A stretch of 64,000 nucleotides of DNA, from positions 416,001 to 480,000 of the forward strand of contig CAVPZX010000002.1 in NCBI GenBank assembly GCA_963710375.1, given 5' to 3'. A program made the translations under genes and the position numbers. Below are positions 1 to 64,000 of the stretch, in pieces. Within the stretch, counting starts at the first letter, position 1, and every line of letters begins with the position of its first letter. The DNA is from Nitrospirota bacterium. Lineage in GTDB: Bacteria > Nitrospirota > Thermodesulfovibrionia > Thermodesulfovibrionales > Dissulfurispiraceae. A model generated the notes under the pieces. It saw only the letters and a program-made list of their open reading frames with translations, ran no database searches and was not told where the DNA came from.

Positions 1-635
1 GGTATCGTCTGCCCCTGCAGCATTCCGACCTTGCTGAATATGTCGGCATAGTGGACACTGCCCAGGTTCAGGAAGATTAAGATGACTCCCAATCCAAAGC
101 CGAAATCTCCAAACCTGTTTACAATAAAAGCCTTTTTGCCTGCATCGGATGCGCTCTTCTTATGAAAGTAATAGCCTATAAGAAAATAGGAGCACAACCC
201 AACTGCCTCCCAGCCAAAATAGAGCTGAAGGAGATTATTGGCCAGAACAAGCATAAGCATCGAAAAGGTAAAGAGGCAAAGGTAAGCAAAGAAACGGTAA
301 TACCCGTTGTCACCATGCATGTAGCCAATAGAGTAAATATATACGAGCAGGCTTATGCTCGTCACTACTATAAGCATTATGGCTGTTAGCGGGTCTATTA
401 AAAACCCCACGCTCGCCTTGAAGCTGCCCGATATAATCCAGCTGTAGATATCCTGGTTTATCACCTTGCCGCCCATTACTTCAGCAAAAGTCATCACCGA
501 GAGCACAACTGATCCGAGCAGCGCAAGGACCGCCGGCCAGTGGGCCTTGTTCCTTATGATCGATTTACCTAAGAGAATATTAATTACGAAAGCGATAAGC
601 GGCAAGAGAGGAATTAAAACATATCGTTCCATCAT
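1..635 (-). CDS. nuoL: NADH-quinone oxidoreductase subunit L, 5' part (runs off window start)
   Basis: Minus strand from ATG at 635 reads MMERYVLIPLLPLIAFVINILLG..., later contains the NuoL-type KKAFIVNRFGD motif; abuts nuoK stop. Not in ORF track because truncated. Confidence 0.93.
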   Translation of the reverse strand, partial: MMERYVLIPLLPLIAFVINILLGKSIIRNKAHWPAVLALLGSVVLSVMTFAEVMGGKVINQDIYSWIISGSFKASVGFLIDPLTAIMLIVVTSISLLVYIYSIGYMHGDNGYYRFFAYLCLFTFSMLMLVLANNLLQLYFGWEAVGLCSYFLIGYYFHKKSASDAGKKAFIVNRFGDFGFGLGVILIFLNLGSVHYADIFSKVGMLQGQTI

Positions 636-938
636 CTATCCTTTCATTTCCATGACTTCGTCTGTGTGCAATACCGCCTTGTTTTTAAACATCGCCACCA
701 CTATAGCCAGGCCTATAGCCGCCTCGGCGGCTGCCACGGTGATAATGAAAAGGACCAGAACCTGGCCCCTTACGTCCTGAAGGTAGTGGCTGAAAGCTAC
801 AAGGCTGATATTCACCGAGTTCAGCATCAGTTCTATGGAAATTAGCATAATCATAATATTGCGCCTGATAAGAAACCCGACAGCGCCGATCGTGAAAATT
901 ATTGCACTTAACTCTATATACCAGTTTAAAGGTACCAT
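636..938 (-). CDS. nuoK: NADH-quinone oxidoreductase subunit K
   Basis: 100 aa, IELMLN and AAAEAAIGLA motifs; operon position. Confidence 0.96.
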   Translation of the reverse strand: MVPLNWYIELSAIIFTIGAVGFLIRRNIMIMLISIELMLNSVNISLVAFSHYLQDVRGQVLVLFIITVAAAEAAIGLAIVVAMFKNKAVLHTDEVMEMKG

Positions 939-946
939 CAGTCCTC

Positions 947-1456
947 CTATGTCCTCCTCTTCTTAGCCAGCACCAGGGCGCCGACGACTGCTATAAGCAA
1001 TATGAGCGATGCTATCTCAAAGGGGAAGAGATATTCAGTGTACAATACCCTGCCGAGCACCTTGGCATGAGTTTCGGCCTGGACAGCCGCTATGGTGTAA
1101 CTGCCGAGCGGACCGGGCGTCAATGTGCTAATCGCCAAAAGGATAAGAACCAGTACCGTGCCCCCGACAAAAACTGCCACCGCCCAATCCCCTGCAAACC
1201 GCTCATCAACGACCTCTTTCTTAATGTTCAGCATCATGATGACGAAAAGGAAAAGCACCAATATAGCACCGGCATACAATATCAACTGCACCGCTGCCAG
1301 AAACTCAGCGTTGAGAAACAAATATAAACCCGCAATGTGAAAGAACAGGGCCAGCATCCACAAAATGCTATGTACAGGGTTCTTCCGCGTTATGATCAAA
1401 AGCGAAATAACTACCATCACTATGGAAAAATATCCGAAATACAACTTAGGCAGCAT
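947..1456 (-). CDS. nuoJ: NADH-quinone oxidoreductase subunit J
   Basis: NPVHS, YAGAILVLFLFVIM, YLFPFEIAS motifs. Confidence 0.96.
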   Translation of the reverse strand: MLPKLYFGYFSIVMVVISLLIITRKNPVHSILWMLALFFHIAGLYLFLNAEFLAAVQLILYAGAILVLFLFVIMMLNIKKEVVDERFAGDWAVAVFVGGTVLVLILLAISTLTPGPLGSYTIAAVQAETHAKVLGRVLYTEYLFPFEIASLILLIAVVGALVLAKKRRT

Positions 1457-2018
1457 TACTCATTCCCTCCGTTTTCCCTCGGCTGCCCCTGAATACCGCT
1501 TGGTCCTCATGGGCTTTAAAGTCCTCGCTCATCGGCCTCCAGAAACGTTTGAAATACTCCTCTCCCTTCTTGCCGGCCATGTATTTGTCCCAATTTGCGA
1601 GGAGCTTTTCCTTGTCCATAAAAAGAGCTGCACGCGAAGTGTCGGAATACTCATAATGCCCTGTGAGCACCACAGCTTGAAAGGGGCAGGCCTCCACGCA
1701 AAACCCGCAATAGACACACCTGAGCACTTCAATCTCGTAACGGTCGACAACCTTTGTATGGTCATCAGCTTCGCTGGTGTAAATATCGATGCACCGGGAA
1801 GGACAAACTGCCGCGCACAAACCGCAACCCACACACCGTGCCGTCCCGTCTTCTTTCCTTGCGAGTGCATGCAGCCCACGGAAGGCGAGGAACATTACCC
1901 TCTTTTCCTTAGGGTATTGCCTCGTTACAGCCGGAGTGAGCATCATCCTGAAGGTCAAAGCCATACCTTTCACAATTTCGAGCAGAAAGACCTTTTTTGC
2001 AAAATTCTTTATTCCCAT
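1446..2018 (-). CDS. nuoI: NADH-quinone oxidoreductase subunit I
   Basis: Two 4Fe-4S motifs CVGCGLCAAVCP and CVYCGFCVEACP; T-QYP motif. Confidence 0.96.
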   Translation of the reverse strand: MGIKNFAKKVFLLEIVKGMALTFRMMLTPAVTRQYPKEKRVMFLAFRGLHALARKEDGTARCVGCGLCAAVCPSRCIDIYTSEADDHTKVVDRYEIEVLRCVYCGFCVEACPFQAVVLTGHYEYSDTSRAALFMDKEKLLANWDKYMAGKKGEEYFKRFWRPMSEDFKAHEDQAVFRGSRGKTEGMSNAA

Positions 2019-2041
2019 AGTCCTCTCTTACCTTTCAACCA

Positions 2042-3085
2042 TCAAGCAAAAAATTTAACAATGGAAGTCACGACTATATTGAGCAGTGCCAATGGCAACA
2101 GCACCTTCCATCCCAATGCCATAAGCTGATCGTACCGGTATCTGGGTACCGTCGCCCTTATCCAGTAGAAAAGAAAAATGTGAAAATATACTTTTGCCAG
2201 GAGCCATACTATCCCCGGCACTGCCAACAGAATGGGGACCGCGCCCGTAATAAACGGAGGCAAGGTCCAGCCGCCCATAAAACAAATCGCCGCCATCGAC
2301 GACATCACCAGCATGCCGATATATTCTGACATGTAATAAAGTGCAAATCGCATTCCGCTGTATTCGACAAAGTAGCCTGCCACCAGTTCGCTTTCTGCCT
2401 CAGGCAGATCAAAAGGAGTTCTGTTGGTCTCGGCAAAGGCGGCAACGATGAACACAAAGTAACCAAGGAACTGCGGTATAATAAACATGCCATACCAGTG
2501 CTGCTGCTGTGCATTTACAATCTCTGTAAGGTTCATTGACCCTGCCATCAGTATCACGCCTATAAGGCTCATGCCCATACAGACCTCATAACTGATGACC
2601 TGCGCGGACGCTCTCAGTCCGCCCAGGAACGAATACTTTGAATTGGACGACCATCCGGCCATTACTACTCCGTATGCCCCCAAAGAAGACATAGCAAGAA
2701 CGTAAAGGAGTCCAACATTAATATTGGCTATCACATACCAGTCGCCGGAGGAGAATGGTATTACCGCCAGGGCACTCATAGCGGCAAACGTAAAAATAAT
2801 GGGGGCCAGAATGAATACCGGCTTGTCCGCTTGAGCAGGAATAATGTCTTCTTTGAAAAACGATTTCAGGCCGTCTGCAATCGGCTGCCATATCCCGTGG
2901 GGGCCGGTCCTCATGGGTCCAAGCCTCACCTGCATATGCCCAATCACTTTTCTTTCAAAATAAGTTGCATACATAACATGTAACAGAATCACGCTTATGA
3001 CAATCGCTATTTTGACTAATATAATAATGAATTGCATTATGAAATGAAGATTCCCTGATGAGGCCGCCATATCGACTAAGTTCAC
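2042..3085 (-). CDS. nuoH: NADH-quinone oxidoreductase subunit H
   Basis: ERKVIGHMQVRLGP, AETNRTPFDLPEAESELV, PRYRYDQLM. Confidence 0.97.
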   Translation of the reverse strand: MNLVDMAASSGNLHFIMQFIIILVKIAIVISVILLHVMYATYFERKVIGHMQVRLGPMRTGPHGIWQPIADGLKSFFKEDIIPAQADKPVFILAPIIFTFAAMSALAVIPFSSGDWYVIANINVGLLYVLAMSSLGAYGVVMAGWSSNSKYSFLGGLRASAQVISYEVCMGMSLIGVILMAGSMNLTEIVNAQQQHWYGMFIIPQFLGYFVFIVAAFAETNRTPFDLPEAESELVAGYFVEYSGMRFALYYMSEYIGMLVMSSMAAICFMGGWTLPPFITGAVPILLAVPGIVWLLAKVYFHIFLFYWIRATVPRYRYDQLMALGWKVLLPLALLNIVVTSIVKFFA

Positions 3086-3122
3086 GCTGATACCTCCGAT
3101 GTAATCCTATAAACCTATATTG

Positions 3123-4322
3123 CTATCTGTCGCACTCCCCGAGCACTATATCCAGAGTGCCGATATTTGCAACAACGTCCGCTACCATGGCATCCCGGCA
3201 TAAAACCGGCAACGCTGCTAAATGGACAAATGAAGGCGCCCTTAGCCTCATCCTGTAGGGCCTTCCGCTTCCGTCGCTGACTATATAATAGCCCAGTTCG
3301 CCTTTGGGGACTTCGGTAGCCACATATATTTCACCTACGGGTGCGGCAATAGGGCCTTTTGTAATCAAGACAAATTGATGAATAAGCGATTCCATATCAG
3401 CCAATACCCTGTCCTTTGGAGGCAGGGTGAATTTAGGAGCATCAGGCGCCATGATGGCCCCCTTGGGCAACTGCTCGATGCACTGCCTTATAATCCAGTT
3501 CGACTGTTTCATCTCTTCCATACGGCAGAGATAGCGGTCATACACATCACCATTTTTTCCTACCGGCACATTGAACTCTACCTTTTCATAGGCATCATAG
3601 GGGGCATATTTCCTGACATCATAGGGCACGCCGGAGCCGCGCAGGTTAGGACCTGTAAGACCCCAACTTATTGCTTCTTCGGCACTTATAACGCCGATGC
3701 CCTGCGTGCGCTGCTTCCATATCCTATTTTCGTTCAGGAGGGTCTCATATTCACGTTCTATCGTTGCTGGAAATGTCTCGGTAAATGCGTATAATTTATC
3801 AAGAAACTCCTGGCTTACATCATTCCTCACACCGCCGATTCTCGGGTAGCTCACAGTAAGCCTTGCGCCGCAGGTCATCTCAAACAGGTCCAATAACGTT
3901 TCTCTGTCTCTGAATGAGTACAGAAAGAGAGTCATCGCGCCGATGTCGAGGGCATGAGTTGCAACACCTATTATATGACTGCTTATCCTCGTCATTTCCG
4001 ACATCATGGTCCGGATGTACTTTGCGCGCTCAGGCGCCTCGACTCCGAAAAGCCTTTCGCACGCCAAACAATATCCGACATTGTTCGCCATGCTGGAGAT
4101 ATAATCGAGCCTGTCAGTCAACGGCAGCGCAGAAAGGTAGGTACGGTTTTCAGAAAGCTTCTCCACTCCCCTGTGGAGATACCCTACATAGGGAGTTATC
4201 TTAACAACGCTTTCGCCGTCAAGTTCAAGCACGACCCTCAGCACGCCATGTGTAGCAGGGTGCTGAGGCCCCATGCTAATGGTCAACTCTTTAGTCTTAA
4301 GGTCCTTTTCTATGGCCGGCAT
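3123..4322 (-). CDS. nuoD: NADH-quinone oxidoreductase subunit D
   Basis: [22 protein letters not shown]-terminal GECDR; no NiFe CxxC motifs. Confidence 0.97.
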
Positions 4323-4859
4323 CTATATTACCTCATATCCTTTGTTCTTTTTTGCAATTTCGACGATCTCTGTATATCCGCGCCATTCCTTCTCACCAAG
4401 ATCGCTCTTGAGCGGATAATCTTTTCTTAATGGATGCCCTTCCCAGTCTTCCGGCATGAGGATTCTCCTCAAGTCAGGATGGCCGTTGAAGGTAATGCCA
4501 AAGAGGTCAAAACACTCGCGCTCATGCCAATTGGCCCCTGCCCAGACATCAACAACACTGTCTATTGACGCATCTTCCTCCGGCACCTCAGCCTTAATCC
4601 GTATCATATGCCTGTGCCTCAGAGAGTACAAATGGTAAACCACTTCAAACCGAGTCTCCTTTTTGCCTAAGTAGTCCACACCGCATAGGTCTCTGAGAAA
4701 ATTGAAATAAAGCTCCGGAGTATCATGAAGGTACTGCATTATCTCCTTTATCCTGTCTTTTCTCAGCACAACCGATAACTGGCCGTGGAATTCCTTGGTC
4801 CCCCTCAACTCATCGGGATACCTGTCTTTTATCATCTCGGCAATATCATTCAGTTCCAT
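4323..4859 (-). CDS. nuoC: NADH-quinone oxidoreductase subunit C
   Basis: ERECFDLFGI, GHPDLRRIL, GHPLRKDYP. Confidence 0.97.
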   Translation of the reverse strand: MELNDIAEMIKDRYPDELRGTKEFHGQLSVVLRKDRIKEIMQYLHDTPELYFNFLRDLCGVDYLGKKETRFEVVYHLYSLRHRHMIRIKAEVPEEDASIDSVVDVWAGANWHERECFDLFGITFNGHPDLRRILMPEDWEGHPLRKDYPLKSDLGEKEWRGYTEIVEIAKKNKGYEVI

Positions 4860-4867
4860 AATTAATT

Positions 4868-4955
4868 CAGGTTAAGATTAAGGTTAAGGTTAAGAAACAC
4901 CTAAAAAAATTACCTTAGTCTTGGTCTTCTTGACCTCAGCCTTAACCTTTACCTG
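4868..4955. repeat. Inverted tandem-hexamer element (AGGTTA/AGGTTG family)
   Basis: Left arm CAGGTTAAGATTAAGGTTAAGGTTAAGAA; right arm reverse-complements to CAGGTAAAGGTTAAGGCTGAGGTCAAGAA; between nuoB and nuoC. Confidence 0.9.
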
Positions 4956-4959
4956 TCTT

Positions 4960-5484
4960 TTACCTCCACATACTCCACTTGAAGTGTTCTTTTTTTATCT
5001 TTTCCTGAAGCTTGATGATGCCGTCATAGAGAGCTTCAGGCCTTGGCGGGCATCCCGGCACATAAACATCTACGGGCAAAAAGGTATCGGCACCCTGAAC
5101 AGTGCTGTATGTATCGAAGATCCCTCCGCTGCAGGCACAACTGCCCATCGCTATTACATACCTGGGCAAGGCCATCTGGTCATAGACCCTGCGTATAATC
5201 GGGGTCATTTTCTTTGTGATGGTACCCGCGAGAATGATGACATCCGCCTGCCTCGGCGATCCCCTGAAAACTATTCCAAATCTGTCCAGATCATAGTGTG
5301 ACGCTCCCGAAGCCATCATTTCGATAGCGCAGCAGGCCAGTCCAAAACTCATAGGCCATAAGGAAGACAATCTGGCCCAGTCCACGACCTTGTCAAGAGT
5401 GGCTATTATGGTGTTTGCACCGGGAATTACCCGCACACCTTCTTCCACTTCAATCAAATCCGTAGTGTTTTCCAATACCATCAT
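4960..5484 (-). CDS. nuoB: NADH-quinone oxidoreductase subunit B
   Basis: [33 protein letters not shown]. Confidence 0.97.
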
Positions 5485-5512
5485 ATGCCTTTACCCCCCA
5501 CTAATCTGTGCT

Positions 5513-5896
5513 TCAATCCCATTCGAATGCCTCTTTTTTCCAGGCATAGACATATCCTATAAGCAGGACCGCTATGAAAAGCATCATTTCTATCAGCGCA
5601 TAAAGGCCGATTTTATCGTACACAAGTGCCCATGGATACAGGAAAACAGCTTCAACATCAAATATGACAAATAGCATGGCAATAATATAGAACCTGACAT
5701 TGAACCGCTGCCTTGCCTCTCCAATAGGAGGGTTCCCTGATTCATAAGCCATGAGTTTTTCCGGGTAAGGCCTTTTAAGCCTGAACAGCTGTCCGATCAA
5801 CAGCACTACGATTCCAAATAAGAAAGCGATAATCATAAATATTAATACGGGAAAGTATGCGGTGGGCACAAAATTACCTGGAACCATTGTATTCAT
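5513..5896 (-). CDS. nuoA: NADH-quinone oxidoreductase subunit A
   Basis: YESG, RFYIIAMLFVIFDVEAVFLYPW. Confidence 0.96.
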   Translation of the reverse strand: MNTMVPGNFVPTAYFPVLIFMIIAFLFGIVVLLIGQLFRLKRPYPEKLMAYESGNPPIGEARQRFNVRFYIIAMLFVIFDVEAVFLYPWALVYDKIGLYALIEMMLFIAVLLIGYVYAWKKEAFEWD

Positions 5897-6071
5897 CTAT
5901 TACCTCATTTTTAGTCGTTTTTAAGAACCAAATTGCTATTTATAACTTAAGCTGCGGAGGCTTGTCAAGTTAATTAAATTGTATTTTTTTATAAAATTTT
6001 ATTATATTGCTCACTATTTTAGTATATGGCTTCCTTGTTTTTAGCGCGTCAGTTAAGTAAAATCACAGTAC

Positions 6072-6860
6072 ATGAATGTTCTTGAGAAAATAATGCAAAA
6101 AAAGGCCGAACGACTGGCAAACTCAAGAAATATTATTTCGCTTCGAGAGTTAAAACTCACCATCGCAGATGCTGACAATGAAGCGCGGGACTTAAAGAGT
6201 GCTTTGAGCGCCGGTAAGGGGGAAATACGGCTTATTGCCGAGTTAAAAAAGGCATCACCTTCCAAAGGCTTGATACGGCCCGTCTTTGATCCTGCCGAAA
6301 TCGCCTCGCTTTATGAAAGAAAGCGTGTCAGCGCCCTGTCAATCTTAACTGAAGAAGATTTTTTTCAGGGCAGCTTATCTTACCTGAGGACAGTCAGGGA
6401 CGTTACCTCAAAACCCATTTTGAGAAAAGATTTTATTTTTGATGAGTACCAGATATTTGAATCAAAAGCACACCGTGCAGATGCCCTTCTGCTTATTGCC
6501 GCAGCGCTTGAGAGGAACCAGGCCCAGGAATATCTGCATTTGGCCGGCGAATTACATCTCGGAGTCCTGTTTGAGGTGCACAATGAAGAAGACCTTGAAA
6601 AGGCGCTATTGGTAAAGGCTGAGATTATCGGCATAAACAATCGCGACCTCAAGACATTAAAAATCGATCTTTCAACAACGTTTAGGCTGATAAATGAGAT
6701 ACCGGAAGACCGCGTCGTAGTAAGCGAAAGCGGCATCAGAAACAGAAATGACGTTGTAACACTTATGGACGCGGGAGTGGATGCAATACTTGTCGGTACA
6801 TCGCTGATGGCGGCAAAAGATATCGGGGCAAAGATCGACGAACTGATGGGAAACGCCTAA
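6072..6860 (+). CDS. trpC: Indole-3-glycerol phosphate synthase
   Basis: IAELKKASPSKG, LRKDFI, GINNRDL, SESGI motifs. Confidence 0.96.
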   Translation: MNVLEKIMQKKAERLANSRNIISLRELKLTIADADNEARDLKSALSAGKGEIRLIAELKKASPSKGLIRPVFDPAEIASLYERKRVSALSILTEEDFFQGSLSYLRTVRDVTSKPILRKDFIFDEYQIFESKAHRADALLLIAAALERNQAQEYLHLAGELHLGVLFEVHNEEDLEKALLVKAEIIGINNRDLKTLKIDLSTTFRLINEIPEDRVVVSESGIRNRNDVVTLMDAGVDAILVGTSLMAAKDIGAKIDELMGNA

Positions 6861-6965
6861 ATACCGTGAATAGTGAAAAGTGAATAGTGAACGTAAAAGT
6901 CAGAAACAAAAAAAACGTGAGTGCTGTTGACCCTTCACCTTTCACTATTCACGATTCACGGTATT
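6860..6965. repeat. Inverted tandem-heptamer element (GTGAATA family)
   Basis: AATACCGTGAATAGTGAAAAGTGAATAGTGAA ... TTCACCTTTCACTATTCACGATTCACGGTATT between convergent trpC and HNH genes. Confidence 0.9.
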
Positions 6966-7241
6966 TTCTAGATACTCTTCCCATTCCATAGGGAGCAGAT
7001 ACTTCTTATTATTATTGCAGTTTTTGCAGGCGGTCACGATGTTGCCCTTTACAGACTTGCCGCCGCGGGCCAGCGGCACTATATGGTCCATGGTGAGCAG
7101 CCTGGCAGGAACCTTTGCATTACAGTAGTAACATGTGCCGGCGGCGCACTTCCTTTTCCACCAGGTGCTCTGGCGGAGGTCGCGGGCAATGTTGCGCTCT
7201 CTTTTAATATACTCTTCGGTGATATCCGATACGAAAACCAT
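6945..7241 (-). CDS. Small HNH endonuclease
   Basis: CYYC...TMDHIVPLARGG...NIVTACKNCNN. Confidence 0.9.
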   Translation of the reverse strand: MVFVSDITEEYIKRERNIARDLRQSTWWKRKCAAGTCYYCNAKVPARLLTMDHIVPLARGGKSVKGNIVTACKNCNNNKKYLLPMEWEEYLENTVNRE

Positions 7242-7243
7242 AA

Positions 7244-7522
7244 CTACTTCCGGCCTTTTTTAGCGTCTTCCTCTTCAAAAAACTTTCTATACATGATTTC
7301 CCACTCGGGGCTGCCATCGACAAGCTTTTTAGTATAAGACTGAAGTTTTTTCCTCACTTCGGCATCAATGTCCTCGCCGACTTTTAACTCGTTGGTGATA
7401 GTTCGTTTTATTTCCCTCCTCACCAGGCCGTCATCCTCCTTCAGGGTAATCAAGCCCTTTTCCATCAGTCCTTTCAGCAGCATATGGGTAGTATGAGTTA
7501 TCTTATCGTCAGAGAGCATCAT
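7244..7522 (-). CDS. DUF507 family protein
   Basis: MLSDDKI...GSPEWEIMYRK pattern typical of the family; tandem with paralog. Confidence 0.8.
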   Translation of the reverse strand: MMLSDDKITHTTHMLLKGLMEKGLITLKEDDGLVRREIKRTITNELKVGEDIDAEVRKKLQSYTKKLVDGSPEWEIMYRKFFEEEDAKKGRK

Positions 7523-7800
7523 AGTACTATGTTCCTTTCCCTGACAAGTTTATGTTTTGTCATATCGAAGAGTTTCCTGAAATCGAGTCTTCCTTTTTCT
7601 ATTTCGGATTCGTACTTCTTCAACAACTGGCGCACTTCTTCATTAAGCCTGTCTTCAGCCATGAGCTCATCGAGGAGCAAAGTCTCAGTTTCTTCAATGA
7701 GCCGCTCAACGGCAACCGCCGGCTCAATAAGGCCCTTGTTGACAAGATTATTGATAATCTGTTTTGCCATAAAAGGTACCCAACTCTTCGGTATGCGCAT
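7519..7800 (-). CDS. DUF507 family protein
   Basis: Start moved to ATG at 7800 (MRIPKSWV...), just after rpsR stop; EDRLNEEVR...KLVRERNIVL. Confidence 0.8.
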   Translation of the reverse strand: MRIPKSWVPFMAKQIINNLVNKGLIEPAVAVERLIEETETLLLDELMAEDRLNEEVRQLLKKYESEIEKGRLDFRKLFDMTKHKLVRERNIVL

Positions 7801-7801
7801 T

Positions 7802-8026
7802 CTATTTTTCCATAAAAGGCAAAAGTGCAATATACCGTGCTCTCTTGACTGCAGTGGTCAATTCCCGCTGATGGGCCGCACAGGTTCCGGTCATTTTCCT
7901 TGTAAGGATCTTCCCTCGCTCAGTCATATAACTTCTAAGGCCTTTTAAATCCTTATAGTCAATAAATGCTATCTTGTCGGCGCAATACCTGCAGAATTTC
8001 CTTTTCTGAAATCTCTTCTGTTGCAT
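7802..8026 (-). CDS. rpsR: 30S ribosomal protein S18
   Basis: [24 protein letters not shown]; Zn-type CxxC. Confidence 0.97.
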
Positions 8027-8040
8027 GTCATCTCCTTTCT

Positions 8041-8451
8041 TTAAAACGGCTCTAAATCCGTTGTTTCATCAGGCGGGGCCATATCAGCAATATTAGATCC
8101 TTCGGCATGGGCTTGTCCGCCCCGGGCGGAGTCCCGCTTTGGCATGAATCTAACGTCCCTCGCTATAACTTCAAATTTACTCTTCTGGACTCCTTCCGAC
8201 TCCCATTTGCGTTCACGGAGCCTGCCTTCCACAAGCACTGGATTGCCTTTGCTCAAGAATTTGCCGCAGCTCTCGGCCTGTTTGCCGAACACAACGGCAT
8301 TGATAAAAAGCACCTCTTCTTTTGTATCATCTCCCTGTTTGTACTTGGAGTTGACGGCAATTGAAATCGTGGTCACAGGCGTCCCGCCAGGCGTATACCG
8401 CACTTCAGGATCTCTTGTAAGGTTCCCTATAAGAATAATCCGGTTAAACAT
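8041..8451 (-). CDS. ssb: Single-stranded DNA-binding protein
   Basis: [20 protein letters not shown], acidic C-terminal ...DLEPF. Confidence 0.97.
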
Positions 8452-8872
8452 CAGCGCCTGTTTTCACCTCTGCTGAGGGCTCAACCACGTGAGCTGCACC
8501 TCCAACAGTCTTCGACTTTTCGGGGACACCGGGTTCTGAGGCAGCAGTGACCCCAAGCACCTCTTTGGGAAGTGCTTCTATCTGTTTAGGGCCGAGTCTG
8601 ATAACCATGAACTTGAGAACAGGGTCAAAAACTTTAAAGAAACTTTCGATCTTGCCAATCGTGGAGGAAGGGGCCTTAAACAGGTAGAAGATATATATTC
8701 CCATCTTCTGTTTATTGAGTTCATAAGAGAGCTTCCTCCTCCCCCAGTTATCAGCCTTGAAAACCTCACCGTCAGACTTCGTTATCTGCTCTGAAACCTT
8801 ATCAATAGCGGATTTTATTTCCTCATCATTGAGGGCAGGATTCAGAATGACCATACTTTCGTACCAATTCAT
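8444..8872 (-). CDS. rpsF: 30S ribosomal protein S6
   Basis: YESMVILNP, WGRRKLSYEL; GGAGG RBS before ATG 8872; rpsF-ssb-rpsR order. Confidence 0.95.
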   Translation of the reverse strand: MNWYESMVILNPALNDEEIKSAIDKVSEQITKSDGEVFKADNWGRRKLSYELNKQKMGIYIFYLFKAPSSTIGKIESFFKVFDPVLKFMVIRLGPKQIEALPKEVLGVTAASEPGVPEKSKTVGGAAHVVEPSAEVKTGADV

Positions 8873-8876
8873 CAAA

Positions 8877-8924
8877 CACCTCCATATGGATATAAAGCCC
8901 TTTCACAAAGGAAGGGCATGGAGG
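8877..8924 (-). promoter_or_regulatory. S6:S18 ribosomal protein leader (autoregulatory RNA)
   Basis: Minus strand CCTCCATGCCCTTCCTTTGTGAAAGGGCTTTATATCCATATGGAGGTG: CCTCC can pair with the GGAGG RBS, inner GCCCTT/AAGGGC stem, unpaired CCA before RBS, matching the known rpsF leader architecture. Confidence 0.7.
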
Positions 8925-8997
8925 ATACACCAATTTCCAGAAGAAAAAATTTGGGGCACCCAAGAATGACTGTTATAGCATATTTAACACTTAAAAA

Positions 8998-10398
8998 TCA
9001 AATAAGTTTATACTCTTTCATCTTCTTATTAAGTGTATTTCTGTTGATTCCCAGGGCCTTGGCCGCCTTGACCTGGTTTCCCCCGGTCTCCTTCAACGCA
9101 ATGCCCAGGAGGGCTTTGTCAACTTCCGCTATGATCGTTTCATAGAGATTGGAATTCTCAATCCTGGTCATTTTTTTCAACAGGCCGTCAAGCTTTACCT
9201 CGAGAAACTCTTTTACAGAACACGCATTATAATCATTGGCAAAGAGTTCCTTTCTTTCAATCAGACTTCCCTTTGAAAGAATCGTCGCCCGTTTTACGCA
9301 ATTTTCAAGCTCCATCACATTGCCAGGCCAATCATAGCCGGAGAGAGACTTTTCGGCATCTTTGGAAAAATCTTTTGTAGGCAGCTCAAAGGCCTTTATT
9401 GACTCTTTAAGAAAATGACGCGCTAATGGAAGTATATCTTCTTTCCTTTCCCTTAGAGGGGGCAGCTTCATCTCAATATCGCTGAACCCGCGGTAAAGAT
9501 CCTCGCGGAAAAGGCCGCACTTCACGCACTCCTTGAGGTCCTTGTTGGTAGCACCAATAATCCTGACGTCGGCTTTGATAACATTGCTGCTCCCCAGCAG
9601 GCTGTACTCCCGCTCCTGCAAAAAGCGCAGGAGTTTCGACTGGAGGTGAGCATCAAATTCGGAAATTTCATCAAAGAACAACGTGCCGCCGTAAGCATGC
9701 TGTATCTTGCCTTCAGTTCTTTCCACTGCACCGGAAAAGGCGCCCTTCTCCCAGCCGAAAAGCTCAGCTTCTATGAGTTCCCCGGGAATCGAAGCGTAAT
9801 TGATAGCAACAAAGGGGCCTAATTTTCTTCTGCTGTTTTTATGGATGGTCCTCGCGACAAGCTCTTTGCCGGTACCGCTCTCGCCGGAGATGAGCACCGT
9901 ATTATCTTTTGGTGCAACTCTCCCGATTTCTTTGAATACTTTCAGAATGCTGCGGGATTTGCCTATAAGCTGTCCTCCATTATGAAAGGGCATGGAATCT
10001 TCTTTGATTTGCCTGAGCTTTAGGAGTTCTTCTCGTATATTTATGTCCCTGAAAGCCCTATCTGCAACGATTTTCAGTTCCTCAATGTCTAACGGCTTTT
10101 CCAGGTAATCATAGGCGCCCTCCTTCATGGCATCCATAGCGCTTTCCCTGCGTCCGTGAGCGGTAACCATAATCACGAGAGTATCGGGATTAAAAACCCT
10201 CATCTCCTTCAACGCATCAACACTGTTGCCGTCGGGAAGCGTGAGGTCAAGTAACATGAGCTTGTATTTGTCGGCAATCTTAATACCCGACCTGAGGTTG
10301 TTCCTTGTCTCTATCTCGTAGCCAAGTGGTTCCAATGCCTTCCGTACGACCCGGATCACGCTCTCATCATCATCTATAACCAGCAACCGTTTACTCAT
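8998..10398 (-). CDS. NtrC-like response regulator (REC-AAA+-Fis HTH) with degenerate AAA+ motifs
   Basis: Receiver DD/D/K residues, [34 protein letters not shown]. Confidence 0.92.
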   Translation of the reverse strand: MSKRLLVIDDDESVIRVVRKALEPLGYEIETRNNLRSGIKIADKYKLMLLDLTLPDGNSVDALKEMRVFNPDTLVIMVTAHGRRESAMDAMKEGAYDYLEKPLDIEELKIVADRAFRDINIREELLKLRQIKEDSMPFHNGGQLIGKSRSILKVFKEIGRVAPKDNTVLISGESGTGKELVARTIHKNSRRKLGPFVAINYASIPGELIEAELFGWEKGAFSGAVERTEGKIQHAYGGTLFFDEISEFDAHLQSKLLRFLQEREYSLLGSSNVIKADVRIIGATNKDLKECVKCGLFREDLYRGFSDIEMKLPPLRERKEDILPLARHFLKESIKAFELPTKDFSKDAEKSLSGYDWPGNVMELENCVKRATILSKGSLIERKELFANDYNACSVKEFLEVKLDGLLKKMTRIENSNLYETIIAEVDKALLGIALKETGGNQVKAAKALGINRNTLNKKMKEYKLI

Positions 10399-10410
10399 TT
10401 TCTCCTAAAG

Positions 10411-10526
10411 CCGTGAATAGTGAAAGGTGAAAAGTGAAAGGTAAAAGCAAACAATAAAGTGCCCTTACTCTTTCATCTTGCTTTATTCTATTCACATTTC
10501 ACTTTTAACTATTCACTTTTCACTTT
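10411..10526. repeat. Inverted tandem-heptamer element (GTGAAAG/GTGAATA family)
   Basis: CCGTGAATAGTGAAAGGTGAAAAGTGAAAGG ... TTCACATTTCACTTTTAACTATTCACTTTTCACTTT; overlaps nadD 3' end. Confidence 0.88.
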
Positions 10527-11225
10527 CTTTATTTGGTATAATTTATGTTTTTTTATATACCTTTCCACTGATGCAGGCAAAAGGTACTTGATACTCCTGT
10601 TCTCCTCAACGAGACGCCGTATGCCGGTCAACGATATATCCATCTGCGTAACCGGCACTAAAAAAGCGCTCCTGCCGCTCACCAACTTCAAAGTCCGTGA
10701 ACCGTGAATCGTGAATCGTGAATCGTTAGAGACACCGTGAACTTCTTCTTTTTTCAATTCACTATTCACTTCTTCACTATTCACATTTTTGATATAGGGT
10801 GAGCCTGCGATGGCATCGAAGCCGAATCCGGGACGCCCTACGATAATAAAATCCGTCATACCTGTGAGTTTTTCCGGCTCCCGCCATTTCGGCATATCGA
10901 GGAAGGCGTCGCTGCCGAGGATAAAAAACAGTTCATCTCCGGGATATCTCTTACAAAGCATTTCAAGAGTATCAACAGTATACGACTTACCCTGCCTGAC
11001 GGCCTCGAAATCGGAAACGATGAAGTCTTTATTGGAAGCAGCAGCAAGGGTTGCCATTGCATATCGGTGTGACGCAGCAACAGCATTGCGCTCCTTAAAA
11101 GGAGGATTCCCGGCGGGCACAAAAATCACTTTGTCAAGCCGGAGTTTATACCTCGCTTCCTCGGCAGTCCTCAGGTGTCCTGAATGAACAGGATTGAATG
11201 TGCCGCCAAAGATACCAAGCCTCAT
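10509..11225 (-). CDS. nadD: Nicotinate-nucleotide adenylyltransferase
   Basis: GIFGGTFNPVHSGH, SYTVDTL, FILGSDAF, DISLTGIR; ~30-aa repeat-derived insertion. Confidence 0.95.
   Translation of the reverse strand: MRLGIFGGTFNPVHSGHLRTAEEARYKLRLDKVIFVPAGNPPFKERNAVAASHRYAMATLAAASNKDFIVSDFEAVRQGKSYTVDTLEMLCKRYPGDELFFILGSDAFLDMPKWREPEKLTGMTDFIIVGRPGFGFDAIAGSPYIKNVNSEEVNSELKKEEVHGVSNDSRFTIHGSRTLKLVSGRSAFLVPVTQMDISLTGIRRLVEENRSIKYLLPASVERYIKKHKLYQIKKVKSE
10695..10785. repeat. Inverted tandem-heptamer element inside nadD coding sequence
   Basis: CCGTGAACCGTGAATCGTGAATCGTGAATCG ... TTCACTATTCACTTCTTCACTATTCACA. Confidence 0.88.
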
Positions 11226-11230
11226 AAAAT

Positions 11231-11390
11231 CGTAAAACGTGAGAAAGAACGTGAATAGTGAATAGTGAATAGTGAAGGGTCAACGGCGTTCACTGCTTTT
11301 TTTCTTGTTTCACTTTCTTCTTTGTTTTTATTCACAGCTTTTTGTCTCTGACTTTCCTATTCACGTTTCACGATTCACGATTCACGTTTT
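11231..11390. repeat. Inverted tandem-heptamer element (GTGAATA family)
   Basis: (GTGAATA)x3 GTGAAGG ... TTCACGTTTCACGATTCACGATTCACG, upstream of nadD. Confidence 0.9.
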
Positions 11391-11669
11391 TTACAGCCCC
11401 ATTTTTTTCAGCGCCTCGTCCCCCTGTCCTTTCATTGCAGGGGCATCTTCCGGGAGGTACAGCATAACTCCGCCCTTTACAGGCCTTATAACGATCTTGC
11501 CTTCATGAGAGAGCTGAGTTGTCACTTTGACCGGGTCTTCGCCTTCAAAGTACTTCTTAAACGCCTCGTTAAAGCCGGAATACACTGTATGTATCCCCTT
11601 ATACCCTTCTTTCCTGAGACTAACAATCGCCTTCTTTACAAAATCTTCGTGTCCCAGCTTCTCTGACAT
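11391..11669 (-). CDS. Hypothetical protein (small, basic)
   Basis: Protein-like ORF with AAGGAGG RBS, co-oriented between proA and nadD; start 11669 or 11675. Confidence 0.8.
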   Translation of the reverse strand: MSEKLGHEDFVKKAIVSLRKEGYKGIHTVYSGFNEAFKKYFEGEDPVKVTTQLSHEGKIVIRPVKGGVMLYLPEDAPAMKGQGDEALKKMGL

Positions 11670-11684
11670 TCTCAATGCCCTCCT

Positions 11685-12941
11685 TTATTCTCGTAATTGT
11701 CCGCACCCTAGGACGACAAACTTTGTACAGGTCAACTCTTCAAGCCCCATCGGCCCTCGCGCATGGATTTTGTCGGTGGATATGCCGATTTCTGCGCCGA
11801 GACCGAATTGATAGCCGTCATTTAAGCGGGTAGATGCATTCACCAGTACAGCAGAAGAGTCCACTTCCCTTAAAAACCTCATTGCCCTCTCATAGTTCGT
11901 GGTGACAATCGTATCAGAGTGGGCTGAACCGTACCTTGCAATATGCTCCATCGCCTCATCAATGTCACCCACTATTTTTACATTCAATACCAGATCAAGG
12001 TATTCGCGGTAATAGTCTTCGTCAGCAATGCCTTTGATATCAGGACACAGAGCAATAGCACGAGGGCACCCGTGCAATTCAACCCCGGCACCCGTGAACC
12101 GCTTTACCATTGGGAGAAGGAAACGCTCTGCAATGGCCTTGTCAACCAGCATTGTTTCCATTGCATTACAGGTCCCAGGTCTTTGCACCTTGGAATTAAA
12201 ACATATTGCCTCCGCCATTGCCAAATCCGCATCCCTGTCAACAAAGACATGACAGACCCCTTTATAATGCTTAAGTACAGGGATTCTCGAATTTTCCGTT
12301 ACAGCTCTAATAAGCCCTTCTCCTCCACGAGGGATAATGAGGTCTATGATGCCCTCCAGTTTCAACATCTCCATGATGGCTTCCCTTTCAGGAATATCTA
12401 TAAACGTGATAGCACCTTCATGAACCCCTTCCGCACTTGCAACGTTCCTTAAAATAGCTGCAGTGGCCCTGTTTGAGTGCAGGGCCTCGGAACCCCCTCT
12501 TAAAATTACCGCATTCCCTGCCTTCAAACACAAGCCGGTTGCATCAACTGTCACACTCGGACGCGCCTCATAAATTATGCCTATTACCCCTATCGGCACT
12601 CTCATCCTGCCAACGGCCATGCCGTTGGGCCGTTGCCGCATTTTGGATATTTCTCCAACGGGATCGGGAAGTTGAGCAACCTCTATGAGCCCTCCCGCCA
12701 TCTCCTCCACCCGTTTTTCAGTCAGGGTCAATCTGTCGATCAACGCCTTTGAAAGACCCTCCTTTTCAGCATATTCGATGTCTTTTTTATTTTCAGCAAT
12801 AAGCTCTTCCCCTCTGGTCCTGAGGGCCTCCGCCATCTTGATTAAAACAGCGTTTTTCCGGCTTGAAGAAGCTTTTGCAAGACTGCGTGCACCTTCTTTA
12901 GCCTCCCTCGCCTTTCCCAAAACAAACGCCTTTATATCCAT
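11685..12941 (-). CDS. proA: Gamma-glutamyl phosphate reductase
   Basis: VPIGVIGIIYEARP, CNAMET, NASTRLNDG, LGAEIGIST, HARGPMGL. Confidence 0.97.
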   Translation of the reverse strand: MDIKAFVLGKAREAKEGARSLAKASSSRKNAVLIKMAEALRTRGEELIAENKKDIEYAEKEGLSKALIDRLTLTEKRVEEMAGGLIEVAQLPDPVGEISKMRQRPNGMAVGRMRVPIGVIGIIYEARPSVTVDATGLCLKAGNAVILRGGSEALHSNRATAAILRNVASAEGVHEGAITFIDIPEREAIMEMLKLEGIIDLIIPRGGEGLIRAVTENSRIPVLKHYKGVCHVFVDRDADLAMAEAICFNSKVQRPGTCNAMETMLVDKAIAERFLLPMVKRFTGAGVELHGCPRAIALCPDIKGIADEDYYREYLDLVLNVKIVGDIDEAMEHIARYGSAHSDTIVTTNYERAMRFLREVDSSAVLVNASTRLNDGYQFGLGAEIGISTDKIHARGPMGLEELTCTKFVVLGCGQLRE

Positions 12942-12955
12942 ACAGCCCCTCCGAT

Positions 12956-13022
12956 GAGACAGGTAGTGGGTAACAAGGAAAGAATAGCATTACTTACTAC
13001 CGTATAACCTAATAACCTAATA
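12956..13022. repeat. Degenerate inverted short-repeat element (AGGTAA/TAACCT type)
   Basis: GAGACAGGTAGTGGGTAACAAGG ... TTACTTACTACCGTATAACCTAATAACCTAAT. Confidence 0.5.
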
Positions 13023-13145
13023 GTAATACAATTATCAAGAAAACAGTGCTAAAAATCAATACATATTTAGACACCCTTACTTCTAAGGCACAGTTTTTAT
13101 AAATATTTGCTATAATAATCGATAACTACTTTTCAGGAGGTTTTT

Positions 13146-13325
13146 ATGGCAACACCTGTTGTTGATCTCGATTTATGCATAGGCTGTGGCTCATGCGTTG
13201 AAGTATGCCCCGAAGTCTTCGAACTCAGGGATGAGAAGGCCTGGGTAATCAGTGATAAGTGCGATACCTGCGATTGCACTGAAGCTGCCAATGTCTGCCC
13301 CAGTGAAGCAATCAAGATCGAGTAA
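13146..13325 (+). CDS. Ferredoxin (59 aa, single-cluster type)
   Basis: AGGAGG RBS; MATPVVDLDLCIGCGSCVEVCPEVFELRDEKAWVISDKCDTCDCTEAANVCPSEAIKIE*; TGCTATAAT extended -10 upstream; below ORF-track cutoff. Confidence 0.93.
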   Translation: MATPVVDLDLCIGCGSCVEVCPEVFELRDEKAWVISDKCDTCDCTEAANVCPSEAIKIE

Positions 13326-13334
13326 ATGAATTGA

Positions 13335-13400
13335 TGAGGTAATGGGTATATGAGTTAATGAGAGACCATCCTCATACTCATATGCCCTCATACTCAAATA
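13335..13400. repeat. Inverted short-repeat element (ATGAG/CTCAT family)
   Basis: ATGAGGTA ATGGGTAT ATGAGTTA ATGAG ... CTCATACTCATATGCCCTCATACTCAAATA between convergent genes. Confidence 0.7.
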
Positions 13401-13960
13401 CTTATTAGCTTTTTTTTCGCCAGTTCAGCAAGACCGTAAATTTTCAAATCTATAAAATCTCCTCTCTCCCGAAAAGCCGCAAGACGCTCATACATAGCCG
13501 AGAGCGGCATTCTTATTATTTCGATATCTTCGGACTCGTCCGGCAGGTATAGTTGTTTGAGCCGGTTAGGCGCAGGAGTTACGTTTTTCGCAAGGAAAAT
13601 AGTCAACACTTCTGTTGAAAGACCTGAAGAAATGGGGCCTTCGGCGAGCAAAATAAATTCCTCGGCAATGCAGCCTGTTTCTTCGACCAACTCCCGCCGG
13701 GCCGCTTCCTGGAGGCTTTCATCTCTGTCATTAAGTCCTGCCGGGAATTCCACGACAAAGCCGTCCATCACCGGCCTGAACTGCCGAACAAACAGGACAT
13801 CACCATCAGCCGTCAACGGAACAATACCAACAATACCCTTGCAGTTCACCCTCTCAATAGCTTCCCAGGTCCGCAAGCTGCCCGTTTTGTCTGCATAGTC
13901 GATGTTGACAGCTCTGAGAAAACTGCCCTCCCAGACAGTGCGCTTATTGATTATGTGCAT
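13394..13960 (-). CDS. NUDIX hydrolase (ADP-ribose pyrophosphatase-like)
   Basis: EFPAGLNDRDESLQEAARRELVEETG Nudix box; VRQFRP. Confidence 0.92.
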   Translation of the reverse strand: MHIINKRTVWEGSFLRAVNIDYADKTGSLRTWEAIERVNCKGIVGIVPLTADGDVLFVRQFRPVMDGFVVEFPAGLNDRDESLQEAARRELVEETGCIAEEFILLAEGPISSGLSTEVLTIFLAKNVTPAPNRLKQLYLPDESEDIEIIRMPLSAMYERLAAFRERGDFIDLKIYGLAELAKKKLISI

Positions 13961-13967
13961 ACCCTGA

Positions 13968-14312
13968 TCATCCCAGAGGCCCGTGCAGCTTGCGTCCGCC
14001 GAGCATATGCAGATGGAAATGATAAACTACCTGTCCGCCATCAGGGTTAGTGTTTGATACGATCCTGAAACCACGTTCTGCAATGCCCTTGTCCATCGCA
14101 AGTTTTTTACAAATTCCCATGAGATGACCCATCAACGCTTTATCCCCATCTCCGGTATCGACAATAGTGGGGATATGCCGTTTAGGAATAACCAGTATAT
14201 GCACAGGGGCCTGAGGGTTTACGTCTTCGAACGCAAGCGCATGCTCGTCCTCATATACTATCTTCGCAGGTATCTTCTTTTCAGCAATCTTACAGAAAAT
14301 ACAGTCACTCAT
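13968..14312 (-). CDS. Histidine triad nucleotide-binding protein
   Basis: DCIFCKI, GQVVYHFHLHMLGGR. Confidence 0.95.
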   Translation of the reverse strand: MSDCIFCKIAEKKIPAKIVYEDEHALAFEDVNPQAPVHILVIPKRHIPTIVDTGDGDKALMGHLMGICKKLAMDKGIAERGFRIVSNTNPDGGQVVYHFHLHMLGGRKLHGPLG

Positions 14313-14330
14313 AAAACCTCCGAATTCAGA

Positions 14331-14430
14331 AATGTTGGATGTTGAATTTTGAATGTTAAATTGTGGAGTGCAAACATTAAATAAATTATTTCCTCCTTAA
14401 TTCGACATTCAGCATTCAACATTCAAAATT
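14331..14430. repeat. Inverted tandem-heptamer element (AATGTTG family)
   Basis: AATGTTGGATGTTGAATTTTGAATGTTAAATT ... AATTCGACATTCAGCATTCAACATTCAAAATT. Confidence 0.88.
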
Positions 14431-14749
14431 ATCCTATCCTTCGATAAAAGCAGGTGCGCTCACCCGTATGGCACGCGCCTTCACCATGCTGTATCACCTT
14501 TACGAGCAGAGTGTCGGCATCGCAGTCGTAGAAAATTTCCTTGACCTCCTGCAAGCTGCCTGATGTTTCGCCCTTTTTCCAGTACTTTTGCCTTGACCTC
14601 GACCAAAAATGAGTAAAGCCTGTCTCGATGGTCGTTTTCAGGGAGGTCTCATTCATATATGCCATCATCAGGATGTCCCCGCTCCGGGCGTCCTGAATAA
14701 TGGCTGGAATAAGACCGTTTGCATCATATTTAAGCTCCGGCAATATCAT
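14429..14749 (-). CDS. hisI: Phosphoribosyl-AMP cyclohydrolase
   Basis: [34 protein letters not shown]. Confidence 0.96.
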
Positions 14750-14866
14750 TTATCCACCATCGTTTTATAATACCATTGGCCTGCTTGGTAAAATCAACAA
14801 CCTAACATGATCGGCGAGGGACATGGTACCTCTGTCTCTGTGGTATAATCAAAATAAATTTTTGAT

Positions 14867-15451
14867 ATGTCAAGGAAAAAATTATCAATAAGAATGCTGT
14901 CCCTGCTGTTGTTCCTTGAGCTGATGGTGTTTGTCAGAACAGGCACTGCGGCCGAAATATCCGAGATAAGTTACAAACTGTCTAATAATGAGCTCTATGT
15001 ATCAACCGTTATCAGGCCTGACCAGAAAATTGTGGATGAACTGACTGACGGGTTATCAAAGGAGTTCACTTTTTATATTGATCTCTTCCGGGTATGGCAT
15101 ATCTGGCCGGATGAGTTTGTCCTCGGTCAAAAAATAATAACAACGTTAAAAACCAATCCTATCAAGAGAGAATATACTGCCACCAGGGTCACCGGCAACA
15201 TTTCCCTGCAGAAGCGGTTTAACAACTTGGAAGCAATGATCAATTGGGCAATGGATCTTACCGATATCAAACTGACCAATGTTAAGGAACTTGAGTCTGG
15301 GACTTATTTCATAAAAGTGACTGCCGAATCACGCATTAGGCAGTTGCCACCGGTCATAGGCTACCTCCTCTTTTTTGTGCCGGACAAGGATTTTTCTATT
15401 TCTAAAGACTCCCAAACATTCAAGATAAACAAGAAGGGGACACAGCCATGA
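14867..15451 (+). CDS. DUF4390-type exported protein
   Basis: Signal peptide; typical position upstream of an NtrY/NtrX pair. Confidence 0.7.
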   Translation: MSRKKLSIRMLSLLLFLELMVFVRTGTAAEISEISYKLSNNELYVSTVIRPDQKIVDELTDGLSKEFTFYIDLFRVWHIWPDEFVLGQKIITTLKTNPIKREYTATRVTGNISLQKRFNNLEAMINWAMDLTDIKLTNVKELESGTYFIKVTAESRIRQLPPVIGYLLFFVPDKDFSISKDSQTFKINKKGTQP

Positions 15452-17478
15452 GGCTGATGAAATATTTCTTAACAGTTTCCGGGCTTCTGCTGCTAATCTC
15501 GGCAATAACGACTGTTGAGCTACATTTTATTAAGCTGTCTTCCGTTGACATAACTACACGGTTCATTCTTATCAGCCTGCTCACATTCAATGTGGTCGCG
15601 CTCCTGACATTGATGTTTTTTGTGGGAAAAAACATCTTCAAGCTTTACATGGAAAAACGAAATAAAGTCCTCGGCTACAAGTTCAGAACGAAACTCATGA
15701 CCATTTTTGTCATCCTCACTCTCATACCCTCTTCTTTTCTTTTCATTGCGGCAAGCGGTCTCGCCACTAATTATATCAACCGCATTTTTTCTCCGCAGCT
15801 GAAAGAACCATTTAAAAAATCGATCGAACTCGTCAGGGCTTTTTACGATTTCGGGCGGCAGAGAGTGCTCGCCGCAGCGGAGCATGCCGCGAGCGGGGGC
15901 CAGCCCATTCCCAGCGACATGTCGGTCCATAAATATGCGTCATTGCCGAAGGATGCGACCGACATCGTAAAGGAAGCTTTTAAAGGCATTAAAGGGACCG
16001 AGATTGTCACAACGAGCAAAGGCGATATCATTAGGGCAGCGGTACCGGACCGCTCACATGGCGGCAAAGGAGTAGTAGTTGTAGAACTGCTCCTGCCCAT
16101 GAGTATTTCAGGGAAATCGGAAAGTCTGGAAGAACTCTATGAGGATTACCTGAAGATCGAGACTTTCAGGAACCCGCTGCGGCTGAATTATGTTCTTATA
16201 CTTGGATTTTTCACGCTCCTGATCGTCTTTGCAGGGCTTTGGGTTTCCCTGAAAATATCCGGGGGGATTACCACACCGATTCAGAACCTGGCGATGGCAA
16301 CTGAACAGGTAGCATCCGGCAATCTTGACGTCAAGGTCACTGCAAAGAGCGAAGATGAAATCGGCCTGCTGATTACCTCATTTAATGAAATGGTAAAACA
16401 ACTCAAAGACAGCAAGGAATCTCTCGAAAAGGCATACATTGAGTCGGACAAGAGGAGGCTCTATCTCGAGAACATCCTTGATAATATCAATTCCGGAGTT
16501 ATCTTTCTTGATAATAGCGGGACAATCCTTACCATCAACAAGGCGGCATGCTCCATTCTGAACATCAGGCCAGAGGCCGTTAAGGGGCATAATTACTTGT
16601 CGTTTATCTCGTCGCTTAATTCCAGGGACATTGCAAACATGGTAAAAGAGATGGAAAACAGGGTGGTACGTGAAATAAAACGTGAAGTCAAAGTCAATAT
16701 TGACGGCAGGATCGCCATACTCAGGCTTTTCGTGTCGGGCATCAGGGAATCGTACACATCAAAAGCCATCGGTATGCTCGTGGTCTTCGATGATCTTACC
16801 GATATAATAAAGGCTCAAAAGGTCACAGCCTGGCAGGAGGTTGCCAGGAGATTGGCCCACGAGATAAAAAACCCGCTGACACCTATCAAGCTTTCTACTG
16901 AACGGTTGATAAAGAAATGGCTGCATAAGGACGATGATTTTGACGCTGTGTTTGAGAAATCAACCCGGACGATCATCTCTGAAGTTGAGAGCCTGAGAAA
17001 ATTAGTCGATGTATTCTCCAGTTACGGCAAACTGCCGGAAGTGAACAAGGCACCGGTCAATCTCCCGGACGTGGTCGATTCTGTTGTCGGCCTGTATAAA
17101 GGGTTTAAGGACATAGAAATATCGACCTCAGTGCAGACCGAAATTCCTCTGTTGGAGCTCGATGCTGAGCAGTTCAAGCGGGTAATGGTCAATATCATCG
17201 ATAACGCCATCAAGGCAATGGAAAGCAAAGGCGCTATTGCTATTTCCTTAAATGCGCAAGAAAATAGTAAACTAATGATTGATATAGCCGATACAGGACC
17301 AGGCATAAAGGATGAGGTGAAAGAGAAGTTATTTTTACCCTATTTCTCAGGCAGAAAAGGCGGCACGGGGCTCGGTCTGGCCATAGCGAACAAGATAATA
17401 GCCGACCATGGGGGAAGAATACTGGTCAGGGACAATATCCCCAGGGGAAGCATATTTACCATAGAATTGCCGCTGTGA
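15448..17478 (+). CDS. NtrY-like sensor histidine kinase (HAMP-PAS-HisKA-HATPase)
   Basis: TM segments, DEIGLL HAMP, AWQEVARRLAHEIKNPLTPI, GTGLGLAI. Confidence 0.93.
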   Translation: MRLMKYFLTVSGLLLLISAITTVELHFIKLSSVDITTRFILISLLTFNVVALLTLMFFVGKNIFKLYMEKRNKVLGYKFRTKLMTIFVILTLIPSSFLFIAASGLATNYINRIFSPQLKEPFKKSIELVRAFYDFGRQRVLAAAEHAASGGQPIPSDMSVHKYASLPKDATDIVKEAFKGIKGTEIVTTSKGDIIRAAVPDRSHGGKGVVVVELLLPMSISGKSESLEELYEDYLKIETFRNPLRLNYVLILGFFTLLIVFAGLWVSLKISGGITTPIQNLAMATEQVASGNLDVKVTAKSEDEIGLLITSFNEMVKQLKDSKESLEKAYIESDKRRLYLENILDNINSGVIFLDNSGTILTINKAACSILNIRPEAVKGHNYLSFISSLNSRDIANMVKEMENRVVREIKREVKVNIDGRIAILRLFVSGIRESYTSKAIGMLVVFDDLTDIIKAQKVTAWQEVARRLAHEIKNPLTPIKLSTERLIKKWLHKDDDFDAVFEKSTRTIISEVESLRKLVDVFSSYGKLPEVNKAPVNLPDVVDSVVGLYKGFKDIEISTSVQTEIPLLELDAEQFKRVMVNIIDNAIKAMESKGAIAISLNAQENSKLMIDIADTGPGIKDEVKEKLFLPYFSGRKGGTGLGLAIANKIIADHGGRILVRDNIPRGSIFTIELPL

Positions 17479-17480
17479 AA

Positions 17481-17596
17481 ACAGGTTAAGATTGAGGTTA
17501 AGGTTAAGAAAAAACTAAAAACCATGAATCAAAAAATTCAGTTTTACATATTATCTGTTATGTATTATCTTAACCTCAACCTTAGCCTTAACCTGT
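17481..17596. repeat. Inverted tandem-hexamer element (AGGTTA/AGGTTG family)
   Basis: ACAGGTTAAGATTGAGGTTAAGGTTAAGA ... TCTTAACCTCAACCTTAGCCTTAACCTGT. Confidence 0.92.
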
Positions 17597-17612
17597 CTTT
17601 AGGGAGTTTAGC

Positions 17613-19001
17613 GTGAATAAAGAAGTTATACTGATTGTAGATGACGAGGAAGGCATCAGAGAAAGCCTTTCCGGAATATTCGAGGACGAAGGGTATGAAG
17701 TAGTGACGGCTGCTTCCGGCGAGGAGGCGTTGGACATCATCAAAGAACATATGCCATATATTCTTCTTCTTGATGTCTGGCTGCCCGGAATGGACGGTCT
17801 TGAAACCCTGTCAAAAGTAAAAGAAATTGATAATGACATACCGGTCATTATCATTTCGGGGCACGGCAATATCGAACTCGCTGTCAAGGCGATCAGGCTG
17901 GGCGCCTATGACTTTCTCGAAAAACCCCTTTCCCTTGAAAAAGTGCTCATCGTCACAAAAAGGGCGCTCGAAAAAAAACAGCTCGAAACGGAAAACCGTG
18001 CCCTCAGGGCGGACTTAACAAAAAAATGCACTTTGATCGGGGATTCGCAAAAAATGACTGCGTTAAAACAACAGATAGACATGGCAGCCCAGAGCAACAG
18101 CAGGGTGCTTATATTGGGAGAAAGCGGTACCGGCAAAGAGCTTGTTGCCCGCCTGCTGCACGAGAATAGTGCCCGCGTCCGAGGGCCATTTGTAGAGGTA
18201 AACTGTGCTGCAATACCTCAGGAACTGATAGAAAGCGAATTGTTCGGCCACGAAAAAGGCTCGTTCACCGGTGCGACTGAGAGGAAAATTGGAAAGTTCG
18301 AGCTTGCTGACAAAGGCACATTGTTCCTCGATGAGGTTGGCGATATGACCCTTCAGACCCAGGCAAAGGTGCTCAGGGTGATTGAAACTCAGGTATTTCA
18401 GCGGGTAGGCGGCAGCAAGAACATAAAGGTTGATGTGAGGCTGATAGCCGCCACAAATAAAGACATTGCCGAGGAAGTCAGGAAGGGGAATTTCAGAGAG
18501 GACCTCTTCTTCAGGCTTAATGTGATTCCCCTGACATTGCCGACTTTGCGCGAACGTCTTGAGGACATACCGCAGCTTACTCATCACTTCATCGAATCGT
18601 TTGCTTTCGAAAACGGGATGAGACAGAAAAGTATAGCCCCTGATGCGCTTAAGCTCTTTCAAAACTATGATTGGCCCGGCAATATCAGAGAACTGAAAAA
18701 CATTGTCGAACGGCTTATAATAATGGTGCCTTCGCCAACCGTCACAGGGGAGGACATTGAAGCTCTGGGAATGTTCAGGCCATCCCGGACATCCGGGGAA
18801 GGGCTGTCCTTAAAAGAATATGACTATTTCAACCGTAAAACGCTGAAAGATGCACGGGACGCATTTGAAAAAGACTTTATTGTAAAAAAACTGGAAGAAA
18901 ACAACTGGAACATATCAAGGACCTCTGAAGCCATTGCCATAGAACGAAGCAATCTCCACAAAAAAATTAAAGCTTATGATATTAACGTTTCGCAGAACTG
19001 A
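17613..19001 (+). CDS. NtrX-like sigma54-dependent response regulator
   Basis: Receiver [47 protein letters not shown]. Confidence 0.94.
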
Positions 19002-19010
19002 TCCATGAGG

Positions 19011-19191
19011 GCAATTCAGACAATACAGGGTAATTTTTCTTTGCGAGCGATTAGCCCTATGTGCCAGTTCTGCTGTCTATACGGAAAATCATCCATGTTC
19101 GAGTTGTATATGTGGGCTCGGCGTTACTCGCCCACTGCAGATAACCCAGACGCTCGACTGCAGAAAAACAACCCTGCACTGTCCGAATTGC
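19011..19191. repeat. 181-bp palindromic element (MITE-like or structured ncRNA)
   Basis: 30-bp terminal inverted arms with 25/30 identity; internal CGAGCG/CGCTCG and GTGGGC/GCCCAC pairings. Confidence 0.7.
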
Positions 19192-19198
19192 AATATCA

Positions 19199-20545
19199 AT
19201 GAGCGCATTGGTTGCGATTGTCGGAAGACCAAACGTAGGGAAGTCGGCCCTCTTCAACCGTCTCGTCAAGTTGGGGAGAATCCCCTCCCAGTCAACAGCA
19301 ATTACAGAAAGCACGCCCGGTGTCACGCGGGACAGGAATTATGGGCGGACTGAATGGGAAGGGAAACTAATTACCATTGTCGACACAGGAGGTTTTTACG
19401 CGGAAGGTATACCCAATGAAACCTCTGAAATAGCAAGTCAGGTAAAGGAGCAGGCCCTTGTAGCAGTAAATGAAGCGGATGTGATAATCCATCTCCTCGA
19501 CGGCAAGGAGGGGCTGAATCCGGCAGACCTGGAACTTGCAGGAATACTCAGAAAATCAGGGAAAAAAATCCTTTGGGCAGTCAACAAGATCGACAGCATG
19601 GTAAAAGAAGAAAGGGCACTGGAGTTTTACAGTATCGGTGCGGAAAAAATTTTCCCCGTTTCCGCCATAACCGGTCTGGGAATTGACGATCTGATGGACG
19701 CGGTCATGACATGCCTTCCTGCCGGCTACGATACGGAAACCGCTGGATTGAAAGAAAGCAGTATTCCCAGGATTGCTGTTGTAGGCAGGCCTAACGTCGG
19801 AAAATCCACCCTTATCAATTCGCTCCTGGGCAAAAGCAGACATATTGTCAGCCCTGTTCCCGGGACAACGAGAGACCCTGTTGATTCCGTGTGCACCCAT
19901 TATCGTAAAAAATATCTCTTTGTTGATACTGCAGGGATCAGAAAAAAACAAAAAGAATATTCCCTCGAAAGTTTTTCCATGATCAGGGCGGTAAAGAGCA
20001 TAGAACGGGCGGACGTTGCCGTTATCGTTCTCGATGCCTCAGAAGGTATAACTGACCAGGACCAAAGAATTGCGGGCATTGTTGACGAGTATGGCAAGGG
20101 GGCGCTGTTTCTGCTTAACAAATGGGACCTGGTAAAAGATCCCGAAAATGCCTTTAAAGAAATCACGAACCAGCTCAACAGGAAAATGTGGTTTATGCAC
20201 TATGCTCCTGTCGTGACTGTTTCCGGCCTCGAAAAGACAAGAATAACCAAGATATTCTCCTTTATTGATGAAATCATCGCAGAAAGGAGGAAAAGGATCC
20301 CGACAGGGGAACTGAACAGATTCCTGGAAAAGCTGGCCTCAGCAGGACCGCTGCCGAGATATAAGGGCAAAGAGATCAAACTTCAATATATAACGCAGGC
20401 AGAGATTGACCCCCCGGTCTTCGCCATTTTTGCAAATTACCCATCAGTGCTCAAAGCGCCTCAACTCAACTATATAGAAAAAAAACTGAGGGAGGAATAC
20501 ACCTTCAAAGGGACTCCGATAAAAATTCATGTTAAGCCACGGTAA
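19199..20545 (+). CDS. der: Ribosome biogenesis GTPase Der (EngA)
   Basis: Two GRPNVGKS P-loops, PGVTRDR / PGTTRD, NKID/NKWD, C-terminal KH-like domain. Confidence 0.96.
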   Translation: MSALVAIVGRPNVGKSALFNRLVKLGRIPSQSTAITESTPGVTRDRNYGRTEWEGKLITIVDTGGFYAEGIPNETSEIASQVKEQALVAVNEADVIIHLLDGKEGLNPADLELAGILRKSGKKILWAVNKIDSMVKEERALEFYSIGAEKIFPVSAITGLGIDDLMDAVMTCLPAGYDTETAGLKESSIPRIAVVGRPNVGKSTLINSLLGKSRHIVSPVPGTTRDPVDSVCTHYRKKYLFVDTAGIRKKQKEYSLESFSMIRAVKSIERADVAVIVLDASEGITDQDQRIAGIVDEYGKGALFLLNKWDLVKDPENAFKEITNQLNRKMWFMHYAPVVTVSGLEKTRITKIFSFIDEIIAERRKRIPTGELNRFLEKLASAGPLPRYKGKEIKLQYITQAEIDPPVFAIFANYPSVLKAPQLNYIEKKLREEYTFKGTPIKIHVKPR

Positions 20546-20575
20546 AATATAGTAAAATATGGTAGAATATAACGC

Positions 20576-20661
20576 AATTACGAATTACGAATTGGAAATT
20601 AAGAATTGTGGAAAGAGATACTCCTCATTCATTCCTAATTCATAAGTATTAATTCCTAATT
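20576..20661. repeat. Inverted tandem-heptamer element (AATTACG family)
   Basis: AATTACG AATTACG AATTGGA AATTAAG AATT ... ATTCCT AATTCAT AAGTATT AATTCCT AATT. Confidence 0.8.
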
Positions 20662-20677
20662 AGCACGGAGGGGAATA

Positions 20678-21097
20678 ATGCAAAAAATACTTGTTGCCCA
20701 TGATGGCTCTAAATCGTCCGACAAGGCCCTAAAAAAAGCCATCGAATTATCAATAGGCTTTAATGGATCGCTTACTGTAGTTGCTGTTGTTCCCGAGCTT
20801 TACCTTACGGAACTGCCCGATGTTGATAGAAATCGTATTTTCGAGTCATTATCGAATGAGACGCGGGACGCCATGGAAAAAATAAGAAAATCCCTGTCGG
20901 GCAAGTCAGTCGATGTCAAAACACTCATCAGGCAGGGAGATCCTGCTGAAAAGATATTGGAAACCGCACAAAAAATGAAGGTTGATCTTATTGTAACAGG
21001 ATCCCACGGCAGGCACGGAGCAAAAAAGTTCCTACTGGGCAGCGTCTCATCCAAAGTTGTCGATTATTCCAAATGCTCGGTCCTTGTAGTAAAATAA
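20678..21097 (+). CDS. Universal stress protein
   Basis: KILVAHDGS, DLIVTGSHGR, LLGSVS...SVLVVK. Confidence 0.95.
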   Translation: MQKILVAHDGSKSSDKALKKAIELSIGFNGSLTVVAVVPELYLTELPDVDRNRIFESLSNETRDAMEKIRKSLSGKSVDVKTLIRQGDPAEKILETAQKMKVDLIVTGSHGRHGAKKFLLGSVSSKVVDYSKCSVLVVK

Positions 21098-21280
21098 GCA
21101 GTAGGCACTAAGCAGTAAGCACTAAGCAGTAAGCACTAAGCAGTAAGCAGTAGGCAGCAAAATATAAAAAAGAGACACTTCTAATTCTTTAAAATAATTT
21201 CTTTCTTTTTTTACCGGTCGTTTGTTCTTCACTGTTTTCTGCTTACTGTCTACTCCTTACTGCTTACTTTTTACTGTTTA
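21095..21280. repeat. Inverted tandem-heptamer element (TAAGCAG family)
   Basis: Nine units TA(A/G)GCA(G/C) at 21095-21157; six inverted units CTGCTTA-like at 21239-21280. Confidence 0.93.
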
Positions 21281-22204
21281 CCGCCTTTTGATAAACAGTC
21301 TTAGCGCTTCTTCGTAGCGGACCGGGACAAACCCGAAATGCCTTTCCACTGCATCCGTCTCACAAATATTATCGGTTTCCAGCAGCCGCAGCTGGTCGAG
21401 GGTGACAGATGGGATCTTTTTTCCCAACATGCCGGCAATCCCCTGAAAAATCCTCGATAAAGGCAGTCCCAGTTTGACCATCTCCATAGGGACATGAACA
21501 ATGTGCTTACGGGCGCCTGTTGCCTCCATAAGCAGGGAGAGAAGTTCATTATAGGTAAGATGTTCCGGACCTCCCAGTTCATATACAGGTGAAGCTGCCC
21601 TGTCAACAGGTGACGTGGACGAAAAAAGTTTGATAAAACATTTAACCAAGTCACCGACATAAATAGGCTGAAATTTTGCCTTTCCGTCTCCTGGGACAGG
21701 TACGACAGGACTGGATGCAATGAGGTCTTTAAGCTTTGAGGTAAACCCGTCCCCATCTCCCACAACAAGAGACGGCCTGAAAATAGCATATTGAATGCCG
21801 CTCGTCCTTACGATCTCTTCAGCCTCCGCTTTTGTCTTAAGATACCTTGACCAGGAAGAGGGCGATGCGCCTAGTGCGCTTTGATAAAAAAAATGCTTTA
21901 CCTTTGCTTTCTTTGCTTCGTTGACCAGATTCTCTGTGCCATTGACATGCACCAGGTCAAAACTAAGGCCTTCCTTTTCTTCTATTATGCCGACCAGATG
22001 GACGACCGTATCGCAGTTATCGAGTTTGCCTTTAAGACTTTCACGGTCGGTAATGTCCCCGATGACAACGTCAAAATCCGCTTTTTTGCATATCTCACTC
22101 TTAGCGGCAGATCGTGCCAGACACTTTGCCCGCAGCCCTGCCTCCCCGAGCGCTCTTACGAGATGACTGCCGATAAATCCGGTGCTACCGGCGATGAAAA
22201 ACAT
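21278..22204 (-). CDS. NAD-dependent epimerase/dehydratase (NDUFA9-like atypical SDR)
   Basis: GSTGFIG, VVHLVGII, YLKTKAEAE, FQPIYVGD. Confidence 0.9.
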   Translation of the reverse strand: MFFIAGSTGFIGSHLVRALGEAGLRAKCLARSAAKSEICKKADFDVVIGDITDRESLKGKLDNCDTVVHLVGIIEEKEGLSFDLVHVNGTENLVNEAKKAKVKHFFYQSALGASPSSWSRYLKTKAEAEEIVRTSGIQYAIFRPSLVVGDGDGFTSKLKDLIASSPVVPVPGDGKAKFQPIYVGDLVKCFIKLFSSTSPVDRAASPVYELGGPEHLTYNELLSLLMEATGARKHIVHVPMEMVKLGLPLSRIFQGIAGMLGKKIPSVTLDQLRLLETDNICETDAVERHFGFVPVRYEEALRLFIKRR

Positions 22205-22218
22205 AAAACCCTCTCAAA

Positions 22219-22321
22219 ACAGGTTAAGGCTGAGGTTGAGGTTGAGATAAAAAATAGAGGAAGTACAAAGTGACTTTTTAATTACCATATTCGTTGCTAG
22301 CTTTTTCTTAACCTTGACCTG
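22219..22321. repeat. Inverted tandem-hexamer element (AGGTTA/AGGTTG family)
   Basis: ACAGGTTAAGGCTGAGGTTGAGGTTGAGA ... TCTTAACCTTGACCTG. Confidence 0.85.
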
Positions 22322-22327
22322 AATTTT

Positions 22328-23188
22328 TTACCATATCAGCCTTCCCCTTCTGTGTGCCCAGCAGGCAAAGGAAACATCGACAAAATACGAATCAGGGTGA
22401 CGGTGCGCAGCCGAGATCTTTACGCCGAGCGCAGCGGTCTGCCCCACAACCCACGGAGGCCCGCTTTCGGGACCGTTTACTTCATTTAGTATCTTCACTT
22501 CAAGGCCGGCAATTGCCGAATCAGGGTTGACATCATGAAGCCTTCGCATCAACTGCTTTTTTGACATAAACGTCACCTGGTCCCTTGCACCGCCTATCGC
22601 CACCCCTATTGTGTAGGGAGGGCAACCTTCGCCCCGGGCCTTCGATACTGCATCGAGAACGCACTTCACAACACCGTCAAAATCCCTCCCGGCAGCGACT
22701 TCATTTCCATCAATGTTCAGCAATGCAGGGAGTTTATATATTTGCCCCAGGTTCTCGCTCTGCCCGCTTTTTAACATAAGATCAACCGTGAGCGTCTGCT
22801 CATCAGTCTCGTCTATGTACACCAGGGGGAATGCATCCCCGACATTGTCACCGGAATTAATATCCATAATGCTGCTAACGGCATTGGGAGTGAGAGGCAC
22901 TCTTTTCGTAGCCAACCGCGTTGCATCAGCAATAACCTCTCTTATGGCCCTGTGGCTCAGGCCCATCGGGACCTTGACGAAAAAAACCGGGAAACCCGTG
23001 TCCTGGCATATTGGACAGCTGCCTGTTCTTGCAAGGGATATTTTTTTCAGGACACTTTCAAGGGATTCCCCGGCAAGAACCCCGGTCTCCTTCGAACAGG
23101 CAGTTTTCAATGCCTCCTCTATGTCCTTTGGAACAGAGATTGCAACCTTCCTGTAAAGTTCGACTATACCGTCTCGCAGTTTCAGCAA
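22328..23188 (-). CDS. Fe-S hydro-lyase alpha subunit-like protein (fumarate hydratase/tartrate dehydratase family)
   Basis: PICQDTG, GCPPY, C-terminal CWAHRR; TTG start with GGAG RBS. Confidence 0.85.
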   Translation of the reverse strand: MLKLRDGIVELYRKVAISVPKDIEEALKTACSKETGVLAGESLESVLKKISLARTGSCPICQDTGFPVFFVKVPMGLSHRAIREVIADATRLATKRVPLTPNAVSSIMDINSGDNVGDAFPLVYIDETDEQTLTVDLMLKSGQSENLGQIYKLPALLNIDGNEVAAGRDFDGVVKCVLDAVSKARGEGCPPYTIGVAIGGARDQVTFMSKKQLMRRLHDVNPDSAIAGLEVKILNEVNGPESGPPWVVGQTAALGVKISAAHRHPDSYFVDVSFACWAHRRGRLIW

Positions 23189-23217
23189 ATTATTCTCCGG
23201 CAGTTCATGTCATAACC

Positions 23218-24000
23218 TCAGGATAAATCGGCGGGAGAAAAAATTACTTCATCCCTGAACGCCCGCACCATATAGACTGTTTTCATAGTCTCCGTCTGCG
23301 TAACATCTAGCAGCGCTGCATCCAGCCCTGCACCTGCAAGGTAGCTAAGAAGGGCCGAGTTCACATGGGGCTTGAGTGCCGTCTTCAGTCCGCTCGACAC
23401 GTTTGAAAGCCATACAATCGTGTTTATCGGCGGGTCAACCAGTTCGTTCAACGCTATAATGCATTCGTGTGCATTAAGAAGGTTCTCCTGCCCCATGCCC
23501 TCCGCTATATGGATCAGCGAGGGGTCGGCGAACAGGCGCTCGTTAGGGATATCAGCGGCATTTGCCTTCTCTATCAACGCCTCGAGTATAAGTAGCTTCG
23601 CCTCATAGGTCGCAGGTACAGCACCTTTCAATGCCCTGAGAATGAGGTTCGCTTTTGAATCCTTTACCAGGGACAGAATTTCATCGCTGTTTTCATCATC
23701 GCCTGAAAGATAATTTATTATAGGAGGCTCCATGCAGCATGCTACGGCCATTTTCAACGCCGCAGCATTCCGCGAATCGAGGCAGAGTGGCAGGCCGGAT
23801 GCCTTCTGAACTGCTTCCGCCACTACTGGAAGGGTTTTCTCGTCTCCAACGCCGTCGGAGGAGCACATTATATTAATAAGATCAGCACCCCTGCCGGCAA
23901 GGTCCTTTGCCATAGATTCAATCGCATTCTTGTCAAGACTCCTGACCGCCTGCATATACGCCTTGTTCCTTGTGTTCAAATTATCCGCAATAACCAGCAT
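23218..24000 (-). CDS. Pterin-binding protein, AcsE/dihydropteroate synthase-like
   Basis: GADLININ, LPLCLDS, IINY, DP, LSNVSSGL, AGLDAALLD. Confidence 0.8.
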   Translation of the reverse strand: MLVIADNLNTRNKAYMQAVRSLDKNAIESMAKDLAGRGADLINIMCSSDGVGDEKTLPVVAEAVQKASGLPLCLDSRNAAALKMAVACCMEPPIINYLSGDDENSDEILSLVKDSKANLILRALKGAVPATYEAKLLILEALIEKANAADIPNERLFADPSLIHIAEGMGQENLLNAHECIIALNELVDPPINTIVWLSNVSSGLKTALKPHVNSALLSYLAGAGLDAALLDVTQTETMKTVYMVRAFRDEVIFSPADLS

Positions 24001-24019
24001 GGCACCCCTCCTTGAATTC

Positions 24020-24089
24020 AGGTAATAGGTAATGGGTTATAGGTAATAGAATATTATTACCCATGACCTATAGCCCATAGCCTATAACC
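24020..24089. repeat. Inverted tandem-heptamer element (AGGTAAT family)
   Basis: AGGTAAT AGGTAAT GGGTTAT AGGTAAT ... TATTACC CATGACC TATAGCC CATAGCC TATAACC. Confidence 0.9.
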
Positions 24090-24194
24090 GCTCTTTTACC
24101 AAAGTATATCAGAATAACGAAGATTTGGGAAATGCAGTTACCATTATAAGCATTAAAGATTTACCGAATTTTTATCATCGGGTATAATGTAACT

Positions 24195-24725
24195 ATGATA
24201 AGTCTTAAAGAATTCTTAAAGGTCTTCAGGGATACAGGCTTTGAACGTTCCTTATTAGAGAACTTTTACCGGTCAGTACGAAAATCGACAATCCTTTTGC
24301 ACGTCGGCAAACGCTCGTTATCTGAAATATTTCAGCAGGAAGAAATCCATCAATGGCCAGTATTGCATCGAATCGACAACCCCGACCTGCCACTCTACCG
24401 CGGCGCCGACAAAGTCCTGTTGGATGCGTTCATAAAAACTATTCAAAATGAAAAAACATTGAGAGAGCAAAAAAAACATATGGAAAGAGTCAAATATTGG
24501 AACTCGCTTCTTGAAATCATAGAGAAACGCGCAGAACTGTTCAGGAGTATCTTCAATTTTTGTAAAAAAGACGACCTGCACTGCGAAGCAGTAGCTGAGC
24601 GGTATAAGCGGATTCGAGACCGAAGAGCAAGAAAAAGGCGTACCGCATGGGGGCTGGGCATAGGTGCAGGAACTGCTGCAGGGGCAGCCGCTTTGTGGTA
24701 CATTAAGAAAAAAGAGAGGCAATAG
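24195..24725 (+). CDS. Hypothetical protein with C-terminal Gly/Ala membrane anchor
   Basis: 176-aa ORF, TATAAT upstream, hydrophobic tail flanked by basic residues. Confidence 0.7.
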   Translation: MISLKEFLKVFRDTGFERSLLENFYRSVRKSTILLHVGKRSLSEIFQQEEIHQWPVLHRIDNPDLPLYRGADKVLLDAFIKTIQNEKTLREQKKHMERVKYWNSLLEIIEKRAELFRSIFNFCKKDDLHCEAVAERYKRIRDRRARKRRTAWGLGIGAGTAAGAAALWYIKKKERQ

Positions 24726-24742
24726 GCTGTTGCCTATTGCCT
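24717..24742. terminator. Hairpin between convergent genes
   Basis: AGGCAATAGGC-TGTT-GCCTATTGCCT, perfect 11-bp inverted repeat containing the upstream gene's stop. Confidence 0.6.
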
Positions 24743-24745
24743 GTA

Positions 24746-27565
24746 TTATTTTATTTGCCCAAGTGTACGTCCTAACTCTTCAAGGGCCTTGCCTGCTTCT
24801 GCATACTTGCCCTGTCCCATCAGACTGCGGTATTGATCATAATACTTCACTGCAGATTTAATTAATTCTTTGCCGGGGACTTCAGCTTTAACTGTTGTCT
24901 CTTTGGCAGCCTGAGGCGTGTATCCGTTGACAAAAAACTTATTCAGGGCATCCTCGAAGCTGGAGCCATATGAGAGCTGGTCGCCGAATACAACTACCAC
25001 TCTTCTCAATTCAGGCATTTTACCTACCGATGCCTGAAGATAAATGGGCTGGACATACATCAATCTGTAATTTGATAAAGGGATGGCCAACAGATTTCCG
25101 AATACTACTGATGACCCCTGTTGGTTCCATAAGGTCAAATCCTTGCTTATAACCTCATCCTGGTTTATCCTGATGCCTATCTGGAGAGGACCGTACACAA
25201 GTTTGTCTTTCGGTAATTTGTAAAGCATGAGCTTGCCATATTTATCGCCGTCACATCTTGCTATGAGGAGGGCGACCATATTGTTTCGCGGATTGGCTTT
25301 ATCGGCGGAATAAGGAGAGAACGGCAGGGCAAGCACGAACTCTTCCGTTTCGCTGTCGGGCGGGCGCGATATCAGGTAGTAAGGCGCAACATGTGGTGCT
25401 TCCTCCGCCTTTGCCGCAGCGCGTGACACCTCCCAAGCATCTTCACGGTTATAAAAAACATGTGTATTCCGCATGTGATAGGTCGTGTATATTGAACTTT
25501 GGATGTTCAGCAGGTCCTCAGGGTATCTAATGTGCTTTCTGAGCGATGCCGGCATTTCTGCGATATCCATGAACATTCCAGGAAATGCCTTTGCATAAGC
25601 CCTCACAATCGGGTCTGTCTTGTCGGCGATATAAAAAGATACCGTCCCGTTGTATGCATCAACAACCACTTTAATGGAATTACGGATGTAGTTAGTCCTT
25701 TCGTTCGATACCGGCTGAGAATACGGATATGTATTTGCCGTTGTGTAAGCATCCCAGATGAAATATATCCTGCCGTCAGCTACAACATAGTAAATATCCG
25801 AATCATAGCTTAGAAACGGAGCAATCTCCTGGACCCTTGAGCGTATGTCCCTCCGGTACATCACACGGCTTTCAGGGGTGAATTCCTGAGTAGTGAACAT
25901 CCTGATGCCTTCGAATCTCAGGGCAAAGGCAAGCTTCTTGAGAAATGTATCAAGCTTAATCCCGCCTGTGCCGGCATAATTATACTCAACGTTTGTGTCT
26001 CCTTTCGGATAGTCGAATTCCTTGGCCTTTGTTTTTACATATATCGGGTTAAAAGTTTCCTCACCGAAATAAATCCTTGGCTGGTCGAGATTAAGTTCAG
26101 GATACGATGTTGTCGGCGGTATATCTTTCAACAGGTATTCGGGAAGTCCTTCCGGCCCAAATTTGTTGACAGCCGCAACAACAGCGCCATAGCCGTGGGT
26201 GTAGACAAGTCTCAGGTTCTGCCATGTCTTGGACTGAGGGGCAAGCCGGTCGACATTGAGTTCACGGAGGGACAGCATAAGCTGAGTTAGTTTTCCATTC
26301 AGGACATACCTGTCCACCGCAACGTCCGAAAAATAATAATAGAGACGTAATGCCTGGTTCTGATTGTTCGCGGCCTCCAGAATCTTGGGGTCCCAGAGCC
26401 TGATACTGTCCACAATGGCTTTGTCATTTTTTGATATAGGCTCAACAGAGGTGTTAACGGGGTAGTTTACCTCTGCAATTTCATTCAGTCCATAAGCGTC
26501 TCTTGTAAACGCAATATTCCTCTCCAGATAAGGGGTTTCAAGAGGGAGTTCGTTCGGGGACACTCTGAAATGCTGCATGACCTCCGGAATAATTCCTACG
26601 CCGAAGATTTTCACAACAAGGAACAAAGCTACTCCGATAACAAAAGTAGATATTGTTCTCTGCGTTGACTTCGCGAATGCCGAAATCAAAAAAGCAATAG
26701 CACAAATGCCAAGAACTGCAATCATCACATTGTACGCAGGCAGTTGCACATTCAGGTCGGTCCAGCCGGCCCCATAGACAACCCCGCGATGCGAATAGAG
26801 CAACTCCCACCTGCTTACCAGGGTATTAACCATTATGATAAGAGCGCCCACTACAGACAGTAAGGAGAGGTGAGTTATCAGCCTGTGAATAAAAGGGTCC
26901 ATCAGAGACCTCAGGGATATCCTTCTCAAGTTTCCATACTGCTCAAACAACGTAGAAACATCCCTGAACAACAATCCTTCAAGAAAATATAAACCGATAG
27001 TCAGGATTACGGTGTATAAAAAGATAGTTTCCGCAAAGCCGGCCAAGACCTTAATGAACGGCAGCGTAAAAATATAAAACCCTATGTCCGTGTTGAAGAC
27101 CGGCTCTATCTTTCCAAACGGCACTGCATTTTGGTAAAGCAGCAGTTCGTTCCAGTAAACTGACACCCCTAATCCGAACACAATAAAAGCAAAAAACTGT
27201 ACAAGTATGCCGGCCTTTATCAGAAGGACCCGATTGTGATGCAGGACAAACTCAGGTTTTGCCTTCTTGAAATAGTAATTCCATGTCAGGACCGTAATAA
27301 TCCCCATTATGGCGGCAAACAAACCGCCTATGGAAAACAGCGTTGCTTTTAGAAAGACCAACTTCCAGAAACGCTGCGTGTAGCCGACCTCCTGGAACCA
27401 CAGAAAGTCCGTATAGATGTCCTGGCCCAAGTATATCCCCTTAAAGACAAAAATCCCTGCAAGAGCAATCAAGACAGACTTAACATACTGTCTCCTGCCT
27501 GCGCTCCGAAATGCCGGCAGAAAGAACAGCAGGCATACGGCAATCAATATTATAAGATCCAGCAC
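24746..27565 (-). CDS. UPF0182 family membrane protein
   Basis: TDFLWFQEVGY, DIGFYIFTLP, YTHGYG, NYIRNSIKVVVDAYNG, HIRYPEDL. Confidence 0.93.
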   Translation of the reverse strand: MLDLIILIAVCLLFFLPAFRSAGRRQYVKSVLIALAGIFVFKGIYLGQDIYTDFLWFQEVGYTQRFWKLVFLKATLFSIGGLFAAIMGIITVLTWNYYFKKAKPEFVLHHNRVLLIKAGILVQFFAFIVFGLGVSVYWNELLLYQNAVPFGKIEPVFNTDIGFYIFTLPFIKVLAGFAETIFLYTVILTIGLYFLEGLLFRDVSTLFEQYGNLRRISLRSLMDPFIHRLITHLSLLSVVGALIIMVNTLVSRWELLYSHRGVVYGAGWTDLNVQLPAYNVMIAVLGICAIAFLISAFAKSTQRTISTFVIGVALFLVVKIFGVGIIPEVMQHFRVSPNELPLETPYLERNIAFTRDAYGLNEIAEVNYPVNTSVEPISKNDKAIVDSIRLWDPKILEAANNQNQALRLYYYFSDVAVDRYVLNGKLTQLMLSLRELNVDRLAPQSKTWQNLRLVYTHGYGAVVAAVNKFGPEGLPEYLLKDIPPTTSYPELNLDQPRIYFGEETFNPIYVKTKAKEFDYPKGDTNVEYNYAGTGGIKLDTFLKKLAFALRFEGIRMFTTQEFTPESRVMYRRDIRSRVQEIAPFLSYDSDIYYVVADGRIYFIWDAYTTANTYPYSQPVSNERTNYIRNSIKVVVDAYNGTVSFYIADKTDPIVRAYAKAFPGMFMDIAEMPASLRKHIRYPEDLLNIQSSIYTTYHMRNTHVFYNREDAWEVSRAAAKAEEAPHVAPYYLISRPPDSETEEFVLALPFSPYSADKANPRNNMVALLIARCDGDKYGKLMLYKLPKDKLVYGPLQIGIRINQDEVISKDLTLWNQQGSSVVFGNLLAIPLSNYRLMYVQPIYLQASVGKMPELRRVVVVFGDQLSYGSSFEDALNKFFVNGYTPQAAKETTVKAEVPGKELIKSAVKYYDQYRSLMGQGKYAEAGKALEELGRTLGQIK

Positions 27566-27605
27566 AACTTCCTCCTGTTAGTCAGGTGTTTAGAGTCTTC
27601 GCGAA

Positions 27606-29246
27606 TCAGCAGTAGAGTTTTCTCAATTTAACCTTGTTAATTTTACCCACACTGGTTTTCGGAATTTCATCAACGAACAAATATTTATCCGGCACACCAT
27701 ACTTGGGAATTTTCCCCTTGACCGCACAATCTTCCATGTATTTTTGAAATTCTTCGGCAGTTACCTTGCCCTTAAATTCAGGCCGCAAAACAATCATGAG
27801 CGCCGGCCTTTCTCCCCATTTGGGGTCAGGCAAGCCAATAGCTGCCGCTTCCAAAACAGCGGCGTGCTGACTTGCCAGATTTTCTAATTCCAGCGAAGAA
27901 ATCCATTCGCCGCCGGTTTTAATGACATCCTTAAGGCGGTCAGTTATCTGAATATATCCTTCCTTGTCAATATAGGCGACGTCTCCGGTATGCAACCAGC
28001 CGTCAATCCATAAATCCTTCGACCTTTCAGGTTCTTTTAAATATCCGTCAGTCAGCCATGGAGCTCTGAGAACCAATTCACCTGTTGCTTCACCATTATG
28101 GGGTAAATGTTTGCCGCAGGGATCAACAATACTTGCGTAAACCAACGGTGCCGGCAAACCTGTAGTAATCAATATATCGAGCTGTTTTTCCTTTTCCCAG
28201 TCAAGCATTGACGGCTTTAAATTGGCAATGGCCACAATGGGACATGTCTCCGACATCCCATATCCTGCATATGCCTGGATTCCCATTTGCATCGCCGCCA
28301 GTGCTAACCCCCTGGTCAACCTGGCCCCACCTATTATAACTTTCCATTTCGATAAGTCCACTCCCTTTACGGCAGGACTGGCCACCAGCATTTGAAGGAT
28401 CGTTGGCACACAATGAGAAAATGTGACCTTTTCCGTAACGATCAACTTCAGTAACATTGGCGGTTCGTATTTACCAGGATAGACTTGTTTTACTCCGAGC
28501 ATCGTTGCCACGTAGGGGACACCCCAGGCATGCACGTGGAACATAGGTGTCAGCGGCATATAGACGTCATTGGAACGAAAGCGGCCAACTGACTCATACG
28601 CTCCTCCCATCGTAGTGGCCATTGTGTGTAAAACCAATTGGCGATGGGAAAAGTAAACACCTTTTGGCAATCCTGTTGTGCCTGTCGTATAAAAAGCTGT
28701 GGCCCGTGTGTTTTCATCAAAATCTGGAAAATCATACTCGGCAGGCGCCGATTTGAGCAGTTCCTCATATTCGCTGTCAAAATGGATTTTGCTTTGAGGC
28801 TTGTCGCCGTTTTCCGAAATCACTATGATCTTCTCCACTGTCTTTAATTGATCCCTAACTGCTTCCAGAAGAGGCAGGAATTCGGAATTGATAATCACAA
28901 CTTTATCACCGGCATGATTCATTGTGTATAAAATCTGGTCCGAAGAAAGACGCCAGTTCTGCGTATGCAGAACAGCGCCCATCATCGGGATGGCAAAATA
29001 ACATTCCAGGTAACGATGACTGTCATAATCAAAAACGCAGATTGTATCCCCTTCTTTTACTCCCATCTTAGCCAGCCCGCCAGCCAATCTATGAATGCGC
29101 TCATTAAGTTGCTGATAAGTCAAACGGACTTTATCACGATAAACGATTTCTTGCTGGGGTGCAAAGAACAGCGGTGTGTGGAGCAAATGTTTAATTAATA
29201 ATTGATAATTGTAATTTTCTCCGGGTTCATAGGCTTTTTGGGTCAT
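27606..29246 (-). CDS. Fatty acid--CoA ligase (AMP-binding family)
   Basis: YTTGTTGLPKG, GYGMSET, LHTGD, IKTGGEWISS, PKTSVGK. Confidence 0.93.
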   Translation of the reverse strand: MTQKAYEPGENYNYQLLIKHLLHTPLFFAPQQEIVYRDKVRLTYQQLNERIHRLAGGLAKMGVKEGDTICVFDYDSHRYLECYFAIPMMGAVLHTQNWRLSSDQILYTMNHAGDKVVIINSEFLPLLEAVRDQLKTVEKIIVISENGDKPQSKIHFDSEYEELLKSAPAEYDFPDFDENTRATAFYTTGTTGLPKGVYFSHRQLVLHTMATTMGGAYESVGRFRSNDVYMPLTPMFHVHAWGVPYVATMLGVKQVYPGKYEPPMLLKLIVTEKVTFSHCVPTILQMLVASPAVKGVDLSKWKVIIGGARLTRGLALAAMQMGIQAYAGYGMSETCPIVAIANLKPSMLDWEKEKQLDILITTGLPAPLVYASIVDPCGKHLPHNGEATGELVLRAPWLTDGYLKEPERSKDLWIDGWLHTGDVAYIDKEGYIQITDRLKDVIKTGGEWISSLELENLASQHAAVLEAAAIGLPDPKWGERPALMIVLRPEFKGKVTAEEFQKYMEDCAVKGKIPKYGVPDKYLFVDEIPKTSVGKINKVKLRKLYC

Positions 29247-29433
29247 AACATTGCCTCCTTTTGAGCTGGTGCTTTTTTTCGTTGAAGTAAACCCTGCTTC
29301 GCAGTATATTAAGCAAATGTCTCCTTGCTGTCAATATCGGGAGCCTCTTTTGTGATACATAGCTGAAAATAACATTACTTTTGTTATACTAGGAAGCCTT
29401 ACCTATGACCTATGACTTAACATATGGTGCGCC

Positions 29434-30435
29434 TTGAGAAAGATTGCCCTAACAGGAATCGCCGTTTTGTTTATCTTGCTTGTCAATTCCTGCAATAAGA
29501 ATAAAATGGAAGCTTTCAGAGAAACACGCGTTTCACTCTATACCATTGTTACCATCACAGTATATTCTGAGTCCGAGCAGAAAGCAAAAGCTGCAATCGA
29601 TGCTACCTATACCGAATTGGACAGGCTCGGAAAGCTCCTGAACTTTTATTCTGAAGACAGTGAAGTATCAATGATCAACAGGTTTTCGGGTATCAGGCCG
29701 GTAAAGGTCTCAACAGACACCCTGGATGTAATCGACAGGGCGCTCTATATATCGCGGAGTACGGATGGAGCATTTGACATCACCATAGGCCCCATTGTCA
29801 AACTGTGGGATTTTGAGAAGAAAATCCTGCCGGATGACAAAGCAATTAAAGATAAATTATATCTTGTAAATTACCGAAACGTTGTGGTCGATAAGGTGCA
29901 CTCCACTGTTTTTCTTAGAAAAAAGGGAATGCAAATAGATTTGGGCGGCATTGAAAAAGGCTATGCTGCAGAGAGGGCAGCCCAAATATTAAAGAAAAAC
30001 GGAATCACAGCGGGTATTATAGCGGTAGGAGGAGAAGTCAAGCCTTTTGGGACAAAACCGGATGGCGGCCCCTGGAGAGTAGGAATCAAGAACCCACATC
30101 AGAAAGACAAAAACGACGAGATAATTGCGATAGTGAATCTTGCCGGCCAAGCTATATCAACATCGGGAGGGTATGAGAAGTTCTTCGTAAAAGATGGAAA
30201 ATGGTACCATCACATACTGGACCCTGCAACAGGCTATCCAGCTTATGAATGCCAAAGCGTGAGCGTAATTGCGAAGAATGCCCCCGATGGTTTTCCTACT
30301 GGAATATTCGTTCTCGGTCCTCAAAAAGGCCTGAAAATCCTCAAAAAGCTGGGGCTTGACGGCATAATAATAGACAAGTCCGGAGAAATCTTGACTACCG
30401 ACGGAATAAAGGACAAGCTGGAGATTGTCCACTGA
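29434..30435 (+). CDS. apbE: FAD:protein FMN transferase (ApbE family lipoprotein)
   Basis: Lipobox-like LVNSC, FDITIGP, DLGGIEKGY, STSGGYE, YHHILDP. Confidence 0.9.
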   Translation: MRKIALTGIAVLFILLVNSCNKNKMEAFRETRVSLYTIVTITVYSESEQKAKAAIDATYTELDRLGKLLNFYSEDSEVSMINRFSGIRPVKVSTDTLDVIDRALYISRSTDGAFDITIGPIVKLWDFEKKILPDDKAIKDKLYLVNYRNVVVDKVHSTVFLRKKGMQIDLGGIEKGYAAERAAQILKKNGITAGIIAVGGEVKPFGTKPDGGPWRVGIKNPHQKDKNDEIIAIVNLAGQAISTSGGYEKFFVKDGKWYHHILDPATGYPAYECQSVSVIAKNAPDGFPTGIFVLGPQKGLKILKKLGLDGIIIDKSGEILTTDGIKDKLEIVH

Positions 30436-30596
30436 CGCAACTCGTTTTTGCGGACTTGGAGGAAGAAAGAAGTTTGTATAAAATATTAATCAAAATAATG
30501 GTATTTTTACTTATATATTGGAATTAATCCATTTTAATGCTGCATAATATTCCTCAGAAATGCCAATAAATCAAGAAGATAATACATTGTCACGCT

Positions 30597-30612
30597 TGGT
30601 ATATACCTTGCA
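30597..30612 (+). promoter_or_regulatory. Sigma54 (-24/-12) promoter of the MCP-hemerythrin gene
   Basis: TGGTATATACCTTGCA, GG-N10-GC, 35 bp before ATG. Confidence 0.75.
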
Positions 30613-30647
30613 TACTGATAATATTATACTTTTTACCGGGGGTCGTA

Positions 30648-32783
30648 ATGAAAAACTTTTTTCTCAATCTACGCATTAAATATAAGATTGGCTCTATTAT
30701 CCTTATGGCGGTCTTATGTGCAATAGCTTTTAGTATAGTATTCCTCACATTTTTACGGAGCAGTCTTGTCAGCGAGAAAAAGGACAAGCTCAGAAACGTT
30801 GTGGAAACAGCCTATGGGGTAATCGCTCACAATCACAAATTATTTACTGATGGCGCAATGCCTGAAGACCAGGCAAAGGCTGCCGCCATGGCTGCACTCA
30901 AAGCACTGCGCTATAACGAAGACGAATACTTTTGGGTCAACGATGACAAGCTCCCTTATCCTACCATGATCATGCACCCGCTGAATCCTGCTCTGGATGG
31001 AAAACCATTGGATGACGCCAAATACAACTGTGCTACCACCATTCAGGCGGGGTTGAAAGGCGCTGAAAACAAAACTGACGGAAAAAAGAACCTGTTCCAG
31101 GCGGGTGTTGAAGTAGCAAATGCGGCAGGCGAAGGATTCATTGCCTATCAGTGGCCTAAGCCGGTCACAGGCGGCGGGGTTTCCGAAGAGCGCTACCCAA
31201 AAATATCTTTCGTCAAGAAGTTTCCGGCATGGAACTGGATCATAGGAAGCGGGATCTATTGGGACGACATTAATACCATTTATTGGCATCAGGCAGAGTA
31301 CGTCGTAACTTTTATCATCGTGTTTATCATCCTGCTCGCCATTATCGGATGGTATGTATCAAATCATATCACCAACCCTCTTTCTGAAATAAGCCGAAAG
31401 GTAGAAGATTTGGCCAACGGAGATTTAACCGTGAAAATTGAGTATACCAGCAAAGATGAAGCAGGCTCCCTTGCCCAGAGCATGAACCTCATGGTTTCAT
31501 CTATCAGACAAATAGTCGGATCAATTATCGAATCCTCAGCAGACGTTATACATTCCGTTGGATCACTAAAGGCAGGCTCTGAAAGAACTCTGGAGGGAAC
31601 GAATAATCAGTCGTTGCAGGCCGCACAGATTGCGACCGCCGCAGAAGAGATGAGCCAGACCATCAGTGACATCGCTCGAAATTCTTCAATTGCAAGTGAG
31701 TCCTCAAAGGAAGCGATGGATACCGCTGCCAACGGCAAGGATGTGGCAGACGGAGCTGTTGAGACTGTTCATCGGGTCTATGCCTCAACTGTGGAACTCT
31801 CGACCATGGTGGATAAGCTCAACAGCAGAGCGCTCGAAATCGGCGAGATTGTCACAGTGATAAAAGATATCGCCGACCAGACCAACCTTCTGGCACTCAA
31901 TGCTGCCATTGAGGCTGCACGTGCTGGGGAACAAGGCCGCGGATTTTCCGTGGTGGCCGACGAGGTAAGGAAGCTTGCTGAAAGGACCATCAAGGCTACT
32001 GCCGAGATAACGGACAAGATACAGGCTGTGCAGGCAGAATCTCAACAAACAAGCCGTTCCATGCAAGATGCTTCAACAGAGGTCACAAAAGCGCAGGATT
32101 ATATCCGGCAGGTGGGCGATTCGTTGAACCATATAGTTGATTCTGTTAGGAGAGTAGAAGATCAGATCACTCAGATTGCCACAGCGGTTGAAGAACAGGC
32201 GAGCGTTGCAGGGGAAGTAACGAGCAACATTGAAAAAACCTCCGATATTTCAAAGGACATGGAAAAAATGGCCCATGATGTGATGGATGAAGTGAACATA
32301 CTTCATGGAGTTGCCGAATCCCTCAAAATATCCAGCGCAGGGTTTCACCTCGACGGCAGTCATGGGCAGACAACTGAAGATTTCATTCAGTGGAGTGATG
32401 TCTTCAGCGTCAACATAAAATTGATTGACGAGCAGCACAAGCAGCTCTTCCGTTTGATTAATGACCTCTATGCCGCATGGAAATCGAACAAGCCACGGGA
32501 AGTCATGGGGAATGTTTTCAGCGGGCTGCTCGATTATACTGATAAGCATTTCAAACAGGAAGAGGAAATATTCAACCGCTACGGCTACCCCGAAACCTCC
32601 AATCATATGGAAATCCACAGGGCGCTCGTTAAACAGGTGGTGGAGACAAAAAACAAGTTTGACAGGGGGGAAATCAAGGTCAATGCCGACATAATGAATT
32701 TCCTCAAGAACTGGCTCAACAACCATATCCTGAGGGTGGACAAAAAATATTCGGCATTCTTAAACAGCAAGGGCGTTGTGTAA
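30648..32783 (+). CDS. Methyl-accepting chemotaxis protein with Cache sensor and C-terminal hemerythrin domain
   Basis: YFWVND Cache, [26 protein letters not shown], hemerythrin ligands QH..., HFKQEE, HMEIH, HILRVD. Confidence 0.94.
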
Positions 32784-32790
32784 GACCGTT

Positions 32791-33519
32791 TCACCTTTCA
32801 CGGTCTTTACGTTCTTCGATAAGAAACTGGACCAGCGCCGTTGCAGCAATTGCCGCAGTTTCGGCGCGGAGAATGCGTCTTCCGAGCGTAGCCCTTACAA
32901 TGCCCTGCCCTTCAGCCTTGCGGACCTCGGATGCAGTGAATCCGCCCTCAGGGCCGATAAAGATATGGACAGTCCGTCCGCTGTCGATAACTCCCATCGC
33001 CTCCGAAAGCGCCCTTCCGCCCTCTTCCCAGAAAAGCAGACCGTTCATTTTTTCCCCATCCAATATGTCGTTCAATTTCTCAGGGTCCCGGACCAATGGC
33101 ACAACCGCTCTTCCACACTGCTCGGCAGCCTCTTCAGCAATTGTATGCCACCTCTTCACCTTTCTCGTTTCTTTAACAATGCTGCGTTCAGTAACAAGCG
33201 GCACAATTTCGGCAACACCAAGTTCTGTAGCCTTCTGAATTACCAGGTCCATTTTTTCACCTTTCAGCAAGCCCTGCCACAGGGTAAGCGGCACAGGCAG
33301 TTCTGCATTCAACGGCAGCTCTCCTGTTATATCGATAAATACATCCTTCTTGACAATCGAGACAATCTCTGCAGCATATGCGCTGCCCCTGCCGTCTATA
33401 ACCGTAACGGCATGACCTTTTTTGCATCTGAGTACCGACAAAAGGTAGCGGGATTTTTCCAGTGGCACCTTAATGTGCTTCCTCTTCGCTATGATTTCAG
33501 AGGGGATGAATATTGTCAT
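32791..33519 (-). CDS. rsmE: 16S rRNA m3U1498 methyltransferase
   Basis: QKATELGV, EAAEQCGR, IGPEGGFT, LGRRILRAETA. Confidence 0.96.
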   Translation of the reverse strand: MTIFIPSEIIAKRKHIKVPLEKSRYLLSVLRCKKGHAVTVIDGRGSAYAAEIVSIVKKDVFIDITGELPLNAELPVPLTLWQGLLKGEKMDLVIQKATELGVAEIVPLVTERSIVKETRKVKRWHTIAEEAAEQCGRAVVPLVRDPEKLNDILDGEKMNGLLFWEEGGRALSEAMGVIDSGRTVHIFIGPEGGFTASEVRKAEGQGIVRATLGRRILRAETAAIAATALVQFLIEERKDRER

Positions 33520-33798
33520 CGGATACTTTGAAGCAGGATTTCAACTCCATTATATATTGAGTTTGTTTCTATTATACTTGTCGTCAATAGATATCGTCCA
33601 CAATATTTTCCAAGGATATTTCGATAACTAAAAACAGGTATTTTTCTTTTTCCAAAATGATCTGCTGTTGGGGAATAGCCCGTCGATACTACTTTCGGGT
33701 AATTGTTTTCCAAACAATAAATCTGTTATAAATCGGCAAAAGCATCCTTATCATCGATGACGACAGAGAATTGACCGGGATAACAAAAGAAAGGTTAC

Positions 33799-34617
33799 AT
33801 GGCTAAGATATTTCAGACTCTGATCAATAAGTTTTTCGATTTCTTTAACTTTGGCCGGTCTATCACTATTATCATTCCGGGAATGATTGTCGCGATCTGC
33901 CTTGCGATGCTTGTCAGTCAGATTATATTTCCTAAGGGCAAAGATAAACAGGAACCCACATCCAAAGAGAGCGTAACCAATGAAAGAGGATTGGGCCTGA
34001 AGACCACTGATCAGGGTACAGACAAAGACACGAATGATACCTCCAGCTTCCGCAGGCAGCTATCCGAGGACTATAAAAGGGTGAGCGGCAATTTCTCTCT
34101 AGTAGTGCTTTTGACCATAGTAATCGGCCTTATGCTTTATGAGATGGGTTTCAGGGTCCTTTTGTTATTCGCCGGCAAGGGAGAAAAGCAAAAGCAGCAC
34201 CGGTATAGCCCAAACCATGATAGTGACGACGAGCTTACACTTAAGTTTGAATTTTCCAAAGAACCTGTCGGTTTAGTATATTTCGCACCTTTTCTCAAGG
34301 AAAACTTTTCAGGCCAGGAGAATTATTTTGATTTTCTCGTGACTGAGTATTACAGGTTCTTGGAGTTTGCGACAATTATGCCTATTTCCATTATCGTATC
34401 GGACATACTCGGTATCGCCTATTACGTGTTGTTTTCCATCAGGAATTCTTGCTGGCCCTATCCCCTAGCGCTTGGATTATTATTTCTTGTCCTGATTGTG
34501 AGTTCTATATTGTTTCTGCTCAAGGTTACTACCTACATATTTGAATCCTACAAGAAAGCCGTAAAGGATCTTATTCAGGGGGTAAGCGATATGATGAGTA
34601 AGGGACTTGTGAAATAA
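33799..34617 (+). CDS. Hypothetical membrane protein
   Basis: 272 aa with about four hydrophobic segments; GAAAGG upstream. Confidence 0.75.
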   Translation: MAKIFQTLINKFFDFFNFGRSITIIIPGMIVAICLAMLVSQIIFPKGKDKQEPTSKESVTNERGLGLKTTDQGTDKDTNDTSSFRRQLSEDYKRVSGNFSLVVLLTIVIGLMLYEMGFRVLLLFAGKGEKQKQHRYSPNHDSDDELTLKFEFSKEPVGLVYFAPFLKENFSGQENYFDFLVTEYYRFLEFATIMPISIIVSDILGIAYYVLFSIRNSCWPYPLALGLLFLVLIVSSILFLLKVTTYIFESYKKAVKDLIQGVSDMMSKGLVK

Positions 34618-34800
34618 ACAGGGTAAAAGATTATACTCGACCCTTCAGGTATTGCAGGTCAAGTCTCCACTTCTTCCCGTAGTCCACAAGAATAGAATCT
34701 GTTTATAACTCTGCTTATTACAAGTCGGAACAATTATAATTTCACTATGATCCCATTCTTATATGTGATATAATGGCTAAAATTCTGTTGGGATGGGGTT

Positions 34801-35103
34801 ATGCGGTTCTTCATTGTTCTGGCTCTCTTAATTACAATCGCAATTGTTCTTTTTGCGTCACAAAATTCAGCTATTGTAACAGTCAGCTTTCTTTCATTCC
34901 ATTATAATGGCTCTCTTGCCTTGATTTTGGTCATAGTTTTTACTGCAGGTTTGCTTGCCGGCATACTCATTTCCGTCCCTTCGCTATTAAGAAAAAATGC
35001 TTTTATCCGAGAACAGAAAAGAAGGGTAAAACAACTTGAGGAAAGCATTACCAAATGCATTGCTTCTCAGCCGGCAGGACAAGAAAAGTCAGTCAAAGAT
35101 TAA
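34801..35103 (+). CDS. LapA-family membrane protein
   Basis: FASQN...V.VSFL motif, two TM helices, coiled-coil tail. Confidence 0.8.
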   Translation: MRFFIVLALLITIAIVLFASQNSAIVTVSFLSFHYNGSLALILVIVFTAGLLAGILISVPSLLRKNAFIREQKRRVKQLEESITKCIASQPAGQEKSVKD

Positions 35104-35182
35104 GTGGGATGATAAACTTTTCGGGCAACAGGACTTCCTGTTAGCCTCACCTGTGATATGCAAAAGAACTATCTGACTTCTA

Positions 35183-35473
35183 ATGGATAATGTGAGAAAA
35201 CTTTTAGGTGGTTTTTTTAAAATTTGTGGTTGTTTTGATTTCGTCATTTTTGGATTGTGGGGCTTTTACCTTTCACTGAAAATCATAGGCGAAATAGCAG
35301 GTCTTGAGGGGGTTGCCATAGGGTTTGCAGTTGCTCCGGTCACATTCGTTGTAGTCCCTTGGTACGCAGGCATTGTACGGGATAATTGGTTACCTTTATT
35401 GATTTCTTACGGTGGCGGAATGATAGGATGCCTATTCTTTTTCATGGGAGTATTGATAGCTGGTGATGAATGA
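35183..35473 (+). CDS. Hypothetical membrane protein
   Basis: 96 aa, three hydrophobic Gly-rich segments. Confidence 0.7.
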   Translation: MDNVRKLLGGFFKICGCFDFVIFGLWGFYLSLKIIGEIAGLEGVAIGFAVAPVTFVVVPWYAGIVRDNWLPLLISYGGGMIGCLFFFMGVLIAGDE

Positions 35474-35494
35474 AAGTTGAAAACTCATTTGCCG

Positions 35495-35749
35495 TTATTC
35501 GACTTCCGGCTCATCGTCTTCACCGGGCTCGCTGCCTTCATCCGAATCAGCCTCGATTTCAGCCATTATTTTCTTAACTTCTTCCTCTGCATTCCTCAGT
35601 CTTGTCTTGCAAAGTTTCACCAGAAGGGCAGCCCTTTTTACCTTGCCTGCCAGCACATCCACATCAACATCTTCCGTTTCTATCTCACTGATTATCTGTT
35701 CCAGCTCCGTCAAAGCCTGGGAGTAAGCTGGCTGCTTGCTCTTGCTCAT
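35495..35749 (-). CDS. xseB: Exodeoxyribonuclease VII small subunit
   Basis: YSQALTELEQII...CKTRLRNAE; downstream of xseA. Confidence 0.92.
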   Translation of the reverse strand: MSKSKQPAYSQALTELEQIISEIETEDVDVDVLAGKVKRAALLVKLCKTRLRNAEEEVKKIMAEIEADSDEGSEPGEDDEPEVE

Positions 35750-37016
35750 GGTTCCTCGCCCTCCTTTGCGTTCCTACAATGCTTACAATGTTTCCTTTGT
35801 AGAGTGTTGTATCAATCGCCGCACCCTTGCTTACAAGCGAAGCGTCCTTTAGAATTTTTCCATCGTGGCGGGTAATGCTATAGCCCCTCCTGAGCACGTT
35901 GACCGGATCAAGAAGTCTTAACGCCTGCCCTATCCTGTCGAGCTCATAGTCCATCTTTTGCAAACGCTGATTTGTAAAATTCCTGAGACTGCTTTGAATA
36001 AGTAGCAGTTTATTAAACTGGGCGGAAACCGCCCGGCCAGGGATATAGCCGAGCTGCCTGGCAATCGAATGAAGCCGGTAGCGGATATCCTGCAGCAGTC
36101 TGGCGGTATATGTTATTATCCTGTTCCGTAAATCAATAACGTTGTCCTCAAAACTTCGTAGTCCAGAGACAAGGAATTCAGCAACCGCTGTCGGCGTTTT
36201 CATCCTCGTATGAGCTACTATATCCGCTACAGTATCGTCTTTTTCATGGCCTATGCCGGTAATAACCGCTAGAGGGCATCTGGCTATTTGCGCTGCGAGA
36301 GCATAATTGTCAAAGCAGCTCAGATCAACCGCAGATCCGCCTCCCCTGATGATAACCGCAACGTCGAACAAATGCCGGTATTTCCCGATCTTCCGTAATG
36401 CTTCAATAATAGAGCCCTCGGCATCCTGTCCCTGCACCAATGCAGGGAAAAGAACATGGACGAACTGATAACCATACCGGTTGGTATCAAGCTGGCTAAA
36501 GAAATCCCCGTAACCGGCAGCAGAAGGGGACGATATGACAGCAATCCTCTGTGGAACTAAAGGCAGCGGGAGGCTTTTATTCAGTTCAAGGAGACCCTCT
36601 TTCCTCAGCCGTTCGATAACTTCCTTCCTCTTGCGTGCCATCTCCCCAAGTGTATACGTGGGATCAATATCCCTGATGTTGAGGCTTAACCCGTATACCT
36701 CATGATAATTCACGACGGCAAGAAGCATTATTTTCATACCCGGCCGTATCGGCTCATTCGTGGCGGTCTGGAATTTATGGCTTAGCTTACGGTACTCATA
36801 TGCCCATATGGTCGCCTTGGCCTGTGCCACAGTTCTGTCATCATCCTTTTCGACCAGTTCAAGATAGCAGTGTCCCCGCTGGTTGCATTTGAGATCGGCT
36901 ATTTCAGCCGTAACCCAGTAAGCCTCGGGAAAGGCCCTGGTGATGGCGGATTTAATGGCGTTATTCAGCTCGTAGAGGGTGTAAGCGGTTTTGTTCGTTG
37001 ATAGTTCATCCATCAT
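35685..37016 (-). CDS. xseA: Exodeoxyribonuclease VII large subunit
   Basis: GHCYLEL, RGGGS, TGIGHEKD, TPTAVAE, LRRGYS. Confidence 0.95.
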   Translation of the reverse strand: MMDELSTNKTAYTLYELNNAIKSAITRAFPEAYWVTAEIADLKCNQRGHCYLELVEKDDDRTVAQAKATIWAYEYRKLSHKFQTATNEPIRPGMKIMLLAVVNYHEVYGLSLNIRDIDPTYTLGEMARKRKEVIERLRKEGLLELNKSLPLPLVPQRIAVISSPSAAGYGDFFSQLDTNRYGYQFVHVLFPALVQGQDAEGSIIEALRKIGKYRHLFDVAVIIRGGGSAVDLSCFDNYALAAQIARCPLAVITGIGHEKDDTVADIVAHTRMKTPTAVAEFLVSGLRSFEDNVIDLRNRIITYTARLLQDIRYRLHSIARQLGYIPGRAVSAQFNKLLLIQSSLRNFTNQRLQKMDYELDRIGQALRLLDPVNVLRRGYSITRHDGKILKDASLVSKGAAIDTTLYKGNIVSIVGTQRRARNHEQEQAASLLPGFDGAGTDNQ

Positions 37017-37053
37017 GTCATTATACTATAACATTGCCATCCTACGAGAAAAG

Positions 37054-37126
37054 CAGGTAGAGGTTAAGGCAGAGGTAAAAAGATAAAGAGTGATTTATTG
37101 TCTTTTATTTACCTCTACCTCTACCT
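37054..37126. repeat. Inverted tandem-hexamer element (AGGTAG family)
   Basis: CAGGTAGAGGTTAAGGCAGAGGTAAA ... TTTACCTCTACCTCTACCT. Confidence 0.82.
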
Positions 37127-37153
37127 AATGGCATAAGGAGGACAGCGGTTTCG

Positions 37154-38839
37154 ATGAGCACGGAAATCAACAAAGTAATCTACTCGATGGTGGGCGTGAG
37201 CAAGTATTATGATAAAAAACCGGTATTAAAGGGTATTTATCTCTCATATTTTTATGGGGCAAAAATAGGTGTCCTCGGACTCAACGGTTCGGGGAAAAGC
37301 TCTCTTTTACGCATTCTTGCAGGCGTTGACAAAGACTTTCATGGAGAAACAGTCCTATCACCCGGTCATACCATCGGGTATCTTGAACAGGAACCGGTAC
37401 TCGACGGTACAAAAACCGTTCGCGAAATTATAGAAGAAGGTGTCGGGGAAATTGTCGCTACCCTAAACGAATATAATGCGATTAACGAGAAGTTTACTGA
37501 GCCTATGTCGGACGATGAGATGAACAAACTTATCGAGCGTCAGGGCGTGGTTCAGGAAAAACTTGATGCACTGGATGCATGGAACCTTGACTCACATCTC
37601 GAAATGGCTATGGATGCCTTACGCTGCCCTGCCGGGGATACGCCGGTCAAGGTGCTGTCCGGAGGTGAAAAACGCCGTGTTGCCCTCTGCAGACTTTTAC
37701 TCCAAAACCCTGATATCCTCCTGCTTGATGAACCGACCAACCATCTCGACGCGGAGTCGGTCGCTTGGCTTGAGCACCACCTGCGGAATTTCGCCGGCAC
37801 TATTATTGCCGTCACACACGACCGCTATTTCCTCGATAACGTGGCAGGGTGGATACTGGAGCTGGACAGAGGACAGGGCATTCCGTGGAAAGGTAATTAC
37901 TCGTCATGGCTTGAGCAGAAAAAGAACAGGCTGGCACAGGAAGAAAAAACCGAAAGCGAGCGTCAGAAAACCCTGGAGCGCGAACTTGAATGGATACGGA
38001 TGTCTCCCAAGGGAAGACATGCGAAATCGAAAGCACGCATAAATTCTTATGAATCCCTTTTCGGACAGGACAAGGAAAAACAGGCATCAGAGCTTGAGAT
38101 TTACATACCACCGGGACCGCGCTTGGGAGATACAGTCATCAAGGCGGACAATGTCAGCAAAACCTTTGGCGATCAGGTACTGTTTGAAGGGATGTCGTTT
38201 TCCCTGCCCCCGGGTGGAATAGTGGGCGTAATTGGCCCAAACGGTGCAGGCAAAACAACCCTTTTCCGCATTATAACCGGAGAGACAACGCCAGACTCGG
38301 GAACAATCAAAATCGGTGAGACGGTTAAACTTGGCTATTTGGACCAGAGCCGTGATTCCCTGGATCCCGACAAGACTATATGGGAAGCAATTTCTGGCGG
38401 AGAAGACACCATACAACTCGGCAAAAAACAGGTCAATTCCCGCGGATACGTGGCACGCTTCAATTTCTCCGGTTCAGACCAACAGAAAAAAGTGGGCACG
38501 TTGTCTGGAGGAGAACGGAATCGTGTGCACCTGGCGAGCATTCTTAGGGAAGGGTCGAATGTACTGCTGCTTGATGAGCCGACAAATGACCTGGACGTAA
38601 ATACTATGCGCGCTCTTGAAGAGGCACTCGAAAATTTTGCCGGGTGTGCGGTCGTAATAAGTCATGACCGATGGTTCCTGGACAGGATTGCAACACACAT
38701 TCTCTCCTTCGAGGGCGATAGTAAGGTTGTATGGTTCGAGGGAAATTATTCTGACTATGAAAGCGACAGAAAGGCGCGTCTCGGGGCCTCGGCTGACCAG
38801 CCGCATCGGATAAAATACCGCAAGCTGACGAGGGGATAA
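37154..38839 (+). CDS. ettA: Energy-dependent translational throttle protein (ABC-F)
   Basis: [15 protein letters not shown], two ABC domains, HRIKYRKL C-terminus. Confidence 0.95.
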
Positions 38840-38873
38840 ATGGATTTAGGGTCTGCGCATAAGCGAACAGACA

Positions 38874-39062
38874 CTAAACCCATTCCTCACATTTGAAAGT
38901 ACATCGGGACTTAAATTTAACGCACCTTATATACATAGTATTGTTCTTTTTATCATCCACAAAAGATGACGACAGGCATCGCAGGGGGTCCTCGCCGCAG
39001 GCGCCTTTTGCCTTCTCCCTCAGCCATTCTTCTGTCAAGTCTTTGAGGCTCTTATCTTCCAT
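38874..39062 (-). CDS. Small Cys-rich hypothetical protein
   Basis: 62 aa, five Cys, AGGA RBS, co-oriented after TPR gene. Confidence 0.5.
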   Translation of the reverse strand: MEDKSLKDLTEEWLREKAKGACGEDPLRCLSSSFVDDKKNNTMYIRCVKFKSRCTFKCEEWV

Positions 39063-39085
39063 TGGGATCCTATTACAACAACTTC

Positions 39086-39694
39086 TTATTGTTCGGAAAG
39101 CTGTTTCAGGTTATCGCATGAATTTTTATCGCCCATATCACACGCCTTTTTATAATCAACCGCTGCCTTTTTTAAATAAGCAAACCCCCTGGAAGCATAT
39201 GCTTCCGTGAAGGCCGGCCTGATAGAAAGCGCCTTATTGAAATCGTCGATCGCCTCATCGTATTGCCCCCTTCTGGAATAAGCAATGCCGCGGTTCTGAT
39301 AGGCCGCGGCAAATCTGGGGTCTAGGGAAATAGCCTTTGTATCGTCCTCGATAGTTTTGCTGAACAAATCTTTCCTGAAATATGCAAGGCCGCGGTCATA
39401 ATACATATCCGCATTGTCGGCTTTGATAATGATAGCCCTATTGAAATCCTCGATTGCCTCATCGTATTGATGCAGATAGTAATAGGCCTTACCGCGATAA
39501 TAGTAAGGTTCTGGAATGTCCTGAACGAGAGAAATTGCCTTGCTGTATTCTTTGACTGCGTCGGCGAACTTGCCGTCATTGTAAAGCCTAGTTGCGCCGT
39601 CAAAGTACGTCTGTGCATCAGCGCCCAGAGCTGAAGCAGCACAGTATGCTATAAACATAGCCGTTAAAAACATAGTAGTACATAATCGTTTCAT
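39086..39694 (-). CDS. Exported tetratricopeptide repeat protein
   Basis: Signal peptide; repeated Y..RG.AY...Y.EAI.DF..AI units. Confidence 0.92.
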   Translation of the reverse strand: MKRLCTTMFLTAMFIAYCAASALGADAQTYFDGATRLYNDGKFADAVKEYSKAISLVQDIPEPYYYRGKAYYYLHQYDEAIEDFNRAIIIKADNADMYYDRGLAYFRKDLFSKTIEDDTKAISLDPRFAAAYQNRGIAYSRRGQYDEAIDDFNKALSIRPAFTEAYASRGFAYLKKAAVDYKKACDMGDKNSCDNLKQLSEQ

Positions 39695-39740
39695 GACTCA
39701 TTCCCTCTTCAATAATAATTAAAATTAGTTTCCATCTATA

Positions 39741-40844
39741 TTACTTTATTCCATCAAAAATTGGTAAGGACCAGAATTCCCTGGCTACAGCAGGGTACAA
39801 AACAGGATTGAACAATATATTGGTCATGAAATAGCATTCGTGCGTGCAGTAACATTTCCTGTCTCTTATTGATCGGATAACTCCCTCAGCCTTGTCAGAT
39901 CGCAGCAGCTTTTTGATGTCGCCGTCATAACCCCGAACATTTCCGAAAGTTTCGCTGAGCATTTCGCAGGGGAAGACATCACCGCACTCGGTGATCACCA
40001 GGTTCAGCCTGCCTGCATAACAGGAGATAAGCCTTTTTTGTTCATGCAGTGTCCTGTGTATCAAACGCCGTTGAACAATATCCTGGGCAGCTTTGATGCG
40101 GCCCCCCCTGAACCGGTATCTGCGGGAGCAACCGCTCTTCAGATCGCTCTCGAGCCGGCCTATTGCCCGATTATAGAGTTCGATGTCCACATCTTTATAC
40201 TGTCCGTTGACGAGGTCTCCGCGCACCAGCGATATCGTATGGGTCTTTATATGCTTCATTTCCCTCACAAAATCGATTATGCCGTCCATGGCATGCTGGT
40301 TCCCCGAGCAGAACACCGTATTGACACCAAGTTCAAAATTAGGATAAGCGTCAACGAGATCTCCAAGCGCTCTGTACGTCTGGATTGTTTTTTCAAAACT
40401 CCCCGGCGTATTGCGCAAGGCATCGTGTGCCCCATCAAGCCCGTCAATGGAAAGCTTTACGGCAATAACGCTTTTTTTGCACAACTTCAATATCTGCTCG
40501 GTCCTGGATCGAATGACATCCGGGAGAAGGCCGTTTGTCGGATAAAGCATTATGGCTGGTCTGTTGTTTTTGTAAAATACACTGCTTATTTCGACAAGAT
40601 CGTCCCTCAGGTAAATTTCTCCGCCCGAAAAAGCGAGCCAAAGTAGGCTGCCCATGGAGTGAGAAATTTTTTCAATTTCACTTAACGTGAGTTCCGTAGC
40701 GGAATAGTCCGCAGACCGGCGCCTGCCTCTCAGATAGAAACAGAATGGACAATGTGCGTTACATCTGCGGGTCAGAAAAAGCGTCAGGTGAATTGGTCTG
40801 GTTTTCCTGAAGATCTGCCCGATATACTGTGCCGGAGAGTACAT
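39741..40844 (-). CDS. Radical SAM protein with C-terminal SPASM/twitch-like Cys region
   Basis: CNAHCPFC, FSGGE, CYAG...GDVFPCE, CYCTHEC. Confidence 0.92.
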   Translation of the reverse strand: MYSPAQYIGQIFRKTRPIHLTLFLTRRCNAHCPFCFYLRGRRRSADYSATELTLSEIEKISHSMGSLLWLAFSGGEIYLRDDLVEISSVFYKNNRPAIMLYPTNGLLPDVIRSRTEQILKLCKKSVIAVKLSIDGLDGAHDALRNTPGSFEKTIQTYRALGDLVDAYPNFELGVNTVFCSGNQHAMDGIIDFVREMKHIKTHTISLVRGDLVNGQYKDVDIELYNRAIGRLESDLKSGCSRRYRFRGGRIKAAQDIVQRRLIHRTLHEQKRLISCYAGRLNLVITECGDVFPCEMLSETFGNVRGYDGDIKKLLRSDKAEGVIRSIRDRKCYCTHECYFMTNILFNPVLYPAVAREFWSLPIFDGIK

Positions 40845-40901
40845 TGTTTATAATAGCACTAAGTGAGTCAGTGCATAAATACAGAGTGTCGATGAGCCGC
40901 G

Positions 40902-42014
40902 TCAGCGAGGCGTTCGAATGCAACCGTATTTATGAAATGGAGCACCAAGTAAAGTACATTTGACACGTTGTAACACATATGCTGCCAGCCCTGCAGCAGT
41001 ACCCGCCCATACCGGTGCAGGATACAACATCAGATAATAAAGCGCTGCGGGCAGAGCGAATTGAAAGCCCCTGGTTTTATAAAATTCAGCTAAAAGGCCG
41101 CGGCTGACAAAAATATTAAGTCCGACCAAAACTGCCAGGAGAAAAAGCCAGGCCAGGCTACCCGACAGGACGAAAAGCAGCAAACACAACTGCCATGCCC
41201 AATAGGCTATGCCGTTGATCTTAAGTTCTCTTGAAGCAGTGCCTGAATCCGTAAGCATATCGCCGTTGATAATCGAGTAAATAGTCCAGTACCGAGCCTT
41301 CCTGTAAGCGTTCAGAATAGACCGTATCAAAGTGAACTTAAATATGTGACGGACCGTTATTCCCGGGTCCATCACAAGCCTGCAGCCTCCGCGATTAAGC
41401 CTGTGGCTGAATTCTACATCCTCAAGAATAGGAAGGAAGTCTTCATTAAAACCATCATACTTCCTGAATGTTTCCGCAGAAATTACCATTGCATGGGTTG
41501 CTACGTAATCTGGTCTGCGGGTGTTCTTGATTTCGAAATAATGGATGAAGACAGACTGAAAGGTGCTGAAGAAGTCTTTATCATAGGGGATTGGCGTATA
41601 TGTACCACCGATAACCGTATCAGGGCCTGCCTCACTAATCGCCCTGTTCGCCAAAGACAGTGTATCAATAGATAAAAGGCAGTCGGCATCTATAAAGAAA
41701 AACACCTCTCCGCTGCTATGAAGCGCCCCTGCATTCCTTGCCTTTGCAGCGCCTCCGTGTGTTTTGAGCTCTATGAGCCTGCAGGGAAACTGCTTTATAA
41801 TCTTCACCGAATTGTCACTCGAACAATCATCGACAACAACAACCTCGAAGTTCCCGTAGGAAGACTCAAACACCGATTCCAGGCATTTGCCGATCGTAGC
41901 GCTTCCGTTATAATTAGGGATGATTACAGAGATAAACTTTTCCATTGCTGATAGGGGCGTCTTATTCAAGCTATTATTAATTAACCGTCTCACATCACAC
42001 CGGCTGATGTACAA
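40902..42014 (-). CDS. Glycosyltransferase family 2 with C-terminal TM helices
   Basis: SVIIPNYN, VVDDCSSD, ARNAGA, FIDAD, EDVE; start 42014 (TTG) or 41945 (ATG). Confidence 0.9.
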   Translation of the reverse strand: MYISRCDVRRLINNSLNKTPLSAMEKFISVIIPNYNGSATIGKCLESVFESSYGNFEVVVVDDCSSDNSVKIIKQFPCRLIELKTHGGAAKARNAGALHSSGEVFFFIDADCLLSIDTLSLANRAISEAGPDTVIGGTYTPIPYDKDFFSTFQSVFIHYFEIKNTRRPDYVATHAMVISAETFRKYDGFNEDFLPILEDVEFSHRLNRGGCRLVMDPGITVRHIFKFTLIRSILNAYRKARYWTIYSIINGDMLTDSGTASRELKINGIAYWAWQLCLLLFVLSGSLAWLFLLAVLVGLNIFVSRGLLAEFYKTRGFQFALPAALYYLMLYPAPVWAGTAAGLAAYVLQRVKCTLLGAPFHKYGCIRTPR

Positions 42015-42076
42015 TCAATATTCCTCAATTTTTTACCGTGGCTGCATGTCTCATCCTCTATTGCTTTTAATGATCA

Positions 42077-42092
42077 AGCAAGGAATATGCCA
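42077..42092 (-). promoter_or_regulatory. Sigma54 promoter of the GT2/radical SAM genes
   Basis: Minus strand TGGCATATTCCTTGCT, close match to TGGCAC-N6-TTGCW. Confidence 0.8.
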
Positions 42093-42317
42093 CACTAGAC
42101 AATGTATTATCTTCTTGATTTACTGGGATATCTTAGGAATGCCATACAGCGTGGATATGGATTAATTCCACTGTTTATGTAATTAATTACATAATTTTTG
42201 TCGTTTTTGTTTGAGAGCACCTGGGCTCGCACTTAGAAGCGCCAGCCTGGAGGCACTTAATTCTGTTTATAAAATGATTTGACATGACCGGTATGCTACT
42301 GTTATAAATAATAACTT

Positions 42318-43232
42318 ATGCTTCAGAAAACAGAGAAGATATGGATGGATGGCAAGCTGGTGCCGTGGGACAAGGCAACGGTGCATATCATGACGCACAC
42401 ATTGCACTACGGTCTCGGGGCCTTCGAAGGTATCAGGTGCTACAGCACCCCGAGAGGCCCTGCCATCTTCAAACTGGATGATCACATCGACAGGCTTTTC
42501 CAGTCAGCGCAAATATTCCTTCTGAAGATGCCATACACTAAGCAGGAAATTAAAAAGGCGATAATTGAGACCATCAAGGCAAACAAGGTTAAGGAATGCT
42601 ACATTAGGCCGCTGGTATATATCGGCTACGGAGCCATGGGTCTCTATCCAAAAGGATGCCCCATATCTGTTGCGGTCGCCGTATGGCCGTGGGGGGCATA
42701 TCTGGGAGAAGATGGCCTGAAAAACGGCATCCGGGTTAAAGTATCTTCGTTCATAAGAAATCATGTGAACTCAAATATGTCAAGGGGCAAGATTTGCGGA
42801 TATTATGTCAATTCACAGATTGCTAAAAAGGAGGCAATTTCCTGCGGCTATGACGAGGCACTGCTCCTCGATACCGAGGGATATGTCTCCGAAGGCAGCG
42901 GTGAAAACATCTTTATTTCGAGGAACAACACTCTCAAGACAACGCCACTGACCTCGATCCTCGAGGGGATCACCCGTGACAGCATTTTAACGATTGCAAA
43001 AGATTTGGGCATAGAAACGGTCGAAACCAGGTTTACGCGTGACGAAGTCTACATTGCCGATGAGGCGTTCTTTACGGGCACGGCAGCAGAGATTACCCCT
43101 ATAAGAGAACTTGACGGCAGGACCGTCGGACATGGCAAGGCTGGCAAAATAACCAGGAAACTGCAATCTGTTTTCTTTGATATAGTGAAGGGGAAAAACA
43201 GAAAGTACGAGTCGTGGCTCACTTATATTTAG
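42318..43232 (+). CDS. ilvE: Branched-chain amino acid aminotransferase
   Basis: [56 protein letters not shown] promoter upstream. Confidence 0.96.
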
Positions 43233-43247
43233 TAGGCGCAAAGACAT

Positions 43248-43283
43248 AAAAAAAGGGCGACTGTGTCAGTCGCCCTTTTTTTT
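43248..43283. terminator. Bidirectional intrinsic terminator
   Basis: AAAAAAAGGGCGACTG-TGT-CAGTCGCCCTTTTTTTT between convergent genes. Confidence 0.9.
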
Positions 43284-43295
43284 ATAATGACTATA

Positions 43296-43625
43296 CTATT
43301 TCTTGTGACACTTAGCGCAGTTTGCCGGGTCAGATGCCTTGAAAGCCTTTGTACCGTTATGACAGGTGCCGCAGAACTTTCCTGAATTAATGTCAGCCAT
43401 TGTGATCTTCGCCGATCCCTCAGCGCCTGGCGCCTTAAACGGGAAGATTTTTGTGTGGCACTCTTTGCACATGCCAGGTCCAAGTTTAGTATTGTGCATT
43501 TTTCCGTCAAATGTCACCTTCCCCTGAGTACCGTCCGGGAATACCAGAGTCTTCATCGATGCAAAAGCAGAAGTGACTAAGCACAATGTTGCGACCATTA
43601 CAACCATAAGCATAACTTTTCTCAT
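43296..43625 (-). CDS. Triheme c7-type cytochrome c
   Basis: Signal peptide; CKECH, CGTCH, CAKCH; GGAGG RBS before ATG 43625. Confidence 0.92.
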   Translation of the reverse strand: MRKVMLMVVMVATLCLVTSAFASMKTLVFPDGTQGKVTFDGKMHNTKLGPGMCKECHTKIFPFKAPGAEGSAKITMADINSGKFCGTCHNGTKAFKASDPANCAKCHKK

Positions 43626-43662
43626 TTCTTTCACCTCCATTTCATGATTATTTTAAACACCT

Positions 43663-43678
43663 AGCATACCATATACCA
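43663..43678 (-). promoter_or_regulatory. Probable sigma54 promoter of the cytochrome gene
   Basis: Minus strand TGGTATATGGTATGCT, GG-N10-GC. Confidence 0.6.
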
Positions 43679-43728
43679 TACATTTTGTCATAGTATATAT
43701 AAAGAAAACTTATAAATAGAATTTCTTA

Positions 43729-44082
43729 CTACTTTTTATGGCACCTCGTACAATTTGCCTTGTCGTTCACGGAAAAGGCATCTTTCCCGTTATGGCAGGC
43801 GCCACAAAGTTTCCCCTTGTACATATCTTTCATAGACATCCGGGTAGGCGGACTTTCCGGAGTCATGTTTGCAAACACCCTGGTGTGGCAGTCATGGCAC
43901 TTAAATCCTTTGTTTTTATGCAGCGTTCCATCAAACACAACTCTGCCTGCCCCGCCCCCTTCCCAGACAATTGTTCTCCCCGGGGCTACAGCAAGGGCGT
44001 TTTTACAAAAAAATAACTCTGTCACGGCTATCAAGACCATCAATACAAACATTGTATGGCAAACTTTTCTCATGTGAGTCAT
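43729..44082 (-). CDS. Triheme c7-type cytochrome c
   Basis: Signal peptide; CHDCH, CGACH, CTRCH. Confidence 0.92.
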
Positions 44083-45557
44083 GACAATTTCTTCTTCAAT
44101 AGTTCATTCAGCAATTGAGGATTTGCCTTCCCTTTAGTCGCTTTCATGACCTGCCCGACAAAAAAACCTATCAGTTTTTCATCTCCTGACTTGAAACGCT
44201 CAACCTCTGCTGCATATTTAGACATGACTTCATCTACTGCTTTCTCTATGGCTCCCTCATCGCTTATCTGGACAAGTCCTTTTTCCCTGACCACTGTCTC
44301 CGCGTCTTTACCGCTCCTGAACATGTCTTCAAAAACCGTTTTCGCTATTTTCCCGCTTATCGTTCCGTTCTCGATAAGACGGAGCATTCCGGCAAGCTGG
44401 CCTGGCTGTAATGGACAGTCTTCGATTGATATACCGTCTTCATTAAGCATCCGCATCATTTCACCCATCATCCAGTTTGACACTGTTTTGGGCTGCCCGC
44501 CCTCGCTGACAGCACGCTCATACCATTCAGCAACAGCCTTTTCCGAGGTAAGGAGATCTGCGTCGTATTCGGGCAGGCCATACCGGACCGCAAACCTTTG
44601 GCGTTTTGCATCAGGCAATTCCGGAAGACCGGCTTTGACAGCATCAATTATTTCCCGGCCTATTGCCATAGGCACAAGGTCAGGCTCAGGAAAGTACCGG
44701 TAATCATGGGCTTCTTCCTTTGTCCTCATGGACTGAGTAATACCCGCCCCTGCATCCCAGAGCCTAGTCTCTTGCTGGACATTACCGCCTTCCTCCAGCA
44801 CTTTTGTCTGGCGCCTTATCTCATATTCCAGCGCCCTTTCGACAAATCTGAATGAATTCATATTTTTCAGTTCCGCCTTGACCCCGAACTTCGTCTGCCC
44901 GACTGGGCGCACAGACACATTGGCATCGCATCTGAGAGAACCCTCTTCCATATTACCGTCACACACTTCGAGATACCTGAGAATGCTCCTTACCTTTTTC
45001 ATGTACTCGGCCGCTTCTTTGGGGCTTCTGATATCCGGCTCTGAAACGATTTCCATGAGGGAGACTCCGGCACGGTTCAAATCGACGAAACTGTGATTTC
45101 CCTTTCCCTCATGGATATTTTTTCCTGCATCATCCTCCATATGTATTCTCGTGATCCCGATCCTCCTGACCTCTCCGTCAACCAGTATTTCTATAAAGCC
45201 GCCTATGCATAGCGGGAGTTCGTACTGGCTAATCTGGTAGCCTTTCGGCAGGTCGGGATAGAAATAATTTTTTCTGGCAAACCTGCTATAAGGGGCGATA
45301 CTGCAGTTCATGGCAAGCCCGGTTTTGATTGCAAAATCAACCGCTCTCCGGTTAAGCACCGGCAGGACGCCCGGCATGCCTATGCAGACAGGGCATGTCT
45401 GAGTATTGGGTTCGGCGCCGAATTTTGTCGAACAGCCGCAGAATAACTTTGTATCTGTCAGCAGCTGGGCGTGCACTTCAAGCCCGATAACCGCTTCATA
45501 CTTGCACCCTCTCGGGCCTCGGGCGTCCGGCGTGAGGCGTTCAGCGTCTGACATCAT
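44079..45557 (-). CDS. gatB: Asp/Glu-tRNA amidotransferase subunit B
   Basis: [40 protein letters not shown]; start ATG overlapping gatA stop with AAGGAGG RBS. Confidence 0.96.
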
Positions 45558-47008
45558 AGCTGCGGCCTCCTTGTATGCCAATTTGTACTTTGCTCATAGG
45601 CATAGGCAACTTTAAAAATGGCCTCTTCATCAAAATGCCTTCCGATTATCTGGAGACCGATCGGCAAATTATCCGTTGTAAAACCGCATGGTATGGACAT
45701 AGCCGGAACGCCTGCCAAATTTATCGAGATAGTAAAAATATCGGACAGATACATCTGGAGCGGATCGGTTGCTTTTTCACCGATCCTGAATGCAGCGCTC
45801 GGCGATGTTGGGGTAACGATTACATCAGCCTGAGTAAAGGCATTGTCAAAATCCTGCTTTATTAATGTTCTTACCTGCTGCGCTTTCTTGTAATATGCGT
45901 CGTAATAGCCGGCTGACAAAGCATAAGTGCCGAGCATTATCCGCCTTTTGACCTCGGGGCCGAACCCCTGCGCCCGCGTGTTCATGTACATCTCAAGCAG
46001 ATCTTTTCCTCCGGCCCTGAAGCCGTACTTTACGCCGTCATAACGCGCGAGGTTTGAGGAGGCTTCAGAGGTGGCAAGTATATAATACGTTGCAATCGCA
46101 TAACCCGTATGAGGAAGAGAGACTTCAACGACACAAGCCCCCATGGACTCAATCTTTTTTATAGCCGCGTGTACCGCATCCTCCACTTCTTTATCCATTC
46201 CCTCGACAAAGTATTCCTTAGGTATGCCGATCTTCATCCCCTTGATATCCTGTCCCAGTGCCAGGGCAAAATCAGGCATATCAACCGGCGCCGAAGTTGA
46301 ATCAGAATGGTCATGTCCTCCTATGCTATTCAGCATCATGGCTGCATCCGCAACATTCTTCGTTATCGGTCCTATCTGGTCAAGCGATGAGGCAAAAGCG
46401 ACAAGTCCGTACCTCGACACGCGGCCGTAAGTAGGTTTCAGTCCAACTATACCGCACAGGGCGGCTGGCTGCCGTATCGAGCCTCCAGTGTCGGAACCGA
46501 GTGCGGCAATACATTCATCCGCGGCAACCGCAGCAGCAGAGCCGCCGCTGCTCCCGCCAGGCACACAGTCCAGATTCCAGGGGTTTTTTGTCGTATGAAA
46601 ACTTGAATTCTCTGTGGAAGACCCCATAGCAAATTCATCTAGATTTGTCTTGCCGACCAGTACATAGTTCTGCCCGGCCAGCCGTCCCGTAACAGTGCTT
46701 TCATAGGGGGGAATGAAATTATAGAGGATTTTCGATGCGCAGGTAGTAGGTATTCCCCTGGTGCACATATTATCTTTGACCGCAACAGGAACACCGGTAA
46801 GAAGGGATGCCTCACCTGACATAATTACCTCTCCGGCCGCATCAGCCATTACATAAGCAGTATCACTGGTAAGTGTGATGAAGGCCCTGACCCGGTCTTC
46901 GACCTCGCTGATGCGCTTAAAGGTATCGTCAAGGACATCCCGGGGCGTGATCTCCCGGTTGTCAAGCAGCTTCCTCACATCAGAAATAGTGAGTTCGTTG
47001 AGCTTCAC
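45554..47008 (-). CDS. gatA: Asp/Glu-tRNA amidotransferase subunit A
   Basis: [36 protein letters not shown] start with AAGGAGG. Confidence 0.96.
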
Positions 47009-47142
47009 AACAACGTCCTCCTTGTAAATCGACAAGTATTAATGAACTGAAGTACTTGGAGTGATATACGTTATAACTCTCTATCAGGCATTGCAATAAC
47101 TTAATTGTGATTTTATCACTCTGATATAATATTTGCAAGGCT

Positions 47143-48069
47143 ATGAAGGAGATCATTACAGTTTCCCCGTCAGACCATTCAATGAGGCTCGATGTTTTTG
47201 CAGCCGGCAAAACAGGGACCACCCGCTCCCAAATACAGATACTTATTAAAGAGGGCAATCTGCTCGTAAACAATGCGATTGCAAGCCGAAGTTACAAGGT
47301 GCAGCCGCATGATATTATAGAAATAGTCCGCCCAGAACCGGCTGCTGATGTCCTCGCACCTGAACCTATACCGATAGATATTCTTTACAGCGATCGACAC
47401 CTTGTCGTAGTCAACAAGCAGGCGGGGATGGTGGTTTATCCATCTGCCGGACACCAGCAAGGCACATTGCTCAATGCGCTGGCATCCCGCTTCAAGAAGA
47501 TGGCAAGCATTGGGGGACCTTTGCGGCCGGGCGTGGTCCACCGTCTCGACAAGGACACATCAGGCGTTATGGTAGTTGCACTCGATGATGAGGCCTATTA
47601 CAGCCTTACCGATCAATTCAAAAATAGAACAATAAATCGGCGCTATTGTGCACTCATCTACGGCCATATCCGGGAAGACTCCGGCGAAATTATTATGAGC
47701 ATAGGACGTTCCACTTCAGACAGGAAGAAGATGTCAACGCGGACTCATCGCGGGAAAGCGGCAGTCACCCGATGGAGGGTAACCAGGAGGTTCGGCGTTG
47801 CCACGCTCATTGAGGCAAAATTGGGCACTGGGAGAACCCACCAGATCAGGGTCCATTTTGCCGCAATAGGACATCCGGTGCTGGGCGATACAACATACGG
47901 CAGAAAAACGTCAGTCGTCTTACAACATAGCCGCGTCACCTTTCCCCGTCAGATGCTACATGCTGAACTGCTTGGCTTCATCCACCCTGTTACAGGCCGG
48001 TATATTGAATTCTCAAGTCCACTGCCACCTGATATGCAGGAATGCATCGCGAAACTTTCTGGCAGATGA
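47143..48069 (+). CDS. rluD: RluA/RluD family pseudouridine synthase with S4 domain
   Basis: RPGVVHRLDKDTSG, TGRTHQIRVH, RQMLHA. Confidence 0.9.
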   Translation: MKEIITVSPSDHSMRLDVFAAGKTGTTRSQIQILIKEGNLLVNNAIASRSYKVQPHDIIEIVRPEPAADVLAPEPIPIDILYSDRHLVVVNKQAGMVVYPSAGHQQGTLLNALASRFKKMASIGGPLRPGVVHRLDKDTSGVMVVALDDEAYYSLTDQFKNRTINRRYCALIYGHIREDSGEIIMSIGRSTSDRKKMSTRTHRGKAAVTRWRVTRRFGVATLIEAKLGTGRTHQIRVHFAAIGHPVLGDTTYGRKTSVVLQHSRVTFPRQMLHAELLGFIHPVTGRYIEFSSPLPPDMQECIAKLSGR

Positions 48070-48139
48070 TCTGTTTTTTCGGTACAGCATGTGACAGTAA
48101 TGTGTTAAAATATTTTTTTGAAGTTGAAGAACAAGGCCT

Positions 48140-48213
48140 GCGCCCATAGCTCAGCTGGATAGAGCGTCGGACTACGAATCCGCAGGCCGGGGGTTCGAAT
48201 CCCTCTGGGCGCG
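48140..48213 (+). tRNA. tRNA-Arg(ACG)
   Basis: GCGCCCA/TGGGCGC acceptor stem, D arm TAGCTCAGCTGGATAGAGC, loop CTACGAA, GGTTCGAATCC T arm; CCA not encoded. Confidence 0.96.
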
Positions 48214-48255
48214 CTTGTTCTTTTTTGGACATTGACTGGTATTAGAGGAGCATTG

Positions 48256-49593
48256 ATGGGCTTGTCCGGAGAAATGCCACTGAAGAAGCTCTCGGCAATA
48301 AAGATAGCCGGCGTCTATGCTCTGGCAGGCTGCCTGTGGATACTGTTCTCTGATGGGTTAATAGCGAGACTATTCAATGATGTTCCGACTGTAATAAGAA
48401 TAAGCACCATTAAAGGCTGGTTTTTTATCGGGATCACTTCCTTGATGCTGTACATATTTATACAGCGTGAAATGGGCATGACTCAGCGCTCTGACAAGGC
48501 CCTTAAAGAGTCACTCTCCCGAATAGAAGATGAAAAAACCAAATCCGAAGCTGTGCTGGATGCTATTGGAGACGGCATCTGCATTGTCGACAGGAATTTT
48601 ATAGTAAGTTATCAGAACCATGTACACCAGAATTCCCTCGGCTACCATGTGGGCGAATATTGTTACAGTGCATATGCCGCAAATGACAATGTTTGTGAGG
48701 GCTGCCTTGTAAACATGGCGTTTACCGATGGCAGAGCCCATAACGCTGAGCGGTGCTATCCCGGCGGTAGCGGACTTCGCTATTTTGAAACTACCGCTTC
48801 CCCTCTTAAAGATGCTGACGGCAGGATAGTTGCGGGTATCGAGATCGTAAGGGACATAACCGGACGTAAAAAAATTGAAAGCGATCTGCTTAGGACAAAA
48901 AGGCTCGAATCAATAGGAATTCTTGCACGCGGCCTTTCTCATGATTTTAACAATCTCCTGACCGGCATACTCGGCAATGTTTCTCTGGCAAAAACATCGT
49001 TGAGACCCGAAGACCCTGTGTTTACCCTGCTGACCAGAGCGGAAGACGCCTGTCTTCGTGCAGAGGAACTGACCTATCAGTTGAACACTGTTGCCAAAAG
49101 CGATGAATCCTCCAAAAAGACTCTTTCTATCAGCGGTCTTGTAAGGGAGGCTGTGAGATTTGCGCTGAGCGATTCTCAGGTAGAATGTACATATGCTATT
49201 CCTGATGACCTCTGGCTTGTTAAGGTAAGCGAGCATCAGATAGGCCAGGCGATCTATAACATAGTGGTCAACTCCCGCGATGCAATGAACAACAAGGGAC
49301 GCATCACAATCAGTGCAGAGAATACTGTTATCGACCCTCACAGCGCCGACATCCTGAGACACGGAAATTACGTTAAAATAACCATTGCCGATAAAGGCGC
49401 CGGCATCGAGAAAGAACTCCTTCCCAAAATATTCGATATCTATTCCACTACAAAAGCGCTGGGGAGCAGTAAGGCAACAGGGTTCAGTCTGGCTGCGAGC
49501 TATTTCGCCGTTAAAAATCACCAGGGATATATTTTTGCCGAGTCAACGGTCGGTAAAGGAACGACCTTTTTCATTTACCTGCCCTCAGCATAA
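48256..49593 (+). CDS. Membrane PAS sensor histidine kinase (CckA-like core, no receiver)
   Basis: Two TM helices, PAS with CY..C..C, LSHDFNNLLTGILG, D.G.GI; GAGGAG RBS. Confidence 0.9.
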   Translation: MGLSGEMPLKKLSAIKIAGVYALAGCLWILFSDGLIARLFNDVPTVIRISTIKGWFFIGITSLMLYIFIQREMGMTQRSDKALKESLSRIEDEKTKSEAVLDAIGDGICIVDRNFIVSYQNHVHQNSLGYHVGEYCYSAYAANDNVCEGCLVNMAFTDGRAHNAERCYPGGSGLRYFETTASPLKDADGRIVAGIEIVRDITGRKKIESDLLRTKRLESIGILARGLSHDFNNLLTGILGNVSLAKTSLRPEDPVFTLLTRAEDACLRAEELTYQLNTVAKSDESSKKTLSISGLVREAVRFALSDSQVECTYAIPDDLWLVKVSEHQIGQAIYNIVVNSRDAMNNKGRITISAENTVIDPHSADILRHGNYVKITIADKGAGIEKELLPKIFDIYSTTKALGSSKATGFSLAASYFAVKNHQGYIFAESTVGKGTTFFIYLPSA

Positions 49594-49626
49594 ATTTCAG
49601 AATTTGCTGTCAACTTAGGAGTTATC

Positions 49627-50994
49627 TTGTCTTTTGATGAGCGCATAAATATTACCACGGGTAATTTGTGGCTTTCCATATGGCAGCTTTCATGGCCTAT
49701 GCTGCTTATCATGATCTTTAACTTTTTAGTAGGGATGACCGATATTTACGTAGCCGGATTCATCGGCCCGGAGGTACAGGCGGTTGTCGGTTTCGTCAGC
49801 CAGCTATTCTTTCTGAATATTATCATTGCAAACGCCGTCAGCATAGCCACTATTGCCCTGCTCGCACGCTCCATAGGGGCAGGTGATTTTGACGGTGCGG
49901 TAAAAATAGCGCGTCAGTCGCTTATATTCGGTATTCTGGCTGCTTTGGCGATAATGATAGCCGGCCTTGCATTCCCCCGCGAGATCGTTGCTATTGCGGG
50001 GTTTCCAGAAAACATATGGAGCATTGCAGAACGCTTCATCAGGATTTTTGCCCTTTCGCTCGGGCCCAACTATATCCTCATTATTTCCAATGCCGTGTTT
50101 CGCGCAAGCGGAGAGGTCAAAAAAGTCCTGGTCACTATGTTCCTGGTAAGCGCCGTAAACATTATAGGAAATTTCGTGCTTGTCTTCGGTATCCCTCCGT
50201 TTCCAAAGATGGGATATATAGGCATCGCACTTTCTACAGCCCTCGCGGTAACCGCTGGGATGATTATAAACTTCATCCTGTTCGCCTTTAGCAGGTGGCG
50301 GGCCATCTATAAAGCACCGGCAGAAGTCTCGGGCGAGACTATCAAAAAAATAATCAGTCTGAGCTGGCCGGCCGCGCTTCTTCAGGCCGCATGGAATGCC
50401 GGGAGCATTTTACTATATAACATACTGGGAAGACTGGGCAGCATTAGCATCACCGCTCTTGCCGCTCTCACCAACGGTCTCAGAATAGAGGCAATCATTT
50501 ATCTACCCGCCTATGCCCTAAATATGGCTGCAGCAGTACTAGTGGGGCAGAACCTGGGCGCAAAAAACGCTGCCAGGGCGGAAGAAGTGGGATGGAAAAT
50601 AGTTTCATCAGGAATTGCTCTCATCAGTGTAATGGCAATCATTATCTTCATCTGGGCCGAAACCTTCGCATCAATAGTTACAAGCAACCCTTCAGTGCTT
50701 AAGGAAACCGTCAGATACCTGAGATTTAACATGGTATCTGAGCCCTTCATGGCATTGAGTTCCATTCTGGGAGGAGGCCTTCAGGGAGCTGGAGACACCA
50801 GGGGAACAATGCGTATAATTATCATTGCCATGTGGGTCATCAGACTTCCCCTAGCCTATCTGCTTGCCCTGGGTTTAGGCTTTGGAGCAAAGGGCGTCTG
50901 GACGGCGATGGTCATTTCGATGGTCATTCAGGGTATACTTATGGCACATAGATTCCGCCACGGACTATGGAAGGGAATAACTTTAGAACATTAA
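49627..50994 (+). CDS. MATE family efflux transporter
   Basis: About 12 TM; VGQNLGA, LQGAGDT motifs. Confidence 0.93.
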   Translation: MSFDERINITTGNLWLSIWQLSWPMLLIMIFNFLVGMTDIYVAGFIGPEVQAVVGFVSQLFFLNIIIANAVSIATIALLARSIGAGDFDGAVKIARQSLIFGILAALAIMIAGLAFPREIVAIAGFPENIWSIAERFIRIFALSLGPNYILIISNAVFRASGEVKKVLVTMFLVSAVNIIGNFVLVFGIPPFPKMGYIGIALSTALAVTAGMIINFILFAFSRWRAIYKAPAEVSGETIKKIISLSWPAALLQAAWNAGSILLYNILGRLGSISITALAALTNGLRIEAIIYLPAYALNMAAAVLVGQNLGAKNAARAEEVGWKIVSSGIALISVMAIIIFIWAETFASIVTSNPSVLKETVRYLRFNMVSEPFMALSSILGGGLQGAGDTRGTMRIIIIAMWVIRLPLAYLLALGLGFGAKGVWTAMVISMVIQGILMAHRFRHGLWKGITLEH

Positions 50995-51004
50995 TGGAGA
51001 GAAT

Positions 51005-52240
51005 ATGCTGAAACTGTTTAATACCATGGGGCAAAAGCTCGAACCGTTCACGTTGCGGCACAGCAAAAGAGTAACCATGTTCACTTGCGGCCCTTCGGTT
51101 TATCAGAAGTCGCATATCGGTAATTTCCGGACCTTTTTATTCGAGGACATCATTTTGCGGTATCTGGAGTATCTGGGCTATGCAGTGCAGAGGGGCATGA
51201 ATTTCACCGATGTCGAGGACAAGGCAATTGCTGAAGCCGGAGGGCAGAGGGCCGCACTTAAACAGCTCACCGGAAAGAACATAAAGATATTTATAAAGGA
51301 AATGGGACTCCTCTCCATAAAAATCCCAGATTACCTCCCCAGGGCGTCGGATAGCGTCGAGGAGGCTGTTGAAATAATAGAACAGCTTCTCAAACAACAT
51401 GCCGCATACTGGCACCAGGGGAGCGTTTATTTTGATCCGCTTTCATTCCCTGGTTTCGGTAAGCTTTACGGCCTCGACATGTCGCTATGGCCGAAGAAGA
51501 AAATACGTTTTCATAAGGACACCTATCCGGGCATTCAGTGGAACCTTGGAGATTTTATTCTTTGGCACGGCCATAAACAGGGTGAAGGCGTTTACTGGGA
51601 CACAAAAATCGGCAGGGGCAGACCGTCATGGAACATCCAGGACCCGAGCATGATCGTCAGGTATTTTCATGAAACGCTGTCTTTATACTGCGGCGGCATT
51701 GATAACCTCTACCGTCACCACGATTATACCCTGGCCATACTCGAATCATTAAGGCATTCTCCCAAGTATCGCTTCAGGCCCATGTCACGGTTCTGGATGC
51801 ATTGCCGGCATCTTTACGTCAACGGTCAGAAAATGTCGAAGAGCAAAGGCAACATCCATTACGTAGAAGACCTTCAGGCGTCGGGCTTTACTCCTGCTGA
51901 AATCCGTTTCTTTCTTATATACGGCCATTACCGCCAGACCCTTAATTACTCAGATAGCGCAATGCTCCTGACATCTGAAAAGCTCAGACACTTTAAAAGG
52001 ACCATCAATGTCCTTGAGAAGAAGGCTCACCCGCATCACCACACCGGCAGCCGCGCAGCACAGGCGATAAGAAAAAGCTTCGGGGAGCATATGGATAACG
52101 ACCTGGATGTCAAGAAGGCATTTGATGAAATTTACGATGCGGTTGTGCATACTGATATCTCCGGGACGGGACCAGCCGATGCCGCCGCAATAATACAAAC
52201 CCTGAAAGAAATTGACCAGGTGCTTCGGGTCATTTTTTAA
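51005..52240 (+). CDS. Cysteinyl-tRNA synthetase paralog (class I ligase, no anticodon-binding domain)
   Basis: TCGPSVY..SHIGNFR, DFILW, GRP.W, KMSKS; ends at 411 aa after the DALR-like helix. Confidence 0.85.
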   Translation: MLKLFNTMGQKLEPFTLRHSKRVTMFTCGPSVYQKSHIGNFRTFLFEDIILRYLEYLGYAVQRGMNFTDVEDKAIAEAGGQRAALKQLTGKNIKIFIKEMGLLSIKIPDYLPRASDSVEEAVEIIEQLLKQHAAYWHQGSVYFDPLSFPGFGKLYGLDMSLWPKKKIRFHKDTYPGIQWNLGDFILWHGHKQGEGVYWDTKIGRGRPSWNIQDPSMIVRYFHETLSLYCGGIDNLYRHHDYTLAILESLRHSPKYRFRPMSRFWMHCRHLYVNGQKMSKSKGNIHYVEDLQASGFTPAEIRFFLIYGHYRQTLNYSDSAMLLTSEKLRHFKRTINVLEKKAHPHHHTGSRAAQAIRKSFGEHMDNDLDVKKAFDEIYDAVVHTDISGTGPADAAAIIQTLKEIDQVLRVIF

Positions 52241-52420
52241 GGGCTCGCGAATAAATAACTTGTGCATTCAGGCGCTCAGATTTGGGTCAGATTTGGCTGA
52301 TCCGACTGAGCAAAACCGCAGGCGTAGCATAGCTACGTTGAGGATTTTGCGACTGAGGATCGGGCAAAGATGGCCTAAATCTGAGATGCATCAATGTTCA
52401 AGTTATTTATTCGCGAGCCC
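52241..52420. mobile_element. 180-bp MITE-like palindromic element
   Basis: Perfect 22-bp TIR GGGCTCGCGAATAAATAACTTG, flanked by TAA on both sides; internally palindromic. Confidence 0.85.
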
Positions 52421-52433
52421 TAATATTTCATGC

Positions 52434-53162
52434 CTATTGTTTCTTGCCTCCGAATACAGCAAAAGCACCGTTCTTAAAGTAACAGTCCACATCCACAAAT
52501 CCCGCTGATTCCAAAGCTCTCAACTGATTTCCAAGGGTATCTGGTTTGTTCATGCTTGAAGGGTCTTTATAACGCTTTATCGGGTCGTCAGGCACTTCAT
52601 CCTTAATATTATACCGGTCCATCATCCGGGTAAGCCAATCTTTCCAAATTGCAAAATACCATTGCTCAAGTTCTTCTGATGGAGGAAGTATGGCATCAAC
52701 ATCGACAAAATGACCTCCGGGCTTAAGCCATGACGCTATAAGGCGGAAGAGAGAAGCCTTTTCATCCATATCAAGGTGGTGAATCGCCATAGAAGAAACA
52801 ATGAAGTCATAAGTTTCCAGCGTGATCTTACCACCCAACAGGTCCTGGAAGGTTGCCTGAATGAAAGTTGTGTTCCGGTATCCCTTTAGTCTTTCCCGCG
52901 CTTGCCTAATCATGCCCTCACCGCCATCAAGCAGCGTTGCGGACACGTCATTATTGGTTTTGAGTAATTCCTCTGTCAGGGCACCATCTCCGGATCCCAG
53001 TTCCAGCAATTTAATATCCTGTACGCCGTGACGAAAATGCGAAACCAATGACGTAACAAACCAGAACATTTGCCTGCGGTCCATTACATAGATATCGGCT
53101 TTGTCCAGATAGTTCTGTGCAAATGAATTGTCTGCCCACGCCGATTTGTTGAAATCAGTCAT
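52434..53162 (-). CDS. Class I SAM-dependent methyltransferase
   Basis: LLELGSGDG, YDFIVSSMAIHHL, LKPGG. Confidence 0.92.
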   Translation of the reverse strand: MTDFNKSAWADNSFAQNYLDKADIYVMDRRQMFWFVTSLVSHFRHGVQDIKLLELGSGDGALTEELLKTNNDVSATLLDGGEGMIRQARERLKGYRNTTFIQATFQDLLGGKITLETYDFIVSSMAIHHLDMDEKASLFRLIASWLKPGGHFVDVDAILPPSEELEQWYFAIWKDWLTRMMDRYNIKDEVPDDPIKRYKDPSSMNKPDTLGNQLRALESAGFVDVDCYFKNGAFAVFGGKKQ

Positions 53163-53178
53163 AATAATAGCTCAGGGC

Positions 53179-54795
53179 TCAGTGGCCGAAAAATCCGCGG
53201 CCGACTTTGTCAGCAATAAGAACCAAAGATATCTTCTTTTTTAGGCAAAAAGCTTTGACATCTTTGTCCATAACCGACCCGCTGGAGGCAAAAATTGTTT
53301 TTATACCTGCCTTGGCAAGAACTTGCGGCCCGTCAGTAAAGGGGAAAAAACTGTCGCTGTATGCAACGGCCCCTTTTGTATCATGTCCGGCATCTTTCGC
53401 TCTGCTTATGGCCAATTTGCAACCACCAACCCTGTCCTGCTGGCCGGTGCCATTGCCAATAAGGTATCCACCCTTTACAAGGGTTACCGTATTGCTGTTG
53501 CTGGTCGATCCAATGGCCCAGGCCAGCAGTATATTAGGATAGTCGCGACCAGTTATATTACCAATCTTCTCCAATTCCGCAGCACTCAGATCAGGGAAGA
53601 ATGAGTAGTTCGGCTGTTTTAGGAAACCGCCACGCACATAACGGAAACGGGGAGCAAGATCAAGACTGTTTTGCCCTAAATTCGCCAGGGCTAAATTAGA
53701 TATAAACCGGCATTTGTCGCCTTTTCGTTCAAGCATCTTCACTGCCTCTTTATCGAAAGAGGGAGCTATGATGCCGTCAAGAAGTCGTCTTTTCCCTTTA
53801 TCCATCTCATAGGTCAGCAAAATCTTCGCTTCCTTGGCGCCGATATGAAAATTCGTCATCACCAGACCGCCAAAAATGGCCCTCTTATCACCGATGATCA
53901 TTTTTTTCAGAGTATCGTCTATTTTTTTCCCGACTGATGCGCCGCAAGGATTGCCGTGCTTTACTGCAACTGCAATATTAGGCAGCGCCGTAAAGTTGAA
54001 TGTAAAAGCTGCCGCAATATGAGTGACTGTCTGCAGCAGCCGGTCTATATCGCAGAGATTATTGTAGCTTGGTGAATCACCGGCTACCTGTTTGAACTTA
54101 TCCATCGCCAAAGAATCGTCCGTCCCACAGCTATACAATCCGGCAGGCGTTTGATAGCCGTTCTCGCCGTATTTACAAGTTAACATTTTAGTTCCAACCA
54201 AGCCGTCAAGTTCACCGGCGCTATGATACCTTGCCGAGGCCAGGCAGTATTCCGAAACGATATACTCTGCCTTTGCACAAAGCATTGTGATAACTTTGTC
54301 TTTATCCGGCTGACCTTTTTTCAACCATTCGATTACGAATTGTCTGTCAGCCGGGTCGCAGATAACGATTCTCCTTCCCTTGGCTGCGGAACGCAACATC
54401 GTCGGCCCACCGATATCGGTTTTTTCGATCACTGATTCAATCGTACTTCCCGGCTTTTTGATTTCATCGTGCAATGGGTACAAATCAACACACACGAGAT
54501 CAATATTGGGAATGCCGAGCTGCTCCATTTCCCTTGTATCTTCTTCGGTTGCTCTGGCCAACAAGCCGGCATGTACTTCCCTGGACAGAGTAACAACCCT
54601 ATGACCAAGTATGGCCTGACCACCTACGAGTGACGCCACATCCTGAACGGGTATTCCCGCTTCAGATAATGTTTTGGCAGTCCCTCCTGAAGCCAGTATA
54701 CTCCAGCCGAGAGCGACTAATGATTTGGCAAACTCAACAATACCTGTCTTGTGATATACGGATAATAAGGCTACTTTCCCATTTCCTTTTTGCAT
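53179..54795 (-). CDS. purH: Bifunctional AICAR transformylase / IMP cyclohydrolase (divergent)
   Basis: ALLSVYHKTG, DIGGPTMLRSAAK, KYGEN, SYNN, KHGNPCG, SDSFFPF. Confidence 0.9.
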   Translation of the reverse strand: MQKGNGKVALLSVYHKTGIVEFAKSLVALGWSILASGGTAKTLSEAGIPVQDVASLVGGQAILGHRVVTLSREVHAGLLARATEEDTREMEQLGIPNIDLVCVDLYPLHDEIKKPGSTIESVIEKTDIGGPTMLRSAAKGRRIVICDPADRQFVIEWLKKGQPDKDKVITMLCAKAEYIVSEYCLASARYHSAGELDGLVGTKMLTCKYGENGYQTPAGLYSCGTDDSLAMDKFKQVAGDSPSYNNLCDIDRLLQTVTHIAAAFTFNFTALPNIAVAVKHGNPCGASVGKKIDDTLKKMIIGDKRAIFGGLVMTNFHIGAKEAKILLTYEMDKGKRRLLDGIIAPSFDKEAVKMLERKGDKCRFISNLALANLGQNSLDLAPRFRYVRGGFLKQPNYSFFPDLSAAELEKIGNITGRDYPNILLAWAIGSTSNSNTVTLVKGGYLIGNGTGQQDRVGGCKLAISRAKDAGHDTKGAVAYSDSFFPFTDGPQVLAKAGIKTIFASSGSVMDKDVKAFCLKKKISLVLIADKVGRGFFGH

Positions 54796-55016
54796 GTTCC
54801 CTCCAATGAAAAATTCCCGGAATACTCATTTTGCGCTATTTTATTTCAAAAGGGAATTAATTTAACACATCCCGTTAATGGATAAGATATTATCACAATG
54901 AAAGCAAACATACAACGCTTCATTTTCGGGAGAACCGAATCACTGCCAAGCACAGACTACTCTTGTCTTTTTTTGTATAATATGAGGAAACGAGAACAAG
55001 AGGTGACATACTGGAA

Positions 55017-55460
55017 ATGGAACGGAGAATAATCTTCAGGACATGGGACAAGAAAAACCGGCAGATGCTGTATAATCCAGCCGGCAACATAGATTTCGGA
55101 ACATGGTGGAATGAACGCTGCTTAAACGATCCTGGAATGGAAAGCGAGATTATTTTCATGCAGTTCGCCGGTCTCTATGACCGCTCAGGCAAAGAGATAT
55201 TTGAAGGGGACATTATCAACTATCAATCCGCTACTGACACATATGAAAGAGCGATGGTGCATTATCTCAACCGATACGTCTGCTTCGGAGTGGGTAAGGA
55301 CATCCCTCTGCGTAGTTTACGCAGCATTGAGGTTATCGGCAATATATTCGAGAATCCCCAGGAGGTGCCGGATGAATGCGACTTTCCCATAGGAACCCGG
55401 ACCAACACTCTGTTCAATGTGCTCTCTGAGAAGAATAAATATACAAGCAGGCACAAGTAG
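55017..55460 (+). CDS. YopX family protein
   Basis: FRTWD, MQFAGLYDRSGKEIFEGDI, EVIGNIFENP. Confidence 0.9.
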   Translation: MERRIIFRTWDKKNRQMLYNPAGNIDFGTWWNERCLNDPGMESEIIFMQFAGLYDRSGKEIFEGDIINYQSATDTYERAMVHYLNRYVCFGVGKDIPLRSLRSIEVIGNIFENPQEVPDECDFPIGTRTNTLFNVLSEKNKYTSRHK

Positions 55461-55483
55461 AACAACATAGTTGAAAAATTGTC

Positions 55484-56212
55484 ATGGATGCGTCAGCAGA
55501 CATTAATAAGCACATTGCCATATTCAGAAAAACGCTGCACAAGAACTCAAACCCTGAAAGGGCAGCTAAGGAAAAATCCTACCTCAAGAGCCCTTATAAG
55601 TTCTTCGGCGTCACCGTGCCTTTCATAACGAGGATGGCAAAGGACTTTAAAAGGGCAAACAGGGATATAGACAGGGGATTGGTTTTTGAACTCGGCAAAA
55701 GACTCTGGGATTCCGAATACCATCAGGAGAAGACCCTTGCCATAAAACTACTCGAACAATACAGCGAGTATCTCGATTATGAATCAATGCCCATGCTCGA
55801 ATATATGCTATCTGCGTCTGCGGGCTGGGATCATGTAGACGGAATTGCAAACCACCTTGTAGATGCAGTCCTGAGAAAAGACCGGAGGACGTATGAATAC
55901 CTGAAAAAGTGGAGCAAATCTGAAAACTTCTGGATGCACAGGGCCGCCCTAATATCACAGGTGCTTCTTTTCAGAGAGGGCAAGGGTGACAGTGAGCTTT
56001 TCTTCAGCGTGGCAGAAAAGATGATAGAGGAAAAAGAGTTCTTTATAAGAAAAGCGATAGGCTGGGCGCTGAGAGAAATGTCCAAGTCAGAGCCCGATGC
56101 GGTTTTCGATTTCCTCATGAAAGTTAAAGACAGGGCATCGGGCCTCACCCTTAGAGAAGGCTCGAAGCGGCTCCCCGAAGGCAAGAAAAAACTTCTTATT
56201 AAAAAACAATAG
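55484..56212 (+). CDS. DNA alkylation repair protein (AlkD-like)
   Basis: FGVTVP, WDHVD, NFWMHRAA, EFFIRKAIGWALRE. Confidence 0.9.
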   Translation: MDASADINKHIAIFRKTLHKNSNPERAAKEKSYLKSPYKFFGVTVPFITRMAKDFKRANRDIDRGLVFELGKRLWDSEYHQEKTLAIKLLEQYSEYLDYESMPMLEYMLSASAGWDHVDGIANHLVDAVLRKDRRTYEYLKKWSKSENFWMHRAALISQVLLFREGKGDSELFFSVAEKMIEEKEFFIRKAIGWALREMSKSEPDAVFDFLMKVKDRASGLTLREGSKRLPEGKKKLLIKKQ

Positions 56213-56217
56213 GAGTA

Positions 56218-56520
56218 TTAAGCTACGATATCGATAAGTTTTTTTGTCATCTCCTCGGAAGCTTGAAGGGATGTAACATTTGCCTTAAATCCTTCTTCCG
56301 TCGAGATCTCGTCAACCGTTTCCTTTGCGATATCTGTTCCTTCCTGACTACTCTGGCTTAATGTGACATAAACACCGCCGTTCACGCCTTCATTCATAAC
56401 TGCATCTGTCGGCTTAAACTTGGCAGTATTGACATTCGCTACATTGTTCGCCGTCACGCTCAGTGTATCTGCATACGCCTTCAAAGCGCTCTCAGCACTA
56501 TTAACGCTGTCAACACTCAT
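56218..56520 (-). CDS. Small flagellar basal-body rod domain protein
   Basis: ANNVANVNT N-terminal rod motif and D.AKE.V...FKAN C-terminal motif. Confidence 0.8.
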   Translation of the reverse strand: MSVDSVNSAESALKAYADTLSVTANNVANVNTAKFKPTDAVMNEGVNGGVYVTLSQSSQEGTDIAKETVDEISTEEGFKANVTSLQASEEMTKKLIDIVA

Positions 56521-56581
56521 TTTGCAGCCCCCTCATTACTGTCTTATGCACTATTATAAATAAATTTGAGCCTTTTTGATA

Positions 56582-56597
56582 TGTGATACCTATCACA
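56582..56597. promoter_or_regulatory. CRP/FNR-family binding site
   Basis: TGTGA-TACCTA-TCACA, exact TGTGA-N6-TCACA consensus. Confidence 0.6.
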
Positions 56598-56850
56598 AAA
56601 AGAGGAAATATAGTTGAATTATACTTCATTTAATCGCACTTTCCCAAAACAAAGGATCGAAAAAGCTCCCTGATATCAAGCGGAAGCTGAAAATTTTACA
56701 GAGCTTTCCATCGAGAGAAAATCGCTATGAGAAGCTTTCTATTTTTTCAAATCTGAGAGGTTGCCCTAATATCAACTCTTGATTATATAATACATAATAT
56801 TGAGGCAACATAAGAGGCAATAAAATTAGAAGAGGATAGTGGAGGACTTA

Positions 56851-57096
56851 ATGATTTTCTTGATTCAATATGATTGTAGTAGTGGGAACATTGTTAAAAT
56901 GCAAACCTTTAAAAATTCTGAGCGCCAGAAGGCTAATGATTCACGACTTGATATAGAAATTGAACTTAACCGTCAACGCGTCGAGCGTGAAGTTGTCCTT
57001 TTGGAAGCAGAGAGCAAAGAGGCTATGAGGCAAACGCATCGCCGATACTTTGAGAACTTACGCGAACTCACGAAATCACCTACGTATTCTCTTTAG
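56851..57096 (+). CDS. Hypothetical protein
   Basis: GGAGG RBS; MIFLIQYD...EVVLLEAE...THRRYF. Confidence 0.75.
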   Translation: MIFLIQYDCSSGNIVKMQTFKNSERQKANDSRLDIEIELNRQRVEREVVLLEAESKEAMRQTHRRYFENLRELTKSPTYSL

Positions 57097-57418
57097 TTGA
57101 AAGGGGCAGAACATGATCTGCCGCTCAATGTCAGATGTGAGCCCCCGGGACATCATATCGAACTTATGATATATATCCCAATTAAGTATGGTGTCCCAGG
57201 AATTATCGTCCGAGGTTGGCAAATAGTTGACAGCAAACCAGACCAAATGTTCGGGGACCTCGGCGGATTACGCAGGACGTACAAGTGCTCGCTGTGTGGG
57301 TTCAGCGAAGATAAGCTGATCACATCGCAATGAGTAGTATTAAACACAACAGCTGAGATGAATCAATGTGCAAGTTATTTATTCGCAGACCCTTAGGCAA
57401 AACTGATACAATAGGAAC

Positions 57419-57730
57419 ATGAAACAGGCAGTCAAAAGTGTAGAACAAGTTAAGGCGATCCTAAAAGAGCACAAGGCTGAAGTAGTCCAGAAGTACCGGG
57501 TCAGCGAGATCGGCATTTTCGGCTCCTTTGTTCGCGGCGAGCAGAAACGTCGGAGCGATATTGACATCCTCGTTGAATTTGAGCAGAGAAATATTCCGGG
57601 TCTCCTTAAGCTCAGCGAGATGGAAAGGTATCTCCAAAGGCTTCTTAAAAAAAAGGTCGATATAGTTATAAAGAGTGGGATTCGTCCGGAACTTAAGCAA
57701 GGTATATTGAAAGAGGTGGTCTATATATGA
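57419..57730 (+). CDS. MNT-type nucleotidyltransferase (antitoxin)
   Basis: GIFGSFVRGEQ..SDIDILV. Confidence 0.93.
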   Translation: MKQAVKSVEQVKAILKEHKAEVVQKYRVSEIGIFGSFVRGEQKRRSDIDILVEFEQRNIPGLLKLSEMERYLQRLLKKKVDIVIKSGIRPELKQGILKEVVYI

Positions 57731-58107
57731 CAAGAGAATGGAAATTCTTCATTCAGGATATCTATGACGCAATACAACACATAAAACAGTTTGTCGGCAC
57801 AATGAAGCGCAAGGATTTTCTTGCCGATGATAAGACCAGGAGTGCTGTTGCGTTCAAGATTGAGAATATTGGAGAAGCATCTAAAAATATACCTAAGGAG
57901 ATAAGGGCGAAATACAAGGACCTTCCCTGGACCGACATGGCGAGGATGAGAGATAAGATTACTCATTTCTATTTCGGGATAAATTACAAAGTGGTATGGT
58001 CAGTTGTAAAGAAAGAGTTGCCTGCTATCGAACCTGTCATTACGAAAGTCTTAAGCGACCTGAAAGTGTCTACATCCAAGAAAAAGACATCGAAAATAAC
58101 TTATTGA
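57727..58107 (+). CDS. HepT/DUF86 HEPN ribonuclease (toxin)
   Basis: IGEASK, PW, RDKITHFY RX4HXY motif; ATGA overlap with MNT. Confidence 0.93.
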   Translation: MTREWKFFIQDIYDAIQHIKQFVGTMKRKDFLADDKTRSAVAFKIENIGEASKNIPKEIRAKYKDLPWTDMARMRDKITHFYFGINYKVVWSVVKKELPAIEPVITKVLSDLKVSTSKKKTSKITY

Positions 58108-58116
58108 AATTCAGAG

Positions 58117-58189
<73 letters not shown>

Positions 58190-58275
58190 AACGTGTTATA
58201 ATTTAAACATTTTTTATATTGCCTGTCAAACTGTTTTCCCTCATTGTGTCCAAATTGTGCCCAATTAAAGGTTTC

Positions 58276-58338
58276 TTACTCGCCTACTTCTTGGAGCATA
58301 TCAAGGAGGAGCTTATGAACTATTACCTTGAGCTTCAT
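58276..58338 (-). pseudogene. Possible HicB antitoxin remnant
   Basis: AGAGG RBS then MKLKVIVHKLSLDMLQEVGE*; the first 8 residues resemble HicB N-termini. Confidence 0.35.
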
Positions 58339-58364
58339 AGCAACGCCTCTTTTGGAGCGATTGA

Positions 58365-58589
58365 TTATGCGGTTTTCTGCATCAACTTTTTATCAAGTTC
58401 AAGTTCATAAGAGAGAATTGTTTTGATGTTCATTTTTTTTGAAGCATTGAGAATTTCTATGCCTACTATCTTATTCTCAGACGTTGTATCTAAATTAACA
58501 CCCTCAGCAATCTCAATAACTCCGTCAGGCTTCTGGTTCCCCAATTTGATATATATAGCGTCAACCTCATCATCATAATGTACTTTCAT
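58365..58589 (-). CDS. DUF2283 family protein
   Basis: MKVHYDDEVDAIYIKL...IVGIEILNAS. Confidence 0.9.
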   Translation of the reverse strand: MKVHYDDEVDAIYIKLGNQKPDGVIEIAEGVNLDTTSENKIVGIEILNASKKMNIKTILSYELELDKKLMQKTA

Positions 58590-58827
58590 TTTCCCCCCTA
58601 TTTGAATTATAACCTATTTTTTTCAAGAAACAGCGCGGTATTTGACAATAGCGCGCCTAAGTTCCTCCATGTTTCCATCCTTTAATAGCTTTTGCTTCCG
58701 TCTTGTGTACCGGTGACAAATAAGCATAACGGTAATTGTGTGGTTGCAAATTTATGCAAAGTTGATACAATAAATTAAACAAGACATAAAATGTGAGATA
58801 TCTGTCACATACTATAAGGAGGAAGAA

Positions 58828-59319
58828 ATGAGAAGAAGCATGTATGGAGTTTTTGGATTGACCGCTTTTCTTTGGTCGCTGCTTGCCCTCGTGGGGACTA
58901 GTGAGACATTGGCTGGAGTGCAGATCGGCATCAACATCGGGCCCCCGGCTATAGTTGTCGCTGCCCCGCCTGAAGTGGTAGCGGTCCCTGGCTCCCAGGT
59001 CTACTTCGTGCCCCAGCCCGGCATCGACGTATTCTTCTACGGCGGCTACTGGTGGTCTCCGCGCGGGGACCGCTGGTACCGTGCACTCGCTTACAACGGG
59101 CCTTGGGTGGTAATTAAGCGTCGCTTTGTCCCCGGGCCGGTAATCGCTGTCCCAAGGGATTACCGGGAGCGCTTCGCCAGGGAGCGGCACGTCCCTTATG
59201 GGGAGTGGAATAGGGCAGGAAGGCACGGGCAGAGAGAGGAACGCAAGCATGACCAGAAGGAAGAACGCAGGCATGATCAGAGGGAGGAAAGGTCCGGCCA
59301 CGAACATGACCGCTACTAG
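58828..59319 (+). CDS. Exported protein with Pro/Trp-rich (WXXGXW-like) region and charged tail
   Basis: AAGGAGG RBS, signal peptide, GINIGPP, FFYGGYWW, GPW; higher GC. Confidence 0.8.
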   Translation: MRRSMYGVFGLTAFLWSLLALVGTSETLAGVQIGINIGPPAIVVAAPPEVVAVPGSQVYFVPQPGIDVFFYGGYWWSPRGDRWYRALAYNGPWVVIKRRFVPGPVIAVPRDYRERFARERHVPYGEWNRAGRHGQREERKHDQKEERRHDQREERSGHEHDRY

Positions 59320-59545
59320 GATGAGGCGGGATATTTCGAACAATGAGGGTTCTCTGGACGGTTAAAGAAGTACATCGTTAGCTGTGAATACTGTGAATAA
59401 TTGCCAGCCGGGAGGCTGAGGTGCATTGCATCCTTGATGGGCCTCCCGTGTTGATTTTCGGATTAATCCGGCCTAACTTTTCTGATTATTCTGACCCTTT
59501 CGTTTTAGCCTGACCCATTGGGGGCATTTCTGCCCCCTGCACAGA

Positions 59546-60354
59546 TCAGATGATTTCTGTTGACGCGACACGAACATGGTCTGCGGATACGGCCGTACAT
59601 TTTTCTGCGGCGGCGGCCACCAGTGACCCACGGGCAAGATTGTTGGCTCTCCTGAGCAGTCCGCCTGAACCCTGATGTATTGCCGTGACAGCCTGTTCCG
59701 AGAACAGATTCTTTTTGCATCCGGCGATATTCTGATGGTGCTGCAAATAGGTAGCCATATCTTCGGCATTAAGAGATTCCATATGGCCCCTTGCTACTAC
59801 ACGTGATGCCAGAGGCCTTGATTGGCGGAACATCAGACTGTCCATGAGATTATTCTGTCCGGCAAGCACTACTGGCAGCACGGATTTGGAATCTCCTTCG
59901 AACTGTACCAATGTATGCAGCTCCGAGAAGACATCAAGGCGTATAAGTGATGCTTCGTCTATGATAAGCACGGGTTTCTCTTTCTTATCGACGAGTTCCA
60001 TAATACAGCTTTTTATAATTCTGCTGAGTATAGCTTTTGACTGCCTTTCACTTCTATGTTCAGGGCATGGCATATCTGCTTATATAGTTCTGCGATGGTT
60101 CCTGATGTGGCCGTAACATATAGCACGCGATATTCCGAAGGGTGCAGCGTTGAGGAGGCAAAACGCAATGCTGATGATTTACCGCTGCCTACGTCGCCGG
60201 TGATGATTGCTATGGCTCCAAGGTTCACAGCATAAAGGAAGCGCTCTTTTACACCAACGAGACCGGCATGTTTCATCATGTCTTCTACTCTTATATCCGG
60301 CGAGAAGGGTTCTTTTTTGAAACCGAAGAATACTCTGTAGTGTTCCCTGCTCAT
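59546..60354 (-). pseudogene. ExeA-like AAA ATPase, split by a frameshift near 60035
   Basis: Walker A GDVGSGKS in ORF 60013-60354; Walker B IIDEA and LAGQ in ORF 59546-60073. Confidence 0.88.
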
Positions 60355-61679
60355 GATTGTCCCTCCTCTGTATTGTCTTTTCCGAACAGTTTTCCGCCAT
60401 CGTACCGGCCAGTAGAGTCGTCGCCGATTTCAAAAGTATCCCTGCCCCTGGTGCCTTTGTCCCTTCTGACACGATAGTTGACGTTTACATCGAGCATGAC
60501 TGCAAACCCATATGTCTTACCGTCATGGGTAATCTCCATCCGGGCAGGATCATGTTTATGGTACAAGAGAGTTACCCGTTTGCCGATGAGGCCGACGGGG
60601 ACCTCATACAAACGGCCCTCTATCGCAACGGTCCTGTCTTTTGCCACTGTTCGTTTTGCCGTTTTCCTGAAATGGTCTTCGAGGTTTTTAGGGGCCGGTC
60701 GTACACACTCTATATTGCGAATGAATCTCTTGAAGGGTTCTTCTTTCGTGATGCTATGGATTTTTTCATTGTAAGATTCAATCCATTGCCGGAGTGATTC
60801 ATTGAGCCCATCCAAAGTCGTTGCTTTCTGGACACTCAGCAGTTGTTCACGCACTGTACGAAAGATGCGTTCTACTTTGCCGCGACCTTCAGGCTGATAA
60901 GGTTTTGAGTGTATAAGCACAATGCCCAAGGAGGCGCAGGTATGTTCAAGATGATGGCTCCTGAAAGCAGAGCCGTTGTCTACGTATAGTTTCCTTGGGA
61001 CCCCTCTTTTCAGCAGCGCCTTTCTGAAACAGTCCAGGAAACATTCCAGTTTTTCGTGCAGGTAAAACTCCGCGTGCAAGACCAGCCTGCTCATGTCATC
61101 CACAAAACACAGCAAGTAGGCCTTGCGTTGTTTATCTTCAACCGTTACAGATGGGCCATGCATGATGTCAGACTGCCACAGGTCATTTGGGTTTTCTGCC
61201 TCGAATCTCCGGCGGTCCTGCGGGTCACCATCACCGGGAACTTTTTGCAAAAGTCCTTCCGCTAATAACAAACGATAAAGCGCCGAATATGTTACCTTCA
61301 TTCCCGGCAATATAATCTTACGGCCATGTGCCTCTTGCAGGAGAGTCGGCAATAAGACCGCCGGCATCTCTTTCCTCAACGCAATCAGTCCCTGCGCCGT
61401 CTCCGGATCAATCGCACGTGTCTTGCCGCGATCACAACGCTCTTGAGGATATAATGCTTCAAGCTTGTTGCCTGCAAGTTTGTACCTGGCTATCCATTCC
61501 TTGATCGTAGATTCTCCGATCCGTGTCCGCATACTGCCTGGTATTATCCACCGCCGGGCGCACTTCTCCCGTATCAGGCGCTCCGTCTCTCCCCGTTCCA
61601 ACTGCCCGCCCCCTACAAAATCAGCAATGACTCCAAATCTGAACACCGCCACCCGCTGCTTCATCTCTTCCGTCATCAA
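60351..61679 (-). CDS. DDE integrase-core transposase with Mu-like C-terminal domain
   Basis: WQSDIMHG, VDDMSR, LYVDNGSAF, GRGKVERIF. Confidence 0.95.
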   Translation of the reverse strand: MMTEEMKQRVAVFRFGVIADFVGGGQLERGETERLIREKCARRWIIPGSMRTRIGESTIKEWIARYKLAGNKLEALYPQERCDRGKTRAIDPETAQGLIALRKEMPAVLLPTLLQEAHGRKIILPGMKVTYSALYRLLLAEGLLQKVPGDGDPQDRRRFEAENPNDLWQSDIMHGPSVTVEDKQRKAYLLCFVDDMSRLVLHAEFYLHEKLECFLDCFRKALLKRGVPRKLYVDNGSAFRSHHLEHTCASLGIVLIHSKPYQPEGRGKVERIFRTVREQLLSVQKATTLDGLNESLRQWIESYNEKIHSITKEEPFKRFIRNIECVRPAPKNLEDHFRKTAKRTVAKDRTVAIEGRLYEVPVGLIGKRVTLLYHKHDPARMEITHDGKTYGFAVMLDVNVNYRVRRDKGTRGRDTFEIGDDSTGRYDGGKLFGKDNTEEGQS

Positions 61680-61779
61680 AAACCTCCTCGTTATTGATGA
61701 TGAAGATTTACCACAACGAATTCCTCTGCGTCACCGCAACTCTTGGGGGGATTCTTAATAACTTGAAACTATTTGCGTT

Positions 61780-62232
61780 TTATCCTGCCCGCGCTACCGG
61801 GATCCTGCCCCGATACACCAGTTCATAGAATCCCTCAATATAATCACCTCCAAAATCCATCCCAAGATGCGCTTTTATGTTTCTGCTTAAGGCACGAAGC
61901 CAGTGCTGGCGGCGTTGCCGGCTCAACAGGCCATTCATCTGCCATATACCATCTTGCATTCGCTGGGAAACACTGCTTAAAATTGCAACCGCAGAAACCT
62001 GGAAACGAGGCCAGTATCCAAAAGGTCGCAATGTGTAAATACAGCCGCAGTCTGCACAGACATATCGCTTTAGTGGCAAAGCCGAGGAGTAGCCGTCATA
62101 AAGTTTATCTTTGAAACCATGCCCCCAGATTCTCGTGCTTCCGCATTGCAAACAAGTCGGCGGGCGCGGAAAGGGATACTTCTTGCCAAGATCAAATAAT
62201 TGCTTGATACAAACCATCAGAAAAAGTGACAA
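61780..62232 (-). CDS. Transposon-associated Zn-finger protein (DUF6431-like)
   Basis: CLQC...WGHG...CADC; inside the element ends; start uncertain. Confidence 0.75.
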   Translation of the reverse strand: MSLFLMVCIKQLFDLGKKYPFPRPPTCLQCGSTRIWGHGFKDKLYDGYSSALPLKRYVCADCGCIYTLRPFGYWPRFQVSAVAILSSVSQRMQDGIWQMNGLLSRQRRQHWLRALSRNIKAHLGMDFGGDYIEGFYELVYRGRIPVARAG

Positions 62233-62492
62233 TAAATCTCCTTTTGTCCGGGGCTGTGGAGATTCTCCTCCGTCAAGATGTGAAACTCCCTGCCTCGGGC
62301 GCTTTCCTAAATTGTTAATCCGGTTATTTTAAAACGAATAGATTAAAAGGTGGGTTTGATTATTGCGATTAAAACGCTGCTAATTGGACTGGCTTAATTC
62401 GGAAAACAACACTCCCGGCACATATATCTATGATCAGTTCGAACATGACACCCACAAGTTCCAAGCAAAAATAAACTGACCCACCAGCTGGA

Positions 62493-62542
62493 TGTAGCGA
62501 CATATTTGTCGCTACAAATATGTAGTAGCTACAAATATGTAG
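62493..62542. promoter_or_regulatory. Triple palindromic operator/enhancer upstream of amtB
   Basis: CGACATATTTGTCG, CTACAAATATGTAG, CTACAAATATGTAG. Confidence 0.7.
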
Positions 62543-62588
62543 GACAGATAATTAATAACTTCCCAATAGAATCATATGGTTAACTATC

Positions 62589-62604
62589 TGGTATGGTTTT
62601 AGCA
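62589..62604 (+). promoter_or_regulatory. Sigma54 promoter of amtB
   Basis: TGGTATGGTTTTAGCA, GG-N10-GC. Confidence 0.7.
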
Positions 62605-62674
62605 AGATAAAAATAACGAACTATGTAGAAACAGCAGACTTCGTCTGCAAAATACCAGGGGTTGGAGGAAGTTA

Positions 62675-64000
62675 ATGAAAGACATTAAGAGCATAACACT
62701 TGCAGTACTGGCGGTAATGGCTCTGCTCTTTTTATCAGCGGGTCTGCTTTATGCCGAAGATCAGAAACTGCCCGGAGCAGAAGCGCCGGCAACACAAGCT
62801 GTTTCACCGGCACAAGCTGCCGCACCTGCACCGGCGCCCAAAATTGACACCGGAGATACGGCATGGATGATAGTTGCAACGTCATTTGTTATGCTTATGA
62901 CGTTGCCTGGACTGGCCCTGTTCTATGGGGGCATGGCAAAAGGCAAAAATGTCCTGAACACTCTGGCCATGTCTTTTGCCACATTCGCTATAGTAAGCGT
63001 TTTATGGGTGCTTTACGGTTATACCTTTGCATTCGGCACCGATGTAAAAGGCATCATCGGCAGCGCGGAGAAACTGTTTCTTTCGCACGTCGGAATAAAT
63101 AGTATCACTGACCTTGCCAAAACAATACCCGAGTTCGTATTCGTGGCCTACCAACTCACCTTTGCCGCTATTACTGTTGCTTTGGCAAGCGGTTCATATG
63201 TGGAAAGGATGAAGTTCTCTGCCTGGGTGCTCTTCTCCGTACTCTGGCTAACCTTTACCTATCTTCCTATAGCCCATTGGGTGTGGGGGAACGGCTTCCT
63301 GGCTAAGTTGGGCGCACTTGATTTTGCAGGGGGAACCGTCGTTCATATCAATGCCGGCGTAGCAGGGCTTGTTGGTGCGCTAATGCTCGGAAAAAGAAAA
63401 GATCCGACATACAAGCCAAACAATCTTCCATTTGTAGTAATCGGAGCAGGACTTCTTTGGTTCGGATGGTTCGGATTTAACGCAGGGTCAGCCCTGGCGG
63501 CAAACGGCCTTGCAGGGGCTGCCTTTATGAATACCAATACGGCAACAGCCATGGCGACAATTGCCTGGATGGTGACTGAGTGGATACATGCCGGAAAACC
63601 TACTGTACTCGGTCTGGCCTCAGGCGCTGTTGCGGGACTCGTCACTATAACCCCGGCTGCCGGTTTTGTGAATATAACGGGATCAATTGTTATCGGTATA
63701 GCGGCAGGAGTGATTCCATATTTAGCGGTTGCATTCCTCAAACCTAAATTAGGCTACGATGATGCACTCGACGCCTTCGGAGTTCATGCAGTCGGCGGCA
63801 CAGTTGGAGCACTTCTTACAGGTATTTTGGCCGATCCTGCGATTAATGATGCAGGCAAGGGTGTACTTTACGGGAACCCGGGACAGTTCATGACCCAGCT
63901 AATAGCAGTATGCGTAACCATTGCCTACACGGCGGTCACGACCTTCATAATTTTCACGATTATCAAAGCATTTATCGGTATTAGGGTCGATCTGGAGCAG
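62675..64000 (+). CDS. amtB: Ammonium transporter (runs off window end)
   Basis: GGAGG RBS; signal peptide, DTGDTAW, PGLALFYGG, DFAGGTVVH, LWFGWFGFNAGS, DDALDAFGVH. Confidence 0.96.
   Translation, partial: MKDIKSITLAVLAVMALLFLSAGLLYAEDQKLPGAEAPATQAVSPAQAAAPAPAPKIDTGDTAWMIVATSFVMLMTLPGLALFYGGMAKGKNVLNTLAMSFATFAIVSVLWVLYGYTFAFGTDVKGIIGSAEKLFLSHVGINSITDLAKTIPEFVFVAYQLTFAAITVALASGSYVERMKFSAWVLFSVLWLTFTYLPIAHWVWGNGFLAKLGALDFAGGTVVHINAGVAGLVGALMLGKRKDPTYKPNNLPFVVIGAGLLWFGWFGFNAGSALAANGLAGAAFMNTNTATAMATIAWMVTEWIHAGKPTVLGLASGAVAGLVTITPAAGFVNITGSIVIGIAAGVIPYLAVAFLKPKLGYDDALDAFGVHAVGGTVGALLTGILADPAINDAGKGVLYGNPGQFMTQLIAVCVTIAYTAVTTFIIFTIIKAFIGIRVDLEQ

Follow-up and report, generated by a model that had tools for sequence, protein, structure and literature searches.

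The window, a 64,000-nt stretch of a Nitrospirota bacterium (Dissulfurispiraceae; GCA_963710375.1, contig CAVPZX010000002.1, positions 416,001 to 480,000, forward strand), carries dispersed hairpin elements whose arms are tandem words of 6–8 bases, the second arm inverted; at least ten unrelated unit families occur in the genome. This genome (98.8% complete) is called G000, and other G-numbers denote the relatives compared, including congeners. On re-inspection of the sequence, the elements of the original prediction were present where it had placed them, most of them, as it had said, at gene junctions. An AGGTTR hairpin (4866–4956) separates the nuoB stop from the nuoC start; the site is 99% identical in G002, partially deleted in G003, of GTGAATC type in G005, and a 9-bp empty junction in G006 and G007. 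A GTGAATA hairpin (6859–6966) follows the trpC stop at a convergent junction, where G002 has the same family, G003 an AGGTAAT-type and G007 an AGTAAGC-type element, and G004 and G009 are empty. At nadD, a GTGAAWR hairpin (10408–10526) overlaps the 3′ end, and a GTGAATA hairpin (11228–11392; site empty in G004, G006, G007, and G009) lies between the nadD start and the stop of the 11391–11669 gene. The exception to the junction rule is the GTGAATM hairpin listed at 10695 (10695–10785), an in-frame insert within nadD itself.

Upstream of proA stands a degenerate AGGTAR/ATAACCTA element (12958–13022), with other units in G003, G004, G006, and G007. An ATGAG-type hairpin (13335–13392; fold z −6.6) follows a 59-aa gene at a convergent junction where G002, G003, G004, G006, and G007 each have a different unit and G009 is empty. 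Between the hisI stop and the start of a HIT gene lies an AATGTTG hairpin (14331–14430); G002 and G003 have the same family there and G007 an AGGCAAT-type element, G004 and G009 have none, and G005 has a 33-kb insertion. Another AGGTTR hairpin (17478–17599) joins a sensor kinase stop to the ntrX start, a site of GTGA type in G002 and G005, AGGTCAT type in G003, and an 18-bp empty junction in G009. NCBIfam profiles bore out nuoB, nuoC, and ntrX as hosts; for the kinase gene preceding ntrX the match was to a generic sensor kinase, and its earlier name, ntrY, is a call from context. An AATTACG hairpin (20576–20661) lies directly downstream of a conserved −10-like box and upstream of a usp gene; the site is of AGGTTA type in G002, G003, and G005, has other units in G004 and G007, and is empty in G009. 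A TAAGCAG hairpin with nine left copies (21093–21289) follows the usp stop at a convergent junction, and an AGGYTR hairpin (22216–22327) lies between the fumarase alpha-subunit stop and the next gene start, where G003, G005, and G006 have other units and G002 and G009 have no element. Farther along are an AGGTAAT hairpin (24016–24088) upstream of a methyltransferase gene; a short AGGCAAT hairpin at about 24718–24747 (feature 24716–24747; z −4.8; other units in G002 and G007), which the earlier list lacked; a solo right arm (ACCTATG; 29398–29418) that forms no hairpin; a GTGAA remnant hairpin (32782–32808) at a convergent junction where G005 has a full GTGA element; and an AGGTAG hairpin (37053–37128; z −5.0) upstream of ettA. 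The end coordinate of the predicted family, 45557, does not belong to a paired element; it marks only a solo GC-rich heptamer run (45511–45557) of uncertain membership, in the first codons of gatB at the gatA/gatB overlap.

A strict array-pair detector recovered five pairs (score 9) or seven (score 7) in the window, and none in 20 block shuffles or 20 order-3 Markov sequences, confirming that the elements exceed chance. When each of 17 window stretches was folded against 60 dinucleotide shuffles, 13 gave z values of −3.1 to −8.5; folds were weak at 12956 (z −1.5), 20576 (z −1.9), 22219 (z −2.1), and the solo arm at 29398 (z −0.5). Genome-wide, the strict detector found 193 inverted array pairs in G000 and none in three shuffles. 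In all, about 257 elements were counted; by our own gene calls, 13 lie within ORFs and 244 between protein genes, figures that include the rRNA copies. Five copies is the commonest arm size (171 of 374 arms), a copy count that depends on the two mismatches tolerated per unit. Orientation classes of the junctions occupied (186/30/28) match the background of 2323/369/364 junctions, and copies lie inside operons, nadD, and 23S rRNA, for which reasons intrinsic (Rho-independent) terminators were rejected. Families have terminal motifs and some spacers in common at unlinked loci: a 14-mer was shared by 23 pairs of non-orthologous spacers (17 within one unit family), compared with 0.16 in shuffles, although several of these pairs lie in one repeat-rich cluster and one is the rRNA duplicate. 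No near-identical gene-less paralogues were found besides that rRNA operon duplicate, the best reaching 88–95% over 60–165 nt.

Copies also occur inside protein and rRNA genes. By family call nadD is one ORF (10509–11225) interrupted by the in-frame hairpin; in protein alignment the insert is present in G000, G002, G003, G005, and G009 and absent from G004, G006, and G007. In both rRNA operons of G000, a gene-less copy replaces six model positions of RF02541 (site about 282–288) and lengthens a 23S helix loop by 138 nt. The same helix is short in G001, G018, and G027, has other units in G002, G003, and G015, and has one stem type in common between G002 and G003b. An extended stem-loop replacing a small helix loop, as in an rRNA intervening sequence (IVS), is thus found for 2 of about 257 copies. 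By definition, an IVS occurs only in rRNA and is excised by RNase III with the fragments left unligated; nearly all other copies, and all six cassettes with a gene between the arms, lie outside rRNA.

That gene encodes the four-helix-bundle protein IVP, which the original prediction had named as flanked by similar tandem heptamers in some genomes. A profile search found no PF05635 gene in the window, as the prediction had stated, and all six PF05635 genes of G000 above the cut-off sit between such arms, bracketed by six different units. A strict inverted-arm test was passed by only 5 of 878 small genes of G000, three of them IVPs. The two IVPs tested scored 112 and 120 bits with TIGR02436 (cut-off 24). 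IVP matches 2GSC (E 1.6e-16 by search; TM 0.90 for a model of the monomer), and the model superimposes on Avd (4DWL) with TM 0.80 at 11% identity; by analogy with 2GSC, 2RLD, and Avd, IVP is predicted to form a homopentameric, Avd-like ring. Neither a catalytic motif nor a partner enzyme was found. A PF05635 search of G000 gave no IVP for its AATT and AATG families, no PF05635 match was found in G004 (81% complete) though hairpins are present, and the IVP of G016 has an internal stop.

In a tree of 51 IVPs from across the order, clades track the repeat unit rather than the host, with support of 100/100 for the 6-mer clade (seven rows, five genomes) and 100/99 for both the 8-mer GAAG and the GTGA clades. 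The strict pair test was passed by 31 of these IVPs and failed by 20, compared with passes in 58 of 2418 mismatched cross-genome pairs. Among 80 relatives of the 6-mer IVP (46–95% identity; their record titles span more than a dozen phyla), the best flanking array had a period of 6 in 69 (65 of 76 after removal of four top rows that possibly repeat tree rows), compared with 1 of 44 IVPs from outside the clade; a search of the 80 loci for rRNA motifs gave none. A further 120 genomes of the order were scanned for gene-less AGGYTR hairpins, which turned up in four of the five that carry a clade IVP and in 8 of the 115 that do not (p 3e-4, with kin not independent). All three genomes with more than 20 AGGYTR pattern matches carry a clade IVP, and one of the five with a clade IVP has no 6-mer hairpin. 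Co-inheritance of gene and arms can explain the linkage of unit to clade; judged from these sequences, IVP subfamily predicts the unit across many phyla.

At the PGM-manC junction, loaded and gene-less states could be compared directly. The congeners G002 and G007 carry an IVP there; G000 and G003 are gene-less and keep the first IVP codons, and G005, also gene-less, keeps the IVP stop region. A 22-codon IVP fragment lies within another short element. When 179 spacers were searched more generally for IVP ends, none showed up in the 6-mer, 8-mer, or AGGC class, and the signal of the GTGA class came from arm overlap; the test thus gave no support for local deletion as the source of most gene-less copies. 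The closest IVP copies occupy orthologous sites (L004/L076/L125; L005/L069/L123/L127), so that the comparison captured no recent move of a loaded cassette. The IVP-bearing copies, the PGM-manC alleles, and presence/absence variation support the earlier suggestion that the hairpins are non-autonomous remnants of a repeat-flanked cassette.

Presence/absence and unit swaps are common at orthologous junctions; the elements are neither fixed without cargo-bearing copies nor as rare as in shuffles, the two outcomes that the prediction had named as counting against it. Between G000 and G003, 17 junctions had different units and two the same, nine were occupied in the relative only, none in G000 only, and 43 were empty in both. 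Junctions stay occupied even as their units change (Fisher p 8e-11 for G003, 2e-9 for G005, and 0.002 for G002), and in contigs about 95–98% identical, from two studies, single elements are absent or replaced. In ten orthologous GTGA elements, C-ending units number 22 of 57 in G000 and 59 of 66 in G005, in both arms, against a symmetric background of A>C substitution (4.2% versus 4.5%) in the same comparison. The arms around each genome's IVP are of that genome's own GTGA variant. Orthologous arms have been rewritten in concert in one relative.

Conserved occupancy with changing units would also be expected of RNA elements kept by the host, in which the hairpins are RNase III sites or mRNA stabilizers selected at certain junctions, IVP is an RNA-binding regulator that reads them, and swaps reflect selection for any hairpin at the site. 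We regard this as unlikely, though the best of the alternatives. It would accommodate the closeness of elements to stops (15 nt away at most for 149 of 186 co-directional elements and for 30 of 30 convergent ones), the copy behind the −10-like box, the copies in a 23S helix in a genome that encodes RNase III, and the binding of RNA by Avd (10.1101/2023.10.23.563531, in the part available). Against it, arm mismatches show no RNA-strand bias (G-U 401, A-C 365, p 0.21), the sense strand is the more stable in only 99 of 186 elements, orientation classes equal background, in-frame copies exist, the corresponding junction is without the element in many relatives, and most genomes of the order lack the two hairpin patterns tested.

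Somewhat less probable again is a passive origin, in which slippage and template switching build the arms, ectopic conversion homogenizes them, interspecies allelic exchange swaps them, and IVP rides along. Slippage was earlier proposed for abundant heptamer repeats (cited in the available parts of PMC4692102 and PMC4679880), arms differ in length by whole units, target-site duplication is lacking, no enzyme is needed, and the 23S stem type common to G002 and G003b is what allelic exchange predicts. Such processes fit poorly with the purine-rich arm coming first in 186 of 193 pairs of G000, with terminal motifs and some spacers common to unlinked loci, with the genome-level co-occurrence of gene-less copies and clade IVP, and with a fast-mutating 6-mer consensus kept beside one protein subfamily of about 50% identity in many phyla.

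Mobility machinery was also sought. Genome-wide, target-site duplications of at least 7 nt flanked 5 of 187 elements (permuted mean 4.05), and filled/empty alignments gave no consistent duplication; short duplications of the stop/RBS region were seen at two junctions. No transposase adjoins the arms, and the one Y1_Tnp (PF01797) gene of G000, the candidate for a REP/REPIN-RAYT system, has no arrays within 1.5 kb. An ORF inside one G003 element, which we take from its motif to be IS630-like, looks like a later insertion. Reverse transcriptase (RT; PF00078) was found in seven of nine congeners but not in G000, G007, or G009, and no RT, template repeat, or variable repeat lies beside the IVP genes examined; a diversity-generating retroelement or other retroelement was rejected because RT is absent from G000. 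The elements have the terminal inverted repeats and lack of coding capacity of MITEs; a MITE with a transposase partner was rejected because the cargo between matching arms is IVP. That a transposase (RAYT/Y1, IS630, or similar) moves them in trans as ordinary MITE/REP-like elements, IVP being a passenger, is improbable, since their inverted termini, small size, high copy number, the TAA adjoining the outer edge of each arm (76 and 74 of 139; background 24%), the Y1_Tnp gene, and the two short duplications are outweighed by the lack of genome-wide target-site duplication, the array-free surroundings of that gene, the ten or more unrelated units, and paralogues that are not near-identical. By contrast, the window also has two true MITE families, of 11 and about 27 copies, whose members are mostly 88–98% identical.

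We therefore lean, by a modest degree, toward an enzyme-less selfish element whose IVP would read its own repeats, the hairpins being gene-less, non-autonomous members; that they are probably its offspring follows from the same arms enclosing unit-matched IVP genes. The cassette would comprise a repeat arm, the IVP gene, and an inverted arm. The repeat word of an IVP may be recognized by its pentamer about five units at a time, and this binding would drive the spread and rewriting of hairpins; the copying itself would probably be done by host recombination or repair, both at gene ends and on top of hairpins already there. The copied intermediate may be DNA rather than RNA, a choice that is close to evenly balanced. 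Stop codons, rRNA helix loops, and surface loops would be the places where copies persist, since these sites tolerate a closed hairpin, as they do with rRNA IVS. A broader proposal, which we hold more tentatively, is a new class of selfish DNA without transposase, integrase, or RT, of which heptamer repeats, ORF-bearing IVS, and Avd would be faces or offshoots; each IVP subfamily would form a five-fold ring, every subunit reading one of five copies of the subfamily's 6–9-base word, and would drive the copying and rewriting of gene-end hairpins in many phyla. This would join three open questions, namely the function of the very common IVP/four-helix-bundle proteins, the origin of over-represented 6–8-base repeats, and the origin of rRNA IVS. 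If true, a code from subfamily to repeat word, kept from phylum to phylum, would add a new kind of recognition of nucleic acids, enzyme-less spread and rewriting of hundreds of intergenic spacers would be a new route of genome change, and the origin of Avd would be apparent.

Several known systems resemble parts of this one. REP/REPIN-RAYT, MITEs, and Rickettsia palindromic elements are short gene-end hairpins with autonomous and non-autonomous partners and occasional in-frame insertion; in G000, unlike these, the arms are tandem words, target-site duplication is lacking, and the partner is not a recognized transposase. The cyanobacterial STRR, reportedly the subject of a 1997 paper by Vioque, go with the TAACTGA repeats described below. 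In the available part of Rehm et al. (2015, PMC4692102), Xanthomonas has inverted GGGAATC heptamer pairs, 70–75 convergent per genome, and Nostoc has GGGGAYT. As in G000, the Xanthomonas arrays (mostly of four units) are dispersed, intergenic, near ORF ends, of species-dependent length, and of unknown function; there, one unit per genome is read as a G-quadruplex motif and "four helix" is never mentioned in that text (PMC4692102). G000 instead has at least ten units, the majority of which cannot form G4, each tied to an IVP subfamily. The TAACTGA repeats of Beggiatoaceae, Cyanobacteria, and Bacteroidetes (MacGregor 2015, PMC4679880) are heptamer arrays at operon-internal junctions, patchy across phyla, with stops in all frames of one strand, and it was suggested that a repeat-binding protein might itself be a mobile element; they are described as direct repeats, and the sections available name S1, Csp, and CsrA as candidate binders and do not mention IVP. 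Avd of diversity-generating retroelements is a pentameric nucleic-acid-binding barrel serving a mobile element, according to the accessible portions of two reports (PMC10053308, 10.1101/2023.10.23.563531); IVP shares its fold and differs in its low identity and in the lack of RT in G000. The 23S IVS of Coxiella has inverted repeats around a PF05635 ORF (S23p/IVP), tandem heptamers upstream of the S23p start, and RNase III cuts in the stem (PMC4990558, in part). The gene-less 23S copy of G000 is like it in extending a helix loop, at a site that differs from helix 9 or 45 of that report; most G000 copies lie outside rRNA and no G000 IVP gene lies within it, and dispersed gene-less copies and a protein-unit match are absent from the Coxiella description as available (PMC4990558). 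In the literature searched, a link from IVP subfamily to unit was not found; the pieces, the Xanthomonas heptamer pairs and the Coxiella IVS, are already in print.

Hairpin elements, each composed of a tandem array of a 6–8-mer unit, a spacer and the same unit inverted, had been predicted in the window from sequence alone, and elements were indeed found at the predicted positions. For genome-wide counts, 6–8-mer arrays were detected across the source genome (G000, 3.19 Mb, 98.8% complete), in which the window corresponds to contig C2:416001–480000, and inverted pairs were counted if within 200 nt. This yielded 702 arrays and 193 inverted pairs, compared with 58–72 arrays and no pairs in three block shuffles of the genome; the real window gave 5–7 pairs and 40 randomised windows gave none. 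The purine-rich arm came first in 186 of the 193 pairs, and five units was the most frequent arm size (171 of 374 arms). A second, more sensitive pass raised the count to 257 elements (187 array pairs and 70 arrays with an inverted match), leaving 319 solo arrays. The chief unit families are AGGYTR, GTGAAWN, AGGCAAT/AAAGGCW, GAAGKTGA, AATTAMG and AATGTTG. After merging, which would hide nested cases, the catalogue contained no neighbouring elements separated by less than 60 nt. The hairpin feature is real and systematic.

Element positions were compared with our own gene calls (3065 genes). Co-directional junctions held 186 of the 257 elements, convergent junctions 30 and divergent junctions 28, with 13 inside ORFs; these classes match background junction proportions, which argues against terminators. 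Every one of the 30 convergent copies, and 149 of the 186 co-directional ones, had a stop codon within 15 nt. TAA stood directly outside the arm in 76 and 74 of 139 cases at the two ends, against a background of 24%, and so behaves as a piece of a symmetric element end. Target-site duplications were not seen in a genome-wide test, nor in any consistent way in alignments of filled and empty junctions. The element at window position 10695 lies in frame within nadD; five genomes carry this insert and three lack it.

Structural RNA genes also carry elements. In both 23S rRNA operons of G000, an AGGTTR hairpin lengthens the loop of a variable helix by 138 nt, and another hairpin lies between the tRNA-Ile and tRNA-Ala genes. 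At 16 loci in relatives, the orthologous 23S helix is either short or carries AGGTTA, AGTAAGT, GAAGGTGA or GTAACA types; the two operons of G003, an assembly with 6% contamination, carry two different hairpin types. An identical spacer pair (C2:686597 and C2:1070228), initially taken as a fresh copy, was ruled out as a duplicated rRNA operon. The rRNA copies and the proximity to stop codons could be expected if the hairpins were RNA processing elements kept by the host, an explanation that we regard as unlikely. Tests for a strand preference at the RNA level were null, both by arm mismatches on the transcribed strand (401 G-U vs 365 A-C) and by folding energy of sense vs antisense.

Comparison of orthologous junctions in close relatives, as the original prediction had proposed, revealed extensive turnover. 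At the 333 conserved junctions compared with seven congeners, gain, loss and unit switching of elements were all seen. Between G000 and G003, the unit differed at 17 junctions and was the same at 2, with 9 and 0 one-sided cases and 43 empty junctions, as scored by a classifier that overlooks some short or degenerate copies. Junction occupancy is thus conserved and the unit is not. In contigs ~95–98% identical from two studies, a 137-nt CACAGAGA hairpin is replaced by 9 bases and a second element by 184 other bases. Larger differences were also noted in G005, where a 33-kb insertion with repeat arms at its borders and an IVP cassette inside (C12:193701–226915) occupies the junction of the G000 hairpin at 14331, and a 14-kb insertion, likewise bordered by repeat arms (C12:237363–251796), occupies that of the hairpin at 6860. 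In G003, at the locus orthologous to window positions 21097/21278 (L038), the two arms of an AGTAAGT hairpin enclose a 1.1-kb ORF whose end resembles that of an IS630-family transposase.

Evidence for rewriting came from the GTGA family, in which units ending in C make up 94% of 308 in G005 and 27% of 312 in G000. At ten orthologous elements with partly conserved spacers, C-ending units number 59 of 66 in G005 and 22 of 57 in G000, with both arms affected. Since background substitution between these genomes is symmetric, and IVP arms match the unit variant of their own genome (two cases), elements are rewritten in place, genome-wide. No recombination tract was seen around the nuoB/nuoC element (99% identical in G002, flanks 85–96%), and synteny breaks were not enriched for elements in four relatives, G005 trending in the opposite direction (p 0.06). 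A 25-nt insert was also observed repeatedly inside GTGA arms of G005 (its core matching 21 times over 360 kb), G002 and G003 and in the in-frame nadD copy; G000 arms lack it, with chance matches only.

A search with PF05635, the Avd-like four-helix-bundle family (IVP), found six genes over cut-off in G000 and none in the window, in agreement with the original prediction, which had also suggested listing genes enclosed between arms elsewhere. All six proved to be directly bracketed by inverted arms (GTGAATA, AGGACTG, AGGCAAT, AGGTTA, GAAGTTGA and GCAAAGG), often with the start codon within the left arm. The 6-mer-clade gene is located at C5:318207–318572 and the GTGA-clade gene at C8:73097–73483. 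Of the order's 51 IVPs, counted after removal of rows below 45 bits or 85 residues, 31 passed a strict inverted-arm test, as did 58 of 2418 mismatched pairs; among 878 small G000 genes, five passed, three of them IVPs. The predicted IVP model is a four-helix bundle (pLDDT 95.7) with structural matches to Xcc0516 (2GSC), BT_0352 (2RLD) and Avd (4DWL). Neither a GxxExxY (PF13366) cargo gene nor an RT was found in G000, and its single Y1 transposase gene has no arms around it. Elements are densest in a polysaccharide and sugar-nucleotide gene region at C5:175000–282000 and 316000–330000 (C5, 13 per 100 kb), which also contains five of the six IVP genes and several ORFs in which repeats are translated.

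The relationship between protein subfamily and repeat word was then examined. In a 51-row IVP tree, well-supported clades have a common unit class across different hosts, and the six G000 IVPs occupy six separate branches. As an out-of-sample prediction, relatives of the 6-mer IVP were retrieved from GTDB, and among the best 80 of 165 confirmed, the nearest of which are labelled Nitrospirota, the best flanking array had period 6 and consensus AGRYYR in 69, with an inverted pair in 49; period 6 was seen for 1 of 44 non-clade IVPs. Among 120 other genomes of the order, gene-less AGGYTR hairpins occurred in 4 of the 5 that encode a clade IVP and in 8 of the 115 that do not; a reversed control pattern occurred in none. 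The GTGA pattern, present in just 1 of the 120, was uninformative. Co-inheritance of gene and arms could yield the tree pattern, but explains less well the persistence of a slippage-prone 6-mer consensus at 50% protein identity and the tracking of the protein by gene-less copies across genomes. Passive slippage, with IVP genes hitchhiking, is considered improbable.

Loaded and empty alleles were found at the same junctions. At PGM/manC (C5:326786/326860 in G000), a 6-mer-clade IVP is present in G002 and G007; in G000 and G003, a 6-mer hairpin without the gene has kept the first codons of the IVP at its start, and the gene-less hairpin of G005 retains the IVP stop region. The following junction holds a 6-mer IVP in G007 and an empty 8-mer hairpin in G000, where a 22-codon IVP fragment also lies within a short element at C5:278256. 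This origin does not extend to the elements at large, since a search for IVP-end relics in 179 spacers was negative or confounded by arms; the majority of empty copies have therefore either decayed or arisen by copying of elements that were already empty. No recent jump was observed and the closest loaded copies are orthologous, both of them main weaknesses of the selfish-element reading given below. The complete genome G016 is a good case for the study of decay: of its seven IVP loci on C1, several contain internal stops, and its numerous 6-mer hairpins have spacers in common.

Several neighbouring features were recorded in the window. A 182-bp MITE-like element unrelated to the repeat hairpins lies between ntrX and der (19011–19192; 11 G000 copies, mostly 88–95% identical, and many in congeners), a junction that in relatives holds a repeat hairpin or nothing. 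A second 182-bp element (52240–52421) has 34-nt terminal inverted repeats and at least ~27 G000 copies, mostly 89–98% identical; a partial end occurs near 57370, in a long AT-rich stretch (56500–57420) with a possible small uncalled ORF. A 98-aa ORF (6945–7241), which probably encodes a small HNH protein, has a weak match (47 bits against a cut-off of 375) to the section of a Cas9d profile that contains HNH. Between ORFs 47143–48069 and 48256–49593 lies a tRNA gene (48150–48226), assigned to Arg by eye.

On balance, we lean towards a selfish element, in which a predicted IVP ring would read its own repeat word and, by binding, promote copying of the element through host recombination or repair. 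The copied intermediate may be DNA, which the symmetry between strands and the missing RT favour, or RNA, in favour of which stand the copies fixed in rRNA and at the ends of transcripts, together with RNA binding by Avd. DNA sampled around proA outside the genus held 6 hairpins in 317 kb from 12 IVP-positive genomes, from only three of these, and none in 367 kb from nine IVP-negative genomes, a weak contrast. A further main weakness of the selfish-element reading is that certain genomes and hairpin families have no IVP to match their hairpins. Ordinary MITE or REP mobilisation is very improbable. By their features the elements do not qualify as MITEs, REP/RAYT, terminators or retroelements, and they overlap rRNA intervening sequences in two copies only.

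In the literature searched, which took in few subscription journals, no account was found of a link between IVP subfamilies and repeat units, of the gene-less derivatives or of the rewriting; the main text of two 2026 language-model preprints lacks 'four helix', 'Avd' and 'heptamer', although their supplements may list such clusters. Gene-less inverted heptamer pairs of unknown function are described in Xanthomonas (Rehm et al., PMC4692102), as are, for the Coxiella IVS, heptamers ahead of the S23p start and RNase III cleavage, with protein function unknown (PMC4990558). Two further sources report PF05635–Avd homology (PMC10053308; 10.1101/2023.10.23.563531), and the second of them, a preprint, RNA binding by Avd. 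On present evidence, we regard the system as a whole as new, though several of its parts have already been described.
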